Below are positions 1-64,000 of a stretch of 64,000 bases of DNA, piece after piece. Numbering within the stretch: position 1 is the stretch's first letter; the number at the start of each line of letters is the position of its first letter. Source of the DNA: an uncultured Nitrospiraceae bacterium (GTDB lineage: Bacteria; Nitrospirota; Thermodesulfovibrionia; Thermodesulfovibrionales; SM23-35). The position numbers and the translations under genes are program-made. The notes beneath the pieces were generated by a model. The model was given only the letters and a program-made list of their open reading frames with translations. It did not search any database and was not told the origin of the DNA. The stretch covers positions 239,428-303,427 of the forward strand of contig CAVSHB010000002.1 in NCBI GenBank assembly GCA_963727775.1, in the 5' to 3' direction.

Positions 1-650
1 CGAGAACTTCACTTATTGTTCTTACAAACGGCACCAGACTCAAAGACTTAGAGTTGGTAAGGCAGCTGACCATGGTCGGGCATCCCGCCCTTACGTTTGC
101 TATCCCGCTTTATTCCGATGTAGACGTAATCCATGACAAGATCGTAGGTACCCCGGGGAGCTTTCATGCGGCCATCAGGGGGCTACACAATCTGGCCCTT
201 TTCCGACATTTCGTCGAAATAAGAACCGTTGTCACCGCGATGAACTACACAAGGCTTCCCAAACTGGCCGAATTTATCTATCGGAACTTACCTTTTGCTG
301 CCCATATTGCCATCATGGCACTTGAAATGACAGGAAATGCCAGAGAGAACTCCGAGGCCATATGGATAGATCCATTCGATTATACCCGTGAACTGGAGAT
401 GGCAGTGCGTATATTGAATAGGGCAGGGCTGAATGTCTCCATCTATAATCACCAACTCTGTGTTGTCCCTCAAAACATGTGGCGCTTCTGCAGACAGTCA
501 ATATCAGCCTGGAAAAACTCCTATATTGGGCAATGTGGCGAATGTCTGGTAAAACAAAAATGCGGCGGTTTTTTTACTACTGGCGGGCAATACATCAGCC
601 AGCATATCAACCCTATATCGCATCTGTATGACCAACCTTTTGCGCCTTGA
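1..650 (+). CDS. radical SAM/SPASM-type maturase of a His-Xaa-Ser system (HxsB/HxsC family), 5'-partial (continues upstream of window)
   Basis: Frame is open from position 3 (LIVLTNGTRLKDLELVRQL...). Cys-rich C-terminus (CGECLVKQKCGG) is typical of SPASM/twitch radical SAM enzymes. It sits immediately upstream of a His-Xaa-Ser repeat peptide gene. Confidence 0.55.
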   Translation, partial: RTSLIVLTNGTRLKDLELVRQLTMVGHPALTFAIPLYSDVDVIHDKIVGTPGSFHAAIRGLHNLALFRHFVEIRTVVTAMNYTRLPKLAEFIYRNLPFAAHIAIMALEMTGNARENSEAIWIDPFDYTRELEMAVRILNRAGLNVSIYNHQLCVVPQNMWRFCRQSISAWKNSYIGQCGECLVKQKCGGFFTTGGQYISQHINPISHLYDQPFAP

Positions 651-729
651 CATTGCGCCTTGCTTTTGTTGACAAACACTCGTCTGTGTGATATAAACTA
701 AATAAGAGTACGATTTAAGAGGTGTATTT

Positions 730-1005
730 ATGAAATCATGGATTAAGAAAACAGCGTTAGGTCTAGTTGCCGCCCTTTCCTTTTTTGGCGTTAATGTTGG
801 CTCGACCAATGCCTCCCTTCAGAGCGATACGGTAAAGATCAAGGAAAACACGCCGCTGTATCTCGAACACGCGTCAAACATCCTCACACATGCTCAGGAG
901 AGAAACAATTTTTTGGCAGATCACGAATCGCACTACTCTCATGACAGCCATTCTTCCCACTCCTCTCATGACTCACATTACTCACATTATAGTTCACGCG
1001 ATTAG
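730..1005 (+). CDS. hxsA: His-Xaa-Ser repeat protein (HxsA-like): signal peptide plus C-terminal HYS/HDS/HSS repeats
   Basis: N-terminal signal peptide MKSWIKKTALGLVAALSFFGVNVGSTNA. C-terminus HESHYSHDSHSSHSSHDSHYSHYSS carries 7 His-Xaa-Ser triplets. RBS-like aagagg lies upstream. Confidence 0.6.
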   Translation: MKSWIKKTALGLVAALSFFGVNVGSTNASLQSDTVKIKENTPLYLEHASNILTHAQERNNFLADHESHYSHDSHSSHSSHDSHYSHYSSRD

Positions 1006-1043
1006 TTAGGAACGGAAAAGAGCATGGGATAGACATAAGGCAG

Positions 1044-1097
1044 GTCTGGGCCTATTTATAATTTTCATGATGTCCAGCCCAGAACCGCCTTTATTTT
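1044..1097 (+). terminator. possible rho-independent terminator downstream of hxsA (stem tctgggc/gcccaga followed by a T-run)
   Basis: Inverted repeat ggtctgggc...gcccagaacc followed by ctttattttgt. The loop is long, so this is weak. Confidence 0.25.
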
Positions 1098-1290
1098 GTC
1101 AGTCCACCTGAAAGTCCGCAGTGCGGACTTCTATCGTATGGTGTCGAATACGGGTACAAACATAGATTTGCAACCATTTTGCCAGTTCACTTCTTTCTTC
1201 ATCAAAGTCGCAAAGCAGATGATTTTATTGTTATGCAAGTTTCTTCTCCAAATAAACGAATCTGCGTCACATTAATCAGGATTATATAAC

Positions 1291-1599
1291 TTAACTAAAG
1301 TCTTTCTTTTCAAACCCGGACCGAACTACGCGACCATTGCTCCCGCAGGAGCAGCCCAAACCTACAGGCCTATATGTGCGAGGGCATTGAGCAGTGAAGC
1401 ACAGGAAACCTTGATCATCCCCCAGAATCAGAAAGAGTGAACTTGAGGCCGCCAAAGCGCAGACGAACAAGACAGCAATGACCTTGTATTGCGAGTGGTG
1501 AGCAGGCCAAAGCTGGAAAAGATGGCAAGCCAGAAAACCAACAACACCAAGGGCGGCATAGGGAACGAGCGCTGCCCTAACTGCTGCGAGAGAAGCCAA
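1291..1599 (-). CDS. hypothetical small membrane protein
   Basis: ORF with two hydrophobic segments; no recognisable family. Confidence 0.25.
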   Translation of the reverse strand: MASLAAVRAALVPYAALGVVGFLACHLFQLWPAHHSQYKVIAVLFVCALAASSSLFLILGDDQGFLCFTAQCPRTYRPVGLGCSCGSNGRVVRSGFEKKDFS

Positions 1600-1935
1600 C
1601 GCATATCGTAAATTTCAGCTCTGATCTGCAGGGCTTGAGACTGAAGCCGGCGCCGGTCGTCGTTTCTTCGGTCCCGCTCTCCGCCTGGCCAACCTTCTTT
1701 GCTGCAATCGTGTTTTTCTCTTCCGGACGCACCCGTTCAATCGAGGCAATGAGAGAGCGATGCAGAATATCCCTGGCTTCTCTCGTCTCCAGCCTGTATC
1801 GTATCGCGCCATGGTGTTGTCAAGCATAACAATCTTCAAGACCGTTTGTTTGATCTCGCTGTTCATTGTAATCTGGCTCATGATTCACTTTCATTTCTTC
1901 ATGAGTCCAAATTACAGCGCCACCTGCTATGAAAC

Positions 1936-2481
1936 CTACGGCAAATAGACTCCGGAGCCTATGAAATAGTCTGTTCCCGGGATGGGCTCTACATACCCAA
2001 GCTTTTTGAACTCCTCTTTGGATCCGGGTTTGACCCAATAAAACTCAACAAACCCGCCGCCCTTCTTTGCAGCGGCGCTCAGCTCCCGGATGACAAATTT
2101 CCCCTTTACGTCTTTGTGATCGTAGAGGTTCTTTCCCTGGAGATTCTTTTGGGTCCCGTGGGCAATATTCAGACAGCTGTAATCATAGACATAAAAATAC
2201 CCTGACTTATCTGCATAAAAACGTATGGGGTCGACAAAGGAACATATCATATCAACGCGCTCATTTTCGTTCTTTACCCCCTTGAGGATCTCTCCCAGTC
2301 CGACAGCAGTCGCGTGAACCACTGTCTTTGCTGTTTCCTTGTAACACTCCATGGATGTCTTATCATTTCCATAGCCGACCCCGGCGCCCATGATAACTAC
2401 TGCCACGGCGATAATCAATATTGCCAATAGCTGCCCCGAAGTGTTTCTCACCTTTTCTTTCTTACAATAAGTCATTGCCAA
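1936..2481 (-). CDS. membrane-anchored single Cache (sCache_2-like) domain protein
   Basis: N-terminal TM anchor. YFYVYDYSCLNIAHG...GGGFVEFYWVKPG...YFIGSGVY motifs are typical of the Cache_2 sensor fold. Confidence 0.55.
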   Translation of the reverse strand: MAMTYCKKEKVRNTSGQLLAILIIAVAVVIMGAGVGYGNDKTSMECYKETAKTVVHATAVGLGEILKGVKNENERVDMICSFVDPIRFYADKSGYFYVYDYSCLNIAHGTQKNLQGKNLYDHKDVKGKFVIRELSAAAKKGGGFVEFYWVKPGSKEEFKKLGYVEPIPGTDYFIGSGVYLP

Positions 2482-2536
2482 TCCTCCTTTTATTTATTAC
2501 GAATAGGACGCTCCTGCAAAACGTCCGTAAAGACTG

Positions 2537-4012
2537 TCAAAAGTGAGGAGCCTTGACCGGCAGCTTCGCGGAATCGATGCCTTCGCACAGCGCGTTATCC
2601 ACCGTCAGGTTGCCCTTGTCGTCAAGCCTCACCGTCCAGATAGTGTCGTAGTCGCTGCTCGGCCAAGCGGGCGCCTTTGGGCCTACATAGGTCGGGAAAT
2701 GGGTCGAGATGAGCGCATCTATTATCGGCGGGAAGTGAGCGTGCTCCCACGCGAGCAGCACGGTCTGGTTGGAGAATTTGCCGCCTTTGAAGAAAAAATC
2801 GCTGGTGAGCTGGGGCAAGTTCGTATCGAATATCTCCAAACCTGCAACCAGATAATAGGGCAAGTTGTTCGCTATTGCATATGGCTGGACCGTTAACGAG
2901 GGTCTGACATACGAAAAATCGGAATTACCCAGAATGGCCTCAGCGCCCGGGGAAACCTGTGCGGGGTCGATCGAATAAACCTGCGTGGGACTGATTTTGC
3001 CTCGCAGGGCATTTGGAAGATACAGCGCGCGCCATTGCCCCGCAGCCACAAAGTTGCCGTCGTCCCATCCGCGCACCGGATGCGCCTCCGCGTGCCGGAT
3101 CATGTAAACCGTCTCGTTGGTGTTGATGGCATTGATCCCCCCCGTCGCCGAGATTTTGAAAAGCGAAGGCGTCGTATCCGGGCCCGGGCATGATGCGCCG
3201 GCTGCCGGTGAGGGCAGCACGGGGTATGTGGAAGGCGGGTCCAGATTGCTGTTGTAGGTAACCAGGCCGGCGCTTCCGGACGGCGAGATTGAGATCGCAT
3301 AGACATAGTTGGGGCCCATATAGGTCGCAGGGAGATCCAGGTTGTAATTCTTGAGATTTTTGATATTTTCCATCAGGGCGTGGATGGTCTCCCACGGCGC
3401 AGAGAAGACATAAAAACCCGGCAGGGTTGTATTGATAAGACCGGCTGCCAAGGTTTCGTTGTTGCCGTCTGTATCGTTGAAATCCAGTCCCTGGCAACCC
3501 TGGCAGACTACCAACGGCGCAGCAACTCCGCCGGGTACAGTCCCTGACGCATACGATGCATTAAGCGGGTAGCTATTGCCGGTAATTAAGGGCGAGCCCG
3601 CACCGCCCGCACCGGTTAGACTTATATGGTTGAGAAGGGCGAACTGCTGGATGGTCATCAGCGCCGCCATATCGGGATAGTTGTTTTCGGTCTGCAGATG
3701 GGTCATCGGCTCAAGCGCATAGATGCGGTTTACATTCCTTGTCCCCAATACTCGCTGCTTCAGATACCCGGCCATGAGGAGCGTCCGCTGTAAACCCTGA
3801 CTGGTGAGATTTGCGGTGCCCGGATCGACGTCACCGGACGCATGGTAAGCCAAATCATCGCTTACCACGAAGATCAGATTGATATTGTCGGCCTTCAACG
3901 GAGCTGGATGTTTATTATCGCCGGAAGATCCTCCTCCACATCCCGATAAAAGGGAAATCAGTAGCGCCGTTATAAAGACGCCTGTTCGCAGAACAGAAAT
4001 CATTTGCTTCAT
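2537..4012 (-). CDS. lipoprotein with histidine phosphatase superfamily domain
   Basis: Signal peptide plus lipobox LLSGC. RHAEAHP motif (RHG-type catalytic His) in YMIRHAEAHPVRGWDDGN. Confidence 0.55.
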   Translation of the reverse strand: MKQMISVLRTGVFITALLISLLSGCGGGSSGDNKHPAPLKADNINLIFVVSDDLAYHASGDVDPGTANLTSQGLQRTLLMAGYLKQRVLGTRNVNRIYALEPMTHLQTENNYPDMAALMTIQQFALLNHISLTGAGGAGSPLITGNSYPLNASYASGTVPGGVAAPLVVCQGCQGLDFNDTDGNNETLAAGLINTTLPGFYVFSAPWETIHALMENIKNLKNYNLDLPATYMGPNYVYAISISPSGSAGLVTYNSNLDPPSTYPVLPSPAAGASCPGPDTTPSLFKISATGGINAINTNETVYMIRHAEAHPVRGWDDGNFVAAGQWRALYLPNALRGKISPTQVYSIDPAQVSPGAEAILGNSDFSYVRPSLTVQPYAIANNLPYYLVAGLEIFDTNLPQLTSDFFFKGGKFSNQTVLLAWEHAHFPPIIDALISTHFPTYVGPKAPAWPSSDYDTIWTVRLDDKGNLTVDNALCEGIDSAKLPVKAPHF

Positions 4013-4043
4013 CTGTCATATCCTTCTGTTTTGCATATGAACA

Positions 4044-5474
4044 TCAATAGGAGTTCACACAATCGATAAGCTCTTGTTTCCCCATATATCCAATACCGCA
4101 CCAGTAAACCGGCCAGGTTGTGTCGGTAATTGGATTAAAAGTATTCGTAATGGGAATAGAGTAATTGTGCCCTGAGAAATAGTGCCCTCTGTAAAATGCC
4201 TGTTTTGCGCTATTCGTGGCAAGAACCGGAAAAAGATGTGACAGGGAATCGTTCAGAAGACCATGTACGGAATACGCTTTTGAAAAAGTATAATAGCTAT
4301 TGAACTGTTCCGGGTTAGCAGCGAGGTCATAGTTGAAGGAGGTATAGTCCGTGGCCTTCAAGGTGGCGCGGGAAAACGTAAAGACCTTGAATGCCGGGTT
4401 ATTGCCGAAATAGGGAGCAATGCTGGGCGTTGTCACAGCCGGATTGCCGGGCGACATGATGCGATACTCGTCCATATGGGTATGGGCGATAAACGTCTGG
4501 GTTATAAGACCCGGATATTTTGCAAGTATTTTCAAAAAACTTTCTTGATAGTCCTCATTCCACATCATTATGGCAGTTGAAATGTGACCGTTGGAATCAA
4601 CAGCTTGTGCGGTTGAATATTTATCCGCGCCCGGAGGCACGTGCATTAAGAGCCATACCTTCTTGCCCCCGGCCTGGGCTGAAGCAAGCGTTAAATCAAA
4701 CCAGTGAAGTTCAGCGGTTACCGCACTCGAAGTGGTGTCGCCGAAATAAGGGGAAAACTCGAATGTGTTGAGTCCTATAACCATCAAATCTGTGCCGGTC
4801 GGCTCTGCGGAATAATATCCTCCGCTCGTAAACGCATCAAGAAATGTCTGATGATCTACAGTGCCGTTCACAAAGTTTGTGTAATAGAGTTCCGCAGTAT
4901 CGGAAAGAAAACTGCTGTCGGGTCCGAGGCCTGTGTATGAATCGCTATTTCCAACGGCGAACATGACGGGAATGTTTCCCACATACGACCTCACCTGCTG
5001 CATAAAAAAGGCAATAGTCTTGTCGGTAAAGGCCTTCATGGCAGCGACGTCTGCAGGGGTTGGGTTTTGGGCGTTTGCGGGGTCGTAAAGTCCGTAGAAC
5101 GTTTGAGGAAGGTAATGCCCCAGCATGTCGCCGGTAAAGATAATCAGCGGACTGGCTCCCATATTCTGCCTTATGCTTGAGAGAGCGATCGCAAGCAAAG
5201 GGTAGTTGGTATCGCCGCCCCATACCGAAGGCGCTGATATGCCCGATGACTTAAAAATACTCTCCCACTCGCCGGCATCCGCAGCGACAAGCTTCGGAAA
5301 AAGAGACGGGTCATAGAAAGGATTGAAATGGACATCCGAGAAAACAAGCACCGGGAAGTCTTTGTTGCTGGTGTTGTTGGGCCCGCTGTCACCACCGCAC
5401 GCAGCCAGTTGCAATTGGAGTATCAGGGCCAAAATCAAACCGAAAAGTCTTATATTTCTATAGCACGTGTTCAT
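4044..5474 (-). CDS. lipoprotein, calcineurin-like metallophosphoesterase
   Basis: Lipobox LAACGG. Metallophosphoesterase motifs VFSDVHFN, FTGDMLGH, GNSD, LLMHVPPG, AHTHMDE. Confidence 0.7.
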   Translation of the reverse strand: MNTCYRNIRLFGLILALILQLQLAACGGDSGPNNTSNKDFPVLVFSDVHFNPFYDPSLFPKLVAADAGEWESIFKSSGISAPSVWGGDTNYPLLAIALSSIRQNMGASPLIIFTGDMLGHYLPQTFYGLYDPANAQNPTPADVAAMKAFTDKTIAFFMQQVRSYVGNIPVMFAVGNSDSYTGLGPDSSFLSDTAELYYTNFVNGTVDHQTFLDAFTSGGYYSAEPTGTDLMVIGLNTFEFSPYFGDTTSSAVTAELHWFDLTLASAQAGGKKVWLLMHVPPGADKYSTAQAVDSNGHISTAIMMWNEDYQESFLKILAKYPGLITQTFIAHTHMDEYRIMSPGNPAVTTPSIAPYFGNNPAFKVFTFSRATLKATDYTSFNYDLAANPEQFNSYYTFSKAYSVHGLLNDSLSHLFPVLATNSAKQAFYRGHYFSGHNYSIPITNTFNPITDTTWPVYWCGIGYMGKQELIDCVNSY

Positions 5475-6026
5475 AACTGCCTCCCATAATGTTATTGAGC
5501 GCTAAAACCCGGCTAATATTTTATGCGTCAGTTCTTTTTGTCCGGTGGCTCTTTTCCCCCATGTTTAGAACACTATCAGATTCTGCTTCAAGTAGCAACT
5601 CATCGAAAGCGCAAAGCGCACCTTGCCTTTTGGGTCTCCCGAACCTATCCGTTGTCAAAGGAATAACATCGTGCCTGAGAAGTTGCGCAAGACAGCAGGC
5701 AGTCCGCTCATTGAAGGTTATGACAGAAGACAGCACACCACTGAGCGATGTCGTTTTACGCTTCAGCCCGCATCCCGGCATGACTATACTGCCACGGGAT
5801 GCGGACTCCCGCCTGATCTTCAGCTATTGAAAAGGTTAGGGTAAAATCTTCATTGTTGATAATTGATTTTCAAAAGAAACACGCATACTTGTCGCGTTCA
5901 ATAATTGGGAGGACTTCTGTGAGCAGTTCAAACTTGCACCAGGCTCAGACATTGCTGTATCCTAAAACTCAGACATACTGCATAAGATCTGCTCACTGAA
6001 ATCCCCATTCATAGGAGAGAACGCTA

Positions 6027-6440
6027 ATGAAGAAAAAGCCTGTTTTCGGGTTTCTTTTTTTTGTTTTGATGGTTTCGGCGGCACTATGGCCCATAAGGTC
6101 TGCGCGAGCCGAGGAGGTAGTGCGGGCAAAGCTTACCAACGGCCTCAGGGTAGTGATCGTCCGGAATCCGCTTGTGCCGGTAGCCACGACAGTGGTCAAT
6201 TACCTTGTCGGTTCCGATGAGGCTCCCGCTGGATTCCCTGGTATGGCTCACGCACAGGAACATATGATGTTCCGTGGAACCCCCGGGCTCACAGCCGACC
6301 AGCTTGCGCGCATTACGGCGGAGATGGGGGGCAATTTTGACGCTGACACCCAGCAGAATGTAACACAGTATTTTTTTACCGTGCCGGTCGAAGACCTGGA
6401 TGTGGCCTTGCACATAGAAGCAATACGGATGAAAGGCGTC
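6027..6440 (+). pseudogene. M16 (pitrilysin/insulinase) family zinc peptidase, N-terminal fragment truncated by IS insertion
   Basis: Signal peptide; HxxEH zinc motif (HAQEHMMFRGT). The reading frame runs directly into the IS terminal repeat at 6441. Confidence 0.7.
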
Positions 6441-8151
6441 CTAGGAGTCTGTCGGACTTGAATTGCTGTTTTTGACAGCGGTTGGAATCCGAGAGAGTCG
6501 ATTGTAGTTATTTTTCATGATTTGATCGTCTGTCATCGGTTCTTTCCTGCCGGTGTTTTGTTGGATACATTATGCCATCGCCATTTTCAGGCGCCTACCT
6601 GGCTGTTCCTCAATGCATGCAGCCTTTTGATGTTCCATGCAATGCAGATCATATCCCACTCGCCATTGACTGCAGTAAAACCACGCAACAGGAATCGGTC
6701 AAATCCCATAGCTGCCTTGATTACCCCAAACGCCGGCTCCACAGTACTCTTGCGTATCGCATAAATTGCCTTACCGGCAACTGTCTTCAACCGATGTTTC
6801 ATTCTTGTCACTGCATCAGCATCAACCGGCAATGGAGGCGGTTCGACGAATCGCTCCCATAAAGGCTGATTATGACTCTGCCGATCTACTGCTATATATG
6901 GCTCTATTCCTTTGCTCTCACATTCTTGCACATTTGCTTCGCTGTAATACCCGCTGTCGGCTATTATAGTTTTTACTTTGCCAAGTTGTTCGGGCAGATA
7001 TGTAAGCGCTTCAAGCGCTGGTTTCATCTGCTGTTTGTCATTGGATTGTTGTGTTACATGCGTTGCGACAATAAGCATTGTTTCTGTATCCACGGCTGCT
7101 TGAGCATTATAAGCCTGCTTGAATCCTCCACCCGATGCCGGCATTATGCGAGATTCTTCATCGGTCAGATTGACCTGATCTTTGTCAGTTGGCCCGGCTG
7201 CAGGCGGCTTGGGTCCTTTGCCTCGGGGTTTCTTGCCGCTCTGCTTTTGTTTGGCTACACGCTCTGCCTGTTTCTTTTCACTGTCGGCTTGTTCCATTGC
7301 ATGCCGCTCTGCCGCACGGCGCTCTATCTCAGCTTTTGCTTCAGCTATCATTTTCAGCCGCTTCTCTCGCCGCTCCAGCTCTTCCGGGATGTTCATGCCG
7401 TCAGGAATGTCAGCTTTGTCAGCAGCCTCAGCTTTCTTCATCAGTTCCGCCACTTCCACTTTCAACTTATTCTCTATTTTGCATGCATGCCCGTAGCTCA
7501 ACGCCTTGTGCTTTGAGGCATTGGCTTTCATTTTGGTCCCATCCAAGCTGACCGTGCCTAACTTCAATACCCCGGTTTCTGCTGCTATCATTAGTATCTG
7601 CACAAACAGTTCTTTCAGCTTAGGCAAAAACCGACGTCGAAAGGTTGCTATTGTGTCATGGTCAGGGTGACTGTTGGCTGCCACATACCGGAATGCTACA
7701 GAGTCGTACGTGCTACGCTCTAATTGCCTGCTCGAAAAGACTCCCGTCGCATATCCGTAAAATAATAATGCCACCAGCATCTCAGGGCTGTATGCCTCAC
7801 TGCCTCGTCCTGCATAATCATTTTTCAACCGGTCAAGATTAAGCTGATCCACTATCTCTACGACAAATCTCGCCAAGTGACCCTCGGGCAACCATTCCTG
7901 CACCGACGGCGGAAATAAATATATCGTCTCTCTGTCACATTGTTTGAACATTATGCTGATCTCCTGTTGTTCATTCTTATGCCGCTTGTCTATTATGCCA
8001 TAAGGAACGCCCATGCAGGTCTGTCGGACTTAGATAATTACAGGCCGAAAAGATTTCTGCTGCCCAGTTTGCAATAAAGGTTCTTAAGAGACTGCCGTGT
8101 CCTTCAAGAAGTAAACTTTTCAGAAATGTTGAAAGTCCGACAGACTCCTAG
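6441..8151 (-). mobile_element. IS1182/IS5-like insertion sequence, copy 1 (1711 bp, perfect 19-bp TIR CTAGGAGTCTGTCGGACTT)
   Basis: Identical TIRs at 6441-6459 and 8133-8151. 100% identical to the copies at 42603-44313 and 59330-61040. Confidence 0.85.
6587..8014 (-). CDS. DDE transposase, IS1182 family (IS5 superfamily)
   Basis: 475 aa; DSGYYSEAN and C-terminal KRSTVEPAFGVIK...RFLLRG motifs typical of IS1182-type transposases. Confidence 0.85.
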   Translation of the reverse strand: MGVPYGIIDKRHKNEQQEISIMFKQCDRETIYLFPPSVQEWLPEGHLARFVVEIVDQLNLDRLKNDYAGRGSEAYSPEMLVALLFYGYATGVFSSRQLERSTYDSVAFRYVAANSHPDHDTIATFRRRFLPKLKELFVQILMIAAETGVLKLGTVSLDGTKMKANASKHKALSYGHACKIENKLKVEVAELMKKAEAADKADIPDGMNIPEELERREKRLKMIAEAKAEIERRAAERHAMEQADSEKKQAERVAKQKQSGKKPRGKGPKPPAAGPTDKDQVNLTDEESRIMPASGGGFKQAYNAQAAVDTETMLIVATHVTQQSNDKQQMKPALEALTYLPEQLGKVKTIIADSGYYSEANVQECESKGIEPYIAVDRQSHNQPLWERFVEPPPLPVDADAVTRMKHRLKTVAGKAIYAIRKSTVEPAFGVIKAAMGFDRFLLRGFTAVNGEWDMICIAWNIKRLHALRNSQVGA

Positions 8152-8424
8152 GTGGAATCGTATATTACTTAGAACCCCCCTGGCTATGAGGTCACTGATA
8201 GACCAAAATTCTTTACTGGCATTGCGAGCCTTACACTGCTGTGCCTGACGAACACCATTCTTTTGAATGATCCAAAGATCGACTCCTTGCTCGTCATCAC
8301 CGACGCCCTCAATGGTGACAGATTTAATTTTCTCTTCAAGAAGGGAAAGAAGTTGAGTGGCAACCCATCGGCCTTCATACCGGTTGCCAAGTTTATCCGC
8401 CAATCCTCCTGATTCAAATGGCAT
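8152..8424 (-). pseudogene. N-terminal fragment of an unknown gene whose frame runs into the right end of IS copy 1
   Basis: ORF MPFESGGLADKLGNRYEGRWVATQLL... reads through into IS sequence (..HLGVCRTFNISEKFTS). Unrelated to the M16 peptidase on the other flank. Confidence 0.4.
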
Positions 8425-8689
8425 AGTTTGTTAATGATAATATGACCGCTTTGCTGAATACAAGAAGGCAACTCTTTTGTCGGCGATTAGGTCAAAGTGC
8501 AAACGCAGTCCGTGGGATCAGGTGTTTATTCTTTTCTGACAAAGCTTGTTGAGTGTGCCCCTGTAACAATTTCCGTTTCTAACCTGCAGCGTGGTCACGG
8601 TGCTCTGAAGGTTCGATTACTGTGAGCAAGTAGCACCGCCACACCTGAAAGCCCGCATCAGTGTAAGATAAGAATCCTTTTTCTACTAT

Positions 8690-9022
8690 TCAACGGTAAT
8701 ATTCGCTGATTAGCTGATTTTGATAAGAGCGGGCTTTTCTTTCTTTTCTCCTCTCCCGTGTAATAACCCCCACAAGAATTCCCATTCTCCCTAAGAATAA
8801 TATTACGAACGCCCAGCGCATAGTGGTATTTATATCGTATGGGTCTCGTTCAGCCTGGGTAAAATCTACGTTCATGTGTTTAAAGCCTCTGTCCATCTTT
8901 TCTTCGAGCCTCACCATCTCAGTTTCGATGTCGCTATCCTTGGGACGATCCGCGGCAAATAAAAGCGAAGGGTAAAAAACTAAGTAACTCAATAATAAAA
9001 CAAATGTTGTTTTCGTAACCAT
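8690..9022 (-). CDS. hypothetical secreted/membrane protein
   Basis: Signal-peptide-like N-terminus and a second hydrophobic segment. Confidence 0.3.
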   Translation of the reverse strand: MVTKTTFVLLLSYLVFYPSLLFAADRPKDSDIETEMVRLEEKMDRGFKHMNVDFTQAERDPYDINTTMRWAFVILFLGRMGILVGVITRERRKERKARSYQNQLISEYYR

Positions 9023-9274
9023 ATCCTATATACATAAATATTCCACTCCAGCCGAAACAAACAAATAAATTTCAATTTCGGCGAAAAAGTGGGTGTAAGT
9101 AACTTGACAAATGGTCTGCCCCAATTTATATACAGCAAGGACAAAAAAAGACATAAGAAGGAGACACCATGAAGGCTCAGTTAAGAGGTGCATTTATCCA
9201 GGGATACATGTTGGGTGAAGATAAAAAGCCTTGAGCCCGCGCATAGCCCCAAAAGAGAAAGGAGACTTTTATAG

Positions 9275-9736
9275 ATGAAGAAAAAGACATATGTGATTGA
9301 CACATGCGTTTTGATCGATGATCCGGATGCCTTTTCCAAGCTCGGCAAAAACCAGATTGTTATTCCCGGCGCGGTTATGAAGGAGCTTGATGGTCTGAAG
9401 AGAAGCTGGGATCCCGATAGGGCTAAGCCCGCCAGACAGGTTACAAGGATTCTCGACAGGCTGAGCAGACGTCAGGACATTAAATTGGGGGCCACAACGT
9501 CTGCAGGATCTATTGTAAGAATATACAACAGTCACGCGGTAATAGATGACCTTGCCAGCGGCGCCGACAATAGGATTGTGGGTACGGCAATACAGCTAAC
9601 AATGGATGGAGATTATGTGATTCTCCTGACCAACGATGGGAACATGAGGAATATTGCAAGATCTTATGGCGTAACGGCAGAAGGTTACCCTCTCAGTCCA
9701 GATACTCTGATTAATAAATCAAAGAGGGCAGCTTAA
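9275..9736 (+). CDS. PIN-domain protein
   Basis: YVIDTCVLIDDP N-terminal PIN acidic motif. RBS aaggagac upstream. Confidence 0.55.
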   Translation: MKKKTYVIDTCVLIDDPDAFSKLGKNQIVIPGAVMKELDGLKRSWDPDRAKPARQVTRILDRLSRRQDIKLGATTSAGSIVRIYNSHAVIDDLASGADNRIVGTAIQLTMDGDYVILLTNDGNMRNIARSYGVTAEGYPLSPDTLINKSKRAA

Positions 9737-9875
9737 AAGAATACCATGATGGATCCTTTATGTGGCAGCGGAGGCCTTTAGTCTTATCCCTGGTTAGACT
9801 GATTGTCCGTAGCCCAAAGAAACCAGGATGGCTATCGATAAAAATAACTTATAGATCCCAAAAGGAAGGAGGGAA

Positions 9876-10868
9876 ATGAAACAGATGAAATCAGACCTTA
9901 AACCTTATGAGCAAGTTAAAACCTTCTTTGTCCTTGATTCCTCCGATATGAGGAAGACCAGAGACCAACGGTCTTTTCTTGCCCTAAACTTGTCCGACAA
10001 GAGCGGCCAAATCAAGGGATACATCTGGGATGACCCCGAAGAGAAGGCGGAAGATCTGCGGGGCGTGTCATACGTATATGTAGAAGGAAAGACGAAACCG
10101 CATAACGGTACACTGATATTGTCGATCGAAGAGATAAGGTCGGCCCGCGAAGAGGAAATTGTTACAGCAGATTTTTTGGAGGTGGTTCCGGGAGGGGTGG
10201 ATCTTTGGATGAACTCCTTACATGAGAAGATCGAGACGATCGAAGATATGAATTGCCGATTGATTCTGGATTCGCTGTTTTCGGATCAAAAGTTTCTGGA
10301 AGACTTCAGAATCGCGCCGGCCGCTATGACCGTGCATCACAATTATGTGGGCGGGCTGGTTGAACATTCAGTTAACACCATGTCACATGCAGCATACATG
10401 TCTGATAAATATCCTGCGCTGCTGGACAGGGATCTGCTTCTGACAGGGTCTCTCCTGCATGACATCGGAAAAACAAGGGAGTTGACCTCCGGAATAACAA
10501 GGTCGTATACCACGGAAGGCAAACTCCTAGGACATATTTCGCTTGGGGTCATGATCCTCGATGAGAAGCTTCGTCTCATGAAAAGATTCCCGGAGGATCT
10601 CGGGCTGCTCCTGACGCATATGATCCTATCTCACCATGGAAGTCTCGAGTTTGGCAGCCCTGTCAAGCCGGCAACTCCAGAGGCTGTTGCGCTTCATCAT
10701 ATTGAAAACACGGACGCTAAAATGAACCACCTTTTCTGCCATCTGAAGGACTCCGACCCGGAAGGCGCATGGAGTTCCTATGACAAGTACCTCGCATCAG
10801 AAATCTATCAAAGAAAACCGAAGAAGGAAATTGCTGACCGGTTAAGGGAGGTGGGCGCGTATGAGTAG
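9876..10868 (+). CDS. YhaM-like OB-fold plus HD-domain phosphohydrolase (3'-5' exonuclease family)
   Basis: N-terminal OB-fold region. HD motifs VEHSVNTM...SLLHDIGK...HMILSHHG. RBS ggaaggagg. Confidence 0.6.
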   Translation: MKQMKSDLKPYEQVKTFFVLDSSDMRKTRDQRSFLALNLSDKSGQIKGYIWDDPEEKAEDLRGVSYVYVEGKTKPHNGTLILSIEEIRSAREEEIVTADFLEVVPGGVDLWMNSLHEKIETIEDMNCRLILDSLFSDQKFLEDFRIAPAAMTVHHNYVGGLVEHSVNTMSHAAYMSDKYPALLDRDLLLTGSLLHDIGKTRELTSGITRSYTTEGKLLGHISLGVMILDEKLRLMKRFPEDLGLLLTHMILSHHGSLEFGSPVKPATPEAVALHHIENTDAKMNHLFCHLKDSDPEGAWSSYDKYLASEIYQRKPKKEIADRLREVGAYE

Positions 10869-11148
10869 TCGCGGCAGAGAGCAAAGGAAGGTAACAATGC
10901 AAAAGGTAAATGCGGAAGATACGCTGGAAAATAAACCGGAAGTGATTTGGCACCTGAATATAGATCAGATCGACGAGATCAGTGGTAATGTGAGTTTTAC
11001 CATTGCTGTTCTGGATGCTATTAGTGTAATGGGTACCGCCTGTGGGAATCTTGAGATTAAAGGGCGAACATTGCTGCGTCTCGCGTCTGAAGCAGAAAAA
11101 AGAATGGAGCGCGTCAAAGAAATCATGACTGCCAGTAAAATTTACTGA
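10861..11148 (+). CDS. hypothetical protein
   Basis: ORF overlapping the previous stop; no family recognised. Confidence 0.25.
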   Translation: MSSRGREQRKVTMQKVNAEDTLENKPEVIWHLNIDQIDEISGNVSFTIAVLDAISVMGTACGNLEIKGRTLLRLASEAEKRMERVKEIMTASKIY

Positions 11149-11296
11149 AAACACGGATGCTAAACGGAGGAACTCTCAAAAGAATTATTTTCCGGGATAG
11201 GCTGACTATTCACAGGAGTGTTGGTAATAATTGGCATCTGCTTCCCTGGGATGCATGTCAGTTTATAAGTGAAAAAGGATTGATGGAGGAGAGAAC

Positions 11297-11911
11297 TTGA
11301 AAGTTGCTATTTACGGGAGAGTCAGCACTATAGACAAGGGGCAGGACCCTGAGATGCAGATGAAACCCCTTCGGGAGTATCGTTTGGCACGAGGATGGGA
11401 ACTTGAGGGGGAGTATGTTGATTATATTACCGGCGTCAAGGATCGCAGGCCCAAGCTCGACTTGCTCATGGACGCTGCAAGGAAAAGACAGATCGATGGC
11501 GTCCTTGTGTGGAAACTGGATCGCTTCGGGAGATCTCTGAAGCATCTTATTGCCACCGTTGATGAGCTTAATAGCCTGGGAGTCGGGTTTGTGTCCTACC
11601 AGGAGAACATTGACCTTACGACTCCTGTGGGCAAGCTTATGTTTCATATTATTGGTGCGATGGCCGAGTTTGAACGCGAATTAATCAGGGAAAGAGTTCG
11701 TGCAGGCATTGCAAACGCAAGAACAAAAGGAAAGCAGATCGGCAGGAGGGTACTTTCTCCGATAAACCGGCGTAAAATCATCGAGGCCTATGAGCAGAAT
11801 CCCGGTCTATCAATTCGGCAGATTGCAAAGGAGACAAAGCAAAAGCCCAGCACTGTTCACAAAACCCTATCACTTTTGAGAGCAGGAAAGATAGACAGAG
11901 AAGGGTTTTAG
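11297..11911 (+). CDS. serine recombinase (resolvase/invertase family) with C-terminal HTH
   Basis: MKVAIYGRVST...GVLVWKLDRFGRS catalytic-domain motifs; C-terminal HTH. Confidence 0.8.
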   Translation: MKVAIYGRVSTIDKGQDPEMQMKPLREYRLARGWELEGEYVDYITGVKDRRPKLDLLMDAARKRQIDGVLVWKLDRFGRSLKHLIATVDELNSLGVGFVSYQENIDLTTPVGKLMFHIIGAMAEFERELIRERVRAGIANARTKGKQIGRRVLSPINRRKIIEAYEQNPGLSIRQIAKETKQKPSTVHKTLSLLRAGKIDREGF

Positions 11912-11996
11912 TGTGAGTGTTTCTTCTGTCCACAAAAGAAATGTTTTATAGACAAAGAATAAACACTGAGTTAACTTCATAGGATAAGGAGGACAC

Positions 11997-12323
11997 ATGA
12001 GAGAACGCTATCAAAATGAAGAATATGTCACTTGGCCTGAATTTATTGTCTTAGCGGTTTTCAATACCTTGGCCATGATTCCTAACAACCTCACCGGCAT
12101 CATCATGTTTTCAATCATCGGCAGTATAGGCGGTTGGCTTTTAGGGCTATCACCCGTAGGAACGTGGATTGCAGGCGGACTTAAATTGATTCACGTGGAG
12201 GCGCAGGCAGTCGATATCTACAAGCTTGGTGCGCTGCTTGGCTTCACAAAAGGATTTTTGCTGAGAGAGCCTGGCACAAATGTGAAGCGGTATACGGTGG
12301 CAGGAACCAGAAAGCTGTGGTAA
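11997..12323 (+). CDS. hypothetical membrane protein
   Basis: Multiple hydrophobic helices. Confidence 0.35.
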   Translation: MRERYQNEEYVTWPEFIVLAVFNTLAMIPNNLTGIIMFSIIGSIGGWLLGLSPVGTWIAGGLKLIHVEAQAVDIYKLGALLGFTKGFLLREPGTNVKRYTVAGTRKLW

Positions 12324-12623
12324 AAAGGTTATAGTGGATAATTTGTGAATCGGCATGCACCTGGTCGCCTTGAATTTTGAAGCCGTCGCTCAATATCCAG
12401 TGACTTCAAAACCCATCTGGTATGCCTCTTATGCCGTTCATTGGATCGAACGGCCATTTGTTAAATCTCTCAACCATTTTCTCATATGCCCCGGTCTTAT
12501 TTCCGGAAATAAAGATTTTTTGGCGAGATAAACCATCCCACCCGCACTTTACAAAAAATACTATATTGACTGGTTTGTTTAAATTTAATATCATATAGCT
12601 AAAATAGCCATATTAGCTGAGAG

Positions 12624-12896
12624 GTGATTATAGTGAAAGAAGCAGCAGCAACAGAAGCGAAAAACAGATTTGGGCATCTGATAGAAATGGCGATGACTGA
12701 ACCAGTAGCCATCGAAAAAAAAGGCAGACCTGTCGCAGTGCTTATGTCAGTTGCCGAATATCAAAGACTAACTGAGCTTGAAGACCGCTATTGGGGTGAA
12801 AGAGCCGCGAAGTCCCTGAAAGGTGGGTTCTTGACCCAAAAAGAAACAACTAAGTGGTTAAAAGGAAAGCTTAGTGCTGAAACTGCAGATAAGTAG
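12624..12896 (+). CDS. Phd/YefM-family antitoxin
   Basis: EAKNRFGHLIEMAMTEPVAIEKKGRPVAVLMSVAEYQRL is the Phd/YefM fold signature. Likely GTG start. Overlaps the toxin gene. Confidence 0.6.
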   Translation: MIIVKEAAATEAKNRFGHLIEMAMTEPVAIEKKGRPVAVLMSVAEYQRLTELEDRYWGERAAKSLKGGFLTQKETTKWLKGKLSAETADK

Positions 12897-13137
12897 GGAG
12901 GCACACAAGTTTCTCGATAACCTGCCCGCGAAGCAATTTCGTCAGATCGTCCACAAAATCTTTGATCTTCTCGATGACCCTCGGCCCCATGATTCAAAGG
13001 AATTGCGAGGCTATCCTTTCCTGAGGAACGACGTTGGAGAATACCGGATAGTCTATGACATCCAAGTAGATACGTTAAGACTCATTCTTGTCGGTAAACG
13101 CAACGATGCCGAAGTATACAAGAAGTTAAAAGGATAA
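12874..13137 (+). CDS. RelE/ParE-family toxin
   Basis: EYRIVYDIQVDTLRLILVGKRND motif; overlaps the upstream antitoxin. Confidence 0.65.
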   Translation: MLKLQISREAHKFLDNLPAKQFRQIVHKIFDLLDDPRPHDSKELRGYPFLRNDVGEYRIVYDIQVDTLRLILVGKRNDAEVYKKLKG

Positions 13138-13681
13138 AGCAGATAAGGAAGATTTAATCCTTTATTGAGATTTGATGAGTACCGTTCCTACTCAACACTT
13201 TCGGAAAATGAGAGCGGATGTTCATTTCTCCCTCTAATTACGTCTCACACGTCATAGTTCCGTCTGAGTTGAAGAGTTCATCCCGAAATGATTGATCCGC
13301 CGCTGACGCATACATCTCGTATTAAACAGCCTTGAGATTTTCCGAAGGGGATACTTTCAAAGCGAAATAGATGACTGTTTCTTGGATTGCCAGTATTTGT
13401 TTGTATTGAAAACAAGCGGGCTGCTGCATAAATCTATCGACAATATATTTTTCAATGCTACATCTGAAGGGTATCGAATATCGACTGCACTTGAAATTAT
13501 TGAATCCGAGGGATTGAATTAATCGGAGAACTCCTTCATCAAGTGTGCAAATTAAAAAACTGTCATGGACAACATATTTCTTTTGCAAATATATATTTTG
13601 AAGATAGGATACTTTTGATGATTTCTGATTGAACTGATCGTCGATTCCTGATTAGGCATATCTTCAATAAGGGTGGGGCTC

Positions 13682-16645
13682 TTATTCCTTCTTAAAAAAC
13701 ATTTCAATTTCCACTGCTGGCAGAGGTTTGCTCAAGTAGAAACCCTGTCCCATATCGCACCTTAAAAGGCGCAGAAAATTCCATTGCTCCTCTGTCTCTA
13801 TCCCCTCTGCAATTGTTTTTAAATTCAGGGTATGTGCCATGTTGATAATAGCCATGACGATTGAGGCAGAATCAGGATCTCGTACCACTTCCCTTATAAA
13901 GGATATATCAATCTTCAGGTTATCAACCGGAAACCTCTTCAGATATGCCAAAGATGAATACCCTGTCCCAAAATCATCAATAGATACTGAACACCCTATC
14001 TCTTTCATTGCCGTAAGCACCGATCTGGTAAATTCTATGTCCTGCATAAATGCGCTTTCTGTTATCTCCAGGGTAAGGTGTGATGGATAAAACCCAAATT
14101 CTCCCATTATCCTTTTTACCATTTCTGCCAAATTCTTTTGCCTAAACTGAACTAATGACATATTCACAGAGACGGGAACTACCGGATATCCATTGTTCTG
14201 CCATTCCTTGACCTGTCTCAGGGCTTCCCTTAATATCCATTCCCCCACCTCTATAATCATTCCCGTGTCCTCAAGCACAGGAATAAACTTCCCCGGGGGC
14301 ACTAATCCCTTGTCCTTGCTTTGCCATCTGATAAGGGCCTCCATGCCGACCATCTTTTTTGTATTGATATCCCAGTAAGGCTGATAGTGGAGGATAAATT
14401 CCTTTTTAGTAATAGCCTTGTGAAGACCTTTTTCCATCAAAATGAGTTCCGATGCTTTAATATTTAAGTCTTCAGTGAAAAACTGGTAGGGTTTCATCCT
14501 CTCTTTCTTAGCTGTCCCAAGCGCCAATCCTGCAGCCTTCAGCAGTTCAGAAGCGCTCTTTCCGTCATTAGGATATAGTGAGACGCCGGTGCTGAAGGTC
14601 AGTACCAACTCATCTCTATCGACCTTTAAAGGGTAAGATATATCCTTTATGATCTTCTCTAAAACCATAACAATATCATCGGCATGGGCAACATCGAGAA
14701 GCGCTATCCCGAATTCATCGTTTGAAAGACGGGCGATGGTATCTCCTTTTCGGACAGAGGTTGAAAGTCTTCCTGCGATCTCCTTTAAAACTCTGTCCCC
14801 GATCTCAGATCCATAGGTATCGTTTATGGACTTAAACCTGTCGATATTAGTGATTAAAACTGCGACAATCCTTGAAGTATATTCAGCTCGTGCTATGGCC
14901 TGGTTGACCCTGTCAAAAAAGAGGTTTCTGTTTGGAAGGTCTGTCAAAGAATCATAATACGCAAGATACTGGAGTTTTTCTGCCATTTTCTTGCGTTCGG
15001 TAATGTCTCTGAAATTTACAACAGCTCCAATAATTTTGCCTTCATCCATAATAGGATTACTTGAGTATGCAACAGAAAAGTTTGTGCCATCCTTTCTCCA
15101 GAAAACTTCGTCCCTTACGTTATGATTAACAGAGCCGTCTTTCAAAGTCGCATAGATAGGACACTTGTCTTCAGGATATGTGCTTCCATCGTCTATCGAA
15201 TGATGCCAGATTGCGTGACTGTGTTTCCCTATCAACTCTTTAGATTCATATCCGAGCATGCCAGCAGCTGATGGATTTATAAATGTGTGGTTTCCCTGAA
15301 AATCCAACCCAATGATTCCTTCTCCTGTAGAGTTCAGGATCAATTCGTTGTGATGACGGAGATTTTGCATCATTTCCTCTGCTTGCTTTCGCTCGGTGAT
15401 GTCCCTGCCAATACCACAAATTGCTACAGGTTTGCCTTCGAGGTTTTTGAGCAACGTACCGGAGAACTCATATGGAATGTTTCTCCCGTCCTTGGTCAAA
15501 ACTCTTGCCTCAAGACCGGCATAACCATTCCTAACCGCCATCTCAATAGCCTCCAATACTCGCCGGACATCTTCCTTTAAAAAGAAATCTACTGGCTGCA
15601 TAGAAGATATATCGGCATCACTGTATCCTAAAACTGTATTTAATTTTTTATTCCACCTCAGAAACTTACCGTTAAAATCAAAAATGAAGAAGACGTCGGA
15701 TAGAGAATTCAATGCGTTTTCTGTAAAGGTTTTCTCACTTCGAAGGTCCTCTTCTGCCCGCTTTCGCTCAGTGATGTCGCGGAAGTACCAGACTCTGCCA
15801 TAGTACCTCCCGTCAACCCCAAACATCGGAGCAGAGTAACGGTCAAAGATCCTACCGTCACGTAGAGAAATCTCATCCCGGCTGGTCTCCTGCCGGTGTT
15901 CATATAGGTAACGGACTTTCTGCAAAAAATTGTCGGGATCAACAATATTATCCAACACCGACTGCAATGTACGCTCGTCGGATCTCGTTTCCAGTATCTC
16001 AGAAGGAATGTTCCACAGCTCACGGAATCGCCGATTGAACGAAAGTATCCTGCCGCTTTCATCAACCACGAGGATTCCATCAATAGAAGCTTCCTGCTGT
16101 GTAGACAGGATAACGTTTCGAAATGTTAACTCCTCCTCAGCCCTTCGGATCGCATCACGTTCTTTTTCAAGTTCCCGCACCTTTTTGTCCAGTTTCCGGG
16201 CGTAGACTTCCATCTGCATCCTGTCAAGTTCCGTCATCTCCGCAGGAAGTTGGTCCGGCACGGGAAGATGCCCGGCCCGCTGCTCTTTAATTACTTTTCT
16301 GATGGCACGGAAAAATTTCTCCGGTTCCATCGGCTTTATAAGAAAAAGCGACGCCCCGATCGCGATCGCCAGCTTTTCATCTTTCTGATCAATATAGGTG
16401 GCAGTATAAAAAACAAAGGGGATGGTTCGAAACCGCTCATCTGTCTTTACCCTGCGGCACAGCTCAAAACCATCCATTTTCGGCATCATGATGTCCGAAA
16501 TAATCAGATCAGGAGGCGATAGAGAAGCTTTTTCCAGCGCCTGTAGACCATTGGCAGCGCTCTCAACGGTATATCCCTGGCTCAGGAGTGCGCGCTCAAG
16601 AAAAACCCTTGAATTGGCATCGTCCTCTACGATCAATACCTTCAT
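13682..16645 (-). CDS. response regulator receiver - PAS x3-4 - GGDEF (degenerate SNDEF) - EAL phosphodiesterase
   Basis: Receiver domain (DDANSR...DLIISDIMMPKMDG). Multiple PAS blocks. GGDEF site reads RLSNDEFGI. EAL motif GMEALIRWQ. Confidence 0.85.
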   Translation of the reverse strand: MKVLIVEDDANSRVFLERALLSQGYTVESAANGLQALEKASLSPPDLIISDIMMPKMDGFELCRRVKTDERFRTIPFVFYTATYIDQKDEKLAIAIGASLFLIKPMEPEKFFRAIRKVIKEQRAGHLPVPDQLPAEMTELDRMQMEVYARKLDKKVRELEKERDAIRRAEEELTFRNVILSTQQEASIDGILVVDESGRILSFNRRFRELWNIPSEILETRSDERTLQSVLDNIVDPDNFLQKVRYLYEHRQETSRDEISLRDGRIFDRYSAPMFGVDGRYYGRVWYFRDITERKRAEEDLRSEKTFTENALNSLSDVFFIFDFNGKFLRWNKKLNTVLGYSDADISSMQPVDFFLKEDVRRVLEAIEMAVRNGYAGLEARVLTKDGRNIPYEFSGTLLKNLEGKPVAICGIGRDITERKQAEEMMQNLRHHNELILNSTGEGIIGLDFQGNHTFINPSAAGMLGYESKELIGKHSHAIWHHSIDDGSTYPEDKCPIYATLKDGSVNHNVRDEVFWRKDGTNFSVAYSSNPIMDEGKIIGAVVNFRDITERKKMAEKLQYLAYYDSLTDLPNRNLFFDRVNQAIARAEYTSRIVAVLITNIDRFKSINDTYGSEIGDRVLKEIAGRLSTSVRKGDTIARLSNDEFGIALLDVAHADDIVMVLEKIIKDISYPLKVDRDELVLTFSTGVSLYPNDGKSASELLKAAGLALGTAKKERMKPYQFFTEDLNIKASELILMEKGLHKAITKKEFILHYQPYWDINTKKMVGMEALIRWQSKDKGLVPPGKFIPVLEDTGMIIEVGEWILREALRQVKEWQNNGYPVVPVSVNMSLVQFRQKNLAEMVKRIMGEFGFYPSHLTLEITESAFMQDIEFTRSVLTAMKEIGCSVSIDDFGTGYSSLAYLKRFPVDNLKIDISFIREVVRDPDSASIVMAIINMAHTLNLKTIAEGIETEEQWNFLRLLRCDMGQGFYLSKPLPAVEIEMFFKKE

Positions 16646-17013
16646 GCTGTTTCACCGGTCAGTTGCCTGATCTGGGATATGACACGTTCCGGGTCGATGG
16701 GTTTCTCGATATAACCGTCACACCCTGCGGACAAAAGCTTTTCCCGGTCACCTGACATCGCATATGAGGTCATGGCGATTACCGGAATGCTGTTGCCTAT
16801 TTCTGAACTCCGGATTTTACGCAGCACCTCCGTGCCTTCAATATCCGGCAGTTGGATATCGAGGATGATGAAATCAGGCCTTTTTTGCAGGGCCATTTCG
16901 AATCCCTCCATACCGGTTACGGCCTGAAGTGTCCGGTAACCAAACTTCTCCAGAAATCTGGTAATCAATACCATATTGTCAGGGTTATCTTCAATGATCA
17001 GAGCTGTTTTCAT
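16642..17013 (-). CDS. single-domain CheY-like response regulator
   Basis: LIIEDNPDN...DFIILDIQLPDIEG...KLLSAGCDGYIEKP. Stop/start overlap with both neighbours. Confidence 0.85.
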   Translation of the reverse strand: MKTALIIEDNPDNMVLITRFLEKFGYRTLQAVTGMEGFEMALQKRPDFIILDIQLPDIEGTEVLRKIRSSEIGNSIPVIAMTSYAMSGDREKLLSAGCDGYIEKPIDPERVISQIRQLTGETA

Positions 17014-19181
17014 CGGATATCTCCTATTTTATTTATGTCAGAAGTCTGACTTAAGTCCCTGGGAACTCTTAAAGTAAACGCACTCCCATGCCCTTCCATG
17101 CTCTGAACCGAGACACTCCCTTGAAGAATATCAGTAGCAAGTTTTTTGGTAAGATATAGCCCCAGACCTGTACCACCGGCTTTCACGCGTAAATGTGTAT
17201 CCAGCCGCTCAAATGCCTCGAAAAGCTTCGGCATATCTTTTTCTGCAATTCCTATTCCCGTGTCAATAACAGAAATTTCCACATCAGCGTTCAGTTCACG
17301 AGCTGTAATAGTAATTCCGCCTTTTTCCGTAAACTTTACTCCGTTACTCAAAAAGTTAATGAGGCACTGCAGCAGCCTCTTCCTGTCTGTATTCAGCTTC
17401 ACGTCCGCAGGTATGTCGACTGCCATAGTCAACCGTTTTTCCTTTAACTGTGGCTCTATGGTAGATAGTGCCTCATCAATAATATTTTTGAGTGAAACTT
17501 CCTCCGGAAATAAATCGAGTCTCCCGGCTTCAATTTTTGAAATGTCAATAACATCGGTGATTAAGGCAAGAAGATGTTTGGCTGACTGGTAGACCCTTGC
17601 AAGATTGTCCTTCTGCTCGTCGTTAAGTTCTCCGGATAATCCCTGCAGGGTCATGCCGGTGAACCCTATGATGGAGTTCAACGGTGTGCGAAGCTCATGG
17701 GACATTGAGGCAATGAACATTGATTTGAGCCGGTCCAGTTCCTTTAACCTTTCATTAGCCGTTTCGAGTTGCTTCTTGGCCTCATTCACATCCTCCAGCA
17801 GTAACTGGAGGGCCTTCTGCGATCGCTCCAGTTCAATTGTCTTTGCCTCAAGGTCAGCCGTGCGTTCATTCACAAGCTCTTCAAGATGAAGCCGGTACTT
17901 TTCCAACTCCGCCTCAGTCTGTTTCCGTTCTGTGATATCGGAACCAACGCTGAGGATTTCCAGTACCTTTCCCTCATTATCCTTTACTACTTTGTTAGTC
18001 CAGGAAATCCAGACTCTATCACCGTTACGTCGCATGTTTTCATTGATGTTTTTCTCAAAGTCTTCAGGGTGGGCACAAATTTCATCCATGAGAGGGCTCA
18101 GATCCCTGCCCGTGGTTTCTGATTCAGGAACAATAGTGCCGACTACATGACGGCCGAGAATTTCAGCTTCCGAGTAGCCGAAAAATTTCTGTCCAAATTC
18201 ATTCAAGAAGGTGACTTCTCCCTCCCGGTTCCAACGAAGAATTATACTGTTGGCGTTCTGAACAAGCTCCCGATACTTCCGTTCGCTTTCCTGAAGCTTT
18301 TTCCCTGCCTGCTTACGGTCGGTGATATCTATAATGGAGGCAATACTCTTTTTTGTGCCCGGAATCATGGCAATGGTCAGGGATATTTGCTTGATATTGC
18401 CATACTTATCGATCAGCCTTAACTCATAATTCCCAGGAGCAGCTTCGGGATCGTTTCTCCTCAAGCTGTGAAAGTATTGCATCTTCCCGACATCCTCTTC
18501 CATAACGAATTCTGTCCACTTCATTTTTCCTTCAATTTCTTTTCGTGAATAACCGGATATCTTCTCTGCTTCTGCATTTGCCAGTGATATGGCGGTGTCC
18601 TCTTCGATTATGATCATGGCTGTCCCGGTATTTTCAAACACAGCCCTGTACTTTATTTCTGATTCGAGCAGATTGTTCTCAACCTTTTTGTGCTTTGTGA
18701 TATCTTCATACATCACAACAATGCCCTTTTCCAACATCCCTTTACCGATCACTGATGCGCTTATCCTGCACAGTATTTCCTCACCATCCTTGCGCCTGCA
18801 GGGAAAATCCTCAGTATGGGTTCTCTGCTTCTCAAGCAATGGATAGAAGTGCCTGCCGATCTCCTCATAGTCTTTCTCGCTCCGATATAATAGCTGTGTT
18901 TTTTGCCCGATTATTTCATCGGGTTTCCAGCCGAACACTCTTTCAACCGCTTCATTTGCAAAGAATATTGTACGATCTTTTAAACCGACAATTGCGTGAG
19001 GAATCGCACTGAGTATCGAGGACTGTAATTCTTGCAGTTGTTTGAGAGATGTCTTGAAAGAACGCGTATCTGTTGATGATTTGATAGGAACACTTTCATT
19101 GATAGAAAAAAGTTTTGTTTTGGGATACTCTTCTATAATTGACTTCTGACTTTTATTTGCTGTCTTTTGTCTTTTAATCAT
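17010..19181 (-). CDS. PAS-containing sensor histidine kinase
   Basis: Several PAS domains. HisKA H-box ASMSHELRTPLNSIIGF. HATPase_c G-boxes. Confidence 0.85.
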   Translation of the reverse strand: MIKRQKTANKSQKSIIEEYPKTKLFSINESVPIKSSTDTRSFKTSLKQLQELQSSILSAIPHAIVGLKDRTIFFANEAVERVFGWKPDEIIGQKTQLLYRSEKDYEEIGRHFYPLLEKQRTHTEDFPCRRKDGEEILCRISASVIGKGMLEKGIVVMYEDITKHKKVENNLLESEIKYRAVFENTGTAMIIIEEDTAISLANAEAEKISGYSRKEIEGKMKWTEFVMEEDVGKMQYFHSLRRNDPEAAPGNYELRLIDKYGNIKQISLTIAMIPGTKKSIASIIDITDRKQAGKKLQESERKYRELVQNANSIILRWNREGEVTFLNEFGQKFFGYSEAEILGRHVVGTIVPESETTGRDLSPLMDEICAHPEDFEKNINENMRRNGDRVWISWTNKVVKDNEGKVLEILSVGSDITERKQTEAELEKYRLHLEELVNERTADLEAKTIELERSQKALQLLLEDVNEAKKQLETANERLKELDRLKSMFIASMSHELRTPLNSIIGFTGMTLQGLSGELNDEQKDNLARVYQSAKHLLALITDVIDISKIEAGRLDLFPEEVSLKNIIDEALSTIEPQLKEKRLTMAVDIPADVKLNTDRKRLLQCLINFLSNGVKFTEKGGITITARELNADVEISVIDTGIGIAEKDMPKLFEAFERLDTHLRVKAGGTGLGLYLTKKLATDILQGSVSVQSMEGHGSAFTLRVPRDLSQTSDINKIGDIR

Positions 19182-19772
19182 TTAGAATGAACTGCTTTTT
19201 GACTTAATTTGGTCTTTCATCTAACGTTCCTGAATAAATTCACATGAGGTTGTTGAAAATAAACTTTCTACAAGGCGAGATGTATGAAAACTTTTGTGCT
19301 GAAGCCATTATTGCCTCCATTTACAGCTGCAGAAGCATAGACCTGATTTTGATTATACCAGCTATAAAAAATATTGCAACATCATGCATGTAATGTTCTC
19401 AGAATGGGATACAGCGCAAGTACATTATACAATCAGATTATCCCCTTTATGGCGTATTATCGGACACCTCCCATTGTTGCCTTTTCGTGCTTTACCCATT
19501 CCCAAATTATTTTTTTAAAGTTCTGCAATAACGATCCATATTGATTCCAGGGTCTGCACAATATTCCGGGATGTTTAAAAATGAGAATTGTTGTTTGAAA
19601 TGCTCGTCATTTGCCTTACCCTGAAACGCGACGTTGATTCGGAAATCTTTATATATCTATGACGACCAAATGTACACAGTACTATGTGCTATACGTAACA
19701 AAATTGATTGATTCTTAGGACCACCAAGGGTCATGATCAAGCCTGCTTTTTCAAAAAGGAAGAGGAGGATCA

Positions 19773-20455
19773 ATGACCCAGGCAAGACCGATTGTCAGCA
19801 GACCACACAGCAGTGAAATCGAAGTAATAAGTTATCAGGATGTAGCAAGCTCTTATATTGATCGTATTCTTCAGAAGATTTCTGCAATGGAGTTTCCCGG
19901 CAAAGAGGCCTGCGAGAGCTACATGCGCCACAAGTGGAGAATGAATCACAAGCCAAGCACTCTTGAGAGCAGTCTCCACGCTGTGAGTTCCTTTCTCACT
20001 TTCTATGCCAGCATAGGGAAGAGCCAACTTCAAGATGTAGTCAGTGACGATCTTGAGAGATTTGTCGAACACGAACAGGATCGAGGGCTGAAGGTCACGA
20101 CGGTAAGGACAAGGCTTCATTGCCTCTTTGCTTTCCTGCGGTTTCTGATCGATCAGGATATCGTTGGCGAACGTATACTCAAACGTAAGATCAAACTCAA
20201 AGTGCCTGATTTCCTGCCAAGAGCTATTGCACCGGGCGATGTAAGAAAGTTTCTTGGTGCTATTAAAGAGATACGTGACCGTGCCCTGATACTCGTGCTC
20301 TTACGAACAGGCATGAGAATCGGCGAAGTTCTTCGCCTGAATGTAAGAGACTTGGATGTTAGGGAAAGAAAGATACACATTTATGAGGGGGAAAAGAACT
20401 GCCTTGGACGAGTGGTCTATCTCAGCGACGATGCTTTAATGGCCTTAAGGTGTGG
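19773..20455 (+). pseudogene. tyrosine recombinase (XerC/XerD-like integrase) int1, N-terminal part, interrupted by IS21-like element
   Basis: Catalytic box I RTGMRIGE...VVYLSDDALMALR. Frame is cut at the IS21 left TIR (20451). Confidence 0.65.
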
Positions 20456-20615
20456 GCGGCGGAGTAAAAGAACTGGTAACGGAGGAACCGAAAGCGTCGC
20501 TGATGGAGCCAGCCTGAAGATTGCAGTTAGAATTAATGAGTAGACTGAAGAACCCACCTTAGAGACCCACCTTTACATACAATGATACCTACAACAAAGT
20601 AGTTGGAGGTAATCA

Positions 20616-20984
20616 TTGGTAAAGAGATGCATGCACTGTGGGCGGTATTTCACGCCTGATAAACGGATCGGAGCGAGGCAGAAAGTCTGTCAGCGAAAGC
20701 AATGCAAGCGGGCAAGAAAGAACCAGTCCCAGCAGCGGTGGCGCCAAAATAATCCTGAGTATTTCAATAACCTGTATCTCGACTATGTCAAACCCTGGCG
20801 GCAGCGACGCAAAGAGCTACATGTGTCTCCCTTGCCGCGACAAATGATAAAAGACGAGATACCCCCTTCAAAGCCTTTACAGGAACTGGTTTTGCTGATA
20901 CCGGGTGGCATTAAAGGGATGATAAAAGACGAGATACGACTGCGAAGGCTTGATAGTCATACGTTTGCGGCCTATGGGCCATGA
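20616..20984 (+). CDS. questionable ORF inside IS21 left end (CxxC..CxxxxC zinc-ribbon-like, spans terminal repeats)
   Basis: ORF overlaps the three 19-bp direct repeats, so it is likely non-coding. The N-terminus looks protein-like. Confidence 0.2.
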   Translation: MVKRCMHCGRYFTPDKRIGARQKVCQRKQCKRARKNQSQQRWRQNNPEYFNNLYLDYVKPWRQRRKELHVSPLPRQMIKDEIPPSKPLQELVLLIPGGIKGMIKDEIRLRRLDSHTFAAYGP

Positions 20985-21059
20985 TAAAAGACGAAATGGA
21001 CTCGTAATCGGCGCTGAGGTAAACTGGATCATCACATCAGGGAAGGAGATGATCCATCA

Positions 21060-22472
21060 ATGCAAGAATCGCTTCAAAACCGGGCGCGGCACCTATATCA
21101 GGTTGAAGGGTTGAGCCTGAATCAGGTAGCGACGAAGCTGGGCATATCGAGAAAAAAGGTTACCCGCCTCATTCGGCAAGACGACACCAGGAGAAGATCC
21201 TCCGGTAACATCCTGGCGCCCTATGCGCGGTTAATTCAGCAGTGGTACACGGAATATCCGTTTCTGCAGGCCATACAGGTAATGGAGCGGCTGAAGGGCT
21301 ACGGGTATGAGGGAGGGTATACGGCGGTGAAGGATTACACGCTCCCATTAAGAAAGAAGCGGAAGGGCAACTCCTTCCATGCGCTGGAGTTTCTTCCAGG
21401 GGAAGAATCGCAGGTTGATTGGATGCAGAGGAGCATGCCTTTCGGGGTAGTCTACGGGTTCGGCTACATCCTGTCCTATTCGCGGTACCTTTACGCTCAC
21501 TTCTATCTGAGGAGCTCTATGGAGTTTTTCCTGGACGGCCATATTGAGGCCTTCAAAGAAATAGGAGGTGTCGCCAACAGACATGCTTATGACAATCTCA
21601 AGTCCGTAGTCATAAAGAGAAAACCGGAGATAACTTACAATGCTCGTTTTTTGGACTTTGCACGGCACTATAATTTCTCTATCCGTGCCTGCAATCCTGG
21701 CAAGCCTAATGAGAAAGGCAGGGTTGAGCGGGTCATCAGAGACATTGAAAGCTTCCTCGTCATCAATACCTTCGCCGATATCGACGATCTTAATAAAAGA
21801 TTCGGCCTCTGGCGCATACAGAGAAATGCCAGGATTCACCGATCCACGGGAATGCCTCCTGTTGAGGCGTTAAAGCAGGAGAGACTCATAGCTCTCCCCC
21901 AAATCCATTACCTGCCTTACAGACAGGAGCCGGCATCCATCAACAAGACGTGCTTTGTGGAGTTCGACACCAACCGCTACTCAGTGCCATCCCAGTACGG
22001 AGATATGCCCTGCGACATCTTTGGGTATCCTCAGCACATAGAAATAGCGGTGCATGGCAGAAAGATAGCGACGCACAAACGGGTATTCGACAGAAAACAA
22101 AAGATAGAACATCCTTCTCACCGCGAGAAACTTCTCAATATCACTCCCCACTATAAATACAAAAGGATGCACCAGCTTCTGAAGTCCATGGACAAAAACA
22201 TCGAACACTTCCTCAACCGCGCTGAACAAGAGGGACAGGATCCTCTTGAGGTTGCTTACGAACTGTTCAAACTTCTTAAAGGCATAGCCAGGGAGACACT
22301 GATATCGGCGGTCAAGGCCGCCATAAGCATCGATACCTATAGAGTGACCTATATCCAGGGGCTTCTGGGTCCGGCGGGCAATCAGGACAATCCCGTGCAT
22401 CCCCAGAACCCGGGGCTGTTACATATCTCATATGAAGGGAGGCAACTGAGCGATTATGATGAACTTATCTGA
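21060..22472 (+). CDS. istA: IS21-family transposase IstA
   Basis: N-terminal HTH; DDE integrase-like core; 470 aa. Confidence 0.9.
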   Translation: MQESLQNRARHLYQVEGLSLNQVATKLGISRKKVTRLIRQDDTRRRSSGNILAPYARLIQQWYTEYPFLQAIQVMERLKGYGYEGGYTAVKDYTLPLRKKRKGNSFHALEFLPGEESQVDWMQRSMPFGVVYGFGYILSYSRYLYAHFYLRSSMEFFLDGHIEAFKEIGGVANRHAYDNLKSVVIKRKPEITYNARFLDFARHYNFSIRACNPGKPNEKGRVERVIRDIESFLVINTFADIDDLNKRFGLWRIQRNARIHRSTGMPPVEALKQERLIALPQIHYLPYRQEPASINKTCFVEFDTNRYSVPSQYGDMPCDIFGYPQHIEIAVHGRKIATHKRVFDRKQKIEHPSHREKLLNITPHYKYKRMHQLLKSMDKNIEHFLNRAEQEGQDPLEVAYELFKLLKGIARETLISAVKAAISIDTYRVTYIQGLLGPAGNQDNPVHPQNPGLLHISYEGRQLSDYDELI

Positions 22473-23133
22473 GCTGTGGAGGCACTTCAGGCTCCTTGCG
22501 GATCTTGAAGCTCTTTCAAAAGAACAAAAGGAGTTTATGTTGAAGTTCCTCACCGAGGAGTATCATCGAAAGGAGTTAAAAAGGATCCAGTACCTCATGA
22601 ACATGTCCGGCATCAAGAGAACAAAGATCCTCGATGACTTCGACTGGAAATATAATCCAAAGATACCAAGGGACAAGATCATAGAATACATGAACACCCA
22701 GTGGCTTAAGAAACCCAGCAACCTTGTGCTCATAGGCCCGGCCGGTGTCGGTAAAACCCATGTCGCAACCGCACTGTGCCATGATGCCCTTACCAAAGGC
22801 TGTCAGACGGTCTTTCTTACCTTGTTTGACCTCACCGCCAAAATGGCGAAGGCCAAGAGCATCTACAGCTTCATCGAATACCACGCGCGGGCAGCCGTTT
22901 GGTGTCTGGATGAGATCGGCTATGTGATCCCGAGCAAAGAACAGGCAGACTGCATCTTCCAGATAATCTCAAAAAGGGCGGAAGTGGGCACGACCATCGT
23001 CACCACCAACCTTGTACCGTCAAACTGGGGGAAGGTGTTTGATACCGTGACTGCATCGGCGATTCTTGATCGGCTCAGCATGAACGGAAAGTTCATCACC
23101 TTCGAAGGAAGGTCCTATAGAAATAGGCAGTAA
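22456..23133 (+). CDS. istB: IS21-family ATP-binding helper IstB
   Basis: Walker A GPAGVGKTH; Walker B CLDEIGY. Overlaps the istA stop. Confidence 0.9.
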   Translation: MMNLSELWRHFRLLADLEALSKEQKEFMLKFLTEEYHRKELKRIQYLMNMSGIKRTKILDDFDWKYNPKIPRDKIIEYMNTQWLKKPSNLVLIGPAGVGKTHVATALCHDALTKGCQTVFLTLFDLTAKMAKAKSIYSFIEYHARAAVWCLDEIGYVIPSKEQADCIFQIISKRAEVGTTIVTTNLVPSNWGKVFDTVTASAILDRLSMNGKFITFEGRSYRNRQ

Positions 23134-23289
23134 GCTGGGTAGAATAATAACGAAAGTTCCGAATCAGGGTTACAACTGATTAGAGATAACTCGCCTCGGC
23201 GCAGGGCGTTCCACGCTGGATTGCGCCCTGACCAGCTACAGCAGGCATCCGCCGCCGCCATATTCGGTTCCTTTCGAGCGGCGCCCACA

Positions 23290-23630
23290 TAAGGCTCTGG
23301 CTTAGAAAAAGAAAACATCAAAGCGAGTATCTATTCCCCGGTCTACAGCATAGACATTTAGGGTACACTCAAGCCCGCAATATTTTTGTGAAGTATATAT
23401 GTGCTGCAGGGCTGCAGCATAAAGGTTACACGATCCACAGCATGAGACATACCTTTGCGAGTGAACTGCTGAACGCGGGCATGCGCCTGGAATGTCTCCA
23501 GCTCTTGTTGGGCCATCGCGATATAGAGATGACCCGGCGGTATGCTCGCCTTACCGATAAAAGCCGGGAGGAGGAGTACTTCCGTGCCATGGCGATTATC
23601 GAGCAAGGAGGCATTGATGGAGCCTACTGA
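23290..23630 (+). pseudogene. tyrosine recombinase int1, C-terminal part (HxxR and catalytic Tyr region)
   Basis: ...GYTIHSMRHTFASELL...LLGHRDIEMTRRYARL. After removing the IS21 and one TAAGG copy, it is in frame with 19773-20450 (ALMALR|LWLRKRKHQSEYLFPGLQHRHLGYTQARNIF...). Confidence 0.65.
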
Positions 23631-24549
23631 GCTGATTGCGAGATACCGGAGATTTCTGAAGCGGAGGAACTATTCGGTGCACACCGTGAAAAACTACGTC
23701 AATATCCTTGGTCATTTCAGTGCCTGGCTGCGGATTCCTATAGAGCGGGCAACGTCTAAAGAAACGGACGCCTATATGGACCATCTCTTGAGAAGGAGGA
23801 AGAAACCAAAGACCATCAATTGTCATTTCGGCTGCATCCATACCTTTTATGATTATCTTATAGAAGAGGAGAGAATGCCTATTGCCAACCCCGTCAAAAA
23901 GAAATACAGGCTTCGGTTACCGCGGCCGCTGCCCAAACATCTCAGAGACCAGCAGGTTGCAGCACTCTTCAACGAAATCAGCGATACCAGAGATCGGGCC
24001 ATGTTCATGCTAATGCTCAGATGCGGTCTGCGGGTTGAAGAGGTTGCGCGACTGACAGCAGATGCGATAGAGTATCGCAGCAGACAGCTTTATGTCTTCA
24101 ATGGGAAAGGCAGCAAGGACAGAGTTGTCTATCTCAGCGATGACGCTCTGAGTACCTTAAAAACTTATATGGATAAACGTAGATGGTCGAAGGAGAAAAG
24201 GTTGTTCTTAGTGCAAAAGGGGCCGCTTAGGGGGAAGCCGATATCAGTTCGCGGCATTCAAAAGAGGATCGAACACTATGCACAGAGAGCGGGGATAGCG
24301 GTATCCTGTCATCACTTGAGGCACACTATGGCAACACAGTTATTGAATGCAGATGCCGATCTCGTTACCATACAGGATTTACTGGGCCACAGCCGGATCA
24401 CTACAACGCAGTGCTATTGTAGAGTCTCCAATCTCAAAGTGCAGCGGGACTACTATAAAGCCATTAACGTTGTACTGCAAAGGACACAGCCAATAAGAGA
24501 TGATAGCTTTGAGTGGGACAAAAAAGGGATAATAGACAACAGCATATAA
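23617..24549 (+). CDS. tyrosine recombinase int2 (XerC/XerD-like), intact; start overlaps the int1 stop by 14 nt
   Basis: N-terminal SAM-like domain. R...K(GSKDR)...HHLRH...LLGHSRITTTQCYCRV catalytic residues. RBS aaggagg before ATG 23617. Confidence 0.8.
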   Translation: MEPTELIARYRRFLKRRNYSVHTVKNYVNILGHFSAWLRIPIERATSKETDAYMDHLLRRRKKPKTINCHFGCIHTFYDYLIEEERMPIANPVKKKYRLRLPRPLPKHLRDQQVAALFNEISDTRDRAMFMLMLRCGLRVEEVARLTADAIEYRSRQLYVFNGKGSKDRVVYLSDDALSTLKTYMDKRRWSKEKRLFLVQKGPLRGKPISVRGIQKRIEHYAQRAGIAVSCHHLRHTMATQLLNADADLVTIQDLLGHSRITTTQCYCRVSNLKVQRDYYKAINVVLQRTQPIRDDSFEWDKKGIIDNSI

Positions 24550-24614
24550 CCAACTGAAACTAAAAGAAAAAGTAGGTTTTGTTACGTATAGCAGGAAGTA
24601 ATTGAGAGAGATTA

Positions 24615-24872
24615 CTAATCCATTTTCCAGGCTACATATAGAAAGACAGCGAAACAAATTGCCGATATAATCAAGCCCGTGCATGAAAGACCTAATGACG
24701 CATTATTCCAAATAAAAGACGTTACTGAAAGAACTAAACCAGTGCCCGTACCTAATGAACAGATAAAACAAAGGATTAATTTTGAATCCTGAGCAAAACT
24801 GCGTTTTATAACCTCTAAGAACCCTTTTTTGAGAGATGAGATATATCCCAATATATAGGCTTCATCAATCAC
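24615..24872 (-). CDS. hypothetical small membrane protein
   Basis: Two hydrophobic helices; low-GC region. Confidence 0.25.
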   Translation of the reverse strand: MIDEAYILGYISSLKKGFLEVIKRSFAQDSKLILCFICSLGTGTGLVLSVTSFIWNNASLGLSCTGLIISAICFAVFLYVAWKMD

Positions 24873-25288
24873 TATTTTCTCAATTTCTTAGCAATATATA
24901 CTCGGAGTTTGCACTGACAAAAAAAGATACCGCCAAAATGGAGAGAGAATTTACATTGCAATGGGTCCGCTATTAGGCAAGCGACAAACGATTCTAACCC
25001 AACATCTCTTGCTTTACAGAGATTCTTCAGACCGGATGTATAACATGAAAATTCTTTTGGGCATTTCAGTCCGTCAATCATTTCCTCTATATGTTCTTGA
25101 ATAGCCTTTTCCATGATTTACTTTATCAAAGTGGTGACGATAAAGATGTCAGCGGTGGGCTATTTTTTGTGTAGGACTTTCAGATTTTTTTTGTGGGCAT
25201 TGTCCTACATCAAGCAATATATGAAAAAGCACTGATTCCAGAGCATATGTGGTGAACTGCCCCACACATGTTGAGCGCTAACGATTAC

Positions 25289-25356
25289 CGGTTGTACAGC
25301 ACAGAATTATTACATTTCTTAAAGGTGCGGCTTTCAGGAAGGAAGCTTGCGCATGG
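25289..25356 (+). repeat. 65-bp module-spacer repeat, copy R1 (+ orientation)
   Basis: GGTTGTACAGCACAGAATTATTACATTTC..GGCTTTCAGGAAGGAAGCTTGCGCATGG. Confidence 0.8.
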
Positions 25357-25402
25357 GCTCTCCTTGCCCCATGTCAACGGGTACCCCCTCGTCACTCTTT
25401 AT

Positions 25403-27036
25403 CCTAAAAAAAGCAGTTAGAGATCATGCCACACCAGTTTGAGGGAGCAATTTCCCTGAATTTATGTTCAAAGGGCCGATGATTTTTCTAAAAGCATGCA
25501 TTGCTACAATCCTCATCCGCTCAGCGATATTCAACTGCTCCGCAGTGGTCCTAATATCCCCGAGGAACAGTGATAGTCGTAACAATGCTCCCCGCACCTT
25601 TTCAGCCTTTGCATGAGGACTGGTAATAGTCAGAAAAGTCTGTCCCCCATGTTTTGTCTGTTTCGCAACTGCGTGTAACAGCAACGGTCTGCTCGTTATT
25701 GCCTCATGATGTTTATTTGGATTGGCCAGGCGCACAAACAGCGACCACCAGTTATATACAAGAGCTACCATGCGACTAATCATGCGGCATCGCTTCAAAT
25801 CCTTTGTCGTATATCCGCCCCAGCCCCACTGATTCTTTAACTCGTCAAAGATATTTTCACTGTCTGCACGATCCCGGTAATGCTGTGCAATACTTGATAC
25901 CTCATCAGAAAGAGAAGTCACCAGCACCGTGTACTCATACTTAGCCACTCCCCCTTGTGTCTCGATGAAACTCATCTCCATTTGATCTTTCCCTTTTTTC
26001 TGCAAAAGAATATCCCCAGGTATAGGTCGGCGCAGCACGATCACCCGGCGACTACGGCTCCACCCAAATAACTTCAGCTCTGACTCCATTCCATAGTATC
26101 CGGCACCGGCTTTTACCCATTCTTCCATCTCAAACATTCTCTCGATCAATCTTTTTACATTCTTCGTAATCCTCAGCTTTGTGACATAATGTATACTACG
26201 TTTTTCTGCCTCTGATAACACTCCCTCTACTCCAAACGCTATATCTCCACGGATGAAGGCCGGCCGATTATCCCGGGGAATACTCTCTACCAATTCCCAT
26301 AATCCAGCCGTGCTGTGACTCGATGCGGTCTCATTGCCCGCCTTCACTTCTACCTTTAACGCTAATCGTGTGTTTGCCATAAAATAACTGTGGTAACTGT
26401 GTGAGGGCCGCCCAGGTTTCTTAGGATTATATCCCACAACTGCCCCCTCTTGTTTGCCATACAGACACTTTACCGTCGTGTCCGTATCAAGTATCCAGGA
26501 GGGGCCTGATACTGCCGATAATACAGGCATCGTGCAGCGTGCAAGCTCTGATTCAAGCCATTGTATCCCAGTCCCTTCTTCTATCTGCAATAAGGCCCGA
26601 CGCGCCGCATCTTCACTGATTATCTTATCCATCCCCAATAACTCGGGATTCACTCCATCACTTCGTATCGCTGCGATATGTGCATATCGCTTATGTCCCG
26701 CAAGTATCGAAAGCATGAGAGTGCCTAACACGTTTCTCTTCTTCGGCGCATTCGGGCTGCTATAGGAGAGGGGACACTCTTTTACAAAGGAATCAAACAA
26801 CCCGCTGACTTTCAGAAATTCTATGAAAAATGGCAACTGCCCCAATGGGGTAACAGCTGCATCAGGGTCCCATTCTACGTGTATCTTCCCCGCATATGTA
26901 TCAATTCCTACTGAGTTGCTCCTTGCTATCGCACGCCGTTTTGCCTCACCCATTAGGTGAACCCTCCTGCCACTCTTTTTCCGTTTATTATTGCATGCTT
27001 CGCCCCTTATGTGTATCCCGTACCGCTTTTTTTAGG
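25403..27036 (-). mobile_element. IS1380-family insertion sequence (copy C), ~1634 bp
   Basis: IRs CCTAAAAAAAGCAGT (25403) and ACCGCTTTTTTTAGG (ends 27036) bracket the transposase. Confidence 0.65.
25424..26953 (-). CDS. IS1380/IS4-type DDE transposase
   Basis: 509 aa; GYNPKKPGRPSHSYH...YRDRADSENIFDELKNQWGWGGY motifs. Confidence 0.8.
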   Translation of the reverse strand: MGEAKRRAIARSNSVGIDTYAGKIHVEWDPDAAVTPLGQLPFFIEFLKVSGLFDSFVKECPLSYSSPNAPKKRNVLGTLMLSILAGHKRYAHIAAIRSDGVNPELLGMDKIISEDAARRALLQIEEGTGIQWLESELARCTMPVLSAVSGPSWILDTDTTVKCLYGKQEGAVVGYNPKKPGRPSHSYHSYFMANTRLALKVEVKAGNETASSHSTAGLWELVESIPRDNRPAFIRGDIAFGVEGVLSEAEKRSIHYVTKLRITKNVKRLIERMFEMEEWVKAGAGYYGMESELKLFGWSRSRRVIVLRRPIPGDILLQKKGKDQMEMSFIETQGGVAKYEYTVLVTSLSDEVSSIAQHYRDRADSENIFDELKNQWGWGGYTTKDLKRCRMISRMVALVYNWWSLFVRLANPNKHHEAITSRPLLLHAVAKQTKHGGQTFLTITSPHAKAEKVRGALLRLSLFLGDIRTTAEQLNIAERMRIVAMHAFRKIIGPLNINSGKLLPQTGVA

Positions 27037-27085
27037 TTTATAGACCTTACTCCATATTCCGGTTGGTATCACATACATACGGCAC

Positions 27086-27640
27086 TCATTGCCACCGGAT
27101 AATGCGGTCTTCGTAGTCTATCTGGAAGCGGGAGCTTTTGAGCATATCATTGCCGAGCAGTCCGTCGTAACTTCCGACCGCGCTAACCGGCACTTGGACA
27201 CTACTAACCCGCCTCGGGCCGATGCTGATCGAATCGAGAACCACCAAACCAGCCAAGCTGAACCCTCCGACCCCTTGTATCAGCGAAAGGTTGGCGTCTT
27301 TAGGGTTTATTTCCAGCTGCCTGGCAATATTCGGACTGATGAGCGATGTAGCAGCGCCAGTGTCAAACACGAACTGACCTTTGACCTCACGCCCCTTGTA
27401 GCTGACTGTGACCGGAACCACGATATGATTGTCTACAAGTTTGAAAGATGTCTCGGTCAGACTGTCACTTTCCTGAGCGTCGCGGGACACTATTTGAGCC
27501 TTATCTCCCGGATCGTCGGTAAATCTGACGTTGCCGTTATCGTCAATGTACTTATATATATCGGCGGCAGACGGTGAGTAGAAAATGAGAATAACAACCG
27601 CAACGGTAAGATAGCCTACCTGTGAATGCGCAAGTTTCAT
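27086..27640 (-). CDS. secreted retropepsin-like (clan AA) aspartic protease with DUF4124-like N-terminal region
   Basis: Signal/TM segment; YKYIDDNGNVRFTDDP; catalytic FVFDTGAATSLIS. Confidence 0.6.
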   Translation of the reverse strand: MKLAHSQVGYLTVAVVILIFYSPSAADIYKYIDDNGNVRFTDDPGDKAQIVSRDAQESDSLTETSFKLVDNHIVVPVTVSYKGREVKGQFVFDTGAATSLISPNIARQLEINPKDANLSLIQGVGGFSLAGLVVLDSISIGPRRVSSVQVPVSAVGSYDGLLGNDMLKSSRFQIDYEDRIIRWQ

Positions 27641-27700
27641 AATGTGTTCTACTCCCTATCGAGTCCTGTGTTGTCGCGAAAATCTTTCCATTGATAATTT

Positions 27701-27766
27701 CCGAGTGTACTATGCAGAATTATATCAAGTTTCAAACATGTTTGCTTCAGGAAGAAGGGTTGCACT
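27701..27766 (+). repeat. 65-bp module-spacer repeat, copy R2
   Basis: GAGTGTACTATGCAGAATTATATCAAGTTTC..GCTTCAGGAAGAAGGGTTGC. Confidence 0.8.
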
Positions 27767-27787
27767 TGTTCTTGTAATTATGCATGT

Positions 27788-28297
27788 TTAATAATTCGAA
27801 ACACCCCATCCCCAAAGTATTGCCGGTATTTCAACTGCAAGGAGACCTCCAATGAAGGAGAACGCATTTGCAACAAAGCTGTATGCCATGCTTCTCAAAA
27901 GTGATGGCGCAGCTTCAGGTTGTCGTGTAAGTCTTGGTGATCGAAGAAGGTAAAAAACCGCTATCCCCTCGGCTAAGGTGACTGCGATTTCGCCGACAAT
28001 TCCCACAATCGTCACGCCAACGAAGTTTTGCATTGCAACTATTGCAGTCATAAGAAGGATAAATGTGACGGTTGTAATCACTGTCCACACCCCTACAAAT
28101 CGCCAGAAGTAGGGATTTGTTCCCTTTCCCAATCGCGCCACAATGACCCCTTCCATCGGCAGTAGGATGGGTACAACAACAAGTGGAACCGGGTTCAAGA
28201 TTATTGGATCAGCGAAAGCGATGGACGGGCAAAGCATACTTGCCACCAGCAATATAAAAAGATCCCTAAGGTTGTTTTTTGATTCGTGATTATTCAT
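27788..28297 (-). CDS. hypothetical polytopic membrane protein
   Basis: Five to six hydrophobic helices. Confidence 0.45.
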   Translation of the reverse strand: MNNHESKNNLRDLFILLVASMLCPSIAFADPIILNPVPLVVVPILLPMEGVIVARLGKGTNPYFWRFVGVWTVITTVTFILLMTAIVAMQNFVGVTIVGIVGEIAVTLAEGIAVFYLLRSPRLTRQPEAAPSLLRSMAYSFVANAFSFIGGLLAVEIPAILWGWGVSNY

Positions 28298-28606
28298 CCT
28301 TCCATCTACGGCTACAAAGTCGTCCTTTCGGTTATAACCTGTACAATTATATCATTCTCATGTGGTCTCAGCTTCGGGAGGCAGTCTTACCCGTGGTAAC
28401 TTTCGAGAATAACCGCATGTCTGTATTCTTCTTTCGAGCGAAAAGTTTGCTGAGAGCTCATCTGGCAGCAAATTGGAAAATGCCTACAGAGTATAATAGT
28501 TTGGTAAAGACGATGACGACATTACATATTTTTTTATCCGTCCTTCTGGCTACTGACCCTTGGTCAGTCAGTTCCATTCGGGTTTCGAAAACATAAGACG
28601 AATGTA

Positions 28607-29452
28607 TTGATTATGACAAGAAGACTTAAGTTTCTACTAATCATCATGATATTGTTGGGCATATATATTGGCCGGAGCTATTGGCCATTTAAAGAGCAAA
28701 TAAAGATAGAGACGGCTCATTACACTATCTATTCTACAGCGACGCAGCAGCAAACTATTCTTATCGGAGAAGCAAGTGAAAGCTTGTACGCTGCCTATAC
28801 CGATTTTTTCAAAGATATGATAGATGCAAAAGAGCACAAGGGACGGCTAAGGATGAGGCTTTATAAGGATAGAGATGAGTTTAAGGCACACAACTGGAGT
28901 GCTCCCTGGGCAGAAGCATTCTATCACAACCCGTATTGTTATGCCTACTATCCCGAAAGTGAGGCCAATCCATATCACTGGATGATACACGAGGGAACCC
29001 ATCAATTAAACCGGGAAGTTGCCCATTTTAAGGTGCCCGAATGGATTGATGAAGGCTTAGCAACATATTTCGGTTCAAGCAAAATAAGAAATGGTAGATT
29101 GCAACCCGGTGAAATCGATGTGAACACGTATCCTATATGGATACTACAAACTATTTCCTTGACGGGCAACCTTCAGAAGGATATCAACAATAACAAGATA
29201 ATTCCTCTTCGCGCCCTAATTACAGGGACAGGAGGGCCTAATATCATCAGGCATTTTAATCTATACTACGTCCATTATTGGAGCCTGACACACTTTTTAT
29301 TTCACTATACGAACGGAAAATATTCTGATGGCTATAAAAGTTTGATCCGCGCAGGCGGCACATTGGAAGAATTTGAGAAGAGAATCGGATCGGTAGATCG
29401 GATACAGAACGAATGGTATGAGTACTTGCGACAGAGCGTGTCAGAAGTGTAG
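28607..29452 (+). CDS. putative zinc metallopeptidase (HExxH; DUF1570-like)
   Basis: N-terminal TM anchor; WMIHEGTHQLNRE (HExxH). Confidence 0.5.
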   Translation: MIMTRRLKFLLIIMILLGIYIGRSYWPFKEQIKIETAHYTIYSTATQQQTILIGEASESLYAAYTDFFKDMIDAKEHKGRLRMRLYKDRDEFKAHNWSAPWAEAFYHNPYCYAYYPESEANPYHWMIHEGTHQLNREVAHFKVPEWIDEGLATYFGSSKIRNGRLQPGEIDVNTYPIWILQTISLTGNLQKDINNNKIIPLRALITGTGGPNIIRHFNLYYVHYWSLTHFLFHYTNGKYSDGYKSLIRAGGTLEEFEKRIGSVDRIQNEWYEYLRQSVSEV

Positions 29453-29543
29453 AAAAAATGAAAGAGCCCTAACAGTTAAGTCATGCCAAATATTAACTTA
29501 AGGTTGACATCAGTATAGAAGCGCGAGAGTCTTGTCTGTTCCC

Positions 29544-29610
29544 ACTTGTACTGAACATGATTATATCAGGTTTCGGTGCCGTTGACTTCAACAAGGAAGG
29601 ATTATTGCCT
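29544..29610 (+). repeat. 65-bp module-spacer repeat, copy R3 (between convergent genes)
   Basis: CTTGTACTGAACATGATTATATCAGGTTTC..ACAAGGAAGGATTATTGCC. Confidence 0.75.
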
Positions 29611-29703
29611 ATCAGGACTCTCTGGAATACTACGTTTCTTTCACCCCGTAAGGCGCATAGCTTTTTTATCAAAGAGACCTGATAACCTTTAAAAACAGAA
29701 AGA

Positions 29704-30687
29704 TCAGAAAACATTCACTTTGAATGTCACTACTTTTGCAGGCGGCACATCCTTCTCCCAAGGTCTTATATATCTAAAGTTGATTGCTGTTTTACCCTTC
29801 CCGGTAGCCTCGAAGAGCCAAACTTCTTTACCTCCTGCACCGATAAGCCCGGTTTGCGATTTCCTATATTTGTTGCGCACTAACCTGATAATTGTGCTCT
29901 CTTTTGGGCTGATCATCTCCCAGTGATATCCTGTGGTGACGTTTGAATCAAGAACAAGCGTAAAATGTTGACCAGGGGCTACTTCAATCTCCAAGCTGGG
30001 ATTGCTGAACTCAAGTATATTCGATGCGACATTAATCACTTTTGCTCCGACAAAAGTACCGGAACTTTCGAAATCAAAGGCGATCAGTACAGTACCGAGA
30101 AGTTCACAAGCGTGACAGCCATTCTGGAGGCGGTAGGCAGCAACAAACCTCTTTCCCTTGTTTAAAAGATCTTCGCCCTTCACACAAGGGGCGTCATATC
30201 TGTCACCAGGCCAGAGATTCACTTTAGGAAAATTGTGGGCTATTTGTTCATACAGTTTGTGCTTCGTTAGGTCCACATTCTTTAAAATGTCATTATCGTC
30301 GATGTCGATGACCGACGGGTTTCCGTTTACGAGATAACATCCGTAGTTCTCATTCGCCCTAAATGGATAAAAAACTTGAGCGATATCCACCGCTCCGTCC
30401 CTTTGGAAGGCTGTTATATAGGCCGTATTTCCTATGTGTTTGGTAAAGACGATAGCCTCGCATGGGGCCCCTGAATCTTTCATCACGGTGACGAAACAAG
30501 CCCCAAAGTCCTTCACCGCTTCCATTGAACAGCGCTCAAGCACTTGTTGCCTAAAGGAACTACCGGGATTCCAGACTACTTCCGGACCTATCTGCTGATT
30601 TTCGGCTGAGGCGACACCAGTCAGGAAGCATATTATTATAAATATCTGGGCAATCAAACTCTTTATAGGCTCCCCTTTTTCTGACAT
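29704..30687 (-). CDS. hypothetical secreted protein
   Basis: Signal peptide; 327 aa; no family recognised. Confidence 0.5.
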   Translation of the reverse strand: MSEKGEPIKSLIAQIFIIICFLTGVASAENQQIGPEVVWNPGSSFRQQVLERCSMEAVKDFGACFVTVMKDSGAPCEAIVFTKHIGNTAYITAFQRDGAVDIAQVFYPFRANENYGCYLVNGNPSVIDIDDNDILKNVDLTKHKLYEQIAHNFPKVNLWPGDRYDAPCVKGEDLLNKGKRFVAAYRLQNGCHACELLGTVLIAFDFESSGTFVGAKVINVASNILEFSNPSLEIEVAPGQHFTLVLDSNVTTGYHWEMISPKESTIIRLVRNKYRKSQTGLIGAGGKEVWLFEATGKGKTAINFRYIRPWEKDVPPAKVVTFKVNVF

Positions 30688-30774
30688 CGCTTTAAGAATC
30701 TAAACCTCCCCCAAAAGACACTTCAAAACTCATTTCTCATTTTTTAAATCCAGCAAGACATTTCACCCATTCCA

Positions 30775-30840
30775 GTTGAACTGCGCACAATCATAGCACC
30801 TTTGAATGGTGTTACCTACAGGAAGGAAGCTTGCGCATAT
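30775..30840 (+). repeat. 65-bp module-spacer repeat, copy R4
   Basis: GTTGAACTGCGCACAATCATAGCACC..CCTACAGGAAGGAAGCTTGCGCATAT. Confidence 0.75.
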
Positions 30841-30989
30841 ACCTTCATCTTTTTTCACAATGCGTCTTTCGCCCCGTAATAAAAAGGGTATTTTTACGAG
30901 CGGATTCCCCGCTGGAACACCTCGGTTAGATGTAGTCATCATCGCCCAATGTCAGGGCTGACCCCATTCCCCTGTTACTTACAACAAGC

Positions 30990-33011
30990 TTATGAATCTG
31001 TTGATTTCTTGATATCAGTCTTGCCCTCAGAATCAATCTTCATACCAGTGAGTGCAATAGCCTGCGTAAGAACTGTCGCGAGCCCTTCAGATGCACCGCC
31101 ACTTCCGATCGTAAGAATATCAGGCATAATCTTAATCTTACCTGCAGAGATATGTTTTGCGAGCTCGATAGCCATAATAGCCTGTGGCCCGATGGCTGTC
31201 TTCTGCTTTTCGTAGGCTTCTGCGGTAGCCGTACCGATTGATTCGATTGCCCTGGCATCACCTTCGCCCTTCAATTTTGCGCTTTCCGCATTACCTTCGG
31301 CAAGTGTAACTGTTTCTCTTTTCTTCTGGTCGGCAACTTTGACGGCGATCTCGGCCCGAACAAGTTCCGGCTGTTGGTCGGCAGTGGCCTTTGTCTTTTC
31401 CATCTCAATTCTTGTAACTTCAGCCTTCTGCTGTTCCTTGTATTGTTCAGTCTGTTGCTGTGCAATAATTTTCTTTGTCTGTGTATCCATCAGCTCCTGG
31501 GGAAGTTTAATTTGACAAATGAGGACCGACACGCACTCAACATGATATTTTTCAAGTTCCAGCCGGGCCCTTGTTTCAGCCTTTGTCTGTTCTTCTTGTC
31601 TGTCCTGCATAAAGTTCATGGCTGAAGTGGTAGAAGCCTGATTTCTGAAGCTGGAATCAATCATTGGGTGAATAACGTGAAGAATGAGATTGTCAATCGA
31701 ACCGACTTTCGCCACCATATAGGGAGCTTGGTCCGGTCTGACTCTTACAACTACCTTAACGGATACTCCAATAGGGAACCCGTCTTTTGAAATAACACTC
31801 AATGGGTCAAACCTTGTCTCTTTTGCATCATCCCAGTCTATCGTTATGTTTGTTGTGTCGATGATATATGGCATAAAGGCTAATCTGTTAAGATAGTATT
31901 TGCCGGGGCCGGCCACTTCTTCCTGGATGCCCCGATATCCTTTGGGAACCACATATTTCTCTTTGCCTTCTTCTTCGGTCGCCCCCATTTGAGTTGAGCC
32001 GAGTCTTCTCTTCATTTCAGATGTTGGCTCTTCACCCACATTTGAAACGACAACTGCAACCTGTCCACGCTCAACAACTGCAACGTCATCAAACGCAACA
32101 TTAAACATTAACGGGTTTATATAATATGTACCGGGCTTTAGAACATCAAGCTGAGGTCCACGCTGGCCGCCGCCTTTAAGGAATGAATTGGCATCCTGAA
32201 AATCGGAGTGTCCGGCGACTGACTTGGCAACATATTCTTTGTCAGGAAGCGGATCACCATCCTTGGCGATAACCAAACCGACTTTTGCAGACTCAATCAC
32301 TGCGGCTGGCTCAGTTGCCACCTGGAATAAATGAGTGTTGATACGATAAGTCCCTGGGAGAAGGATATCGATCTGTGGGCCTTTTTGCCCGCCATTCGCA
32401 AGAAACTTTTCACCAGCTTCAAAGTTATGATGGTCAGGCACACTTACTGCCAACAGTCTACCGGCAGCTATAGGATTGCCATCCTGCGATGTAACAACTC
32501 CCACCTGACCTTTTTCGATAACAACTGCCTGAGCAATTGATACCTTAAAGAGGTATGGATTTATTCTGTATTTACCAGGCGGGAGGATGTCAATCTGCGG
32601 ACCTTTCTGCCCCCCGTTTTGTAAGAACGCCTCCCCATCCTGAAAAGAATTATGACCCTGTACCACCTTTGCAAATATTTTACCGGGAGGGATTGCGCTG
32701 CCATCGACTGATTCGATAAGACCGACCTGCCCGTCCATAATCTCTACAAACTCGCTCTTTTTTGCAGTATAAATAAACGGAATAAGAAAATGCATTCCCG
32801 GCCCCAGCGTCCTTGCCTGAATCCCGACTTCGTTGTTCATGGCAACGACCCTGCCCTGTGGCATCTTCCTGCCAAACCATCTCCGTTCAATAAGGGCAAT
32901 CTCTTTACCACCGACAATAACAACTGATTGATATGCCAGGATTAAGGCGATAAATCCTATAATTATTCCCCCTACTGAAAGCACGCCGATCAAATGCGAA
33001 AGAATTTCCAT
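30990..33011 (-). CDS. flotillin-like SPFH/band-7 domain protein (673 aa) with internally repeated N-terminal segments
   Basis: N-terminal TM. Repeated GxxxxxQNGGQKGPQIDILxPGxYRINxxLF blocks. C-terminal flotillin-type coiled-coil (EQ-rich). Confidence 0.7.
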   Translation of the reverse strand: MEILSHLIGVLSVGGIIIGFIALILAYQSVVIVGGKEIALIERRWFGRKMPQGRVVAMNNEVGIQARTLGPGMHFLIPFIYTAKKSEFVEIMDGQVGLIESVDGSAIPPGKIFAKVVQGHNSFQDGEAFLQNGGQKGPQIDILPPGKYRINPYLFKVSIAQAVVIEKGQVGVVTSQDGNPIAAGRLLAVSVPDHHNFEAGEKFLANGGQKGPQIDILLPGTYRINTHLFQVATEPAAVIESAKVGLVIAKDGDPLPDKEYVAKSVAGHSDFQDANSFLKGGGQRGPQLDVLKPGTYYINPLMFNVAFDDVAVVERGQVAVVVSNVGEEPTSEMKRRLGSTQMGATEEEGKEKYVVPKGYRGIQEEVAGPGKYYLNRLAFMPYIIDTTNITIDWDDAKETRFDPLSVISKDGFPIGVSVKVVVRVRPDQAPYMVAKVGSIDNLILHVIHPMIDSSFRNQASTTSAMNFMQDRQEEQTKAETRARLELEKYHVECVSVLICQIKLPQELMDTQTKKIIAQQQTEQYKEQQKAEVTRIEMEKTKATADQQPELVRAEIAVKVADQKKRETVTLAEGNAESAKLKGEGDARAIESIGTATAEAYEKQKTAIGPQAIMAIELAKHISAGKIKIMPDILTIGSGGASEGLATVLTQAIALTGMKIDSEGKTDIKKSTDS

Positions 33012-33085
33012 GTAACCTCCATTTTTATTGGTTTCCTTTAGCTTTGTTGCTTATCATTAATTTATCATGATTCATATTTAATTCC

Positions 33086-33146
33086 GGTTGTACTGAGCAT
33101 AATTATATCAGGTTTCCCTACAGTGGGTTTCAGGAAGAAGCAAAGA
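33086..33146 (+). repeat. 65-bp module-spacer repeat, copy R5
   Basis: GGTTGTACTGAGCATAATTATATCAGGTTTC..GGTTTCAGGAAGAAGC. Confidence 0.8.
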
Positions 33147-33151
33147 ATCTA

Positions 33152-33334
33152 TTATTTGAGCCCGATCTTTTTCCAAAACATAAGTCCAGGGCAAATTCCT
33201 GTTATCCCTGCAAGGGTAAATAAGCCAACTAGAATATAAAGGAACCAATGAACCTTATCAAAACCTGTTAACCATATCCCTATAAAAATCAAGAAAGCGA
33301 CTGTTATAAATTGTGCTCTCAGAGCTGAAGACAT
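33152..33334 (-). CDS. DUF2892-type small membrane protein (YgaP-like, GxCP motif)
   Basis: 60 aa; two TM helices; GICPG motif. Confidence 0.5.
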   Translation of the reverse strand: MSSALRAQFITVAFLIFIGIWLTGFDKVHWFLYILVGLFTLAGITGICPGLMFWKKIGLK

Positions 33335-33359
33335 AGTAAGCCTCCTTTGTTATTTTCCT

Positions 33360-33406
33360 TTTGTACTCAAAACAATTATATCAGGTCTTCGAGTAGTGGA
33401 CTACAG
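33360..33406 (+). repeat. 65-bp repeat copy R6, left half (split by IS110-family insertion)
   Basis: TTGTACTCAAAACAATTATATCAGGTCTTC..GGACTACAG ends exactly at the IS junction. Confidence 0.7.
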
Positions 33407-33971
33407 CTTGCTATATTGTAGTTAATGATGAGATCGATATATCTTCCAGGTAAGAATTGTTTATCCGGCAAAGGAAAGAAGGAGGAGATATTTATGAAAG
33501 GGTTACGGACGAAAAGAGTAAACATGATAAAGGAAGGGGCATTGATAGTAGCGATAGACATTGGTATGGCAAGTAACCATGGGTGCTGTGTGGCAGCAGA
33601 CGGGAGGAGCACCAAGACATTCAAGTTTGATAATACAAGAGAAGGACTTGATAGATTGTGGAACATGGTACTTGCGAGCAAAACCAGATTTCAATGCAAT
33701 GAGGTCATTATAGGATATGAGTCAACCGGACCTTATGGAGAGCCGTTGGTTCACTATCTCAAGCAGAAACCAGCAACGATCGTACAAGTAAACCCACTGC
33801 ACACGAAGAGGATGAGAGAGATCAATGACAACTCTCCATTAAAGACTGATCGTAAGGATCCCCGGGTAATCGCGGATGTCATACGGATAGGGCACGCCTT
33901 AAGCGTCGTGGTCCCAGAAGGTGCTGCCGCCTATTTGAGAAGAATAAATAATGCACGGGAGAGACATATTA

Positions 33972-35592
33972 ACCCGAAAAATGCGTTTGCTATAGGCATA
34001 CCTATAGAGTCAAGCCTATCAAGGCATTGGCTGATTTGTCGATATAAAAGCTAATACTGATGCTGTTTCTTGTTCCACCTCCTGAAAATTATGTTCTTTT
34101 TATCTAAATGCAGTGCAATTACCAAAACTGGGGGGAAAGTATTGTCCCACGCGGTTAAAGAGGTAGCGCAGTTTTGATCGTACTTTCTGCGTAAAGACAG
34201 AAATCCGCAATACAGGTTTCCTTCCATCCCATCCTAATTGGGCTGGAAGGACAAGATACTTGTACCGTAAGGTTTTCAAACGTTCTGTCTTTTCTTTTTG
34301 ACCGAGTATCTGATGCCTGAACAGGACAAACAGATTGTAGATGAATACCCGAATAAGCATAGCCGCCTCCGTTGAGTAGAAATACTTCATCGAGAACCCG
34401 CCGAGTGCAAAATCCTCTTTCAGTTCCTTGATGGTATTCTCATCGTTCGCCCTATGCCTGCATTGCTTCCATACCTCATATGTAGAATCATGTGAATTGG
34501 TTATCCATACGCTATAACGATAATGCCCTGTATCAAACTCATCTCCGAAAAGAGACAACTCTTTTCCCATCGCGTGCGGTCTCTTCTTGACATCCTGGCG
34601 CACTGCAATAAACCTCCTGTCGATTATCCACTCTACATGCTGGAAGAAGAACTCAGTGATCCATATCCCTTCTTCTACCTGTGCCCAGTTTTGTTGTGCG
34701 TAGATTATCCTCTGCAGCGGACGATATAGGCGAGCAGCTATGATATATACTAATTCTCTCTTCTCAAGCAGTTCGATGAACTCCCTAAGATAAAATCCAC
34801 TGTCTGCAATAATGCCCTTGATATCGATATGACCGTTGATCCTCTGCCATGTGGATTCAAAAAATCCAATAATGTTGTTCCATGACATCACGTTGCCGGG
34901 GCGGTTCCAAAGATTTATCACATACTTGTTTCTGTTAAGAAATGCCAGAAGCGGGCTGTGGCTACCACGGCCCTTCTTCTTCGGGTTATATCCCCTCTTG
35001 ACTCCCTCCTGTTTTCCGTATCGCTCAAGGACTGTAGAATCGAACGTCAACCAGTCCTCTTTGAGCTCTTTCCAGGGGATCAATCTCTTCAAGTATCCCC
35101 ATAATCCCTCCGACATCTCTTCCACTTCCTTCAGTTTTCTGATCTTCCTGAAAAGCCTGCCCAATGTCGTCGAGGCGATAGGAAGCCTCTTCACTGCAAA
35201 AAGATCGGTGAAAATCTCCTGCCAACCAAGATAAAGTAGATGAGAAAACCTGCTGCCTCCCGCATAGATCAGAAGGATGTATGCCAATACCTTGCTGTAT
35301 ATCCCCATTCCATTGGGTGAACTCTCATGGATCGGAATCACCTCTTGCAAAATTCCTCTCAATTTGATCTTTTCAAAAAATGCAGCCAATAAACTGAATC
35401 CCCCATATGCCGTCATCTTCTTCTCCGTAAATCCAATCCTTACTTTATTTATTTCGATCTTTGTGCTACATTTTGACTGCATATTTCTATTCTCCTTTCG
35501 TTTAGAGTTGATGGTCGGGTAAACCTATTGATTCTAATACGAAAGGAGAATTTCTTCGGGGATATTATTTTAGGTCAACTGCACTTTTTGGG
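33972..35592 (-). mobile_element. IS1380-family insertion sequence (copy B), 1621 bp, TSD TTAA
   Basis: TTAA at 33968-33971 and 35593-35596. IRs CCCGAAAAATGCG / CACTTTTTGGG. Confidence 0.7.
34100..35482 (-). CDS. IS1380/IS4-type DDE transposase
   Basis: 460 aa; GYNPKKKGRGSHSP...HRANDENTIKELKEDF motifs. Confidence 0.8.
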   Translation of the reverse strand: MQSKCSTKIEINKVRIGFTEKKMTAYGGFSLLAAFFEKIKLRGILQEVIPIHESSPNGMGIYSKVLAYILLIYAGGSRFSHLLYLGWQEIFTDLFAVKRLPIASTTLGRLFRKIRKLKEVEEMSEGLWGYLKRLIPWKELKEDWLTFDSTVLERYGKQEGVKRGYNPKKKGRGSHSPLLAFLNRNKYVINLWNRPGNVMSWNNIIGFFESTWQRINGHIDIKGIIADSGFYLREFIELLEKRELVYIIAARLYRPLQRIIYAQQNWAQVEEGIWITEFFFQHVEWIIDRRFIAVRQDVKKRPHAMGKELSLFGDEFDTGHYRYSVWITNSHDSTYEVWKQCRHRANDENTIKELKEDFALGGFSMKYFYSTEAAMLIRVFIYNLFVLFRHQILGQKEKTERLKTLRYKYLVLPAQLGWDGRKPVLRISVFTQKVRSKLRYLFNRVGQYFPPSFGNCTAFR

Positions 35593-36383
35593 TTAAAGAG
35601 CGGACCGCTCTTCTCAACCAATTACGGCAGTTTGTGTTTCTCATATTCCCAGAATTTGGCCGAATAATAAAGACGATATTCTGCAAAACATCCTTACATA
35701 TACTCAAGAAATATACGACACCGGCAAAGGTATGCAGCGTAAATATAGAGAAACTTGGAGGGGAAATGAGGAGATGTAGCATGGGCAAATTCGGGGTAGA
35801 ACATGCTACGGCGCTGATCAATTATGCAAAGACCACCATCGGTATTCAAGAAGGGTTGGACGGATTAGTTATGGATATACAGCACGCCCTCGTCCAGCTG
35901 GAGATGGTCGATAGTCTCATAGCGGAACTGGAGCACGAGATGGAGACAACCCTACAGCGCATACCCTACAGTCGCAAACTCCTGTCAATCAAAGGGCTCG
36001 GGATAGTAACGGTAGCAGGGCTTATTGGTGAGATAGGCGACTTTACAAAGTTTAAAACGCAGTCTGAGATAGCGAAGCTTGCCGGTCTTGACCTGTACGA
36101 AGTAAGCTCCGGGAAAAGACAAGGACAGAGGAGGATATCAAAGAGGGGCAGAAGCCTGTTACGGAAAATACTGTATTATGCCGCCATGCAGACAATCAGA
36201 AAGAACGGCATTATGCATGAGTACTACCAAAGACTGATAGGCCGGGGCATGAAAAGTATCATGGCGCTCGTTGCAGTATCCAGGAAACTATTGAGGATCA
36301 TATTTGCAATTGTAAGGGATGACACTGAATTCATAATGAATCATGAAGCTCAGAGAAAGGAGGAGATGAGAAAGGCCGCTTAG

Positions 36384-36636
36384 AGTTATAATTCACGTAG
36401 GCGGGGAGATTATCGTTTTCTTCCTTTAAGGCGCAATGCGACCTTCGACTACAGAATACATAACTCCCCGTCGACATTCTAACTCCAATTAAGCAAGGTA
36501 AAAGCGTTCAATACGACTTTCAAATTACAAGGGTTGGGTAGGATGTCACATACAAGATGGGGGATAACCGTCTACGAGAATAGATATTTCTATCTAAGTC
36601 CACATATAAAAATATATCTTGACTGGAATAAACAAG
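36384..36636 (+). ncRNA. candidate IS110-family bridge RNA / seekRNA (3' structured non-coding region of element A)
   Basis: Conserved with element B: GGCGGGGAGATTA...CGACCTTC[variable]TAACTCCCCG...TTAAGCAAGGT. The variable segment GACTACAG equals the left target flank GGACTACAG. Confidence 0.55.
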
Positions 36637-36650
36637 GAAGGAAGCTTGCC
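36637..36650 (+). repeat. 65-bp repeat copy R6, right half (GAAGGAAGCTTGCC)
   Basis: Directly follows the IS110 element A right end. Confidence 0.65.
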
Positions 36651-36661
36651 TATGATTCTGC

Positions 36662-37030
36662 TCAAAACTCATATCCTCTCTTCACCCAATAATGCCAGTC
36701 GGCAACGGCTTCTAGGGTTTGCTCATCTGCTTTCGATACTTTGAGCTGGCGCAATGGAACTGCCAAAGATCGTTTTTGCCAGCTGATCATGACAAACATA
36801 TCATGCTCACACTCCGTTTCCGGGGCCATCTTTGTTACTTCTACTTCCTCACCGATAAGAAGTGGCGATGTTTTTCTTGTAGCAATACACTTCGCTTTGA
36901 ATGGAAATCTCAGTTTGTCTTCGAGGTAATAATACCATCCCAGTGAACGCTCTTCCTCGTTGTAAGCGTCAACGACAATTTCCATGAGAATGCGGTCTTC
37001 TCTAATCTCATCTTCTTTGATTCTCGACAT
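36662..37030 (-). CDS. hypothetical protein
   Basis: 122 aa ORF between repeats R6 and R7. Confidence 0.45.
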   Translation of the reverse strand: MSRIKEDEIREDRILMEIVVDAYNEEERSLGWYYYLEDKLRFPFKAKCIATRKTSPLLIGEEVEVTKMAPETECEHDMFVMISWQKRSLAVPLRQLKVSKADEQTLEAVADWHYWVKRGYEF

Positions 37031-37111
37031 ATTTTGTATAGAATGAAACGCCTCGTTAATAATTGCTCCTTGCTTTTAAGACGCACTTTTGAGTGCCGAT
37101 GGTCTTTCCGC

Positions 37112-37172
37112 AACAATTCCATTCGTACTCAACAGGATTATAGCAAATTCCAACATGCAAGATTTCAGGAAG
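37112..37172 (+). repeat. 65-bp module-spacer repeat, copy R7
   Basis: TTCGTACTCAACAGGATTATAGCAAATTCC..GATTTCAGGAAGGATTGTTGCC. Confidence 0.75.
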
Positions 37173-37360
37173 GATTGTTGCCTCTCCGCTTTGAGTCCGG
37201 TATCATACGTCTTTCGCCACGGAAGAAAAATGGATCTTTTGGTTCTGCCACCTATAATTACGCGGAGGCGACAAAACGTAAAAAGTATTGATTAAAAGTA
37301 AACGGGTAACATGAGCGTCACCCGGAGCGGGCTTTTTTCGCGATTGGGTATACGTACTTG

Positions 37361-37732
37361 TTATGTTTCTGCCTTTGATTCCCAGCCGTAATGCCCGAAA
37401 CCATCTGTTTGATCCTCATGGGCCGGGTTGTCCTCAATACCCGCTGAATATACTGCCACTCGTCCCTCATAAACGTCCGAGACTATGTCAGACACATCAC
37501 GGTAACCGGCCTTCTGTAGTTTCATTGTCATCTCGTTGAAGACTTCGTCATCAGCCCAACCAGTTTTGTTCCGGAGATGCTTGATCTCTTTGATACACCT
37601 CCTGACATCCATGCGCCAGCCTTCCACGGACTTGTTGTGATGGATGAACGTGAGGTGGTCCGATCCTAACCGCAAATCAAATAGCCGGATACCTTGTCGT
37701 GCCAATAACTCATGCAATTTTTTATCATCCAC
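37361..37732 (-). CDS. hypothetical protein
   Basis: 123 aa ORF between R7 and R8. Confidence 0.45.
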   Translation of the reverse strand: MDDKKLHELLARQGIRLFDLRLGSDHLTFIHHNKSVEGWRMDVRRCIKEIKHLRNKTGWADDEVFNEMTMKLQKAGYRDVSDIVSDVYEGRVAVYSAGIEDNPAHEDQTDGFGHYGWESKAET

Positions 37733-37770
37733 TTGACCTTCATCTCCTGTCCATAATATTTATTGATTAC

Positions 37771-37838
37771 CGGTTATACTAAGCACAATTATATCAGGTT
37801 TCAATCTTGCCGGTTTCAGGAAGGAAGCTTGCGCATGG
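37771..37838 (+). repeat. 65-bp module-spacer repeat, copy R8 (near-consensus)
   Basis: CGGTTATACTAAGCACAATTATATCAGGTTTC..CGGTTTCAGGAAGGAAGCTTGCGCATGG. Confidence 0.85.
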
Positions 37839-37866
37839 TATAAATAAGAGCGACCAGATTTCTTTA

Positions 37867-38274
37867 TTAATGGAGACCGTTCTCATTGAAATGTTTTGAA
37901 TACTTCTTGTCAGTTCCAAGGATGTGACTTTGAAGCCAGTCTTTGAGAAAATTCAATATTTCCAACGTGAGAACGAAACCTGATTTTTCTAGCCGCTCTT
38001 TTAAGTCAAGGGCTTTCACTGCGAATTTATCGTGTTCAATCTTATGAGATGGATAACTCGCAAAGTTGAACTTCCGCATATACTTTTCTTCTGTTTCAAA
38101 ATGAGTTTTTGCATAATTAACCATCTTGTTAATTATTTCTTTCTGTGCCTCACGGCCCTTATCTGAAAGCAATGCATCATGTAAAGTATTAACCATTTCA
38201 ACCAACGTTTTATGTTGATTATCAATTTCTTTCACATTAACACTGAAACTATCCGACCACTGGAAAATAGCCAT
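37867..38274 (-). CDS. bacteriohemerythrin
   Basis: [25 protein letters not shown]...H..H..E..H iron ligands. Confidence 0.75.
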
Positions 38275-38437
38275 GTATACGTTCCTCCTTTTTTATTTTA
38301 TCTATCTAACATTATGCCAACTTGGTATTTCTCGATTTCTTGAAATAATATAGCATAGTAAGGAATTACTTGAAAAAGAAAATTACAGAGAAATTTATAA
38401 TAAACATCAAGATGTCCGATGAGAGTTCCTATTAATT

Positions 38438-38502
38438 TGCAAGAGTACTTAACAGCCTCAGCTCGATACTCCCCGCGTTTAGTACAGGAAGGATGCTTGC
38501 CT
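38438..38502 (+). repeat. 65-bp module-spacer repeat, divergent copy R9
   Basis: GAGTACTTAACAGCC...GTTTAGTACAGGAAGGATGCTTGCC. Confidence 0.55.
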
Positions 38503-38656
38503 TTCAGAAATATTCGAAATACTTTCAAAAAGTCTACGTGATGGATAAATCTCCTCGGGTAGTAAGCTTCATCCCGAAGTTTTCATGGGAGGTGCTCACA
38601 AATTTCCCACACTTTCTTTTGATATTTCGCAGCTAATCTTCAACTAGTTGGAACAA

Positions 38657-40573
38657 TTAAGACTTACCTTGGGTCACGCTTGCTATTTTGGTTTTTTTCT
38701 TGATGACGATCTTGTCGGTTGTTAATTTGGATATGTCATCAAGAAATTGCTGTACTTTTTGATATTCTCCGACAGGGATCCGCACCCGTTTATAACGGAT
38801 AATTTCTTTAGCTATGATTTTACTACCTTGAGTGCTATAGTTGCGAGTGTAGGTACCAAAGGCAGTATCTATAGATATTATGATAGGGACGCTAACAGTT
38901 TCATATCCGTCGGGGATACAGAAGTCAATCGTGTTTTCCATCCGAGATTCCTGAGAAACGATTATCGGATACCGTCTCTTGGGCGCTGTAAATAGCTTCC
39001 CTCGTTTAATCGGAGGTAATCCGAACAGCATCATGTCACCGGCCTTCTGGACTATAGTTGGGTCGTCGAATTTCATGGCAAGGGTCATCTGTGAGTATGG
39101 TACATTTTCATTTATCAAATCCGCTTTGAACACGGTTCCGCCTTCTGCTATCGATTTCCCCAATGCAGCCAAAAATTTTTCCCTATCGTCACTGCCGTGG
39201 GCCTTCAATCCCTCGCGCATTATAACAGACCAACTTCGGGGGAAAGTCACCGTCAGATCCACGGAAACGGGAACATCCTCCTTCACTAACACCTTTCCGT
39301 TAATTATCGTTGCCACTTCGCTATCATCCGTGAGTGGTATGGTCGCAAACTCCCCGCCTTGCTCGTTTACAATGAAGGCTCCTTTGCCGGCCAGGGTGGG
39401 CGGTATTTGCTGTACAGGATATCCCTTGAACAACATGTCAGTGTAATATTTCTTTCCTTCAAGATCGAAAGTTAAAATTACATGATCGAAGTAAAAGGGC
39501 ATTGGCAATAGATCTCTGCGATTAAGTTCCGATTGGGTAGACAAAAAGACCGGCCTCGCCTTGATGCCAATTTCGGACAGAATAGCAATTGCCAGTATCG
39601 TTTGGTCTTTACAATCACCATATTTGTTTGAAAAAATCTGATCTGCCGGATGAGGTTCAAAGCCGTGAAACTCTATATGCATCGCCACATACCGGACATT
39701 GTCCTGGATATATTGGATTACAGCCTGTATTTTTTCGGGTACTGTTTTTTTATCAAAAGTAAGTTCTGTAGCTTTTTTCTTCATTTCTGTCGAAACCTTG
39801 ATATTCTTATCAAACAATGGCCACACCCAGGCAGACAACTGCTTCCAATTATCCAATGTCGAAACCGTCAATCTTTTATAGCGTTCTTCCGGGGAGGGCA
39901 TGTTTTGTTCATCTTCGTCCTTATCGAAATTGTCTCCGCGCCATATATAGGTCACCTCATTTTCGGACATTAATACTGTCGGCTTGATCTCGTTATTTAG
40001 GTTCTTGAAATTCAGCTTCATGTCTTTTGGTGCGGTAATCGTATATCGCGCTTCCTTGACAGGACAGAAACACGAGAAACGGAAACTGTCATAGAAGCTG
40101 TTCTCAATAATCGGTTTCTTCGTCACGATTGTCGCCTTCCACTCGATCACGCTTCCGACGACTACATTCGGCATTGTAATTACCTTGATCCGATTATCGC
40201 TGTAAATACCAGAACTCCCGGCAGGGTTGATTTCCTGAATTTTTTCATATTGCCGCTTAGTACCATCAGGCATAATGATGTATGCTTCCAAATCTTTTAT
40301 TTCTTGGCGGCTCTGGTCATAATCTACCGTTATTTCCCCACGGTCTTTTCCAGCCTCATGCTGAATCTTCTCGATAATATGAGTACTTTCTGTAAAGGAA
40401 TAATCTGCGTTGATTTTAATCGAAACTTCCTTGAGAACCGTTATGTAGGGTTCACTCTGGTAACGCTCCTCCCATGCATGATCATCCTCTGCTGCAAAAG
40501 ATATGGAAAACATGCAGAGTGTAAATATGACAATAATCCCTGCTAATTGTATTCCCGTCTTGTGTAAAGCCAT
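38657..40573 (-). CDS. secreted DUF3857-like plus transglutaminase-like (Cys protease core) protein
   Basis: Signal peptide; YGDCKDQTILAIAILSEIG transglutaminase-like catalytic Cys motif. Confidence 0.65.
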   Translation of the reverse strand: MALHKTGIQLAGIIVIFTLCMFSISFAAEDDHAWEERYQSEPYITVLKEVSIKINADYSFTESTHIIEKIQHEAGKDRGEITVDYDQSRQEIKDLEAYIIMPDGTKRQYEKIQEINPAGSSGIYSDNRIKVITMPNVVVGSVIEWKATIVTKKPIIENSFYDSFRFSCFCPVKEARYTITAPKDMKLNFKNLNNEIKPTVLMSENEVTYIWRGDNFDKDEDEQNMPSPEERYKRLTVSTLDNWKQLSAWVWPLFDKNIKVSTEMKKKATELTFDKKTVPEKIQAVIQYIQDNVRYVAMHIEFHGFEPHPADQIFSNKYGDCKDQTILAIAILSEIGIKARPVFLSTQSELNRRDLLPMPFYFDHVILTFDLEGKKYYTDMLFKGYPVQQIPPTLAGKGAFIVNEQGGEFATIPLTDDSEVATIINGKVLVKEDVPVSVDLTVTFPRSWSVIMREGLKAHGSDDREKFLAALGKSIAEGGTVFKADLINENVPYSQMTLAMKFDDPTIVQKAGDMMLFGLPPIKRGKLFTAPKRRYPIIVSQESRMENTIDFCIPDGYETVSVPIIISIDTAFGTYTRNYSTQGSKIIAKEIIRYKRVRIPVGEYQKVQQFLDDISKLTTDKIVIKKKTKIASVTQGKS

Positions 40574-40648
40574 ATACCATTCCTCCTTGGTATTTGATAA
40601 TTAACGGCTCCGCTCCATTATAGCAGATTCTTTTCCGCTAAAGATTTA

Positions 40649-40712
40649 CGGTTGTACTAAACATCATTATGTTAGAGTTCCATGGTGTTTAGAAGAGGAA
40701 GAATGGTTGCCT
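40649..40712 (+). repeat. 65-bp module-spacer repeat, copy R10
   Basis: CGGTTGTACTAAACATCATTATGTTAGAGTTCC..GTTTAGAAGAGGAAGAATGGTTGCC. Confidence 0.7.
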
Positions 40713-40773
40713 CACGCGCCTATGCATCCTTTGTCCTGGAATAAGCGTACCGTTCTATAAATGTCCTGTGAAC

Positions 40774-41226
40774 CTACTTGTTTGCATCTATGTTCTTATT
40801 CTTTAAGACCAATCGGATTGCAACAAGCGTTTTCTTGTTCTCCTCTGTAGGGAAGAGATCGTATGCTTTGGCATAGTTTGCCTCCGCCTCCTTGGTATTG
40901 CCAAGTTCCTGATTCAGGGAGCCAAGCAGTGTATATCCGTAATAGAAGTCCGCATGTGCCTTAATTAGTCTCTGTAACATACCCTGCGCTTTATGGAACT
41001 CCCCTTTATCCAAAAGGCTTCTTGCCTCTTGCCAGGAATCCGTAGATTGCGGCACAACGCTGAGACGGCTCGACATGCGATGTATGAATGGAGTCACCGC
41101 CACAACAGACACAACTAAGATACAAAAGACAATAGTGACTATTATGTACACCTTGTTAACTTTCTTAAATAAAGCCGTCTGATTCTTTAACTCTTCAAGA
41201 ATTTGCCGTTGTATATCTTCATCCAT
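40774..41226 (-). CDS. TPR-repeat membrane-anchored protein
   Basis: TM helix, then TPR-like AYxxLGxxxxxLGN motifs. Confidence 0.55.
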   Translation of the reverse strand: MDEDIQRQILEELKNQTALFKKVNKVYIIVTIVFCILVVSVVAVTPFIHRMSSRLSVVPQSTDSWQEARSLLDKGEFHKAQGMLQRLIKAHADFYYGYTLLGSLNQELGNTKEAEANYAKAYDLFPTEENKKTLVAIRLVLKNKNIDANK

Positions 41227-41248
41227 TGCTCTCTCCTTTACTCCTTTC

Positions 41249-41304
41249 CGATTGTACTACGCACAATTATATCAGGTTTGAATGTTGCGGGTTTCAGGAA
41301 GCAA
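41249..41304 (+). repeat. 65-bp module-spacer repeat, copy R11
   Basis: GATTGTACTACGCACAATTATATCAGGTTTG..GGGTTTCAGGAAGCAATGG. Confidence 0.8.
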
Positions 41305-41330
41305 TGGGGAATTTAGAAAATCAGCGGACC

Positions 41331-41699
41331 TCAAATTCTATCTCTCAATAGAAAAATACTTCCAACGATTAACATGGGAGCACTTATCCTCAAAAAAAAT
41401 TGGAATAATGATTGCAAATCTACAGACGTATAGAATGAAAAAGCAATCAGGGATACAATACTACCTGTGACGAGCCATGATCCACCAATTTTATTTCGGA
41501 AGATTGACAGAATCACCGCAGGCAATGTTGAAATAGGCCCACTTAATATAATAAGCCATGATATCCGGGGTTCGTCTTGCCTGAAAACAAAAATTGCTCT
41601 TGTTCCTAAGAAGAAATGCATAACACCAATGCCGATGCCTACTATAATAATGCCTACATATAATCCTTTTCTCTTAATATCCTTATGATGATTATCCAT
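41331..41699 (-). CDS. hypothetical polytopic membrane protein (start 5 bp from repeat R12)
   Basis: The longest ORF extends into the repeat. The internal Met at 41699 (MDNHHKD...) is the likely start. Confidence 0.45.
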   Translation of the reverse strand: MDNHHKDIKRKGLYVGIIIVGIGIGVMHFFLGTRAIFVFRQDEPRISWLIILSGPISTLPAVILSIFRNKIGGSWLVTGSIVSLIAFSFYTSVDLQSLFQFFLRISAPMLIVGSIFLLRDRI

Positions 41700-41703
41700 A
41701 ATA

Positions 41704-41756
41704 GTCAACACAATTATATCAGGTCTCAAATACGTTTAGTTCAGGAAGGATTAAGC
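41704..41756 (+). repeat. 65-bp module-spacer repeat, copy R12
   Basis: TCAACACAATTATATCAGGTCTC..GTTTAGTTCAGGAAGGATTAAGC. Confidence 0.75.
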
Positions 41757-41826
41757 GGAGATCTTACCGATATTCAGACTCATTTTATACCACACAAAAA
41801 TATGAGGTGAAGGGGATGATTCTTAA

Positions 41827-42186
41827 TTAATTTAATCTCACAATCAAGACATCAGCAACAAGCTCCTTGCCGTTGTTTGCTGACTTCGTTACTTTCTTGA
41901 GAGTGAAATCTTTTCCGCAAACGATTTTTGCAACATCTTCTGTTTTTAGGTTGGAGAACTGTTCTTGAGTTGCCGCCCACGTTACCGGTCCAACAGTTAC
42001 TGCTTTTCCCTCGCAATATCCTGCCACCATTGCGGTAACATTCCCAGCTTTGTTGTCATATGTTGCTCCCAGTCTTCCCGAAACTGTAGAGACAGATGAA
42101 GCTGCATAAGCCAGAGTTGCTCCGATGGAAACCGCTACTAATAACAAAACCATGAATAATAATCTCACGTTGGTCTTTTTACGCAT
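41827..42186 (-). CDS. hypothetical secreted protein
   Basis: Signal peptide MRKKTNVRLLFMVLLLVAVSIGATLAYA. Confidence 0.45.
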   Translation of the reverse strand: MRKKTNVRLLFMVLLLVAVSIGATLAYAASSVSTVSGRLGATYDNKAGNVTAMVAGYCEGKAVTVGPVTWAATQEQFSNLKTEDVAKIVCGKDFTLKKVTKSANNGKELVADVLIVRLN

Positions 42187-42395
42187 TTCGCCCCTCGCTT
42201 TTATTCCTCGAAAAAGTTTGTAAGAGAAAATCCGATCCCCCTGAGACATTCTTCCCTTCACCTCTCATCCAGACCCATACTGAGAGTTAAAGATTGTGTG
42301 GTTAGCTGTATGCTACTCTCTGTCTGGATTCTTGTCAAGATATCGTATATTTGGGTGGGATAATCTTTTACACATATTTGCTTATCGAATAGCAG

Positions 42396-42452
42396 TTAAA
42401 GTCCGCACAATTATAGCCGGTCTTGAAGTTGCGTGGTACAGGAAGGAGCTGA
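42396..42452 (+). repeat. 65-bp module-spacer repeat, copy R13
   Basis: GTCCGCACAATTATAGCCGGTCTTG..GTGGTACAGGAAGGAGCTG. Confidence 0.75.
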
Positions 42453-42602
42453 GATTTTAAAAACATCATTTTTCGCGACCTTCACCCCATACTAAGCATA
42501 GCCTTTTTGTTCCCTGCAGTAGTCCATGATGAATAATAATGAATATCTTCGAAACAATCAGTGATTACTTGAGTCTTTGAAGATGCGTCTTTCATTGTTC
42601 TT

Positions 42603-44313
42603 CTAGGAGTCTGTCGGACTTGAATTGCTGTTTTTGACAGCGGTTGGAATCCGAGAGAGTCGATTGTAGTTATTTTTCATGATTTGATCGTCTGTCATCG
42701 GTTCTTTCCTGCCGGTGTTTTGTTGGATACATTATGCCATCGCCATTTTCAGGCGCCTACCTGGCTGTTCCTCAATGCATGCAGCCTTTTGATGTTCCAT
42801 GCAATGCAGATCATATCCCACTCGCCATTGACTGCAGTAAAACCACGCAACAGGAATCGGTCAAATCCCATAGCTGCCTTGATTACCCCAAACGCCGGCT
42901 CCACAGTACTCTTGCGTATCGCATAAATTGCCTTACCGGCAACTGTCTTCAACCGATGTTTCATTCTTGTCACTGCATCAGCATCAACCGGCAATGGAGG
43001 CGGTTCGACGAATCGCTCCCATAAAGGCTGATTATGACTCTGCCGATCTACTGCTATATATGGCTCTATTCCTTTGCTCTCACATTCTTGCACATTTGCT
43101 TCGCTGTAATACCCGCTGTCGGCTATTATAGTTTTTACTTTGCCAAGTTGTTCGGGCAGATATGTAAGCGCTTCAAGCGCTGGTTTCATCTGCTGTTTGT
43201 CATTGGATTGTTGTGTTACATGCGTTGCGACAATAAGCATTGTTTCTGTATCCACGGCTGCTTGAGCATTATAAGCCTGCTTGAATCCTCCACCCGATGC
43301 CGGCATTATGCGAGATTCTTCATCGGTCAGATTGACCTGATCTTTGTCAGTTGGCCCGGCTGCAGGCGGCTTGGGTCCTTTGCCTCGGGGTTTCTTGCCG
43401 CTCTGCTTTTGTTTGGCTACACGCTCTGCCTGTTTCTTTTCACTGTCGGCTTGTTCCATTGCATGCCGCTCTGCCGCACGGCGCTCTATCTCAGCTTTTG
43501 CTTCAGCTATCATTTTCAGCCGCTTCTCTCGCCGCTCCAGCTCTTCCGGGATGTTCATGCCGTCAGGAATGTCAGCTTTGTCAGCAGCCTCAGCTTTCTT
43601 CATCAGTTCCGCCACTTCCACTTTCAACTTATTCTCTATTTTGCATGCATGCCCGTAGCTCAACGCCTTGTGCTTTGAGGCATTGGCTTTCATTTTGGTC
43701 CCATCCAAGCTGACCGTGCCTAACTTCAATACCCCGGTTTCTGCTGCTATCATTAGTATCTGCACAAACAGTTCTTTCAGCTTAGGCAAAAACCGACGTC
43801 GAAAGGTTGCTATTGTGTCATGGTCAGGGTGACTGTTGGCTGCCACATACCGGAATGCTACAGAGTCGTACGTGCTACGCTCTAATTGCCTGCTCGAAAA
43901 GACTCCCGTCGCATATCCGTAAAATAATAATGCCACCAGCATCTCAGGGCTGTATGCCTCACTGCCTCGTCCTGCATAATCATTTTTCAACCGGTCAAGA
44001 TTAAGCTGATCCACTATCTCTACGACAAATCTCGCCAAGTGACCCTCGGGCAACCATTCCTGCACCGACGGCGGAAATAAATATATCGTCTCTCTGTCAC
44101 ATTGTTTGAACATTATGCTGATCTCCTGTTGTTCATTCTTATGCCGCTTGTCTATTATGCCATAAGGAACGCCCATGCAGGTCTGTCGGACTTAGATAAT
44201 TACAGGCCGAAAAGATTTCTGCTGCCCAGTTTGCAATAAAGGTTCTTAAGAGACTGCCGTGTCCTTCAAGAAGTAAACTTTTCAGAAATGTTGAAAGTCC
44301 GACAGACTCCTAG
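42603..44313 (-). mobile_element. IS1182/IS5-like insertion sequence, copy 2 (identical to copy 1)
   Basis: Same 1711 bp including the 19-bp TIRs. Confidence 0.85.
42749..44176 (-). CDS. DDE transposase, IS1182 family
   Basis: Identical 475-aa product. Confidence 0.85.
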   Translation of the reverse strand: MGVPYGIIDKRHKNEQQEISIMFKQCDRETIYLFPPSVQEWLPEGHLARFVVEIVDQLNLDRLKNDYAGRGSEAYSPEMLVALLFYGYATGVFSSRQLERSTYDSVAFRYVAANSHPDHDTIATFRRRFLPKLKELFVQILMIAAETGVLKLGTVSLDGTKMKANASKHKALSYGHACKIENKLKVEVAELMKKAEAADKADIPDGMNIPEELERREKRLKMIAEAKAEIERRAAERHAMEQADSEKKQAERVAKQKQSGKKPRGKGPKPPAAGPTDKDQVNLTDEESRIMPASGGGFKQAYNAQAAVDTETMLIVATHVTQQSNDKQQMKPALEALTYLPEQLGKVKTIIADSGYYSEANVQECESKGIEPYIAVDRQSHNQPLWERFVEPPPLPVDADAVTRMKHRLKTVAGKAIYAIRKSTVEPAFGVIKAAMGFDRFLLRGFTAVNGEWDMICIAWNIKRLHALRNSQVGA

Positions 44314-44429
44314 TGTAAATGGCAGAGATTATTTATGGTCAATTTGTCCTATGTCAAGGGCTGACCCCATGGATGTCCTTTTTGCGCCTTTACTCTTTCA
44401 GCACCTCTACAAACGGGCGTCATTAATCA

Positions 44430-45326
44430 TTAATAGGAAGATATCAGGGGGCAATTTTGGGGTAGCACCAGCTTAATTGTACCCGGCAGCACCTCAAAGC
44501 GAATTTTGTTTGTTTTAATAGGCTCACCATCCAGATTGATCGGCATCGCAACATCAGACTCCCATTCAGCCCAAGGCACCCTATAACGCTTGATATAATC
44601 TCCGCTGACTTCAGACTCCGTCAACTCCCTTATCACTTGCCCCAGATCTTTTGGTGGAAAGCGGAGTAATCCTACAATATCCAGCAACCCGTCATCAATA
44701 AAAGCGCTGGGAGCTAACTGCTGGCCACCACCGGCCTGCTTACCATTACACACAGCGCCGACGATAACATCATTTTGCAAAGACCCCTGGGGCATACGCA
44801 GTTCGCCCTTATAAGGCACAAATTTCAGCGCTTGTACCATAGCGGAAAGAGTATAAGCGCCTCCACCGAGAAAATTCTTTAACGCCACTGGCGTGTTTGC
44901 TGTCACCTGAGCTCCAAAGCCGCCACTGGCCACGTTGATAAAGTGGAATTCGTTGGCCCTTACACCATCAACGGCACATGACTGACCGGATTGAGCCAGT
45001 TCCAGCGCAGCCAATGGATCCGAAGGGATGGAACATGCTGTGGCAAAATCGTTGGCAGTACCAAGCGGCAGTATTGCCAATTCCGGTCGCTCAGCGGCTG
45101 GCAGTTGTAACATGGCATCAACAACCTCATTTACAGTGCCATCTCCACCGCCTGCCACCAGGCGAAGACATCCATCAGCGCAAGCTTCTCGAACCAGCCG
45201 TTTAACATCACCTGCTTCCCAGGTGACCCTGACTTCAACGCCGCCGTTTTCTCTTGCGCTGTAAATCGCTGTCCGAACAGGTTTAAGTGCTGCTTTTTTA
45301 CCGTTTAAAATGATTCGAATATCCAT
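44430..45326 (-). CDS. diacylglycerol kinase catalytic-domain family lipid kinase (YegS/DgkA-like)
   Basis: GGDGT motif; DAGK_cat fold signature. Confidence 0.7.
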   Translation of the reverse strand: MDIRIILNGKKAALKPVRTAIYSARENGGVEVRVTWEAGDVKRLVREACADGCLRLVAGGGDGTVNEVVDAMLQLPAAERPELAILPLGTANDFATACSIPSDPLAALELAQSGQSCAVDGVRANEFHFINVASGGFGAQVTANTPVALKNFLGGGAYTLSAMVQALKFVPYKGELRMPQGSLQNDVIVGAVCNGKQAGGGQQLAPSAFIDDGLLDIVGLLRFPPKDLGQVIRELTESEVSGDYIKRYRVPWAEWESDVAMPINLDGEPIKTNKIRFEVLPGTIKLVLPQNCPLISSY

Positions 45327-45404
45327 TCAGAACCAATGGAATTAGCAATATAATTAAAACTATTTTCTTCATTGTTTATTCAATAAAAAAAGTTAACGAT
45401 TTAT

Positions 45405-45462
45405 GGTTCTACTCAACACAATTATATCAAGGTCGGAAAGTGTTGCCTACAGGAAGAAACGA
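45405..45462 (+). repeat. 65-bp module-spacer repeat, copy R14
   Basis: GTTCTACTCAACACAATTATATCAAGGTCGG..GCCTACAGGAAGAAACG. Confidence 0.75.
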
Positions 45463-45469
45463 TGTTCCT

Positions 45470-45955
45470 TTATGCTCTGTTATCAAGGACTTCTATCTCG
45501 GTCTTAAAAAGTAGGAAAAGCGAACCAATATCGTCTTCGGTCAGACCAATACCGTCTTCTTCGGCGTCTTCCATTAGAGCTTCAAGGACATATTTCATTA
45601 CATATGGCTGCTTAGAAACTTGGACGCCCGCAATTCTATCGATGAATTTGTCATGGGTTCCTTCAATGCTTTCTATTAAACGTATATTTTCATCATACCT
45701 TGCCATAATCTCCTTGGAAGAGATTTTTGGGAGCTTACCGCTTGAGTCAAGAAACATCTTATAAACAACAAAGGCGACATATATGGCAAGCTCTTTCACT
45801 TCCTGCTGAAGATCATCTGTGTATGCCATCAGAAAAGCTAAGAGAGCTGGCTGGTTCTTACCCATGGCAATCATCTCTTTATTTGCCCTGTCTGCAGTGA
45901 AGGCGGCAACTTGTTGCCAGGTTTTCTCTACGAATACCTCAGATAAGGGGTCCAT
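45470..45955 (-). CDS. hypothetical protein
   Basis: 161 aa acidic ORF. Confidence 0.45.
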   Translation of the reverse strand: MDPLSEVFVEKTWQQVAAFTADRANKEMIAMGKNQPALLAFLMAYTDDLQQEVKELAIYVAFVVYKMFLDSSGKLPKISSKEIMARYDENIRLIESIEGTHDKFIDRIAGVQVSKQPYVMKYVLEALMEDAEEDGIGLTEDDIGSLFLLFKTEIEVLDNRA

Positions 45956-46009
45956 TTAAATAACTGTCTCCTTTCTAAATCCTTTACTAGAATCGTACAT
46001 CATGTCTGA

Positions 46010-46237
46010 TTATCCACCCGTAATATTTCTTATAAGCAATATTAAGCCTCCGATGATGAAGGCCAGAGCAAACGGAATGAGCAGACACCCTGGAGTTGGT
46101 TTGTCGATATATTTGCCACGACCGACATAATAACCAGTAAATGATCCGATTTCGTTTCTGAAGACGAGCATGAGTATCCCAACAACAATGATCAACAGAT
46201 CGATAAAAAAAGAATTGCGCGGCACAGTTGTCATCAT
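46010..46237 (-). CDS. hypothetical small membrane protein
   Basis: Two TM helices. Confidence 0.4.
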   Translation of the reverse strand: MMTTVPRNSFFIDLLIIVVGILMLVFRNEIGSFTGYYVGRGKYIDKPTPGCLLIPFALAFIIGGLILLIRNITGG

Positions 46238-46270
46238 AGGAGTAAAAAGATAGAAACTATATTAAATGAA

Positions 46271-46543
46271 TTATTTTACCGCGCCCTTTAAAGCTTTCCC
46301 GGCTGTAAATTTCGGTGCTTTCCGGGCTGCAATCTTAATTATTGCGCCTGTTTGAGGATTACGCCCCTTCCGTGCCTTCCTCTTTGAAATCGAGAAAGTC
46401 CCGAAACCTACAAGAGCTACTTTGTTCCCTTTCTTCAGTGTCTTGGTAACTGCATCAACAAATGAGTTAAGAGACTTTTCCGCTACTGCCTTTGAAGCAC
46501 CTGAGTCTTTTGCCATTTTTTCTACAAGTTCTGCTTTTGTCAT
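46271..46543 (-). CDS. hup: HU-family DNA-binding protein
   Basis: [11 protein letters not shown]...[21 protein letters not shown]...[12 protein letters not shown]. Confidence 0.85.
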
Positions 46544-46643
46544 AGATACCCTCCATTAATATTAATTGTAAAAAAGTATACCATGCCTATATTGAAAAAT
46601 AGCTATCATGCCATCTGGAAAATTATACATTAATCTTTTTTGT

Positions 46644-47225
46644 TTACTTCGGTATCGCTGAGTATGGCTGAGCTCGGCGCGCCCATTCACTCTGAGGATA
46701 TTTTTCCGAAAGTGTGTCGTATGCCCGGCGAAGCGCACTTGCTTCGTGAGTCTTTTTATATTCAGCTACGCCAAGGAAGAAGATTGATTCGGGAGCCACG
46801 CCTGCATTGGGATGCTCTTCAATAACCTTTTTAAACCACTTTGACGCCTCCTCATGTCGTTCCTTCTCGAAAAAGACCATGCCTTTACTGAATTTGAGCT
46901 GTGCGAGAAAATCATCTGTAGGAATGTATCCGACAAGCTTTCTATGTACCCTGCCCCCAGCGTCCTGAATGAGGAACGTAGGGGTCCAGGCGATATTGAA
47001 TTGTTTCATAAGTTCCGTTCGTTCCTTCCAGAAACATTGGCTCTTTAGTGGGACGTACTCCTCCTTAATGAATGTTTGGACCTTTTCATCTGAATACGGA
47101 CCCGCATTCATTGCAGCGCAGCCAGCTCACCCGTCGAACCAGAAGTCATGGAAAACCGGCTTGCCTTCTTTCTTTGCCTTTTCTAAGGCAGTCTCAAAAT
47201 CCCTTTCCCATTTTATCTCGGCCAT
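46644..47225 (-). CDS. thioredoxin-fold (DUF255-like) protein with in-frame UGA: candidate selenoprotein (UxxC redox motif)
   Basis: ATG at 47225 (RBS gaggagg). ...[21 protein letters not shown]... aligns to the GKPVFLxIGYSxCHWCHVM thioredoxin-like motif, with Sec in place of the first Cys. A hairpin lies about 10 nt downstream of the UGA. Confidence 0.5.
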
Positions 47226-47391
47226 GTCAATCCTCCTATATTAATTCACCAAAACCTGTTTAAATTGTATCATGGGAAAAGAGCGAAATCATCTTTTGTG
47301 TTCAAGCACATCGAAAAGATATTAAGTGCCACCGGTCAAATTCAGCAGCCGCCAATAAGCGCGCTGACCTATTAACTGTACGGCGACAATG

Positions 47392-47447
47392 ATCCTTCCT
47401 GAACTAAACATTTCTGAAACCTGATATAGTGGTGCGTAGTTCAACTA
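47392..47447 (-). repeat. 65-bp module-spacer repeat, copy R15 (inverted orientation, right boundary of array)
   Basis: Reverse complement reads GTTGAACTACGCACCACTATATCAGGTTTCAGAAATGTTTAGTTCAGGAAGGATC. Confidence 0.75.
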
Positions 47448-47673
47448 GTATTCAATAGGCAAATAGAGGAAAAGGGCCTTGGTAATAGTTGATCTCTCAC
47501 TGTGTAAAGGATTCTTAAATCTTGAGCCGGACAACTTCTCATGCATTATTTAATTTGTAAAACTTCCTCTACAAGAAATATCAAACATCCCCGACATACT
47601 TTTGTAGAAAATAGGAGTAAAATAGCACTTAATATTTAATAAATTTATCTAAATTAACAAAGGGGAATGTCCC

Positions 47674-48210
47674 ATGAAAAAAGAAATAAAAAGGTTATCA
47701 ATTTTTCTATTCTTGTTGTTTCTGCTTTTTGCGATGGCAGGCATATCGGAGGCGGATATTGAAGGCACTATCGGAACTGTGTTTACCATAACAGACTCCG
47801 GCTTTGGTACCAAAAAACCTCAGGTGTATATTCAATATGAGAAGAAACCCGGAGTTATCAAAAAGGTTTACGCCACAGTAAAAAAATGGAGCAACACCTC
47901 GATTACCTGTCTTTGGACGGAAACCCTCTCTGCTGGGACGTACAATTTGTGGGTGAAACCTAACATAGCAAAAACGAATCCTATAGCAGAAGGTACATTC
48001 ACCATCATGCCACCTTCTATTGATGAAGTTACTCCTGACACTCTTACTGCCGGTGCAAAAATAACAATAAACGGACAGTTCTTTACAAACAGAAAACCGA
48101 CGGTCTATCTCAAAGACCTTGTGTCTTTAAAAAAAGAGGAGTTGCAGCGTTATAAAATCCACCATGGACTCGGCAACAGGAGCAAGCTCATTAAATTTTT
48201 TTGTGACTAA
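47674..48210 (+). CDS. hypothetical secreted protein
   Basis: Signal peptide; low-GC. Confidence 0.45.
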   Translation: MKKEIKRLSIFLFLLFLLFAMAGISEADIEGTIGTVFTITDSGFGTKKPQVYIQYEKKPGVIKKVYATVKKWSNTSITCLWTETLSAGTYNLWVKPNIAKTNPIAEGTFTIMPPSIDEVTPDTLTAGAKITINGQFFTNRKPTVYLKDLVSLKKEELQRYKIHHGLGNRSKLIKFFCD

Positions 48211-48412
48211 ATGGGGATCGGGCAAGTTTGAGATCATCTTACAAACGTTGGTTAGCGAGGCCTCAATTAATCCTTTAGCATCAATATCAGGAAAGATCAC
48301 TGACTCAGGAACAGGGGCTGTGGCATCCGGGGTCATAAACAAAGGTTCCTCTTCAGGCGTTAGCTGATAAGAACTTTGCATATTCTAAAGACGCTATAGG
48401 AGTTTAAACTCT

Positions 48413-48715
48413 ATGGAACAAAAAATAAAAATCAAAGAATCTGATCTTCACCAGCATATAAGCGCAAGAATGTTACAGCGGGGAATTTCCCTAATAGAAA
48501 TAGAAGAAACGTTAACCAGAGGCTGGGATGCTGGTGATGCGGTTGAAGGGACTGCCGGTAAAGTAGCCGTGTTCACTTATAATGCGGAATGGGAAGGCAA
48601 ATTCTTTGAAGAAAAAGAGATTACAGTATATTATAAGTACAAAGGGGAACAGTTTATTTTATTGACTGCTAAGGCAAGGTATGGAAAGGATTTTAAGAAA
48701 GGAGAAAAAAGATGA
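48413..48715 (+). CDS. DUF4258-family small protein (putative toxin-like partner)
   Basis: Overlaps the downstream DUF2283-like gene, a known paired arrangement. Confidence 0.4.
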   Translation: MEQKIKIKESDLHQHISARMLQRGISLIEIEETLTRGWDAGDAVEGTAGKVAVFTYNAEWEGKFFEEKEITVYYKYKGEQFILLTAKARYGKDFKKGEKR

Positions 48716-48921
48716 AAATTGAATACGACCTTGACCGGGACTTACTTTATATATATTTTGCAGAGCTTGAAACAAAGGCGGCTCAGACCATTACCATTAC
48801 TCCCGGTGTACATGCTGATTTTGATAGGGACGGTAAGCTCATGGGGATCGAGGTTATAGAGGCATCCAAGGTTATGGGCAAGAAGATCGAGATTAAATTG
48901 CCTGAACTTACAGCGGCATAA
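48712..48921 (+). CDS. DUF2283-family small protein
   Basis: YDLDRDLLYIYF...DFDRDGKLMGIEV motif. Confidence 0.45.
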   Translation: MKIEYDLDRDLLYIYFAELETKAAQTITITPGVHADFDRDGKLMGIEVIEASKVMGKKIEIKLPELTAA

Positions 48922-48989
48922 TATGTATTGCGTTCCAGAGTCTCGTTCTCTTGCGGAATATGTTGCGGTTTAAGGGAGCAAATTTTTAA

Positions 48990-50006
48990 ATGTTGAATGA
49001 TAAAGAGTTTGATTTCTTAAGGGATGACCATGGGAAGATGGTAGGCAATTTAAATAAAATTAGTGATGATTTGTTAAAAGCAAAATGGTATTTTTTAACG
49101 ACAATTTCAGCGATCGGATCGGCTTACTATTATGTTTTGAGTCAAGACAATAAATCAAACGAGTACTTTTATTTCGCGATATGTCTATTTGGCAATATTG
49201 TCTTTTGGGTGTTAAGCGAATATATCGTATCACATGGTTTTCTTTTTAGATCTATACAGGCTAAAGTGGCAAGAATGGAAAAAGAAATGTATACGCCGGG
49301 ATATCCTATGTTAGTGAGACTTATCAAAGATCCTACTGACAAAAGTAATTTTATTGAGACTGAGAATGGGGCTGAGTTGTTAAAATTCCATTACCTACTT
49401 CCGGATCAGTTTATCCCTCTATACTGGGCTTCATTGTGGAGTATTCTTATCAATACAGTAGTTGGTTTATATTTCTCTTCTTTAGCAAAGAACAGCGATT
49501 ATGACCGCTTAGAGTTTCTATTTTTGCTTATAAGCATTCCGCTTGTCTGGAAGATTTGGATGTATCATCGCCATAAGTTGGAGGAATTTGTTAGTAAGAA
49601 GACATGTTGCTTCGAAATAGTCGTCTGTAAGGATCTAAACAATAAAGATAAAATTTTTTATGAGTTTCCTCAATGGTGGATTCGACAGTACGCGCCATTA
49701 TTTATAATTATGCTCATGATAGCACTTGCATTCTTTTTCGTGTGCTTTCCAGTTTTATATGGTGAGGTTCCCTTTTATCTTTGGTCTGTATCTTCGGCGT
49801 CATTACTTTTTTTCTTCTGGCCGGTTATAGTTGGAATTGCAATTCATATACTTCATTGTATTTTTGGATTTGGTGAGGAATTCAAGAAATGTAAATATTT
49901 TCGGCCTCCTATTTCTCATAACTGTGAAACAATATTTGTTGATTTTCAGAGTGGTAGTCTTGCTAATTTACGCTGGACTCTTTGTTTGCTCTATCATATA
50001 GTTTGA
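48990..50006 (+). CDS. hypothetical polytopic membrane protein in AT-rich islet
   Basis: 338 aa; about 8 TM helices; very low GC. Confidence 0.45.
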   Translation: MLNDKEFDFLRDDHGKMVGNLNKISDDLLKAKWYFLTTISAIGSAYYYVLSQDNKSNEYFYFAICLFGNIVFWVLSEYIVSHGFLFRSIQAKVARMEKEMYTPGYPMLVRLIKDPTDKSNFIETENGAELLKFHYLLPDQFIPLYWASLWSILINTVVGLYFSSLAKNSDYDRLEFLFLLISIPLVWKIWMYHRHKLEEFVSKKTCCFEIVVCKDLNNKDKIFYEFPQWWIRQYAPLFIIMLMIALAFFFVCFPVLYGEVPFYLWSVSSASLLFFFWPVIVGIAIHILHCIFGFGEEFKKCKYFRPPISHNCETIFVDFQSGSLANLRWTLCLLYHIV

Positions 50007-50156
50007 ATATGAAAATTCTTCAACTATTAGGATTACAACTGTTGATTTTTAGGTCTTTTTTTGGGGGGGATAGCTAATAAATAAATCGGTGTCCATTTAT
50101 TAAAAAAAATGTTATGAGACATAGTCTTATTTTAATACTGAATAGTCCATTCGTAA

Positions 50157-50194
50157 TCAGCAGGTCGTCGGTTCAACTCCGACCACCGGCTCCA
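50157..50194 (+). tRNA. tRNA 3'-terminal fragment only (variable region, T-arm, acceptor 3' strand, CCA); no 5' half
   Basis: GTCGG-TTCAACT-CCGAC T-arm, then CACCGGC-T-CCA. The upstream sequence cannot form D or anticodon arms or the complementary GCCGGTG. Confidence 0.45.
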
Positions 50195-50257
50195 GAATTC
50201 ACATAATCTTAAAATATTGGTCATAACCATGACATTAAATGACAGTCCGGTTAGTGT

Positions 50258-53257
50258 TCATAGCGGCACATGGAATTCTATCTCTTTCTCGCCCGCAAGG
50301 AATCTTTTCCTCATCACTTGTACTCGTACGGATTCATAGGGCTTCTTATGGCAAAGTGCAATTCTGACATCCTCAACCGTCTGAATTTTCCATCCATCCA
50401 CTAATATAACTGCATCTCCCTTCTTCATCCCGGCTTTCAGCGCGGGGCTGTCAGGAGAAAAATCTTCAATGATCACTCTGCCGTCTTTCCCCCGGAGTAT
50501 GGCTCCCAGCTTTGCGCTGAAAGGCGGTTTAATGCTGTCCGCGAAGATTACGTAGTTCCCAATGCCTTCATCGAAGGCCCCGTTAATGAGAGTGGCATAT
50601 TCCCTGCCGGTCAGCCTGTGAAGTCGGGCGGGTATCCCCGAACCATACATGATATGCTCCACTCCGGCCAGCACCACGAGTTGATAGGCCGGCTTTTCTC
50701 TGAGAAAAGCAGCCGCCGAATGGGCCATCGTTTCGTCCCATAGTATCTGCGACTGGTAAAAATTGTCGAATTTTGTTCCGGCGGGATGGCTTTCAAAAAC
50801 ATTCTTCAGTCTCTCCCTGTAAGCATAATCGGACATATCCATGTCTTGCGGTATCTCCTTTTTCTCTTCCACGGAAAGGGAGTCGAGTCCGCCTGAGGCG
50901 ACTTTGTGGACAACTTCCGACTTGAGGTTAAGCGCTACGATTGGGATTCCCTTGTCCCTAGCAAATTCGATGATTTCCCTGTACTGGCTGTAATCAAGCC
51001 CCCACCTCTTGAAGTATTCCGATTTTTTCAGAAACTCCTTCTCATCGGTCTTCCCGGATATGTAATTGTCTATCGCCTCCTGAAAGGGCTTCTGGAACAT
51101 CTCCATGCCGATGGCGAATTTCTTTCCTTTTTTGTATAGCTCCATGATTACGCTGAGTTCCACTTTATGGTCCTCGTAATTCGCGTGCCTTTCACCAATG
51201 AATATGAGCGGCTTTTCAGCGACGTTGTCTATAATCTGTTCGAGTGCCGGTAATTTTTTCGGTACAACGCCTACCATCGGTTCGCCGATGGCGAATATCA
51301 TGCCCCGGTTCGCCTTTGCGATATCTTTTTCCACATTCTCCCCTTTTTCGAAACGGACACTCGTATATTTCCCGTAGTGGAATATTTTCTTCACAACAGA
51401 AACTACCTCTTCAGGGGAGTCAGCGTTTGCGCATGCAATTACTTTCCCGTTATTCAGCGGGTTGTCCCTCACCGTTAGAGTGAACCCTCGTCCGGGTTTT
51501 TTCGATCCTGCGAAAAGCCTTCCAATCACAGGGCTTTCATAACCCAAAATAAGTAAGGATGAAGTCCGGATATCTTCATCCTTCAAGTCCTTAGTTTCTT
51601 TGAGCATAAAACCGTTATCCCTGAAGGTTTCGATCAGGCTGCCGTATATACTTTTTTCGCTTTCTGAATACACTATCAATCTCTTTTCGTCTCCGAGGAG
51701 TCTCGATATGACAGGCGGGAATTCGTCTTCTCTGAGCCTCCTCATGATGTCATAGCCTTCATCGATTACGAGTGTCCGGGGGGTTTCATCGGTGGTGATT
51801 TCGATATACTGCCTTTGTGTCCCGAATTCCAATGTCTTTTTTGTATCTCCCTTTCCGGTGATAATGGATGCTGAAAGGCTTAATTTATAAGGCTCTCCCT
51901 CCTGTTCAAGCCTGAATGAAGCGGAATGGACTCCGTTCAGGACGAGGTCCCGCTGATCTTTCACAGCGATGGAGGGGACCCCTTTCCGGTCCAGCCACTG
52001 GCTGAAAAACCAGCCCAGGTCTTTCCCATATTCTTTTTCGAAAGATTTTTTTATGTTTTCCCATGTGGCGTTCCTGAAATGGTTGCTTTCTATAAGCAGT
52101 CTCAACGACCGATAGAAAGTTTCCTCCCCGACAAGGCTCCGGAGCATATGAAAGAGCATTGTCCCCTTCCCGTATCCTATGGCCATCGATGCAAAACCGG
52201 TCCTCTCGGAAAAAGCTCTCAGGGGAAAGTCCTTCTCCGGCGTTACATAACTCTGGTAATCCGCGAGGATTTTTTTCCTGTATTCCCAGCCTTTCCCTTT
52301 CTGTTCTTCATAGCGATAGTCCGAAAGGAAGGTGGTTATAGCCTCAAGCCAATTGCCTTTCTGAAAATCTGCGAATACATAATTGCCGAACCACTGATGT
52401 GTAATCTCATGCCCCAGTGATGTCCGCACGATGAAGGGAAGGCGAACGACTTCCTGTCCCAGCAGCGTAAAAGTCGGCATCGAGTATCCTGTCGGCAGGA
52501 TATTCTCGACAACGGAAAAGCGTTTGTAAGGGTAGGGGACCAGCAGCGCGCTGTACATCTCCAGATAAGTCTTAGTGTGTTCAAGATAAGTATCGGCAAG
52601 TGACAAGTCTTCGGGGAAAAAGTATGCATAAATATCTATGCCGCCTACGCTGCGTTTAATCTCTTTGTAATTGCCCGCGGCGAAGTGTATCCCATTAACG
52701 GGATGAGGGAAGGAGAACGAATATTCCTTGCCGGAGGGCGTTTCTCTTGATGTTATTTCTTCAGCTTCCGATATCGCTGTGAATCCGGAGGGGACAAGAG
52801 CGGAAAGCCTGTAGTAGGCGAGCCCTTTCAGAGACGGGTACCAATTGCCGGTGAGGGAGATGCCGTCAGTGCTTACAATATCTCCGGAAACCGCACTGCC
52901 ATCTTCAAGTTTTTTGACTTTTCCCTGCACTCCTCTGAATGTGCCTTCATATTTTATTTCGAGCGTGCCTTTTCCTGACACCTCTATAATGCCGTCCCTT
53001 TTTTTGTATTCAACAGGGTTTCCGTTCAGACCGGCGGACAGAATCCTTAGATTGCCTGTAAAGACTACGATGTCCTGCGACTCCGGGAAGGTGATCTGCG
53101 CGGAGCCTTTAAGGGAATTTTCCTTCAGATCGAAAGAGACGAAAAGATTGAAGGTAGGCATAGATTTTTGTATGTCCTCTGCAAAACACGGTCTAGCGAA
53201 AATGGCCATGATCGCGGACATTAAGAGAAGGGACAGTTTTATTCTATTTATTGACAT
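50258..53257 (-). CDS. secreted M1-family aminopeptidase - ChaN/Tiki-like domain - PDZ fusion protein
   Basis: Signal peptide; GHEITHQWFGN (HExxHx18E-type M1 motif); ChaN-like IFIGERHANYEDH...; C-terminal PDZ (GDAVILVDG). Confidence 0.6.
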   Translation of the reverse strand: MSINRIKLSLLLMSAIMAIFARPCFAEDIQKSMPTFNLFVSFDLKENSLKGSAQITFPESQDIVVFTGNLRILSAGLNGNPVEYKKRDGIIEVSGKGTLEIKYEGTFRGVQGKVKKLEDGSAVSGDIVSTDGISLTGNWYPSLKGLAYYRLSALVPSGFTAISEAEEITSRETPSGKEYSFSFPHPVNGIHFAAGNYKEIKRSVGGIDIYAYFFPEDLSLADTYLEHTKTYLEMYSALLVPYPYKRFSVVENILPTGYSMPTFTLLGQEVVRLPFIVRTSLGHEITHQWFGNYVFADFQKGNWLEAITTFLSDYRYEEQKGKGWEYRKKILADYQSYVTPEKDFPLRAFSERTGFASMAIGYGKGTMLFHMLRSLVGEETFYRSLRLLIESNHFRNATWENIKKSFEKEYGKDLGWFFSQWLDRKGVPSIAVKDQRDLVLNGVHSASFRLEQEGEPYKLSLSASIITGKGDTKKTLEFGTQRQYIEITTDETPRTLVIDEGYDIMRRLREDEFPPVISRLLGDEKRLIVYSESEKSIYGSLIETFRDNGFMLKETKDLKDEDIRTSSLLILGYESPVIGRLFAGSKKPGRGFTLTVRDNPLNNGKVIACANADSPEEVVSVVKKIFHYGKYTSVRFEKGENVEKDIAKANRGMIFAIGEPMVGVVPKKLPALEQIIDNVAEKPLIFIGERHANYEDHKVELSVIMELYKKGKKFAIGMEMFQKPFQEAIDNYISGKTDEKEFLKKSEYFKRWGLDYSQYREIIEFARDKGIPIVALNLKSEVVHKVASGGLDSLSVEEKKEIPQDMDMSDYAYRERLKNVFESHPAGTKFDNFYQSQILWDETMAHSAAAFLREKPAYQLVVLAGVEHIMYGSGIPARLHRLTGREYATLINGAFDEGIGNYVIFADSIKPPFSAKLGAILRGKDGRVIIEDFSPDSPALKAGMKKGDAVILVDGWKIQTVEDVRIALCHKKPYESVRVQVMRKRFLAGEKEIEFHVPL

Positions 53258-53394
53258 AATATTCCTTTCCAAAGAAACGGCTTCTTTCGGGTATCCCAAA
53301 TATTATATCAGTTCGGCCTGCTGGCTTGCCTTTCCAATCTCAAAGGTCTTAGCCTGCATAATTCATAAGATCGCTGACAGATATAGTATTTGCA

Positions 53395-53484
53395 CGGTTT
53401 TAAATTCTTTCGAAGAAAGAATTTACCTCGGAGGCCCGATTTGTACCGGGCCGAGAATGAGCGCAAATACTGTATTTGTCGGCC
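53395..53484 (+). repeat. REP-like palindromic element, copy A
   Basis: CTCGGAGGCCCGATTTGTACCGGGCCGAG hairpin core. Reverse-complement copy at 56118-56228. Confidence 0.7.
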
Positions 53485-53541
53485 CATTCAAATTCTATGA
53501 ATCACATGAGTCAGGCCACTTTATGCATACAATGGGGTTAT

Positions 53542-53648
53542 CAATAATGGCGGGCACGGTATTTTCGCTCATTCTCGGCCGTGCCGGCCTCCGAGGTTTT
53601 CGCTTATCAGCGAAAAAAACCGCTCAAATGCCGTGCCCGCCATTATTG
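53542..53648 (-). repeat. REP-like palindromic element, copy A' (opposite orientation; long hairpin AATGGCGGGCACGG / CCGTGCCCGCCATT)
   Basis: Shares GCTCATTCTCGGCC..GGCCTCCGAGG with copies A and B. Confidence 0.6.
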
Positions 53649-53728
53649 ACAATACTTCATGAATAATAAGTATCGGACATGCCTTATGCTATAATTTGGC
53701 CTAAGAATTATCGAGAGTTTTTCAGAAA

Positions 53729-54919
53729 ATGGCGCAGGAGAATAATCATCTATCAAAAAAAGATGTCGTGATCATAGGCGCCGGAGCTGCAGGCCTTATG
53801 TGTGCGATAGAGGCCGGGAAACGGCACCGCTCGGTCCTTGTCCTTGAACACAAGAATAAGATAGGGAATAAAATCAGGGTTTCAGGAGGCGGCCGCTGCA
53901 ATTTCACCAATATAAATCTGCTGTCTGAAAATTACCTTTCTGCCAACCCACACTTCTGTAAATCCGCGCTTGCACGTTTTACGCCCCATGATTTCATCGC
54001 TATGGTAGAAAGGCACGGGATTGCATATTACGAAAAGGAAAAAGGCCGGCTCTTTTGCCACGGGACCTCGGGGGATATCGTCAGGATGCTCCATGAGGAA
54101 TGCCGCAGCGCGGGTGTTGAAATGCGCTTGAATTGCAGAGTCGGAAGCATAATGAGAACCGACCACTTCTCTATCTCAACGAACTTCGGCAATATAGAAG
54201 CGGACTCTTTGGTTATTGCAACAGGCGGATTGTCTTATCCGCAACTCGGCGCAACGGACATGGGGTTCCGAATAGCCCGGAGGTTCGGGATTAAGGCCAC
54301 TCAACTGAAACCGGCATTGGTGCCTCTTGTTTTCGGTCACCAGGATTTGAAAAAGTACGCTGAATTGAGCGGAGTTTCATTTGATGCGATGGTTGAATGC
54401 AGAGGCAGGCAATTCCGGGAAGAAATCCTTTTTACTCACACGGGCCTAAGTGGGCCTGCTATCCTTCAGGTCTCATCCTATTGGGAACGCGGGGATACGA
54501 TCATTATAGATCTGATGCCCGACACGGAAGCATATGAACTTTTTATGTCGAAACGCGGCAGCAGAATGGAGTTGAGCAACCTTCTCGCGGAACATCTTCC
54601 CAGGAGATTCAGCCACAGGTGGTGCGATATAAATACACCTTCAAGGCCATTATGCCGATTTACGGAAAAGGAGCTTAAGGAAATAGCGCATCTGATACAC
54701 CACTGGACAATAAAGCCCGAAGGGACCGGGGGCTATAAAAATGCGGAGATTACAGCAGGCGGAATAGACACTGATGAACTGTCATCCAGGACCATGGAAA
54801 CAAAAAAAGTGCCCGGCCTCTATTTCGCCGGAGAGGTCATTGATGTCGCCGGACAGCTCGGAGGCTATAACCTTCAATGGGCCTGGTCCTCAGGATTTGT
54901 TGCAGGCCAGTATGCGTAA
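53729..54919 (+). CDS. NAD(P)/FAD-dependent oxidoreductase, HI0933/BaiN family flavoprotein
   Basis: VVIIGAGAAGLMCA (Rossmann dinucleotide-binding motif); GGGRCNFTN. Confidence 0.75.
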   Translation: MAQENNHLSKKDVVIIGAGAAGLMCAIEAGKRHRSVLVLEHKNKIGNKIRVSGGGRCNFTNINLLSENYLSANPHFCKSALARFTPHDFIAMVERHGIAYYEKEKGRLFCHGTSGDIVRMLHEECRSAGVEMRLNCRVGSIMRTDHFSISTNFGNIEADSLVIATGGLSYPQLGATDMGFRIARRFGIKATQLKPALVPLVFGHQDLKKYAELSGVSFDAMVECRGRQFREEILFTHTGLSGPAILQVSSYWERGDTIIIDLMPDTEAYELFMSKRGSRMELSNLLAEHLPRRFSHRWCDINTPSRPLCRFTEKELKEIAHLIHHWTIKPEGTGGYKNAEITAGGIDTDELSSRTMETKKVPGLYFAGEVIDVAGQLGGYNLQWAWSSGFVAGQYA

Positions 54920-55499
54920 TATGAAAACCATCATACTCGCGTCAGCTTCTCCGAGAAGAAAAGAGATACTCGAAAAAACGGGCCTGAAATTTAGAACCGA
55001 TGAAAGCGATTACGAAGAGAAGATGGTATCCGGGCTGAAACCCCATGAGCTTGCCGTATTGCTTTCACGCAAAAAGGCAAGGGTCGTTGCCCGCAGATAC
55101 AGGGACGCTATCATAATTGCTGCTGATACGGTCGTCGTATTAAGGGGCAGGCTTTTCGGAAAACCCCGCGACGCGGAAGAGGCAAGGAAGATGCTTAAGG
55201 CCCTGAGCGGAAAGTCTCATTACGTAATCACCGGTTTTACGATAATAGATACGGAAATCAAAAAAGAGCTGTCCCGGTCAATAGAAACAAAGGTCTTTTT
55301 TAAAAGGCTGAGCGCTGTTGAGATAGAGGCTTACATAAGGTCCGGCGAGCCCCTGGATAAGGCCGGGGCTTATGGTATTCAGGGACTTGGCGCCGTGATT
55401 GTAAAAAAAATGGAAGGGGACTTCTTTAATGTGATGGGCCTTCCTTTGAACGCTGTGGTCGAGAGCCTGAAGAAGTTCGGAATAAATGTATTAGCTTAG
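54912..55499 (+). CDS. maf: Maf-family nucleoside triphosphate pyrophosphatase
   Basis: ILASASPRRKEIL...ADTVV...GKP...G..GI. Overlaps the upstream stop. Confidence 0.8.
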   Translation: MRNMKTIILASASPRRKEILEKTGLKFRTDESDYEEKMVSGLKPHELAVLLSRKKARVVARRYRDAIIIAADTVVVLRGRLFGKPRDAEEARKMLKALSGKSHYVITGFTIIDTEIKKELSRSIETKVFFKRLSAVEIEAYIRSGEPLDKAGAYGIQGLGAVIVKKMEGDFFNVMGLPLNAVVESLKKFGINVLA

Positions 55500-55641
55500 G
55501 CCCTCAAATAAAATTGACTGCACATATTTCTGCCTTATTTAGATTGCGCGAAATATTAGTATGGATTTTGATGCTGTAAAGCAATATAATTAATAAAATT
55601 GTTATATAAAATAATTGTGAAACGAATTTGGGAGGAGAGCC

Positions 55642-56001
55642 ATGATATCAACACTCGAAGAATTAAAAACGGAAAGAAAGATTATTAATGACATCGATTG
55701 GGAAATGACGCCTGAAATGGCTGTCCGGATGTATTTGGAATGGGGGAACATCTGGTCCCATGGGGAGGACCGAAGACATATAGTCCGTTCCAAAAGCGAT
55801 TATTCGGTCTATTTTGTAGTATACTGCTGGGAAAAACCTTATTATATTTACCTCATGAGAAGAAATTCCGAAGACGCGGTGGAGCTTGCAAAAATAGAAT
55901 TGCCTGAAAGGTTTGAAAAAACAGTATGCAAGCTTAAAGGGGTATATGCGCTTGAAGGTGAACTCAAAGAATGGATGAGAAAAGAATTAAACGCCGCTTG
56001 A
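55642..56001 (+). CDS. hypothetical protein (AT-rich)
   Basis: 119 aa ORF with RBS ggaggag. Confidence 0.4.
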   Translation: MISTLEELKTERKIINDIDWEMTPEMAVRMYLEWGNIWSHGEDRRHIVRSKSDYSVYFVVYCWEKPYYIYLMRRNSEDAVELAKIELPERFEKTVCKLKGVYALEGELKEWMRKELNAA

Positions 56002-56117
56002 AAGATGACCGAACGCATTACTATTTGACTAAATAATAATGCGTTCAACTGAAAATATCTGCCGAACAATATTGTGATTTCATATTTAACCCACTTAATT
56101 CATGAAATTTGCGGCTG

Positions 56118-56228
56118 CCGACAAATACAATATTTGCGCTCATTCTCGGCCCGGTACAGATCGGGCCTCCGAGGTAAATTCTTTCTTCGAAAGAATTTAA
56201 AACCGCTTAAATACTGTATCTGTCGGCA
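56118..56228 (-). repeat. REP-like palindromic element, copy B (inverted relative to copy A)
   Basis: Reverse complement matches 53395-53484 at about 95%. Confidence 0.7.
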
Positions 56229-56305
56229 ATCTTATGAATAGTGTAAGTTTAGATTGATTATCAGTTATGTCCGGGTATCGAACTTCGACGGACAAGGAGA
56301 GATGA

Positions 56306-58586
56306 ATGGAGATAAAGGAAGCACATTTTTCAATTATTTCTGAAGAGCTTGAGATAAAGACGGCACAGGTTAAGGCAACGGCCCTGCTTCTCGGAGAAGG
56401 GGCGACCGTGCCGTTTATAGCGAGATACAGAAAAGAGGCTACCGGAAGCCTTGACGAGGTTGCCGTCACAGCTATCAGGGACAGGCTGGAGCAGTTAGCT
56501 GAATTGGACCAAAGGCGTGAAGCAGTCTTGAAGTCTCTCGATGAACGGGGGCTCATTACGGACGAGTTAAGGGGGAAGGTCGCAGGCGCCTCCTCTTTAA
56601 CAGAACTCGAAGATATCTATCTGCCCTTCAGACCGAAACGCCGCACAAGGGCCACTGCGGCAAAAGAGAAGGGTCTCGAACCTTTGGCAGCAATGATTTT
56701 TGAACAGGGCGAAATCGACCCCGAGACTGAAGCCACTTCTTTTGTCGATCTGGAAAAAGGGGTCGAAACTGTTGAGGAAGCCCTTTCCGGCGCACGCGAT
56801 ATCATTGCTGAATGGGTAACCGAGGACCAGAAGGCCAGGGAAAAGATGCGTGAACTCTATTCCCGCAAAGGAGTGATGAAGTCAAAAGTCATCTCCGCGA
56901 AGGAAGAAGAAGGGATAAAGTACCGCGACTATTACGGATGGGAAGAGCCGGCTTCGAAGTCTCCTTCGCACAGGGTCCTTGCCATACGCCGGGGCGAAGA
57001 AGGAGGGCTTTCTCAGTTTGCGGATTGTCCCGCCTGAAGATGAGGCTATTACACTCCTTGAAGCTCTTTTCATAAAAGGCGCATCTCCGGCATCCGAACA
57101 GGTAAAGACTGCTGTAATCGACAGTTTTAAAAGACTTCTCTCACTCTCGATTGAGACAGAGATACGCCTTGCGCTGAAAAAACGGGCAGATGAAGAGGCG
57201 ATCAGGGTATTTGCAGAGAATCTGAGACAGCTTCTTCTTGCTCCACCGCTCGGAGGGAAAAACGTTCTGGCGATCGATCCCGGCTTTAGGACCGGCTGCA
57301 AGGTTGTCTGCCTCGATAGACAGGGAAAGTTATTGGAGAATGATACAATTTATCCCCTTTTTTCGGATAAGGGCACATCGGAGGCAGCGGCGAAGATCAG
57401 GCAACTCTGTGAAAGGTTCGGGATAGAAGCTATCGCGATAGGAAACGGTACCGCCGGTAGGGAAACCGAGACCTTTGTTATGGGCATCGGTTTGCCGGAG
57501 AATATTGCGGTTGTAATGGTGAACGAAAGCGGCGCGTCAATCTATTCGGCTTCCGAGGTGGCGCGTGAAGAATTCCCGGACCGGGATGTAACGGTGCGTG
57601 GCGCTGTTTCGATCGGGAGAAGGCTGATAGACCCTTTGGCGGAGCTGGTTAAGATCGATCCTAAATCGATCGGGGTCGGACAATACCAGCACGATGTCGA
57701 CCAGCCAGCCCTAAAAAAGAGCCTCGATGACGTTGTTATCAGCTGCGTGAACGGCGTAGGGGTTGAGGTGAATACCGCGAGCAAAGAACTTCTTACTTAC
57801 GTCTCCGGGTTGGGTCCGCAGCTTGCGAGAAACATCGTAGCATTCAGAAATGATAACGGACCGCTTAGGTCGAGGAAAGACCTCATGAAAGTCCCACGCC
57901 TGGGGCCGAAGGCCTTTGAACAGGCAGCGGGTTTCCTCCGTATCAGGGATGGGGAGAACCCTCTCGACAGAAGCGCAGTGCATCCCGAAAGTTATCACAT
58001 CGTTGATACGATGGCGAAGGATATGGGATGTCCCATAGTCGAACTTATGGAAGACGAGTCTCTCAGAAAGACGATTGATATTACCCGCTATGTGACCGAT
58101 ACGGTCGGAATTCCCACCTTAAGCGACATCATGGCCGAGCTTTCCCGGCCCGGCCGCGACCCGAGAGATAAATATGAATCTTTCCGGTTCACAGAAGGCA
58201 TCGAGAAGCTGGAAGACGTGAAGCCCGGGATGAAGCTCCCTGGGATCGTTACGAATATAACCGCTTTCGGGGTCTTTGTGGACATCGGCGTTCATCAGGA
58301 CGGCCTTATTCATATCAGTGAACTTTCCGACAGGTATGTGAAAAATCCTGCAGAGGTGGTGAAGGTCCATCAGAAGGTCTTTGTGACCGTCTTTGATGTG
58401 GACCTCCAGAGGAAGCGAATCTCCCTATCGATGAAAAGCAAGCCGGTTAAAACCGATGGACAGCCCGAGGCAAAGGAAAAAATAAAAGTAAACAGCGAGG
58501 CCATGAAGGAAAAGAAAGAAAAAAAAGGTAGTAGGCCGAAGCGGTTTGTGAATAACCCTTTTTACGAGGCACTCAGGAAGAAGTGA
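56306..58586 (+). pseudogene. tex: transcription accessory protein Tex with +1 frameshift in a G-run near 57003-57007 (or sequencing error)
   Basis: Two overlapping ORFs (56306-57037, 56979-58586). The second frame continues ...AIRRGEE|GFLSLRIVPPED. YqgF/HhH/S1 domains follow. Confidence 0.65.
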
Positions 58587-58618
58587 GCTCAGCAGGCGAG
58601 CTGGAATTGTCTATTACC

Positions 58619-58885
58619 TTACCTGAATCGATCTATGAGTTTATGCGTACCGACAAAATAAAGCTTATAAATGTTGCCTTCCTGCTGGAAAATACACCTA
58701 TAGAAGTCGTCTACATAAAACTCCCAGAAATCAGAACCTTCAAGCTTGTGTATTTTTAAGGAAGGAAGTTTTGGATTATCGTTGAGAAGGGATATTTGTT
58801 TTTTAAATTTTTTCTTTATACCTTTGGGTAATTCATCGTACTGCGCAAAGAAATCCGGCTCTATGGATATGAGATAGTTGCTCAA
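58619..58885 (-). CDS. RelE/ParE-superfamily toxin-like protein
   Basis: 88 aa; overlaps the upstream antitoxin by 4 nt. Confidence 0.5.
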   Translation of the reverse strand: MSNYLISIEPDFFAQYDELPKGIKKKFKKQISLLNDNPKLPSLKIHKLEGSDFWEFYVDDFYRCIFQQEGNIYKLYFVGTHKLIDRFR

Positions 58886-59157
58886 TCTCTCTTTCCCAGT
58901 TCCTTTAGAAGCTCATCAACTTTATATGTCTTAGACCTGCCTTCTCTGAATGTCTTTTCAGCCTTCCTTATCTTTTCCTGTACCTCCTCAGACCAGAACC
59001 ACGCCTGTGAGCGGGGAATGTGGATGGAGGGCTCAAGAACGAGCTTTCCTTCCCGTACCTCCAGAATAAGCTGATCACCTTCCTTTATGTGAAGTATTTC
59101 ACACACATCTTTCGGTATGGCTATCTGCCGTTTCGGCGAAACTGTCAGTGTCTTCAT
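58882..59157 (-). CDS. AbrB/MazE-type antitoxin (swapped-hairpin DNA-binding domain)
   Basis: VSPKRQIAIPKDVCEILHIKEGDQLIL motif. Confidence 0.6.
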   Translation of the reverse strand: MKTLTVSPKRQIAIPKDVCEILHIKEGDQLILEVREGKLVLEPSIHIPRSQAWFWSEEVQEKIRKAEKTFREGRSKTYKVDELLKELGKRD

Positions 59158-59329
59158 AACTCAATCTCCTTACAAAATTTTACTGCTTAGTAAAATAGTA
59201 AAATAATTTTACTATTTTGTCAACGCTTATTGAAGTCCGTCAGATTCGGGATCAACTTCTGTAACTAATGACGTACAAAGAACGATAGATATGCATATTT
59301 GAAGTAACCGAAAAATTATTTTACGCCCA

Positions 59330-61040
59330 CTAGGAGTCTGTCGGACTTGAATTGCTGTTTTTGACAGCGGTTGGAATCCGAGAGAGTCGATTGTAGTTAT
59401 TTTTCATGATTTGATCGTCTGTCATCGGTTCTTTCCTGCCGGTGTTTTGTTGGATACATTATGCCATCGCCATTTTCAGGCGCCTACCTGGCTGTTCCTC
59501 AATGCATGCAGCCTTTTGATGTTCCATGCAATGCAGATCATATCCCACTCGCCATTGACTGCAGTAAAACCACGCAACAGGAATCGGTCAAATCCCATAG
59601 CTGCCTTGATTACCCCAAACGCCGGCTCCACAGTACTCTTGCGTATCGCATAAATTGCCTTACCGGCAACTGTCTTCAACCGATGTTTCATTCTTGTCAC
59701 TGCATCAGCATCAACCGGCAATGGAGGCGGTTCGACGAATCGCTCCCATAAAGGCTGATTATGACTCTGCCGATCTACTGCTATATATGGCTCTATTCCT
59801 TTGCTCTCACATTCTTGCACATTTGCTTCGCTGTAATACCCGCTGTCGGCTATTATAGTTTTTACTTTGCCAAGTTGTTCGGGCAGATATGTAAGCGCTT
59901 CAAGCGCTGGTTTCATCTGCTGTTTGTCATTGGATTGTTGTGTTACATGCGTTGCGACAATAAGCATTGTTTCTGTATCCACGGCTGCTTGAGCATTATA
60001 AGCCTGCTTGAATCCTCCACCCGATGCCGGCATTATGCGAGATTCTTCATCGGTCAGATTGACCTGATCTTTGTCAGTTGGCCCGGCTGCAGGCGGCTTG
60101 GGTCCTTTGCCTCGGGGTTTCTTGCCGCTCTGCTTTTGTTTGGCTACACGCTCTGCCTGTTTCTTTTCACTGTCGGCTTGTTCCATTGCATGCCGCTCTG
60201 CCGCACGGCGCTCTATCTCAGCTTTTGCTTCAGCTATCATTTTCAGCCGCTTCTCTCGCCGCTCCAGCTCTTCCGGGATGTTCATGCCGTCAGGAATGTC
60301 AGCTTTGTCAGCAGCCTCAGCTTTCTTCATCAGTTCCGCCACTTCCACTTTCAACTTATTCTCTATTTTGCATGCATGCCCGTAGCTCAACGCCTTGTGC
60401 TTTGAGGCATTGGCTTTCATTTTGGTCCCATCCAAGCTGACCGTGCCTAACTTCAATACCCCGGTTTCTGCTGCTATCATTAGTATCTGCACAAACAGTT
60501 CTTTCAGCTTAGGCAAAAACCGACGTCGAAAGGTTGCTATTGTGTCATGGTCAGGGTGACTGTTGGCTGCCACATACCGGAATGCTACAGAGTCGTACGT
60601 GCTACGCTCTAATTGCCTGCTCGAAAAGACTCCCGTCGCATATCCGTAAAATAATAATGCCACCAGCATCTCAGGGCTGTATGCCTCACTGCCTCGTCCT
60701 GCATAATCATTTTTCAACCGGTCAAGATTAAGCTGATCCACTATCTCTACGACAAATCTCGCCAAGTGACCCTCGGGCAACCATTCCTGCACCGACGGCG
60801 GAAATAAATATATCGTCTCTCTGTCACATTGTTTGAACATTATGCTGATCTCCTGTTGTTCATTCTTATGCCGCTTGTCTATTATGCCATAAGGAACGCC
60901 CATGCAGGTCTGTCGGACTTAGATAATTACAGGCCGAAAAGATTTCTGCTGCCCAGTTTGCAATAAAGGTTCTTAAGAGACTGCCGTGTCCTTCAAGAAG
61001 TAAACTTTTCAGAAATGTTGAAAGTCCGACAGACTCCTAG
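59330..61040 (-). mobile_element. IS1182/IS5-like insertion sequence, copy 3 (identical)
   Basis: Same 1711 bp and TIRs. Confidence 0.85.
59476..60903 (-). CDS. DDE transposase, IS1182 family
   Basis: Identical 475-aa product. Confidence 0.85.
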   Translation of the reverse strand: MGVPYGIIDKRHKNEQQEISIMFKQCDRETIYLFPPSVQEWLPEGHLARFVVEIVDQLNLDRLKNDYAGRGSEAYSPEMLVALLFYGYATGVFSSRQLERSTYDSVAFRYVAANSHPDHDTIATFRRRFLPKLKELFVQILMIAAETGVLKLGTVSLDGTKMKANASKHKALSYGHACKIENKLKVEVAELMKKAEAADKADIPDGMNIPEELERREKRLKMIAEAKAEIERRAAERHAMEQADSEKKQAERVAKQKQSGKKPRGKGPKPPAAGPTDKDQVNLTDEESRIMPASGGGFKQAYNAQAAVDTETMLIVATHVTQQSNDKQQMKPALEALTYLPEQLGKVKTIIADSGYYSEANVQECESKGIEPYIAVDRQSHNQPLWERFVEPPPLPVDADAVTRMKHRLKTVAGKAIYAIRKSTVEPAFGVIKAAMGFDRFLLRGFTAVNGEWDMICIAWNIKRLHALRNSQVGA

Positions 61041-61379
61041 AAAACAAAAACGTTTCTAACACCTTCTACTGGTTTATTATTGTCAAGAACTTTTTACGGA
61101 GTAACTCCCCTCTGATAGAGACAAGCCACTACTAAGGTTTCCTGGCTTCAATGGTTTCTGCTTCGTTCTTTGCCCCCAGATCCCTTGTCTCATTACGTAA
61201 TCCATTCTGCATGTTTGAGAGCCAATTCTGAAAAAGCGGCTTCGTAGAAAGCTATAGGATCGATTATCTCAGCATGACCCATATTACGGTATCCCCTGGA
61301 TTCGGCGTTTCTCTTTTTTATGCCTCCTCTTGGCTCCTTTCACTTAACCTTATATCAACCTTCTCACTTCCATCTCCAT

Positions 61380-61573
61380 TAGGAGGAAGTCACTTTAGTC
61401 TTTGGTGTAGCACCTTGCCTGACACTGGTAATTCGAGGGTCTCAACAGAGCCCTGACCTTGCTTAATCGAGACTAAGGTGCAAGCGGGGAGTTACAAGCT
61501 CCGCATGAAGGTCGGCTCAGCCGCCTTAGGTATCAGGTCGGTAATCTCCCCGCTTACACGCCAATACTATAAG
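61380..61573 (-). ncRNA. candidate IS110-family bridge RNA / seekRNA of element B (conserved core; the 3' non-coding region extends to 61069)
   Basis: Revcomp GCGGGGAGATTACCG...GGCGGCTGAGCCGACCTTC[ATGCGGAGCTTG]TAACTCCCCGC...TTAAGCAAGGT. The variable segment matches the element's own left target flank plus donor end (..TGCGGAG|CTTG..). Confidence 0.5.
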
Positions 61574-62836
61574 TTATGCAGCCTCCTGGTATTGAAGTGA
61601 GACTATAGAGAAATCTTTTTTGTATACACTTTGGTCACGCACAACAGCAAATATGATTCCAAGAAGTTTTCTTGCTACGGCGATCAGCGCCTTGGTCTTA
61701 GGCATGCCCCGCTCAAGGTACTTTTGATATTGATCGTGCATTATTCCACCTCTGCGGACTGTGTTGAGCGAGGCAAAGTACAAAAGTTTACGCAGCAGGT
61801 GACGGCCTCGCTTAGATATGCGTCGCTTCCCCTTGTATTGGCCAGAACTGATCTCATAAAGGTCCAGCCCTGCGAGCTTTAGGATCTCGGAGAGGGTTTG
61901 AAACTTCCGAAAATCACCCACTTCACCGATAAGACCGGCAGTGGTAACCTCTTTAATCCCCTTTATCGAGAGGATCGAGCCACTGTAGGGAATCTGCTTC
62001 AGATAATACCCCATTTCCTTTTCCAGATCCCCGGTAAAGGACTCAGCAGCGTCCATGGCGATAAGAAGTTCTCTTATCTCACGTATAATGCTCGTCATGC
62101 CTTCGGTTACACCTATAGAAGCTGTTGCAGCCTCATAGAGGGCCTTGGCGCGATCTTCCTTCAGCTTTCCGCGGCTGACCTTATTGATCGTTGCACTCAA
62201 ATTATCAAGACCGTACGCGACAATATCCTTGGGTGCTGGGCACTGCGCAAGGAGATATCGGGCAGTCAACGTCTTTACATCCTTCATTACCTGCAAAAAC
62301 TCAGGAAAGATAATCGCAAGCAAGCTCTGGAGCTGGTTCACCAGGGATACATAACGCTCGTTGCTCCTTTCCCTGGCCTGAGTGAGCCTCCTGAGTTTGG
62401 CCGCTGGACCTTCCGGGATCACTACAGTCAGGGCGTGGCCAAGTGCCATAATATCAGCGATAACCTTTGGGTCTTTCTGGTCGGTCTTGTTCGGCGAATT
62501 ACCCTGAAGCTCCTTAAGCCTCTTAGTGTGCATAGGGCTTACTTGTACCATGTGTACGCCTCTCGCACGCATGAAATGAACAAGAGGTTCGGCATACGGC
62601 CCGGTGGACTCGTATCCAAAAACAATATCTTCGATGTTATGGAGCTTTTTGGCATAAGATACACGATCCCAGAACTCTTGGAAACCCCTGCCGTTGTTCC
62701 AGAAGGCAAAGGGCTTCACATCGCTTCCGTCCGGACAGCGCCAGTATCCAAAATGTCTATCCTTTCCCATATCAGCTGTCACAATCATCGTTCTACCATT
62801 GACTACTTTAAACTTTTTTGTTTTACTCTTCTTCAT
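61574..62836 (-). CDS. IS110-family (DEDD) transposase, intact
   Basis: 420 aa; N-terminal RuvC-like DEDD domain; C-terminal conserved KRRISKRGRHLLRKLLY. Confidence 0.85.
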   Translation of the reverse strand: MKKSKTKKFKVVNGRTMIVTADMGKDRHFGYWRCPDGSDVKPFAFWNNGRGFQEFWDRVSYAKKLHNIEDIVFGYESTGPYAEPLVHFMRARGVHMVQVSPMHTKRLKELQGNSPNKTDQKDPKVIADIMALGHALTVVIPEGPAAKLRRLTQARERSNERYVSLVNQLQSLLAIIFPEFLQVMKDVKTLTARYLLAQCPAPKDIVAYGLDNLSATINKVSRGKLKEDRAKALYEAATASIGVTEGMTSIIREIRELLIAMDAAESFTGDLEKEMGYYLKQIPYSGSILSIKGIKEVTTAGLIGEVGDFRKFQTLSEILKLAGLDLYEISSGQYKGKRRISKRGRHLLRKLLYFASLNTVRRGGIMHDQYQKYLERGMPKTKALIAVARKLLGIIFAVVRDQSVYKKDFSIVSLQYQEAA

Positions 62837-63182
62837 GGCTATACTCCTTTCTTTGGTTTGGATTTAACCAACTCGCACATTGGTCTGAATCAAGAAAGAG
62901 TATAGCCTTCTTTAACAAGGCCTAACTCTACAACAATATAGCAAGCTCCGCAGCCGAAATGTATTGAAATTATTGCTGTATACTGGTACAAATATTGAGA
63001 TCTTAAAAGAACAGTTTTTATAAAAAGGTTTCAGGTGTTGTTTGTCTTACGGAATTGGGGTAAAGATGAGTAGCATAATATTATTAACCCATTAGGTTAA
63101 TAATATATTGAAATTAATTTAATACACGGTTATACTATTTAAAACGACAAAGCTCGAAAGAGAGTGCAATAATAAAAATCTT

Positions 63183-63413
63183 ATGTTGAAAAGATTTGGT
63201 GCACTGAGATCAAAATTTTTGAAAAGAAGACTAAATGAACTGCAAGCGGCTGCTTCACTTGATGTTTTACGATTTCTACCTCAGGCGCGGTCTCACGAAC
63301 TGAAGGGAAATAGAAAAGGACAGCTCTCTGTCGATCTTGACCATCCGTACCGGTTGATTTTCGAGCCTGCAAATAATCCGGTCGCTAAAAAGCCGGACGG
63401 TGGACTTGACTAG
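63183..63413 (+). CDS. higB: HigB-family toxin (plasmid maintenance killer protein)
   Basis: LKGNRKGQLSVDLDHPYRLIFE signature. Confidence 0.65.
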   Translation: MLKRFGALRSKFLKRRLNELQAAASLDVLRFLPQARSHELKGNRKGQLSVDLDHPYRLIFEPANNPVAKKPDGGLD

Positions 63414-63456
63414 AATAAAGTAACAAGTGTGAGGATTATTGGCGTGGAGGACACAC

Positions 63457-64000
63457 ATGAGTAAAGAAATAAAAAGTGAATTTGTACCTGATTATGCGGT
63501 GCCTCCGGGAGAGACGCTTCTTGAGACGTTGGAGACAATAGGCATGTCCCAGGCCGAGCTTGCAGAACGCACCGGTAGGCCCAAGAAGACAATTAATGAA
63601 ATCGTCAAGGGGAAGGCTGCGATTACTCCTGAAACCGCCTTGCAATTGGAAAGGGTACTCGGAGTGCCCGCAAGCTTTTGGAATAATCTGGAACGTAATT
63701 ATCAGGAAACCCTTGCGCGCATTAACGAGCAAAAGAGGCTGCAAAAACAAATTAACTGGCTTGAGAAATTTCCCATTGCTTTATTTGTCAGGAATGGATG
63801 GGTTAAGGGTTATAAAGACAAAATTCAGCAACTTAAGGCAGTCCTGAATTTTTTTGGTGTAGCTTCTCCTGGGCAATGGACACTGAGATGGCTTGACGCT
63901 CAGGTTTCATATCGAAAATCAGCAGTATTCACGAGTGATCCTTATGCCGTGGCCCCATGGCTGCGGATAGGAGAGCTCATTGCTCAAAAGACTGAATGCA
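63457..64000 (+). CDS. higA: HigA-family antitoxin with XRE-type HTH, 3'-partial (runs off window end)
   Basis: LETIGMSQAELAERTGRPKKTINEIVKGKAAITPETALQLERVLGVPASFW HTH. ATG at 63457. No stop before 64000. Confidence 0.6.
   Translation, partial: MSKEIKSEFVPDYAVPPGETLLETLETIGMSQAELAERTGRPKKTINEIVKGKAAITPETALQLERVLGVPASFWNNLERNYQETLARINEQKRLQKQINWLEKFPIALFVRNGWVKGYKDKIQQLKAVLNFFGVASPGQWTLRWLDAQVSYRKSAVFTSDPYAVAPWLRIGELIAQKTEC

Follow-up and report, generated by a model that had tools for sequence, protein, structure and literature searches.

Organization of the repeat array

The 64-kb window (the whole stretch of DNA that was analyzed) contains mutually unrelated genes lying below copies of a 65-bp repeat, together with insertion sequences and a separate recombinase-bearing mobile element (Table 1). 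A search with an nhmmer model derived from the window copies of the repeat recovered 15 copies between 25271 and 47464, 14 of them strong and one (R9) weak; these lie in 22 kb, and the other 42 kb of the window contained none. Fourteen copies are direct and one (R15) is inverted. The repeat corresponds to a promoter-like module of ~58 bp, in which TGnTATAAT is accompanied by conserved flanking boxes; identity of the window copies to the reference copy was 62-83%, with near-invariant boxes and a free spacer. The IS110-family element in R6 targeted the CT of CTTC-CT-G, and CT is found on both sides of the insertion (gene strand).

Table 1. Repeat copies, genes below them, and mobile elements in the window
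Feature	Position	Strand	-10 or other sequence	Downstream gene or remark
Separate mobile element	19688..24592	+	16-bp terminal inverted repeats (GCTATACGTAACAAAA)	Two overlapping Xer-like tyrosine recombinase genes: A from 19773, B 23617-24549
IS21	~20451-23289			Interrupts the recombinase element
Small genes below R1	24872-25114 and 24615-24872
R1 module	25284..25341	-	25306-25311 (TGTAATAAT)	191 nt 5' of ATG 25114
R2 module	27697..27754	-	27719-27724 (TGATATAAT)	78 nt 5' of ATG 27640, aspartyl-protease-like gene
Degenerate 16th copy	28328..28398 (approx.)	-	TGATATAAT at 28346-28354	nhmmer E=0.29; ~50 nt 5' of gene 27788-28297
R3 module	29538..29595	-	29560-29565 (TGATATAAT); box variant CTTCCTTGTTG	Faces 3' end of convergent gene 28607-29452, hence no downstream gene; upstream extension module
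R4 module	30768..30825	-	30790-30795 (TGCTATGAT)	102 nt 5' of ATG 30687, chagasin-family inhibitor gene
R5 module	33080..33137	-	33102-33107 (TGATATAAT)	90 nt 5' of ATG 33011, SPFH/Band 7 gene
Gene below R6	33152-33334			ATG 33334, 40 nt 3' of R6 hexamer; 60-aa membrane protein
R6 module	33353..33406	-	33375-33380 (TGATATAAT)	Truncated between CTTC and CTG by IS110
IS110-family insertion	33407..36642	+		DEDD transposase split: 33425-34054 and 35634-36383
IS4-like DDE transposase	34100-35482			Nested; splits the IS110 DEDD transposase
R6 detached upstream piece	36643..36660	-	GAAGGAAGCTTGCC on + strand
R7 module	37115..37172	-	37137-37142 (TGCTATAAT)	106 nt 5' of ATG 37030, CcbP calcium-binding protein gene; upstream extension module
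R8 module	37766..37823	-	37788-37793 (TGATATAAT)	55 nt 5' of GTG 37732, 123-aa protein gene
R9 degenerate copy	38435..38492	-	-10 lost (CGAGCTGAG); CTTCCTG and AGTAC kept	nhmmer E=1.6e-4; 5' of hemerythrin gene 37867-38274
R10 module	40644..40701	-	40666-40671 (TAACATAAT; CATAAT without TG)
R10 second TGCTATAAT	40617-40625			~40 nt further downstream; 43 nt 5' of ATG 40573, transglutaminase-like gene
R11 module	41244..41301	-	41266-41271 (TGATATAAT)	39 nt 5' of ATG 41226, TPR protein gene
R12 module	41691..41748	-	41713-41718 (TGATATAAT)	13 nt 5' of ATG 41699
R13 module	42388..42445	-	42410-42415 (GGCTATAAT; TATAAT without TG)	148 nt 5' of GTG 42261; upstream extension module
R14 module	45399..45456	-	45421-45426 (TGATATAAT)	94 nt 5' of ATG 45326, DAG-kinase/YegS-like gene
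R15 inverted copy	47395..47452	+	47425-47430 (TGATATAGT)	243 nt 5' of ATG 47674, TIG-domain protein gene

Extended -10 sequences in the window copies

On the gene strand, the aligned 9-mers contained an exact TGnTATAAT in 9 of the 15 copies (R2, R3, R5, R6, R7, R8, R11, R12, and R14), and R1, R4, and R15 combined TG with a one-mismatch hexamer, giving 12/15 with TG and at most one hexamer mismatch. The core observation of the initial annotation, an outward-facing extended -10 promoter sequence aimed at the adjacent downstream gene, was confirmed by the nhmmer recovery of 15 copies and by this alignment. Its count of 13 of 15 was fair for the aligned 9-mers; the wording "every copy" was overstated, as R13 and R10 lack the TG and R9 is degenerate. 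The exact motif TGNTATAAT occurred 16 times in the window, compared with 2.8 ± 1.8 times in shuffled sequences (0/100 shuffles reached 16), and TGnTATAAT was also located 34-60 nt 5' of ordinary window genes at 19352(-), 53302(-), and 53687(+). A -35 hexamer was absent from the module, and a standard two-hexamer scan called only one copy.

Start codons lie 13-191 nt beyond the last T of the hexamer in the direct copies and 243 nt beyond it in R15, which is indeed aimed at the plus-strand gene 47674. In R12, coding sequence takes the place of the 3' boxes of the module, and because the hexamer is only 13 nt from ATG 41699, the mRNA may be near-leaderless, as had been proposed. The position of R3 between convergent genes was likewise borne out. 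The gene facing the IS110-occupied copy, previously taken for higB, showed a weak YgaP-like membrane match and is not HigB.

The core of the module would represent a sigma-70-type extended -10 promoter, with TG at -15/-14, TATAAT at -12 to -7, no -35 hexamer, and a predicted start near a conserved A ~7-8 nt 3' of the hexamer. This predicted core is surrounded by CTTCCTGwA (~-42 to -34), C (~-28), and AAAC (-20 to -17) on its 5' side and by TGTGC (-5 to -1), AGTAcAA (+1 to +7), and GGwAAT (~+10 to +15) on its 3' side; the most likely role of these extra boxes is contact with RNA polymerase or a putative DNA-binding factor, the trans-acting partner that we infer here. The module has in common with extended -10 sigma-70 promoters the TG at -15/-14, the consensus hexamer, a dispensable -35, and a position and orientation appropriate to the start codon downstream, whereas ordinary extended -10 promoters show no conservation from -42 to +15. 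We know of nothing that corresponds to the CTTCCTGwA, AAAC, TGTGC, AGTAcAA, and GGwAAT boxes. Several observations run against a promoter reading: a -35 hexamer is missing, the conservation from ~-42 to +15 far exceeds the needs of a plain promoter, R3 has no gene to drive, and R9 has lost its -10.

Distribution and structure of the module family

The module is a lineage-wide family of Thermodesulfovibrionales/Nitrospirota, situated 40-150 nt 5' of very different genes. Its ~58-bp consensus reads CTTCCTGwA-N5-C-N7-AAACcTGaTATAATtGTGCnnAGTAcAA..GGwAAT, and more than 200 copies were retrieved from Thermodesulfovibrionales/Nitrospirota MAGs and metagenomes. Of 114 loci from a scan of the genome collection, 77 contained the complete module; nearly all carry a Thermodesulfovibrionales/Nitrospirota label, and they include six scattered places on one 3.6-Mb chromosome. 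In more distant genomes, the homologs of one of the cassette genes lacked the module. A metagenome scan, whose pattern specified the flanks only and left the -10 unspecified, yielded 110 unique copies, of which 82 carried an exact TGnTATAAT and 91 a TG with at most one mismatch (base frequencies: T.93, G.92; hexamer T.90, A.96, T.88, A.90, A.94, T.93). An ORF of at least 50 aa started within 100 nt downstream of 79/122 copies versus 28/122 on the opposite side. The downstream neighbor was co-oriented in 75 cases versus 8 opposed (n=83), and the upstream neighbor was co-oriented in 58 and divergent in 20 (n=78). The downstream proteins (n=83) matched 100 Pfam families, including cold-shock proteins, HU, PilZ, and DNA ligase. 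The module was often found in co-oriented runs of small genes.

RNAalifold returned 0 pairs for the 15 window copies, no Watson-Crick covariation was found in 114 module copies, and the repeat had no Rfam match at the gathering threshold or at E ≤ 1. This lack of conserved secondary structure indicates that the repeat is neither attC-like nor an RNA. A structured 5' leader, 3' UTR element, or small RNA would be consistent with the conservation of the first ~15 predicted transcribed nt (AGUAcAA..GGwAAU) and with the half-sites TTGTGC and GTACAA of the consensus, which could pair with one G-U; it is nevertheless exceedingly improbable, given these null results and the fact that the bulk of the conserved sequence lies upstream of the predicted start. 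Sequence and comparative evidence gives strong in silico support to the promoter half of the earlier reading: copies chosen by their flanks alone retain TG and TATAAT, both the orientation and the distance of the module are coupled to the start codon downstream, ordinary genes of the window use TGnTATAAT too, and RNA or ssDNA structure is absent, from which we infer promoter activity.

Adjacent recombinases and comparison with integrons

The recombinase element (19688..24592) abuts the last cassette of the array and is not part of the promoter system. The recombinase pair is a TIR-bounded mobile unit of ~2.1 kb that has more than 8,000 close homologs in unrelated contexts, mostly on contigs of 2-3 kb. 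Another six loci of the pair (82 kb) contained no strong repeat copy, and recombinases were found within 8 kb of the repeat at only 1 of 114 loci. An IntI identity was rejected for recombinase B, which scored 114 bits on TIGR02249 against a cut-off of 265, in two pieces, and scored higher with Xer-like models.

In an integron-like platform, the repeats would be sites of the adjacent tyrosine recombinases, and the TATAAT block would be a crossover or recombinase-binding core whose primary role is not that of a promoter. As in integron arrays, which have ~60-bp repeats, small, heterogeneous, often accessory genes are co-oriented here with ~65-bp repeats, tyrosine recombinase genes (two in this case) are adjacent, and unit boundaries fall at a short conserved core, the CTTCCTG box. 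The IS110-family element inserted in the repeat recalls IS1111-type elements, which insert in attC sites, and the recombinase element is bordered on its right by a flank reading ...ACTTCCT up to the boundary. Such a platform is still improbable, since there is no IntI, the recombinases form the unrelated mobile element described above, the repeat is coupled to the downstream and not the upstream gene, and the linkers before the next box differ between copies of one unit. An attC site (variable sequence, imperfect hairpin R''-L''...L'-R') was rejected in view of the conserved, unpaired, non-covarying sequence, and an integron-type 3' cassette repeat in view of the tie to the downstream gene, the 20/78 divergent upstream neighbors, and the -10. 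In integrons, structure and not sequence defines the attC sites, and most cassettes have no promoter (PMC9024848), whereas this repeat is sequence-conserved, unstructured, and placed with its predicted promoter on the 5' side of the gene.

Breakpoints and gene-order change

Units composed of the module and its downstream gene occur in different neighborhoods, with homology that begins at one of two edges, that of CTTCCTG or that of the -10 block. Among 43 pairs with a common downstream unit, homology started at -3 to +3 of CTTCCTG in 21 and at +4 to +30, the -10 block edge, in 14, although BLAST would also report any crossover inside an invariant block as a breakpoint at the conserved-block edge. 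Unit pairs with 94-99.7% identity had unrelated upstream flanks. The 3' ends of common units did not coincide with the next CTTCCTG box, and the linkers (10-33 nt) differed; a simple two-site cassette model therefore does not fit. The start of unit homology at CTTCCTG or the -10 block, together with the IS110 insertion in CTTC-CT-G, gives the suggested portable unit comparative support, and the data on reshuffling would fit both site-specific recombination and microhomology-driven exchange. The "portable promoter-plus-site unit" of the initial annotation is thus partly supported: sequence and comparison favor its promoter half and the breakpoints its portability, whereas the neighboring recombinases were not tied to the element.

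A stationary regulon signature, in which a dedicated regulator or alternative sigma factor, such as one for a stress regulon, has a common promoter/operator that is selected gene by gene and neither propagated nor exchanged as a unit, is rather unlikely. Conservation in boxes around a spacer (+9 to +21) that is free to vary is what protein contacts typically produce, and the consensus contains a CCTGAwA direct repeat 22 bp apart and a near-palindrome, TTGTGC-N3-GTACAA, across the predicted start. Many stress-type small proteins (CSD, HU, hemerythrin, DUF1003, and PilZ) are encoded downstream, and the module is retained at orthologous genes across genomes. However, specified sequence over ~58 bp before unrelated genes would be hard to evolve de novo repeatedly, the "variable" spacer is common to subfamily members across genomes, and copies are strongly clustered locally. 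The near-identical units in different contexts, including two sites on one chromosome (L036/L105), also break exactly at the module.

The family is divided into subfamilies, and some copies carry an extra 75-140 nt of upstream extension, features that, with its dispersed multi-copy nature and the IS-rich region, could fit a MITE or IS end, i.e., a decayed non-autonomous transposable element whose TATAAT is incidental or an outward promoter relic. The module ends share only a weak 6-bp inverted match (CTTCCTG ... CnGGAA; 3' positions 57-94% conserved), clear terminal inverted repeats are not apparent, and no k-mer duplication above background signaled target-site duplication in 226 module copies. 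These features, the strict orientation to the downstream gene, and the box-wise purifying selection across an order, which includes every -10 position and argues for function, make such an origin very improbable. Promoter-bearing dispersed repeats such as Neisseria Correia/CREE and ERIC (cited in PMC3488235) are, like this module, short intergenic repeats that give promoter elements to neighbor genes. They are, however, MITEs that possess terminal inverted repeats, duplicate their target, and insert in either orientation, whereas the module has a strict orientation, no target-site duplication signal, and at most weakly matching ends.

The module also resembles the putative mobile promoters (PMPs) of Matus-Garcia, Nijveen & van Passel 2012 (PMC3488235), highly similar 50-100-nt regions that precede non-homologous genes, both in a single genome and in different genera. 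They form families of up to 93 and were proposed as recyclable promoters. PMPs are defined purely by identity of at least 80%, and that paper makes no mention of Nitrospirota (PMC3488235). Unlike PMPs, the module combines invariant boxes with a free spacer, the window copies being 62-83% identical to one another, spans an order-level clade, forms co-oriented arrays, and coincides with synteny breakpoints at defined boxes.

We consider it probable (roughly 0.62) that each copy is a self-contained ~58-bp promoter module and that the module also serves as a junction for gene-order change. The repeat looks like a reusable "plug-in" promoter, not an integron site or an RNA. In the 22-kb accessory, IS-rich array, the module would give nearly every gene its own promoter.

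Results

An array of modules with an extended -10 core

Profiling of the 64-kb window with a model built from the repeat identified 14 strong copies and one weak copy of a ~58-bp module within a single array, with nothing comparable in the other 42 kb. Fourteen copies are oriented alike and one (R15) is inverted. Nearly all genes in the intervals are minus-strand genes of unrelated function, among them genes for an aspartyl protease, a chagasin-type inhibitor, and SPFH, CcbP, hemerythrin, transglutaminase-like, TPR, DAG-kinase-like, HU, and thioredoxin-like proteins; several IS elements are scattered among them. The consensus of the copies on the gene strand is GCAAnnnTCCTTCCTGAAnnCAACAnCnTTGAAACCTGATATAATTGTGTTnAGTACAACnGGAAAT. 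The initial annotation had proposed that every copy carries an extended -10 promoter; the exact TGnTATAAT was present at the aligned position in nine copies and TG with a one-mismatch hexamer in R1, R4, and R15, whereas R13 has TATAAT without TG, R10 has CATAAT without TG (and a second TGCTATAAT 43 nt upstream of the ATG of its gene), and R9 has lost the motif. R3, named there as an exception, does face a convergent gene. The window contains 16 exact TGNTATAAT matches where 2.8 would be expected, and none of 100 shuffles reached 16. The distance from the hexamer end to the downstream start codon is 13-191 nt, with 243 nt for R15, and a degenerate 16th copy containing TGATATAAT precedes a further gene.

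Positions of the features in the window
Feature	Position (strand)	Description
Terminal inverted repeats of the recombinase-pair element	19688 and 24592	
Recombinase gene A	from 19773	Interrupted by IS21
IS21	about 20451-23289	Splits the recombinase-pair element
Recombinase gene B	23617-24549	
Module array	25271-47464	
Gene behind the degenerate 16th copy	27788-28297	
Upstream extensions	about 29596-29700, 30826-30900, 37173-37290, 42446-42510	
60-aa ORF below R6	33152-33334	
IS110-family element in R6	33407-36642	Disrupted by a nested gene
IS4-like DDE transposase gene	34100-35482	Nested in the IS110-family element
Another IS110-family gene	61574-62836	
IS5/DUF772-type transposase gene (475 aa)	6587-8014, 42749-44176, 59476-60903	Three copies, one inside the array
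Thioredoxin-like/TPR gene	46644-47244	Array right end; ORF 46644-47111, another start near 47226
DUF4258 and DUF2283 genes	48413-48921	Adjacent, just beyond the array
TGnTATAAT, PAS histidine kinase	19352-19360 (-)	Outside the array
TGnTATAAT, 1013-aa M1-peptidase/ChaN protein	53302-53310 (-)	Outside the array
TGnTATAAT, HI0933-like flavoprotein	53687-53695 (+)	Outside the array

The gene below R6, the copy split by an IS110-family element, had been read as higB, but its only Pfam match, a weak one, is to a YgaP-like transmembrane protein. Metagenome contig L186 contains a counterpart of this ORF with 88% DNA identity, module included. The thioredoxin-like/TPR gene is apparently split over two frames, which could reflect a frameshift or a pseudogene. 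Genes pairing DUF4258 with DUF2283 are often annotated as toxin-antitoxin-like. The identical nhmmer scores of the flanks of the IS5/DUF772-type copies suggest identical IS copies.

Evidence for promoter function

Since the first scan pattern included the -10 element and was thus circular, metagenomes were scanned with a second pattern restricted to the flanks (CTTCCTGNA-N5-C-N22-GTGCNNAGTANAA). The exact TGnTATAAT was found at the expected place in 82 of 110 unique flank-selected matches, and TG with at most one hexamer mismatch in 91; several of the others look like chance pattern matches. The frequencies at these unselected positions (T.93, G.92; hexamer T.90, A.96, T.88, A.90, A.94, T.93) indicate selection on TG and on all six positions of the hexamer. 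A(-11) was the most conserved hexamer position and T(-7) was among the most conserved, a prominence expected of a sigma-70-type -10 element from E. coli hexamer statistics. Conservation also extended to a T at -2 relative to the CTTCCTG box, AAAC directly upstream of TG, a T following the hexamer, and GGwAAT, with one A at 94%.

An ORF of at least 50 aa started within 100 nt downstream in 79 of 122 copies, compared with 28 of 122 on the opposite side and strand, and Shine-Dalgarno-like motifs preceded half of these 79 ORFs. By a crude gene call, 75 downstream neighbors within 300 nt were co-oriented with the module and 8 were opposed; of the upstream neighbors, 58 were co-oriented and 20 divergent. 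This constraint on the downstream gene is predicted by a promoter and not by a 3'-end or cassette-end element. The 83 downstream proteins matched 100 different Pfam families, including cold-shock proteins, HU, DUF1003, PilZ, and NAD-dependent DNA ligase.

TGnTATAAT also lies 34-60 nt upstream of the start codons of three genes outside the array (see table), with none of the other module boxes. Its occurrence before ordinary genes suggests that this organism normally uses extended -10 promoters; the module appears to be such a core with extras added. A canonical two-hexamer -35/-10 scan called R14 only, implying that the module is -35-less. Collectively, these sequence patterns make it quite probable that the module functions as a promoter.

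If TATAAT occupies -12 to -7, transcription would start on the conserved purine of GTGCnnAGTA and CTTCCTGwA would lie at about -42 to -34, a region often bound by activators in -35-independent promoters. In the consensus, CCTGAwA is repeated 22 bp downstream, overlapping TG, and a near-palindrome (TTGTGC-N3-GTACAA) spans the predicted start. Together with the position of CTTCCTGwA, these features suggest an additional DNA-binding partner. Consensus sequences for CsrA, Fur/PerR, IHF, sigma-28, sigma-32, and ECF factors did not fit the module. The opposite strand reads CAGGAAGGA-N4-TTGC in R1-R4, R7-R10, R15, and ~30% of copies elsewhere; the GG-N10-GC spacing fits a sigma-54 -24/-12 promoter, but that reading was set aside given the minority occurrence of TTGC and the absence of the remaining consensus. 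A small opposite-strand ORF after the Shine-Dalgarno-like AGGAAGGA was likewise discarded, as neither its frames nor its stops are conserved.

Complementary stretches are apparent by eye in the module, as a structured RNA or an attC-type single-stranded DNA hairpin might show. Mutual information with APC correction detected no Watson-Crick-type pair in 114 copies among the matches listed (maximum, 0.28 bits), and RNAalifold predicted zero pairs for the 15 window copies; both structures were rejected on these two analyses. No Rfam family matched the 64 kb at the gathering threshold, and 13 kb of the array gave no relevant match at E≤1. By these results, the module is neither an RNA nor attC-like. 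What defines attC sites is their structure and not their sequence (PMC9024848); the module is the opposite in both respects, with a conserved sequence and no predicted pairs.

Distribution across Nitrospirota

When one genome per species was scanned for the exact pattern, more than 114 stretches matched, and nhmmer recovered the whole module in 77 of 114 among the matches listed. Nearly all listed matches were labeled Thermodesulfovibrionales, Thermodesulfovibrionia, Nitrospirota, Ca. Sulfobium, or Dissulfurispiraceae, and the remainder were chance matches in other phyla, as expected. The complete 3.6-Mb chromosome OY970295.1 has matches at 0.26, 0.46, 1.83, 2.19, 2.92, and 3.34 Mb. Co-oriented local runs are common elsewhere, with three copies inside 1 kb at locus L071 and pairs 300-1500 bp apart at many loci. 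The module is therefore a lineage-wide family rather than a local repeat. Full modules were also seen on five short contigs (L020, L040, L041, L058, and L113) binned in Acidobacteriota, Bacteroidales, Alphaproteobacteria, and Bathyarchaeota MAGs; these are likely mis-binned Nitrospirota, horizontal transfer being less likely. A search of the literature on Thermodesulfovibrio and Nitrospirota repeats or integrons, and on the sequence, found no description of this module family in Nitrospirota.

Roughly 8-10% of modules are preceded by a conserved 75-140-nt extension, observed at four places in the window and at ten other loci (L025, L047, L113, L133, L142, L143, L151, L153, L180, and L242), which reads on the gene strand TTGTAGGTGG..GAGAAAAA..GGC.TGC..CTTACGGGGCGAAAGA..CCAGAGAGTCCTGAGAGGCAAGC.TCCTTCCTG. 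Some stem positions seem to covary; the predicted hairpins are weak and inconsistent, and a terminator was rejected on that ground.

The module as a probable rearrangement junction

Copies were anchored on the first C of CTTCCTG and segments were compared pairwise, yielding 43 pairs with the module and at least 100 nt downstream in common, 3 of which each pair a contig with its own duplicate in a second collection. Homology began at -3 to +3 in 21 of the 43 pairs and at +4 to +30 in 14 (mostly +17 to +30, at or just upstream of the TGATATAAT block), positions to be read in light of the invariance of the boxes, which would make any crossover within a box appear at the box edge. Only 5 pairs had homology reaching further upstream. 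Upstream flanks were unrelated despite high identity in L009/L064 (96.8% over 956 nt), L076/L095 (95.9%), L029/L205 (98.6%), L020/L180 (99.7%), and L036/L105, whose 99.7% identical segments are separated by 1.6 Mb within a single chromosome. Conversely, L064 and L044 share 375 nt upstream as far as ...CTTCC and then continue into differing modules and genes, and one 140-nt upstream unit precedes three different modules, two in L005 and one in L023, the L023 module and gene being common to L029. The unit in L032/L094 has TTCTTCCTG at both boundaries. Homologs of the protein behind R8 (72-76% identity) occur in unrelated contexts without the module and so say nothing about cassette mobility of this gene.

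From these comparisons, we conclude that module-plus-gene units appear to change neighbors at the module; site-specific recombination, microhomology, and gene conversion are candidate mechanisms. No target duplications were seen, and a MITE was rejected on that basis. Shared units end at their 3' side 10-33 nt short of the following box, with linkers that vary, which does not match a simple two-site cassette of the integron type. The IS110-family element entered R6 at CTTC-CT-G, with CT on either side; IS110/IS621-type elements have a CT core.

A mobile element with two Xer-like tyrosine recombinase genes, A and B, adjoins the array. Gene B scored 114 bits against the NCBIfam integron-integrase model, below the cut-off of 265, and was thus rejected as an integron integrase. 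It has ~8000 homologs at E≤1e-30, of which the best 120 (81-93% identity) lie mostly on 1-4-kb contigs, which is characteristic of elements present in many copies. Six other loci carry the pair amid unrelated genes; there, homology to the window ends at 16-bp terminal inverted repeats (GCTATACGTAACAAAA), and no strong module copy was found in the 82 kb of these loci; among the matches listed, the pair lay within 8 kb of 1 of 114 module loci. The other contexts, the element's own inverted repeats, and the absence of the module led us to reject a link between the pair and the array, which was not assigned to these enzymes. The element is ~2.1 kb long with overlapping genes of ~334-350 aa and 310 aa, was also seen in L116-L121 and L051, and is represented in metagenomes by thousands of close homologs. 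The sequences flanking its insertions look like GT(A/C)GGT and (A/G)TGGTG boxes, and the GTAGGTGG box of the upstream extension resembles these flanks.

Discussion

Our comparisons favor, with a probability of about 0.6, a module that is both a promoter and a portable junction. Among published concepts, the "putative mobile promoter" family of Matus-Garcia et al. (PMC3488235) comes closest. The core of the module studied here is a classic extended -10 promoter. The array mimics an integron superficially but differs from one on every defining test. It is unlikely that CTTCCTG is a true site-specific recombination core and that Thermodesulfovibrionales possess a cassette system, distinct from integrons, whose mobile unit is promoter module plus gene. 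If so, the cassette units would lack structure, be defined by their sequence, begin with the promoter, and be expressed from it at any landing site, and the co-oriented arrays would be built by some recombinase or by programmable enzymes of the IS110 type, for which the box is already a target.

An active promoter would provide a compact, ready-made, -35-independent part for a phylum without genetic tools, and CTTCCTG-N23-TATAAT would serve as a tag for annotating transcription units in Thermodesulfovibrionales MAGs. It would also represent a clean natural case of promoter reuse throughout an order. Because the module falls precisely at synteny breakpoints, it becomes testable whether genes are spread or exchanged among bacteria along with a standard promoter, and how; long-read metagenomes and metatranscriptomes already in existence can be used for this.

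What the first reader, a model, noticed from the sequence alone, without database searches (positions are those of the whole stretch)
33360..36650. Two IS110-family elements are inserted at the same position of the 65-bp element (...CAG|GAAGG...), splitting it
Element A (+ strand) is flanked on the left by the repeat's left half (...GGACTACAG) and on the right by GAAGGAAGCTTGCC, the repeat's right half. Element B (61069-62944, - strand) is flanked in its own orientation by a divergent copy: TTTGTACCAGTATACAGCAATAATTTCAATACATTTCGGCTGCGGAG on the left and TAGAAGGTGTTAG on the right. This is the site-specific behaviour expected of IS110/IS1111 elements, which target REPs or attC sites. It confirms that the 65-bp element is a discrete unit that these elements recognise. 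Both elements sit in the same orientation relative to the repeat.
Basis: seen in the sequence. Interest (0 to 1): 0.6.

Follow-up and report, generated by a model that had tools for sequence, protein, structure and literature searches.

The report
Bridge-RNA IS inserted in intergenic repeat
One of the two IS110-family mobile elements sits at an exact position inside a repeated, promoter-like intergenic sequence, a position spelled out by the guide RNA the element itself appears to encode; the second element is not in that repeat, and the whole picture is normal behaviour for this family.

Summary
Both elements are IS110-family insertion sequences. Element A (33407-36636, +) is split by a nested IS1380-type IS. 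Element B (61069-62945, -) is intact.

Removing A rebuilds a full copy of the repeat (profile E = 2e-18). The repeat is really about 80 nt long and has 15 copies in the window.

A-like elements sit at the same repeat column in four other public contigs (L075, L077, L079, L001), so targeting is recurrent.

The cause is very probably an RNA guide. Both elements carry a conserved 3' non-coding RNA with two internal loops; 27 of its 38 base pairs show compensatory changes.
- One loop carries the left-flank sequence plus an AG core, and the complement of the right flank.
- The other loop matches the IS ends.
- Guide and flank covary across the independent insertions (0 of 5000 shuffles reach the observed match).
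- A's guide matches its own site 14 of 14, the best match in the window.

B's restored site scores like random sequence against the repeat profile. B's guide specifies a different target, ATGCGG-AG-GTATCAGGTC.

This is a new member of a known kind.

The parts
33346..33406 (+). Left part of the interrupted repeat copy, ending ...GGACTACAG. The last 8 nt, GACTAC+AG, are the left target plus core.
   Evidence: It corresponds to profile positions 3-61 of the repeat family.
33407..36636 (+). Element A, an IS110-family IS. It is 3230 bp as found and 1606 bp once the nested IS and one TSD copy are removed. The restored ORF is 421 aa from the ATG at 33494. The AG core at both junctions makes each boundary ambiguous by 2 nt.
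   Evidence: It is 92-93% identical over its full length to L001 and L002 and 91% to L003; L075 carries an IS of the same 1606-bp length.
33494..33972 (+). N-terminal part of the A transposase gene (DEDD/RuvC-like domain), cut at the TTAA.
   Evidence: Pfam PF01548, E = 1.2e-24; junction.
33973..35592 (-). Nested IS1380-type IS, 1620 bp. It encodes a 460-aa DDE transposase (34100-35482), has inverted ends CCCGAAAAATGCG / CCCAAAAAGTGCAG, and a TTAA target duplication at 33969-33972 and 35593-35596.
   Evidence: Pfam PF13701, E = 2.6e-27.
35597..36383 (+). C-terminal part of the A transposase gene (Transposase_20 domain with the SSG motif).
   Evidence: Pfam PF02371, E = 2.9e-25; the frame is restored.
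36398..36553 (+). Predicted bridge/seekRNA of A.
- Target-binding stem-loop: 36400-36472. Its 5' loop strand UUUUCUUC+CU (36416-36425) is complementary to the right flank GAAGGAAG plus core. Its 3' loop strand GACUAC+AG (36447-36454) is identical to the left flank.
- Donor-binding stem-loop: 36473-36547. AGCAAG is complementary to the IS left end CTTGCT. ACAAG is identical to the IS right end.
36637..36654 (+). Right part of the interrupted repeat copy, GAAGGAAGCTTGCCTATG.
61069..62945 (-). Element B, an IS110-family IS of 1877 bp with an intact 420-aa transposase (61574-62836). Its transposase is 45% identical to A's. It has the same end motifs, CTTGCTATATTG ... CTTGACAATAATAAACCAG. It carries about 250 nt more than relatives L056/L059 between the RNA and the right end.
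61402..61555 (-). Predicted bridge/seekRNA of B.
- Target-binding stem-loop: 61483-61554. The RTG strand GACCUGAUAC+CU is at 61528-61539. The LTG AUGCGG+AG is at 61499-61506.
- Donor-binding stem-loop: 61410-61481.
62946..62992 (-). Left flank of B in B's own orientation, ...TTTCGGCTGCGGAG. It matches B's LTG at 5 of 6 positions plus the AG core. It is not a detectable member of the repeat family.
61041..61068 (-). Right flank of B, TAGAAGGTGTTAGAAACG..., only 28 nt long before an IS1182/IS5-like copy begins. The guide-matching AG+GTGTTAGA lies 6 nt further from the IS end than expected.
25277..47458 (.). Array of 15 copies of the ~80-nt repeat. Fourteen are on the + strand, upstream of minus-strand genes. 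One is on the - strand (47387-47458), upstream of a + strand gene. Other copies at 45392, 30761, 38430, 37759, 27690 and 25277 are the next-best matches to A's guide.

Best explanation
**What the elements are.** A and B are two different species (transposases 45% identical) of one clade of IS110-family insertion sequences. This clade encodes a roughly 155-nt bridge RNA (seekRNA) downstream of the transposase gene. The RNA folds into two stem-loops, each with a large internal loop.

**How the target is read (inferred from sequence).**
- In the first loop, the 3' strand carries the sequence of the left target plus an AG core, so it would pair with the bottom strand.
- The 5' strand of that loop is complementary to the right target plus the core, so it would pair with the top strand.
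- The second loop is related in the same way to the IS right and left ends, which would be joined in a circular intermediate.
- The DEDD transposase would then exchange strands at the AG core. This leaves AG at both junctions and no target duplication.

**Element A.** Its guide reads GACTAC-AG-GAAG(R)4. This is the purine-rich end of an ~80-nt promoter-like intergenic repeat. A therefore landed in the one copy that matches its guide perfectly. Close relatives with one- to three-base guide variants sit in other copies of the same repeat at the same column. A is now dead, because a later IS1380-type insertion split its transposase gene.

**Element B.** Its guide reads ATGCGG-AG-GTATCAGGTC. B sits at a site matching the left guide, and this site is unrelated to the repeat.

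**Shown versus inferred.** Shown here: family membership, exact reconstitution of the repeat, recurrence of the insertion column, RNA structure covariation, and guide-flank covariation. Inferred from published work on IS621 and IS1111-type elements: that the RNA is made, binds the transposase and directs strand exchange.
For: **Family membership.** Pfam PF01548 + PF02371 in both elements. NCBIfam 'IS110 family RNA-guided transposase' at 188.7 bits against a cut-off of 140, tested on B. Distant match to the IS621 transposase structure, E = 1e-7.

**Reconstitution.** The restored A site is a full repeat copy, E = 2e-18.

**Recurrence.**
- The metagenome pattern scan returned three further A-like elements whose left flanks are repeat copies ending exactly at profile position 61 (L077 E = 5e-15, L079 E = 4e-12, L075 E = 2e-10). 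L075 and L077 are followed by different genes; no gene start lies close to the L079 copy.
- The restored L001 site is also a family member, E = 1e-5.

**RNA structure.**
- Both 3' non-coding regions fold into the same two stem-loops.
- In 33 distinct sequences, 38 pairs are predicted and 27 have compensatory changes.
- 97.9% of cells are paired, against 87.1% in shuffles and 34-48% when partners are slid.

**Guide-target relation.**
- Left guide versus left flank: 87 of 113 positions identical over 19 insertions, against 34.7 +/- 6.5 for shuffled pairings (0 of 5000 reach the observed value).
- Right guide versus right flank: 136 of 161 Watson-Crick pairs, against 89 +/- 5.6 (0 of 5000).
- The donor-loop 3' strand follows the IS right end: ACAAG, ATAAG or ACCAG.
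- Among elements more than 90% identical to A, the guide variants GACTAC, GACTTC and CAGTAC sit at GACTAC, GACTTC and AAGTAC sites.
- A's occupied site is the only 14 of 14 match to its guide in the window, and 7 of the 12 best sites are repeat copies.

[quoted passage not shown] IS1111-type elements have a 3' NCR, with the top-strand match 5' of the bottom-strand match (PMC11187229).
Against: - No expression data. The RNA, its ends and its promoter are predicted only.
- No Rfam family matches it.
- B's right flank does not pair with its right guide in register (3 of 8). The matching sequence lies 6 nt further on (7 of 8 with two G.U pairs). This is unexplained.
- Some natural insertions match their guide poorly (L003 3 of 6, L006 2 of 6), so pairing is not the only determinant, or off-target events persist.
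- A-clade sites in other phyla share a motif 41-55 nt from the junction that guide pairing does not explain.
- No empty-site allele of either locus was found.
Confidence: 0.85

Rival explanations
1. Both A and B recognise the 65-bp element as a unit and are inserted at the same position of it. On this view B sits in a diverged copy.
For: - B's flank has TTGTAC 46 nt from the junction, as the repeat does.
- It also has CAATAATTTCA, resembling CAATTATATCA, and GAAGG 2 nt after the junction.
- The right flank shifted by 2 nt gives P = 0.02.
- Both elements share end sequences and an AG core.
Against: - The restored B site gives no nhmmer hit.
- Its local profile score is at the null median (P = 0.585).
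- Its anchored profile score gives P = 0.40 (left) and 0.56 (right).
- Weak true members of the family score 33-70 bits against 11.6 for B.
- B's guide loop (AUGCGG-AG; GACCUGAUAC) does not match the repeat at the A position.
- B-like relatives insert in quite different sequences.
Confidence: 0.06
2. Recognition is by protein or DNA structure. The transposase would bind a hairpin or other structural feature of the repeat, as proposed historically for REP or attC targeting. The RNA complementarity would then be incidental.
For: - IS110/IS1111 elements were long known to target REPs and attC sites.
- A-clade sites in four other loci share an ATTTC-N5-GAAAT palindrome at a fixed 41-55 nt from the junction.
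Against: - The repeat has no consensus secondary structure.
- Guide-flank covariation is strong on both sides of the junction, and single-base guide variants track their sites.
- A-clade elements also sit at ...CAG|GAAG... sites without the repeat or the palindrome (L009, L006).
- RNA guidance was demonstrated experimentally for both subgroups of this family (PMC11208160, PMC11187229).
Confidence: 0.05
3. The occupied copies are not independent insertions. On this view the IS was copied together with its flanking repeat by duplication or recombination, or the metagenome contigs are orthologous loci of related strains. Recurrence would then be an illusion, and A's position could be a single chance event.
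For: - The A-like elements in L075, L077 and L079 are closely similar to A. L075 carries an IS of the same 1606-bp length.
- The first 30 nt of all three match A's left end at most positions.
- These contigs come from unidentified organisms.
Against: - The repeat copies differ in their variable positions, and their guides differ accordingly.
- The downstream genes differ: a cspA-like gene in L075, a 207-aa ORF in L077, and a 60-aa membrane protein in the window.
- A's site is the single best guide match in 60 kb, which chance placement would not give.
Confidence: 0.04

Closest known systems
IS621 and other IS110-group bridge-RNA recombinases (Durrant et al. 2024, PMC11208160; Hiraizumi et al. 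2024, PMC11208158)
   Same: - DEDD/RuvC-like domain plus Transposase_20 domain.
- An RNA with a target-binding and a donor-binding internal loop.
[quoted passage not shown]
- A 2-nt core is included in both and repeated at both junctions.
- No target duplication.
- IS621 also lands in repeated (REP) sequences.
   Different: - Here the RNA lies downstream of the transposase gene, not in the left end.
- The order of the guides in the loop is reversed: the right-target guide is 5'.
- The core reads AG on the transposase strand (CT in IS621).
- The transposase is 420 aa against 326 aa, and is only distantly similar (E = 1e-7, C-terminal part only).
IS1111-group elements with a 3' seekRNA (ISEc11, ISKpn4, ISPa11, ISPst6; Siddiquee et al. 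2024, PMC11187229), including the IS1111-attC group that targets integron attC sites
   Same: - The long non-coding region is downstream of tnp.
- The top-strand-complementary segment is 5' of the bottom-strand-complementary one.
- Each IS, or group of close relatives, has its own target.
- Insertion is in one orientation, into a multi-copy intergenic element.
   Different: - IS1111 transposases are 330-350 aa; these are 420-421 aa, the size range of the IS110-proper branch.
- Clear subterminal inverted repeats of 7-17 bp were not found, only an imperfect terminal CTTG.T.TATT..AGT.
- The target here is not an attC. It has no hairpin, and no integron integrase is nearby.
ISPpu9 / ISPpu10 of Pseudomonas putida (IS110 family, inserted in REP sequences; PMC12288879; Tobes & Pareja 2006)
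   Same: Several copies of one IS, each inserted at a fixed position and orientation in members of an intergenic repeat family.
   Different: The target here is a non-palindromic, promoter-like ~80-nt unit rather than a 35-nt REP palindrome. The host lineage also differs (apparently Nitrospirota).

Membership tests
IS110 family (RNA-guided DEDD transposases) | N-terminal DEDD/RuvC-like transposase domain (PF01548) | tested here: met
   A N-terminal part E = 1.2e-24; B E = 1.4e-22. D22, E76, D119 and D122 are invariant between A and B. Their correspondence to the catalytic DEDD residues is an inference.
IS110 family (RNA-guided DEDD transposases) | C-terminal Transposase_20 domain (PF02371) with a conserved S/T-G motif | tested here: met
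   A C-terminal part E = 2.9e-25; B E = 3.8e-20. SSG is conserved in GLDLYE(V/I)SSG. For B, NCBIfam NF033542 scores 188.7 bits against a cut-off of 140.
IS110 family (RNA-guided DEDD transposases) | No target-site duplication; the same core dinucleotide at both junctions | tested here: met
   AG precedes the left end and ends the right end in A, in B and in every relative that has a flank.
IS110 family (RNA-guided DEDD transposases) | A non-coding end encodes a structured RNA with two internal loops complementary to target and donor | tested here: met
   The structure has 27 of 38 pairs with compensatory changes. Guides and flanks covary. The donor loop matches the IS ends.
IS110 family (RNA-guided DEDD transposases) | Circular intermediate and RNA-dependent transposition | not testable with these tools
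   Needs experiments.
IS1111 subgroup | Long non-coding region / guide RNA downstream of tnp | tested here: met
   A: 253 nt from the stop codon to the right end. B: 505 nt. The left ends are 87 and 109 nt.
IS1111 subgroup | Top-strand-complementary guide lies 5' of the bottom-strand-complementary guide | tested here: met
   the criterion comes from PMC11187229.
IS1111 subgroup | Subterminal inverted repeats of 7-17 bp | tested here: inconclusive
   Only an imperfect, essentially terminal inverted repeat was found.
IS1111 subgroup | Transposase of 330-350 aa, related over its full length to the IS1111 transposase | tested here: not met
   Length is 420-421 aa. Relatedness to the IS1111 transposase itself was not tested, because no reference sequence was available in the tools.
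The ~80-nt repeat family of this window | The restored insertion site aligns significantly to the family profile across the junction - element A | tested here: met
   E = 2e-18, profile positions 3-79.
The ~80-nt repeat family of this window | The restored insertion site aligns significantly to the family profile across the junction - element B | tested here: not met
   No hit. Local profile P = 0.585. Anchored P = 0.40 (left) and 0.56 (right).
   RNAalifold on 14 copies predicts 0 pairs.
   The tyrosine recombinase at 23542-24549 scores 114 bits on TIGR02249 against a cut-off of 265, in two stretches. Its best matches are Xer-type.

The most novel reading that the evidence does not exclude
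The ~80-nt units are not just promoters. On this reading they are the junctions of a cassette-like array: 15 units, one per gene, with functionally unrelated genes, starting 0.7 kb from a Xer-like tyrosine recombinase. That recombinase would assemble the array without IntI or attC hairpins. The A-clade IS110 elements would then be specialised parasites of these junctions, as the IS1111-attC group is of integrons. The fixed-distance motif shared with A-clade sites in Syntrophorhabdus and other Nitrospirota would make such units widespread.
Probability: 0.07. Interest if true: 0.75.

Novelty: new member of a known kind. Interest (0 to 1): 0.3.

Why it matters
- It is a clean natural example of bridge/seekRNA-guided targeting in poorly studied anaerobes (Nitrospirota/Thermodesulfovibrionales, Syntrophorhabdus, Desulfobacterota-type MAGs, Scalindua).
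- The transposase is of IS110 size, while the position of the RNA and the order of the guides are of IS1111 type.
- Elements more than 90% identical differ by one to three bases in the left-target guide, and each sits in a repeat copy, or at a site, carrying the matching bases. This suggests how such elements spread across the variable positions of a repeat family.
- For annotation: the ~155-nt RNA is in no Rfam family, and the target of each copy can be read from the element itself.
- For the repeat: the insertion says nothing about the repeat being a functional unit. It only marks a 16-nt stretch just upstream of a TGnTATAAT motif.

Tried and rejected
- **Integron/attC idea.** Genes and repeats alternate like cassettes and a tyrosine recombinase is adjacent. 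But the recombinase is Xer-like and far below the IntI cut-off. The repeat has neither an RYYYAAC...GTTRRRY arrangement (by eye) nor a hairpin.
- **Structured RNA or REP hairpin for the repeat.** No consensus structure and no Rfam hit.
- **Sigma-70 -35/-10 promoter in the repeat.** The consensus scan does not flag the repeats as a class. Only the extended -10, TGATATAAT, is conserved, and the spacing to any -35-like hexamer is wrong. 'Promoter-like' therefore remains a hypothesis. It rests on the repeat's orientation relative to genes and its position 50-90 nt upstream of start codons.
- **Rfam for the IS RNAs.** Nothing at gathering thresholds, and only noise at E <= 10.
- **Empty-site alleles.** Exact-protein look-ups of the neighbouring genes found nothing on record.
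- **Rescuing B as a repeat member.** Tried a local gapped profile alignment, a junction-anchored gapless score and a 2-nt shift. None gave support. Three of the six metagenome pattern hits (L074, L076, L078) are unrelated IS110-type elements matched by chance.
- **B's right guide against the repeat core.** Its predicted target GTATCAGGTC contains TATCAGGTC, which also occurs in the core of two repeat copies. The neighbouring core and left-target bases do not fit, so I treat this as coincidence (by eye).
Full report
**Observation**

- Element A runs from 33407 (CTTGCTATATTG...) to 36636 (...AATAAACAAG) on the + strand.
- Element B runs from 61069 to 62945 on the - strand.
- Both begin with CTTGCTATATTGT and end with CTTGAC-N4-AATAAAC(A/C)AG.
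- Both are preceded by AG and end in AG. The boundary is therefore ambiguous by 2 nt and there is no target duplication.

Both encode IS110-family transposases.

- Pfam PF01548 and PF02371 match in each.
- For B, NCBIfam NF033542 'IS110 family RNA-guided transposase' scores 188.7 bits against a cut-off of 140.
- B also gives a distant match to the IS621 transposase structure.
- The two proteins are 45% identical, so these are two IS species of one clade.

A's gene is split by a nested 1620-bp IS1380-type element (33973-35592, TTAA duplication). Removing it restores a 1606-bp IS with an intact 421-aa ORF.

**The repeat**

The repeat is real and longer than 65 bp. The repeat finder gives 12 copies. 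An alignment with flanks shows conservation over about 80 nt, including a 3' extension CAGGAAGGAAGCTTGC(G/C)(C/T)ATG. A profile search finds 15 copies between 25277 and 47458 and none elsewhere in the window.

Every copy is oriented with the gene that follows it. The single minus-strand copy precedes the only plus-strand gene of the region. The copies lie a few tens of nt upstream of start codons.

In gene orientation the consensus is GCAAnCnTCCTTC|CTGAA...TTGAAACCTGATATAATTGTG...AGTACAACCGGAAATC.

- It contains an extended -10 motif, TGnTATAAT.
- It has no consensus secondary structure.
- It matches no Rfam family.
- It is therefore not a REP-type palindrome or an attC.
- The neighbouring tyrosine recombinase (23542-24549) is Xer-like and far below the integron-integrase cut-off.

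I call the repeat promoter-like. This is a hypothesis, not a result.

**Element A is in the repeat**

Joining A's flanks gives a copy that aligns without gaps to the others. It scores E = 2e-18, within the range of the intact copies.

The insertion is recurrent.

- I scanned the metagenome collection for the repeat core, followed at the right distance by AG plus the IS left end.
- Three hits are A-like elements (L075, L077, L079). Their left flanks are significant repeat copies ending exactly at profile position 61, the same column as in the window.
- L075 and L077 have different downstream genes, among them a cspA-like gene in L075.
- L075 holds a complete 1606-bp element followed by GAAGTTAT.
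- The 93%-identical element L001, from a Nitrospiraceae MAG, also sits in a significant copy (E = 1e-5). Its 3' extension, GAAGGAAGCTTGCGCATGG, is the same as in the window's repeat.

**Element B is not in the repeat**

- The restored B site gives no nhmmer hit, even with filters off.
- A gapped local profile alignment scores 11.6 bits. The null median is 11.9 (P = 0.585). Weak true members score 33-70 bits.
- A gapless score anchored on the junction gives P = 0.40 for the left side and 0.56 for the right. Only a 2-nt shift to line up GAAGG reaches 0.02.

**Mechanism**

Both elements have a long non-coding region after the transposase gene: 253 nt in A and 505 nt in B. Each folds into the same two stem-loops, and each stem-loop has a large internal loop.

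The genome scan gave 73 related loci from Nitrospirota, Syntrophorhabdus, 'delta proteobacteria', Scalindua and others. All but one of them carry the same ~155-nt region.

In an alignment of 33 distinct sequences, the consensus structure is well supported:

- 38 pairs are predicted, and 27 have compensatory changes.
- 97.9% of cells are paired, against 87.1% in shuffles and 34-48% with slid partners.

The loop strands vary between elements while the stems are conserved.

*First loop (target).*

- The 3' strand equals the left flank plus AG. Examples: A GACUAC-AG against GGACTACAG; L001 CGACUUC-AG against CGACTTCAG; L009 CAUUAC-AG against CATTACAG; L056 UUCGU-AG against TTCGTAG; B UGCGG-AG against CTGCGGAG.
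- The 5' strand is the reverse complement of the right flank plus core. Examples: the A clade UUUUCUUC-CU against GAAG....; L056 UCACAGACC against GGTCTGTGA; L016 ACCUAACC against GGTTAGG.
- Over 19 insertions the left guide matches 87 of 113 positions. Shuffled guide-flank pairings give 34.7 +/- 6.5, and 0 of 5000 reach the observed value.
- The right guide forms 136 of 161 Watson-Crick pairs, against 89 +/- 5.6 (0 of 5000).

*Second loop (donor).*

- The 5' strand AGCAAG is complementary to the IS left end CTTGCT.
- The 3' strand follows the right end: ACAAG, AUAAG or ACCAG where the IS ends in ACAAG, ATAAG or ACCAG.

This is the architecture published for bridge RNAs. [quoted passage not shown] The 3' location and the guide order are those reported for IS1111-type seekRNAs (PMC11187229).

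**Consequences for the finding**

- A's guide specifies GACTAC-AG-GAAG(R)4. The occupied site is the only 14 of 14 match in the window, and 7 of the 12 best-scoring sites are repeat copies.
- Elements more than 90% identical to A carry the guide variants GACUAC, GACUUC, CACUUC and CAGUAC. Most sit at matching sites: GACTAC, GACTTC (two loci), GGACTTC and AAGTAC. L003, with guide GACUUC at an ACATTA site, matches only 3 of 6. So the variable positions of the repeat just left of the junction are tracked by the guide.
- The element reads about 16 nt at the purine-rich end of the repeat, just upstream of the TGnTATAAT motif. It does not read the unit as a whole.
- A-clade elements in other genomes use ...CAG|GAAG... 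sites that are not members of this repeat.
- B's guide specifies ATGCGG-AG-GTATCAGGTC, which is unrelated to the A position of the repeat.
- Other members of the clade each sit in their own multi-copy intergenic elements. Examples are ...CACCGCAAAG|ACGCAAAGGACGCAGAG followed by a hairpin in 9 of 10 copies in one MAG, TTTCGTAG|GGGAGGGG...CCCTCCC in another, and a Scalindua repeat. Targeting repeats is therefore a trait of the clade, and the mechanism explains why each species has a different target.

**Unexplained**

- B's right flank pairs with its right guide at only 3 of 8 positions in register. An AG followed by GTGTTAGA, which pairs at 7 of 8 positions with two G.U pairs, lies 6 nt further on.
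- Either 6 bp (TAGAAG) were added at the right junction, or B sits at a site matched mainly by the left guide.
- A B-like copy, L057, lacks 2 nt at the same junction compared with its sister copies.
- A-clade sites in L002, L003, L007 and L008 share ATTTC-N5-GAAAT 41-55 nt from the junction. The window repeat has GATTTCCGGTTGTAC at the same offset. Guide pairing does not account for this.

**Comparison and novelty**

- The system works like IS621-type bridge recombinases and IS1111-type seekRNA elements.
- Membership in the IS110 family is met on every sequence criterion tested.
- Membership in the IS1111 subgroup is mixed. RNA position and guide order fit. Transposase length (420 aa against 330-350) does not. 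Subterminal inverted repeats are not clear.
- Site-specific insertion of IS110-family elements into intergenic repeats (REP, attC, transposon ends) is well known, and the RNA-guided mechanism was published in 2024.
- This is therefore a new member of a known kind, of modest interest.
- Its useful features are the single-base guide-target tracking among near-identical elements and an RNA that is absent from Rfam.

**Verdict**

The best explanation is RNA-guided insertion, with A targeted to the repeat, B targeted elsewhere, and A later inactivated by a nested IS. Confidence is about 0.85.

Noticed in passing
window 33973-35592: A 1620-bp IS1380-type IS is nested inside element A's transposase gene. 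It has a 460-aa DDE_Tnp_1_4 transposase on the minus strand, a TTAA duplication, and inverted ends CCCGAAAAATGCG / CCCAAAAAGTGCAG. It leaves A without a functional transposase while A's RNA region stays intact. A second, different IS1380-type transposase lies at 25424-26953, next to the first repeat copy.
   Followed up: partly
window 6437-8155, 42599-44317, 59326-61044: Three near-identical ~1.7-kb IS1182/IS5-like copies. Each has a 475-aa transposase, inverted repeats GAGTCTGTCGGACTT, and CTAG on both sides. The third copy ends 28 nt from B's right end, so little native sequence remains on that side of B.
   Followed up: partly
window 25277-47458 and 23542-24549: There are 15 copies of an ~80-nt non-palindromic repeat, roughly one per gene. 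The genes are functionally unrelated: hemerythrin, CcbP, a YegS-like kinase, SPFH, TPR proteins, a transglutaminase-like protein, an aspartyl protease and a chagasin-like inhibitor. All copies are oriented with the downstream gene. The array starts 0.7 kb from a Xer-like tyrosine recombinase. No copies occur in the other 40 kb of the window. It looks like a promoter module (TGATATAAT core), but the cassette-like layout is odd.
   Followed up: partly
L002, L003, L007, L008 (left flanks, 41-55 nt from the IS junction); window repeat positions GATTTCCGGTTGTAC: A-clade insertion sites in other Nitrospirota and in Syntrophorhabdus are not members of the window's repeat. They nonetheless share an ATTTC-N5-GAAAT-like motif at the same distance from the CAG|GAAG junction as the repeat's left-end motif. 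This is unexplained.
   Followed up: no
window 61041-61068 (B right flank); L057 versus L056/L059: The sequence matching B's right guide lies 6 nt further from the IS end than expected, with TAGAAG in between. A B-like copy in another genome lacks 2 nt at the same junction. This may point to imprecise right-junction formation in this clade.
   Followed up: partly
window 61088-61400: B carries about 250 nt more than its closest relatives (L056/L059) between the bridge RNA and the right end. The origin of this segment is unknown. L016 and L028 also have long tails.
   Followed up: no
L029-L035, L066, L069; L046-L060; L037, L038, L065: Other species of this IS clade sit in their own multi-copy elements. 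One MAG has a CGCAAAG-repeat plus hairpin element in 9 of 10 copies. Another has a GGGAGGG...CCCTCCC hairpin. Scalindua has a conserved repeat of its own.
   Followed up: partly
window 63183-63413; L075: A HigB-like toxin gene lies about 240 nt from B's left end. In metagenome locus L075, the same repeat family with an A-like IS precedes a cspA-like cold-shock gene.
   Followed up: no

What the first reader, a model, noticed from the sequence alone, without database searches (positions are those of the whole stretch)
36384..36636. Conserved 3' structured non-coding RNA in both IS110 elements whose variable loop matches each element's own insertion flank: bridge-RNA / seekRNA candidates
Downstream of each IS110 transposase stop, the two otherwise about 65%-identical elements share a colinear motif series (second locus: 61380-61573, - strand): GGCGGGGAGATTA, then CCTAAGGCG, then CGACCTTC, then a variable segment, then TAACTCCCCG, then TTAAGCAAGGT. 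GGCGGGGAG and CTCCCCGCC can pair as a long-range stem. The variable segment differs between the elements. In A it is GACTACAGAATAC, and A's left target flank is GGACTACAG. In B it is ATGCGGAGCTTG, and B's left target flank plus IS left end is ..CTGCGGAG|CTTGCTAT... Covariation of an internal RNA loop with the individual target sequence is the defining property of IS110 bridge RNA (IS621) and of IS1111/IS110 seekRNA guides. Here it sits at the 3' end of the element, consistent with the IS1111-like arrangement.
Basis: partly seen in the sequence, partly recalled or inferred. Interest (0 to 1): 0.8.

Follow-up and report, generated by a model that had tools for sequence, protein, structure and literature searches.

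The report
Bridge RNAs of two IS110 elements
Just downstream of each of the two IS110-family transposase genes in this window lies a roughly 150-nt two-loop guide RNA gene whose loops match that element's own insertion site and own ends, which is the already known bridge RNA / seekRNA mechanism, here in a branch of the family I did not find described.

Summary
Both IS110-family elements carry a conserved structured RNA gene right after the transposase stop codon: A at 33407-36636 on the + strand, with its tnp split by an IS1380-family insertion, and B at 61069-62945 on the - strand.

The RNA has two modules, each a stem, an internal loop and a hairpin. Across 63 relatives the structure is 96.6% paired, and 31 of 39 pairs show compensatory changes.

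- **Module 1 reads the target.** The 3' side of its loop equals the left flank plus an AG core. The 5' side is complementary to the core G plus the right flank. Across 57 distinct guide pairs this tracking beat all 5000 permutations.
- **Module 2 reads the element's own ends.** It matches LE (CTTGCT) and RE (ACCAG), with compensatory changes. One is in element A itself: RE ACAAG, loop ACAAG.
- **A handshake-like position** in module 2 covaries with the first base of the right flank (p = 3e-5).

Close relatives of B show natural reprogramming of guide and target together.

This is a bridge RNA / seekRNA as described in 2024. The twist is that the recombinase is a long (420 aa) protein closer to an IS110-group than to an IS1111-group reference, while the RNA sits at the 3' end in the IS1111-like guide order. 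Verdict: new member of a known kind, moderate interest. Transcription and function were not tested.

The parts
33407..36636 (+). Element A. IS110-family IS, native length 1606 bp, interrupted by an IS1380-family IS at 33973-35592. Left end CTTGCTATATTG, right end ..TTGACTGGAATAAACAAG.
   Evidence: The ends were defined by the family consensus and by multi-copy comparisons. Removing 33973-35596 restores a roughly 420-aa tnp ORF that is 46% identical to B's.
33494..33972 (+). Element A tnp, N-terminal part (DEDD/RuvC-like domain), up to the IS1380 insertion point.
   Evidence: Pfam PF01548, E = 1.6e-24. Reading frame.
35597..36383 (+). Element A tnp, C-terminal part (Transposase_20 domain, SSG motif), ending at stop codon 36381-36383.
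   Evidence: Pfam PF02371, E = 2.9e-25. The restored protein aligns without gaps to B's over 405 residues.
36400..36472 (+). A, RNA module 1 (target-binding loop). Outer stem GGCGGGGAG(A)UUAU / AUAACUCCCCGUC; inner hairpin 36428-36445 with a bulged A.
   Evidence: Fold. Covariance-model hit at 36386-36565, 135.8 bits. Helices 1-2 are 97% paired, and 19 of their 21 pairs show compensatory changes.
36416..36425 (+). A, module 1, 5'-side guide UUUUCUUCCU. It is complementary to the top strand of core AG plus right flank GAAGGAAG (36635-36644): 8 Watson-Crick pairs and 2 rU-dG wobbles.
   Evidence: Direct reading. Family test for the right flank: 5.93 of 8 matches against 3.76 +/- 0.17 when permuted.
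36447..36454 (+). A, module 1, 3'-side guide GACUACAG. It is identical to the left flank 33399-33406 including core AG, so it would pair with the bottom strand. The next 3 nt (AAU) sit where most relatives have CUU, the start of the left end.
   Evidence: Family test for the left flank: 4.33 of 6 matches against 2.03 +/- 0.16.
36473..36547 (+). A, RNA module 2 (donor-binding loop). Outer stem GACAU../..AUGUC; inner hairpin 36501-36520 with a bulged A.
   Evidence: Helices 3-5 (92-98% paired). In A these stems carry compensatory substitutions relative to the consensus (alignment).
36491..36497 (+). A, module 2, 5'-side guide AAGCAAG. It is complementary to the top strand of the left end, CTTGCT (33407-33412).
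   Evidence: In relatives whose left end is CGTGCT or CGAGCT, the loop changes to AGCACG or AGCUCG.
36527..36532 (+). A, module 2, 3'-side guide ACAAG plus a handshake-like G. ACAAG is identical to A's own unusual right-end terminus AAACAAG (36630-36636). The G equals the first base of the right flank (36637).
   Evidence: all other relatives have ACCAG in both loop and right end, except L069, which has ACTAG in both. Handshake covariation, Fisher p = 2.9e-5.
36619..36636 (+). A, right-end terminus with the -35-like TTGACT (36619-36624). Joined to the left end (CTTGC + TATATT, 33407-33417) in a circle, it would give TTGACT-N17-TATATT.
   Evidence: Direct reading. The hexamers and spacing are conserved in the relatives. 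That the promoter functions is inferred from the IS110/IS1111 literature (PMC11187229).
61069..62945 (-). Element B. Intact IS110-family IS, 1877 bp.
   Evidence: A 1883-bp short-read contig that is 99.95% identical breaks exactly at these ends.
61574..62836 (-). B tnp, 420 aa, DEDD plus Ser recombinase.
   Evidence: Pfam PF01548 + PF02371. NCBIfam NF033542 'IS110 family RNA-guided transposase', 188.7 bits. In the alignments to IS621, B's E76, D119/D122 and the S331-G332 motif sit opposite ATGTY, KTD..D and ESG; equating these with IS621's catalytic E60, D102/D105 and S241 (PMC11208158) is by motif, not by residue number.
61483..61554 (-). B, RNA module 1 (target-binding loop).
   Evidence: Fold. 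Covariance-model hit at 61391-61568, 172.6 bits.
61529..61538 (-). B, module 1, 5'-side guide ACCUGAUACC. Its reverse complement is GGTATCAGGT. It pairs with core G plus 6 of the 8 right-flank bases TAGAAGGT (61061-61068).
   Evidence: A relative with this same 10-nt guide (L085) sits next to TATCAGGT, 8 of 8.
61495..61506 (-). B, module 1, 3'-side guide AUGCGGAG plus CUUG. 7 of 8 bases are identical to left flank CTGCGGAG (62946-62953). CUUG equals the first 4 nt of the left end (handshake-like).
61410..61481 (-). B, RNA module 2 (donor-binding loop). Its 5' guide AAGCAAG is at 61458-61464. Its 3' guide ACCAG is at 61425-61429, followed by a handshake-like U at 61424 that equals the first right-flank base T (61068).
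61081..61086 (-). B, right-end -35-like TTGACA. Together with the left-end TATATT (62935-62940) it would form TTGACA-N17-TATATT across a circle junction.
   Evidence: Direct reading and family conservation. Function is inferred.

Best explanation
Each element encodes a bridge RNA (also called a long seekRNA), made from the tnp-sense strand immediately after the tnp stop codon.

**What the RNA looks like.** It has two similar modules. Each is an outer stem, a large internal loop, and an inner hairpin with a bulged A.

**Module 1 is the target-binding loop.**
- The 5' side of its loop base-pairs with the top strand of the core G (sometimes AG) plus about 7-8 nt of the right half of the target.
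- The 3' side has the same sequence as the left half of the target plus the AG core, so it pairs with the bottom strand.
- In most relatives, 3 nt then follow that copy the start of the left end (CUU).

**Module 2 is the donor-binding loop.** It does the same for the joined ends of the excised circular element.
- The 5' side is complementary to the left end, CTTGCT.
- The 3' side equals the right-end terminus ACC-AG.
- One or more following nt copy the first base of the target's right flank.

**What is shown here by sequence analysis:**
- the boundaries of the elements;
- the AG core, which is CT on the other strand, as in IS621;
- the RNA structure;
- all four guides and their covariation with the flanks and ends.

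**What is inferred from published work on IS621, ISEc11 and ISEc21:**
- the element excises as a circle;
- the RE-LE junction creates a TTGACA-N17-TATATT promoter that transcribes tnp together with the RNA;
- the RNA is processed and bound by the DEDD/Ser recombinase;
- the RNA bridges target and donor DNA, and strands are exchanged at the core without a target-site duplication.

**State of the two copies.** A is a dead copy, because its tnp is broken by an IS1380-family insertion, but its RNA gene still fits the family model over its full length. B looks intact.
For: **Structure.** 39 pairs were tested across 63 sequences. 96.6% of cells are paired, and 31 pairs show changes on both sides. 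0 of 500 shuffles reached the observed value. Sliding the register gives at most 48% paired. Frequent G-U pairs indicate that the tnp-sense strand is the one that folds. The reverse strand scores 35.9 bits against 172.6.

**Ubiquity.** One hit per element, always directly 3' of tnp, in 84 of 87 related loci.

**Target guides.** Left flank: 4.33 of 6 matches against 2.03 +/- 0.16 when permuted. Right flank: 5.93 of 8 against 3.76 +/- 0.17. 0 of 5000 permutations reached either value.

**Natural reprogramming among transposases that are each 85-89% identical to B's.**
- L085: guide TATCAGGT, flank TATCAGGT.
- L083: guide TTTCAGGT, flank TTTCAGGT.
- L088: guide TCGTCGGT, flank TCGTCGGT.

**Donor guides, with compensatory changes.**
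- A: right end ACAAG, loop ACAAG.
- L069: ACTAG in both.
- L067 and L077: left end CGTGCT, loop AGCACG.
- L053: left end CGAGCT, loop AGCTCG.

**Handshake-like covariation.** Fisher p = 2.9e-5.

**Protein.** IS110-family RNA-guided transposase, with residues aligned to IS621 motifs that contain its catalytic residues.

**Boundaries.** Multi-copy comparisons and a contig that breaks exactly at B's ends.

**Published mechanism.** PMC11208160, PMC11208158, PMC11187229.
Against: - There is no expression data, so the RNA's 5' and 3' ends are unknown.
- No sigma-70-like promoter or intrinsic terminator was found next to the RNA in B. A has only weak 9-of-12 promoter-like matches at background frequency and no terminator.
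- No Rfam family matches.
- B's own right flank matches its guide at only 6 of 8 positions.
- A's handshake position in module 1 (AAU) does not match its left end.
- A few relatives have single mismatches between module 2 and their ends (L023, L015).
- No empty target site was recovered.
Confidence: 0.9

Rival explanations
1. Only module 1 is a guide: a short, target-only seekRNA of about 75 nt. Module 2 would be a protein-binding scaffold, a processing signal or a 3'-end structure that does not read the element's ends.
For: Siddiquee et al. found a short 70-100 nt seekRNA sufficient for ISEc11 transposition (PMC11187229). The ends are nearly invariant in this family, so complementarity between module 2 and the ends rests on few independent changes.
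Against: The few changes that do exist are compensatory on both sides: A, L069, L067, L077 and L053. The base after ACCAG covaries with the first base of the right flank, p = 2.9e-5. Module 2 mirrors the architecture of module 1, including the bulged A.
Confidence: 0.07
2. The conserved region acts as DNA rather than RNA. It would be a set of subterminal recombinase-binding sites or single-strand DNA hairpins. The similarity to the flank would reflect a copied junction sequence.
For: IS110/IS1111 elements do have subterminal inverted repeats. A short one (TATT..G) exists here.
Against: The helices tolerate many G-U pairs, which would be A-C mismatches on the other strand. The covariance model is strongly strand-specific. 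One loop side is identical to the flank and the other side is complementary to it, in a fixed register around a core. This is the bridge-RNA pattern, not a duplicated junction.
Confidence: 0.02
3. The region is an ordinary 3'-UTR regulatory or stabilising structure of the tnp mRNA, and its resemblance to the flanks is chance.
For: The structure starts 0-40 nt after the stop codon and has no promoter of its own.
Against: Tracking of the flanks across 57 distinct guide pairs beat every one of 5000 permutations on both sides. Guide and target are reprogrammed together in relatives whose transposases are 85-89% identical to B's.
Confidence: 0.01

Closest known systems
IS621-type bridge RNA of the IS110 group (Durrant et al. 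2024, PMC11208160; Hiraizumi et al. 2024, PMC11208158)
   Same: - Two internal-loop modules, one for the target and one for the donor.
- Each module has one guide for the bottom strand of one half-site and one guide for the top strand of the other half-site, around a shared core dinucleotide.
- The core here is AG on the tnp-sense strand, which is CT on the other strand. CT is the IS621 core.
- Handshake-type positions match the non-cognate DNA.
- The recombinase is a DEDD + Ser protein, and a promoter would form across the circle junction.
   Different: - The RNA lies 3' of tnp in the right end, not in the left end.
- The guide order within each loop is reversed: the top-strand complement comes first.
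- The geometry equals that of IS621 only if the DNA is read from the opposite strand.
- The handshake-like bases extend the guide that pairs with the bottom strand.
- The recombinase is 420 aa against 326-328 aa, and is only distantly similar to IS621 (E = 1e-7).
IS1111-family seekRNA / right-end-encoded bridge RNA (ISEc11, ISPa11, ISKpn4; Siddiquee et al. 2024, PMC11187229; Durrant Fig. 6)
   Same: - The non-coding region lies downstream of tnp.
[quoted passage not shown]
- The left end is short and the right end is long.
- The element probably shares a transcript with tnp.
- Module 1 (about 75 nt) corresponds in size to the short seekRNA. The two-module RNA (about 150-165 nt) corresponds to the 'long seekRNA'.
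   Different: - The transposase is not of the IS1111 type. It shares only a C-terminal 142-aa similarity with IS4321 (E = 1e-6), and it is 420 aa rather than about 340.
- The subterminal inverted repeat is about 4-8 bp, not 11-13 bp.
- The donor loop is a simple internal loop. Durrant et al. describe a multi-loop for many IS1111 elements.
IS110-group elements with a downstream non-coding region (exceptions noted by Siddiquee et al., Fig. 1b 'green' group)
   Same: A long IS110-type transposase combined with a 3' non-coding region. This is the published category that best fits.
   Different: I could not check whether this family is one of the ISfinder entries in that group, because no ISfinder sequences were available. 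The text I read gives no RNA structure or guide map for that group.
ISPpu9 / Ssr9 small RNA (PMC12288879)
   Same: An IS110-family element with a small-RNA gene downstream of tnp and repeat-like targets.
   Different: This comparison rests on the abstract only. No sequence comparison was made.

Membership tests
IS110-family bridge RNA (functional class, Durrant/Hiraizumi 2024) | Encoded in a non-coding end of an element whose only protein is a DEDD (RuvC-like) + Tnp-domain recombinase | tested here: met
   PF01548 + PF02371 and NF033542. The RNA lies between the tnp stop codon and the right-end terminus.
IS110-family bridge RNA (functional class, Durrant/Hiraizumi 2024) | Conserved secondary structure with two internal loops, supported by covariation | tested here: met
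   96.6% paired, 31 of 39 pairs compensatory, 0 of 500 shuffles.
IS110-family bridge RNA (functional class, Durrant/Hiraizumi 2024) | One loop carries two guides that match opposite strands of the left and right halves of the target around a core, and they covary with the flanks across orthologues | tested here: met
IS110-family bridge RNA (functional class, Durrant/Hiraizumi 2024) | The second loop carries two guides that match the right-end and left-end termini (the donor junction) around the same core | tested here: met
   AAGCAAG against CTTGCT, and ACCAG against the right end ..ACCAG. Five compensatory cases, including element A.
IS110-family bridge RNA (functional class, Durrant/Hiraizumi 2024) | Handshake guide positions that match the non-cognate DNA | tested here: met
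   Module 2: Fisher p = 2.9e-5. Module 1: CUU equals the start of the left end in most relatives, though not in A.
IS110-family bridge RNA (functional class, Durrant/Hiraizumi 2024) | The RNA is transcribed, binds the recombinase and is required for recombination | not testable with these tools
   No expression or biochemical data are available.
IS110-family bridge RNA (functional class, Durrant/Hiraizumi 2024) | Match to a curated covariance model | tested here: not met
   Rfam 15 gave no hit at the gathering threshold or at E <= 10. The authors' own models were not available, so this says little.
IS110 group in the strict sense (IS621-like arrangement) | Bridge RNA in a long left end upstream of tnp; short right end | tested here: not met
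   The left end is about 90-110 bp with no RNA hit. The RNA is in the right end, which is 250-505 bp long.
IS110 group in the strict sense (IS621-like arrangement) | Transposase related over its full length to IS110-group transposases | tested here: met
   ISBth13: 26% identity over 387 aa, E = 6e-41. A Peribacillus IS110-family protein: 33%, E = 3e-63. The ISEc20 and ISSfl4 hits each cover 93% of the query.
IS1111 group | Long non-coding region / guide RNA downstream of tnp | tested here: met
IS1111 group | In the RNA, the complement of the top strand precedes the match to the bottom strand | tested here: met
   compared with PMC11187229.
IS1111 group | Subterminal inverted repeats of 7-17 bp (usually 11-13 bp) with terminal extensions of 7 bp (left) and 3 bp (right) | tested here: not met
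   Only TATT(NNN)G is shared, about 4-8 bp, with some covariation. The extensions are 7 bp on the left and 4-6 bp on the right.
IS1111 group | Transposase of about 330-350 aa related over its full length to IS1111-type transposases | tested here: not met
   The protein is 420 aa. Against IS4321, only 142 C-terminal residues align, at 25% identity and E = 1e-6.

The most novel reading that the evidence does not exclude
This may be a distinct, so far undescribed subgroup of RNA-guided IS110 recombinases. Its members are found in MAGs labelled Nitrospirota, Deltaproteobacteria/Desulfobacterales, Planctomycetota (Scalindua, Brocadiaceae) and other groups. It combines three things:
- a long recombinase that resembles an IS110-group reference rather than an IS1111-group one;
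- an IS1111-style 3' bridge RNA;
- two simple IS621-like internal loops and a short subterminal repeat.

That would make it either an independent inversion of the tnp-RNA module relative to the ends, or an intermediate between the two recognised groups.
Probability: 0.3. Interest if true: 0.5.

Novelty: new member of a known kind. Interest (0 to 1): 0.35.

Why it matters
Bridge RNA / seekRNA recombinases are programmable tools for inserting, excising and inverting DNA without double-strand breaks. New orthologues with a cleanly readable guide code are therefore of practical interest.

This family offers a fully mapped code, derived from about 60 natural variants:
- both target guides;
- both donor guides;
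- the core;
- the handshake-like positions.

It also provides clear cases of natural reprogramming.

For genome annotation, it explains about 250 nt of 'non-coding' sequence in each element. It also predicts each element's preferred target:
- A: GACTAC-AG-GAAGGAAG.
- B: TGCGG-AG-TATCAGGT.

For the biology of the family, it shows that an IS1111-style 3' RNA can go with an IS110-type recombinase. This bears on how the RNA moved between the element's ends during evolution. It does not reveal a new mechanism.

Tried and rejected
- **Rfam 15.** Searched at the gathering threshold over the whole window, and at E <= 10 on both loci. Only noise came back.
- **Promoter and terminator scans around both RNAs.** Nothing above background. 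I therefore dropped the idea of an independent transcription unit.
- **Empty-site searches.** I searched metagenome contigs for the joined flanks of B and of A. There were no matches.
- **Exact-protein look-ups.** P0001 and P0122 are not on record.
- **Covariance model R1 on distant relatives.** Run against ISBth13 (26% identical) and a Peribacillus element (33% identical), it gave no hit. The model does not reach beyond this subfamily. Reading the Peribacillus flanks by eye showed no similar ends.
- **BLASTN of element A against L005.** It returned nothing. I instead defined the IS1380 boundaries by reading frame, inverted repeats and the TTAA duplication.
- **Alternative pairing of the 5' GUGU with the CAC of the module 2 outer stem.** It is compatible with the sequences, but I did not test it separately.
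- **Anchoring errors.** Loci mis-anchored in the first guide extraction (L012, L021, L044) were excluded from the permutation test. Others (L036, L054, L073, L076) were re-anchored for the alignment. L037, which is truncated, was left out of the alignment.

Full report
**What is in the window.** There are two IS110-family elements.

Element B lies at 61069-62945 on the - strand and is 1877 bp long. It has an intact 420-aa transposase gene (61574-62836) with the DEDD_Tnp_IS110 and Transposase_20 domains. It also matches NCBIfam NF033542, 'IS110 family RNA-guided transposase'.

Element A lies at 33407-36636 on the + strand. Its transposase gene is split by an IS1380-family element at 33973-35592. 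That insertion has terminal inverted repeats and a TTAA duplication. Removing it restores a roughly 420-aa ORF that is 46% identical to B's protein.

A and B are therefore two different members of one family.

**Checking the observation.** The colinear motifs are all present, with two small corrections. The shared forms of the first two motifs are GCGGGGAGATTA and TAAGGCG. Both 3' regions fold into the same shape: a long outer stem, a large internal loop and an inner hairpin. The z-scores are -3.4 and -3.0.

- In A, GACTACAG at 36447-36454 equals 33399-33406.
- In B, TGCGGAGCTTG occurs only at 61495-61505 and at the junction 62942-62952. The chance expectation is 0.05.

**Relatives and boundaries.** A protein search found thousands of homologues. 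A scan of one genome per species returned 80 loci, mostly from MAGs labelled Nitrospirota, Deltaproteobacteria/Desulfobacterales and Planctomycetota. Comparing copies within one genome, and then all loci, gives very uniform ends:
- the left junction reads ..AG|CTTGCTATATTG..;
- the right junction reads ..CTTGACNNNAATAAACCAG|..;
- element length is about 1560-1880 bp.

AG sits at both junctions. It is therefore the core dinucleotide, with one copy belonging to the element. This is as described for IS110/IS1111 elements, where apparent duplications reflect misassigned ends (PMC11187229).

A short-read contig that is 99.95% identical to B starts at GGAG|CTTGC and stops at CCAG|TA. This is what a multi-copy repeat with these ends produces in an assembly.

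If the ends are joined in a circle, they give TTGACA-N17-TATATT. That is an inferred junction promoter, as demonstrated for ISEc11 and ISEc21 in PMC11187229.

**The RNA structure.** I aligned 63 distinct 3' regions. They support two modules placed back to back, each with an outer stem, an internal loop, and an inner hairpin carrying a bulged A on its 3' strand. For my 39-pair structure:
- 96.6% of cells are standard pairs;
- 31 pairs show changes on both sides;
- none of 500 shuffles reaches the observed values;
- sliding the partner by 1-3 columns drops pairing to 31-48%.

Many G-U pairs, and a far weaker reverse-strand score (35.9 against 172.6 bits), indicate that the tnp-sense strand is the one that folds.

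A covariance model built from the alignment finds exactly one copy per element. In the window these are at 36386-36565 and 61391-61568. It also finds a copy in 84 of 87 related loci, always directly after tnp. The three loci without one are contigs that end within 0-43 nt of the end of tnp.

**Module 1 reads the target.** I anchored on the inner hairpin. The 8 nt on the 3' side of the loop equal the last 8 nt of the left flank, including AG. The reverse complement of the 5' side equals the core G plus the first 7-8 nt of the right flank.

| Test over 57 distinct guide pairs | Observed | Flanks permuted |
|---|---|---|
| Left flank, matches of 6 | 4.33 | 2.03 +/- 0.16 |
| Right flank, matches of 8 | 5.93 | 3.76 +/- 0.17 |

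None of 5000 permutations reached either observed value.

For the two window elements:
- A scores 6 of 6 on the left. On the right it scores 6 of 8, or 8 of 8 pairs if two rU-dG wobbles are counted.
- B scores 5 of 6 on the left and 6 of 8 on the right.

Relatives whose transposases are 85-89% identical to B's settle B's right-hand guide:
- L085 carries the same 10-nt guide as B and sits next to TATCAGGT, 8 of 8.
- L083 has guide TTTCAGGT and flank TTTCAGGT.
- L088 has guide TCGTCGGT and flank TCGTCGGT.

Guide and target are thus reprogrammed together. B itself sits in a near-cognate site, TAGAAGGT.

**Module 2 reads the element's own ends.** The 5' loop side, AAGCAAG, is the complement of the left end CTTGCT. 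The 3' loop side ends in ACCAG, the right-end terminus including the core.

The ends are nearly invariant, so independent tests are few. Those that exist are compensatory:
- A's right end is AAACAAG and its loop reads ACAAG.
- L069 has ACTAG in both.
- L067 and L077 have left end CGTGCT and loop AGCACG.
- L053 has left end CGAGCT and loop AGCTCG.

Single uncompensated mismatches occur in L023 and L015.

The base after ACCAG in the loop covaries with the first base of the right flank. The A/A, G/G and T/T classes give Fisher p = 2.9e-5, and both A (G/g) and B (T/t) conform. In module 1, the three bases after the core are CUU in most relatives, which is the start of the left end. B has CUUG. A has AAU, which does not match.

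These positions behave like the handshake guides of IS621, which pair with the non-cognate DNA after strand exchange (PMC11208158).

**How it most likely works.** The anatomy is that of a bridge RNA: a target-binding loop and a donor-binding loop. Each recognises both strands around a shared core.

Relative to IS621, the order of the guides within each loop is reversed, and the RNA lies 3' of tnp. The core is AG on the tnp-sense strand, which is CT, the IS621 core, on the other strand. Read from the other strand, the geometry becomes that of IS621, including where the handshake-like bases sit. That last point is my inference.

The remaining steps are taken from the published systems and were not shown here: excision to a circle, transcription from the junction promoter, processing of a co-transcript, and recombinase-RNA synapsis. 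No sigma-70-like promoter or terminator above background flanks the RNA. In some relatives the outer stem begins immediately after the stop codon, and in L017 the conserved GUGUAG just 5' of that stem includes it. Both observations fit co-transcription with tnp, as proposed for IS1111 elements.

**Comparison with what is known.** Durrant et al. predicted bridge RNAs in 86% of IS110-group and 93% of IS1111-group elements. They placed them in the left end and the right end respectively. Siddiquee et al. showed that IS1111 seekRNAs lie downstream of tnp with the top-strand complement first. They also noted that some IS110-type elements have a 3' non-coding region.

The present family matches IS1111 in RNA location and guide order, but not in its protein:
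- B's transposase aligns over its full length with IS110-group proteins: ISBth13 at E = 6e-41 and a Peribacillus element at E = 3e-63.
- It aligns only over 142 C-terminal residues with IS4321, at E = 1e-6.
- Its similarity to IS621 is distant, E = 1e-7.

Its subterminal inverted repeat is only about 4-8 bp. Both of its loops are simple internal loops, whereas many IS1111 RNAs are said to use a multi-loop for the donor.

It therefore fits best among the published 'IS110-type with downstream NCR' exceptions. I could not check whether it is catalogued in ISfinder.

**Verdict.** The finding is correct, and it is a good example of reading a guide RNA straight from raw sequence. The mechanism is the one published in 2024, so this is a new member of a known kind. 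The possibility that it represents a distinct intermediate subgroup remains open, at a probability of about 0.3. No expression or functional data exist, and no empty target site was found.

Noticed in passing
window 33973-35592 (tnp ORF 34100-35482, - strand): An IS1380-family insertion sequence (NF033539, E = 1.4e-59) sits inside element A's transposase gene. It has imperfect terminal inverted repeats, CCCGAAAAATGCG and the reverse complement of TGCACTTTTTGGG. It is flanked by a TTAA duplication at 33969-33972 and 35593-35596. It inactivates A's tnp but leaves A's RNA gene untouched.
   Followed up: yes
L089 (Logan contig, 1883 bp): A short-read assembly contig that is 99.95% identical to element B begins at GGAG|CTTGC and ends at CCAG|TA. 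Assembly breaks at exactly the predicted IS ends suggest that the B-type element is multi-copy in that sample, with GGAG../..TA conserved at its insertion sites.
   Followed up: partly
window 61087-61390 (- strand): Between RNA module 2 and the right-end terminus, element B carries roughly 270 bp more than its relatives of about 1600 bp. The content and origin of this extra segment are unknown.
   Followed up: no
L055, right end: In this relative the right end is followed by a second copy of the left target sequence, GGATTTGTAG, before the expected right flank. This may be a duplicated half-target or an insertion into a tandem repeat.
   Followed up: no
L087 1-551 and L088 1-688: Two B-like elements lie about 0.5 kb downstream of another, shorter (about 340 aa) IS110-family transposase gene. 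This might mean that these elements target sequence in or next to another IS of the same superfamily.
   Followed up: no
flanks of many loci, e.g. L054, L046/L047, L064/L065, L016: Many family members sit in short tandem or repeat-like sequences, for example CGCAGAG|ACGCAGAGGGCGCAGAG and CACGAAG|AACACGAAG. Their left and right half-targets therefore resemble each other. This is reminiscent of the REP-type targets reported for other IS110/IS1111 elements.
   Followed up: no
window about 63030-63047 (- strand reading, left of element B): The sequence CAACACCTGAAA is the reverse complement of TTTCAGGTGTTG. That resembles the right-flank target class of B-type elements (TATCAGGTGTT). The insertion site may lie within an imperfect inverted repeat, or this may be chance.
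   Followed up: no
alignment A4, columns 12-15, 105-110 and 177-182: The 5' GUGU/GUGA just upstream of module 1, and the GGUG(C/A) that closes module 2, are both complementary to the same CAC(C) segment between the modules. Both also covary with it, so alternative conformations are possible.
   Followed up: no
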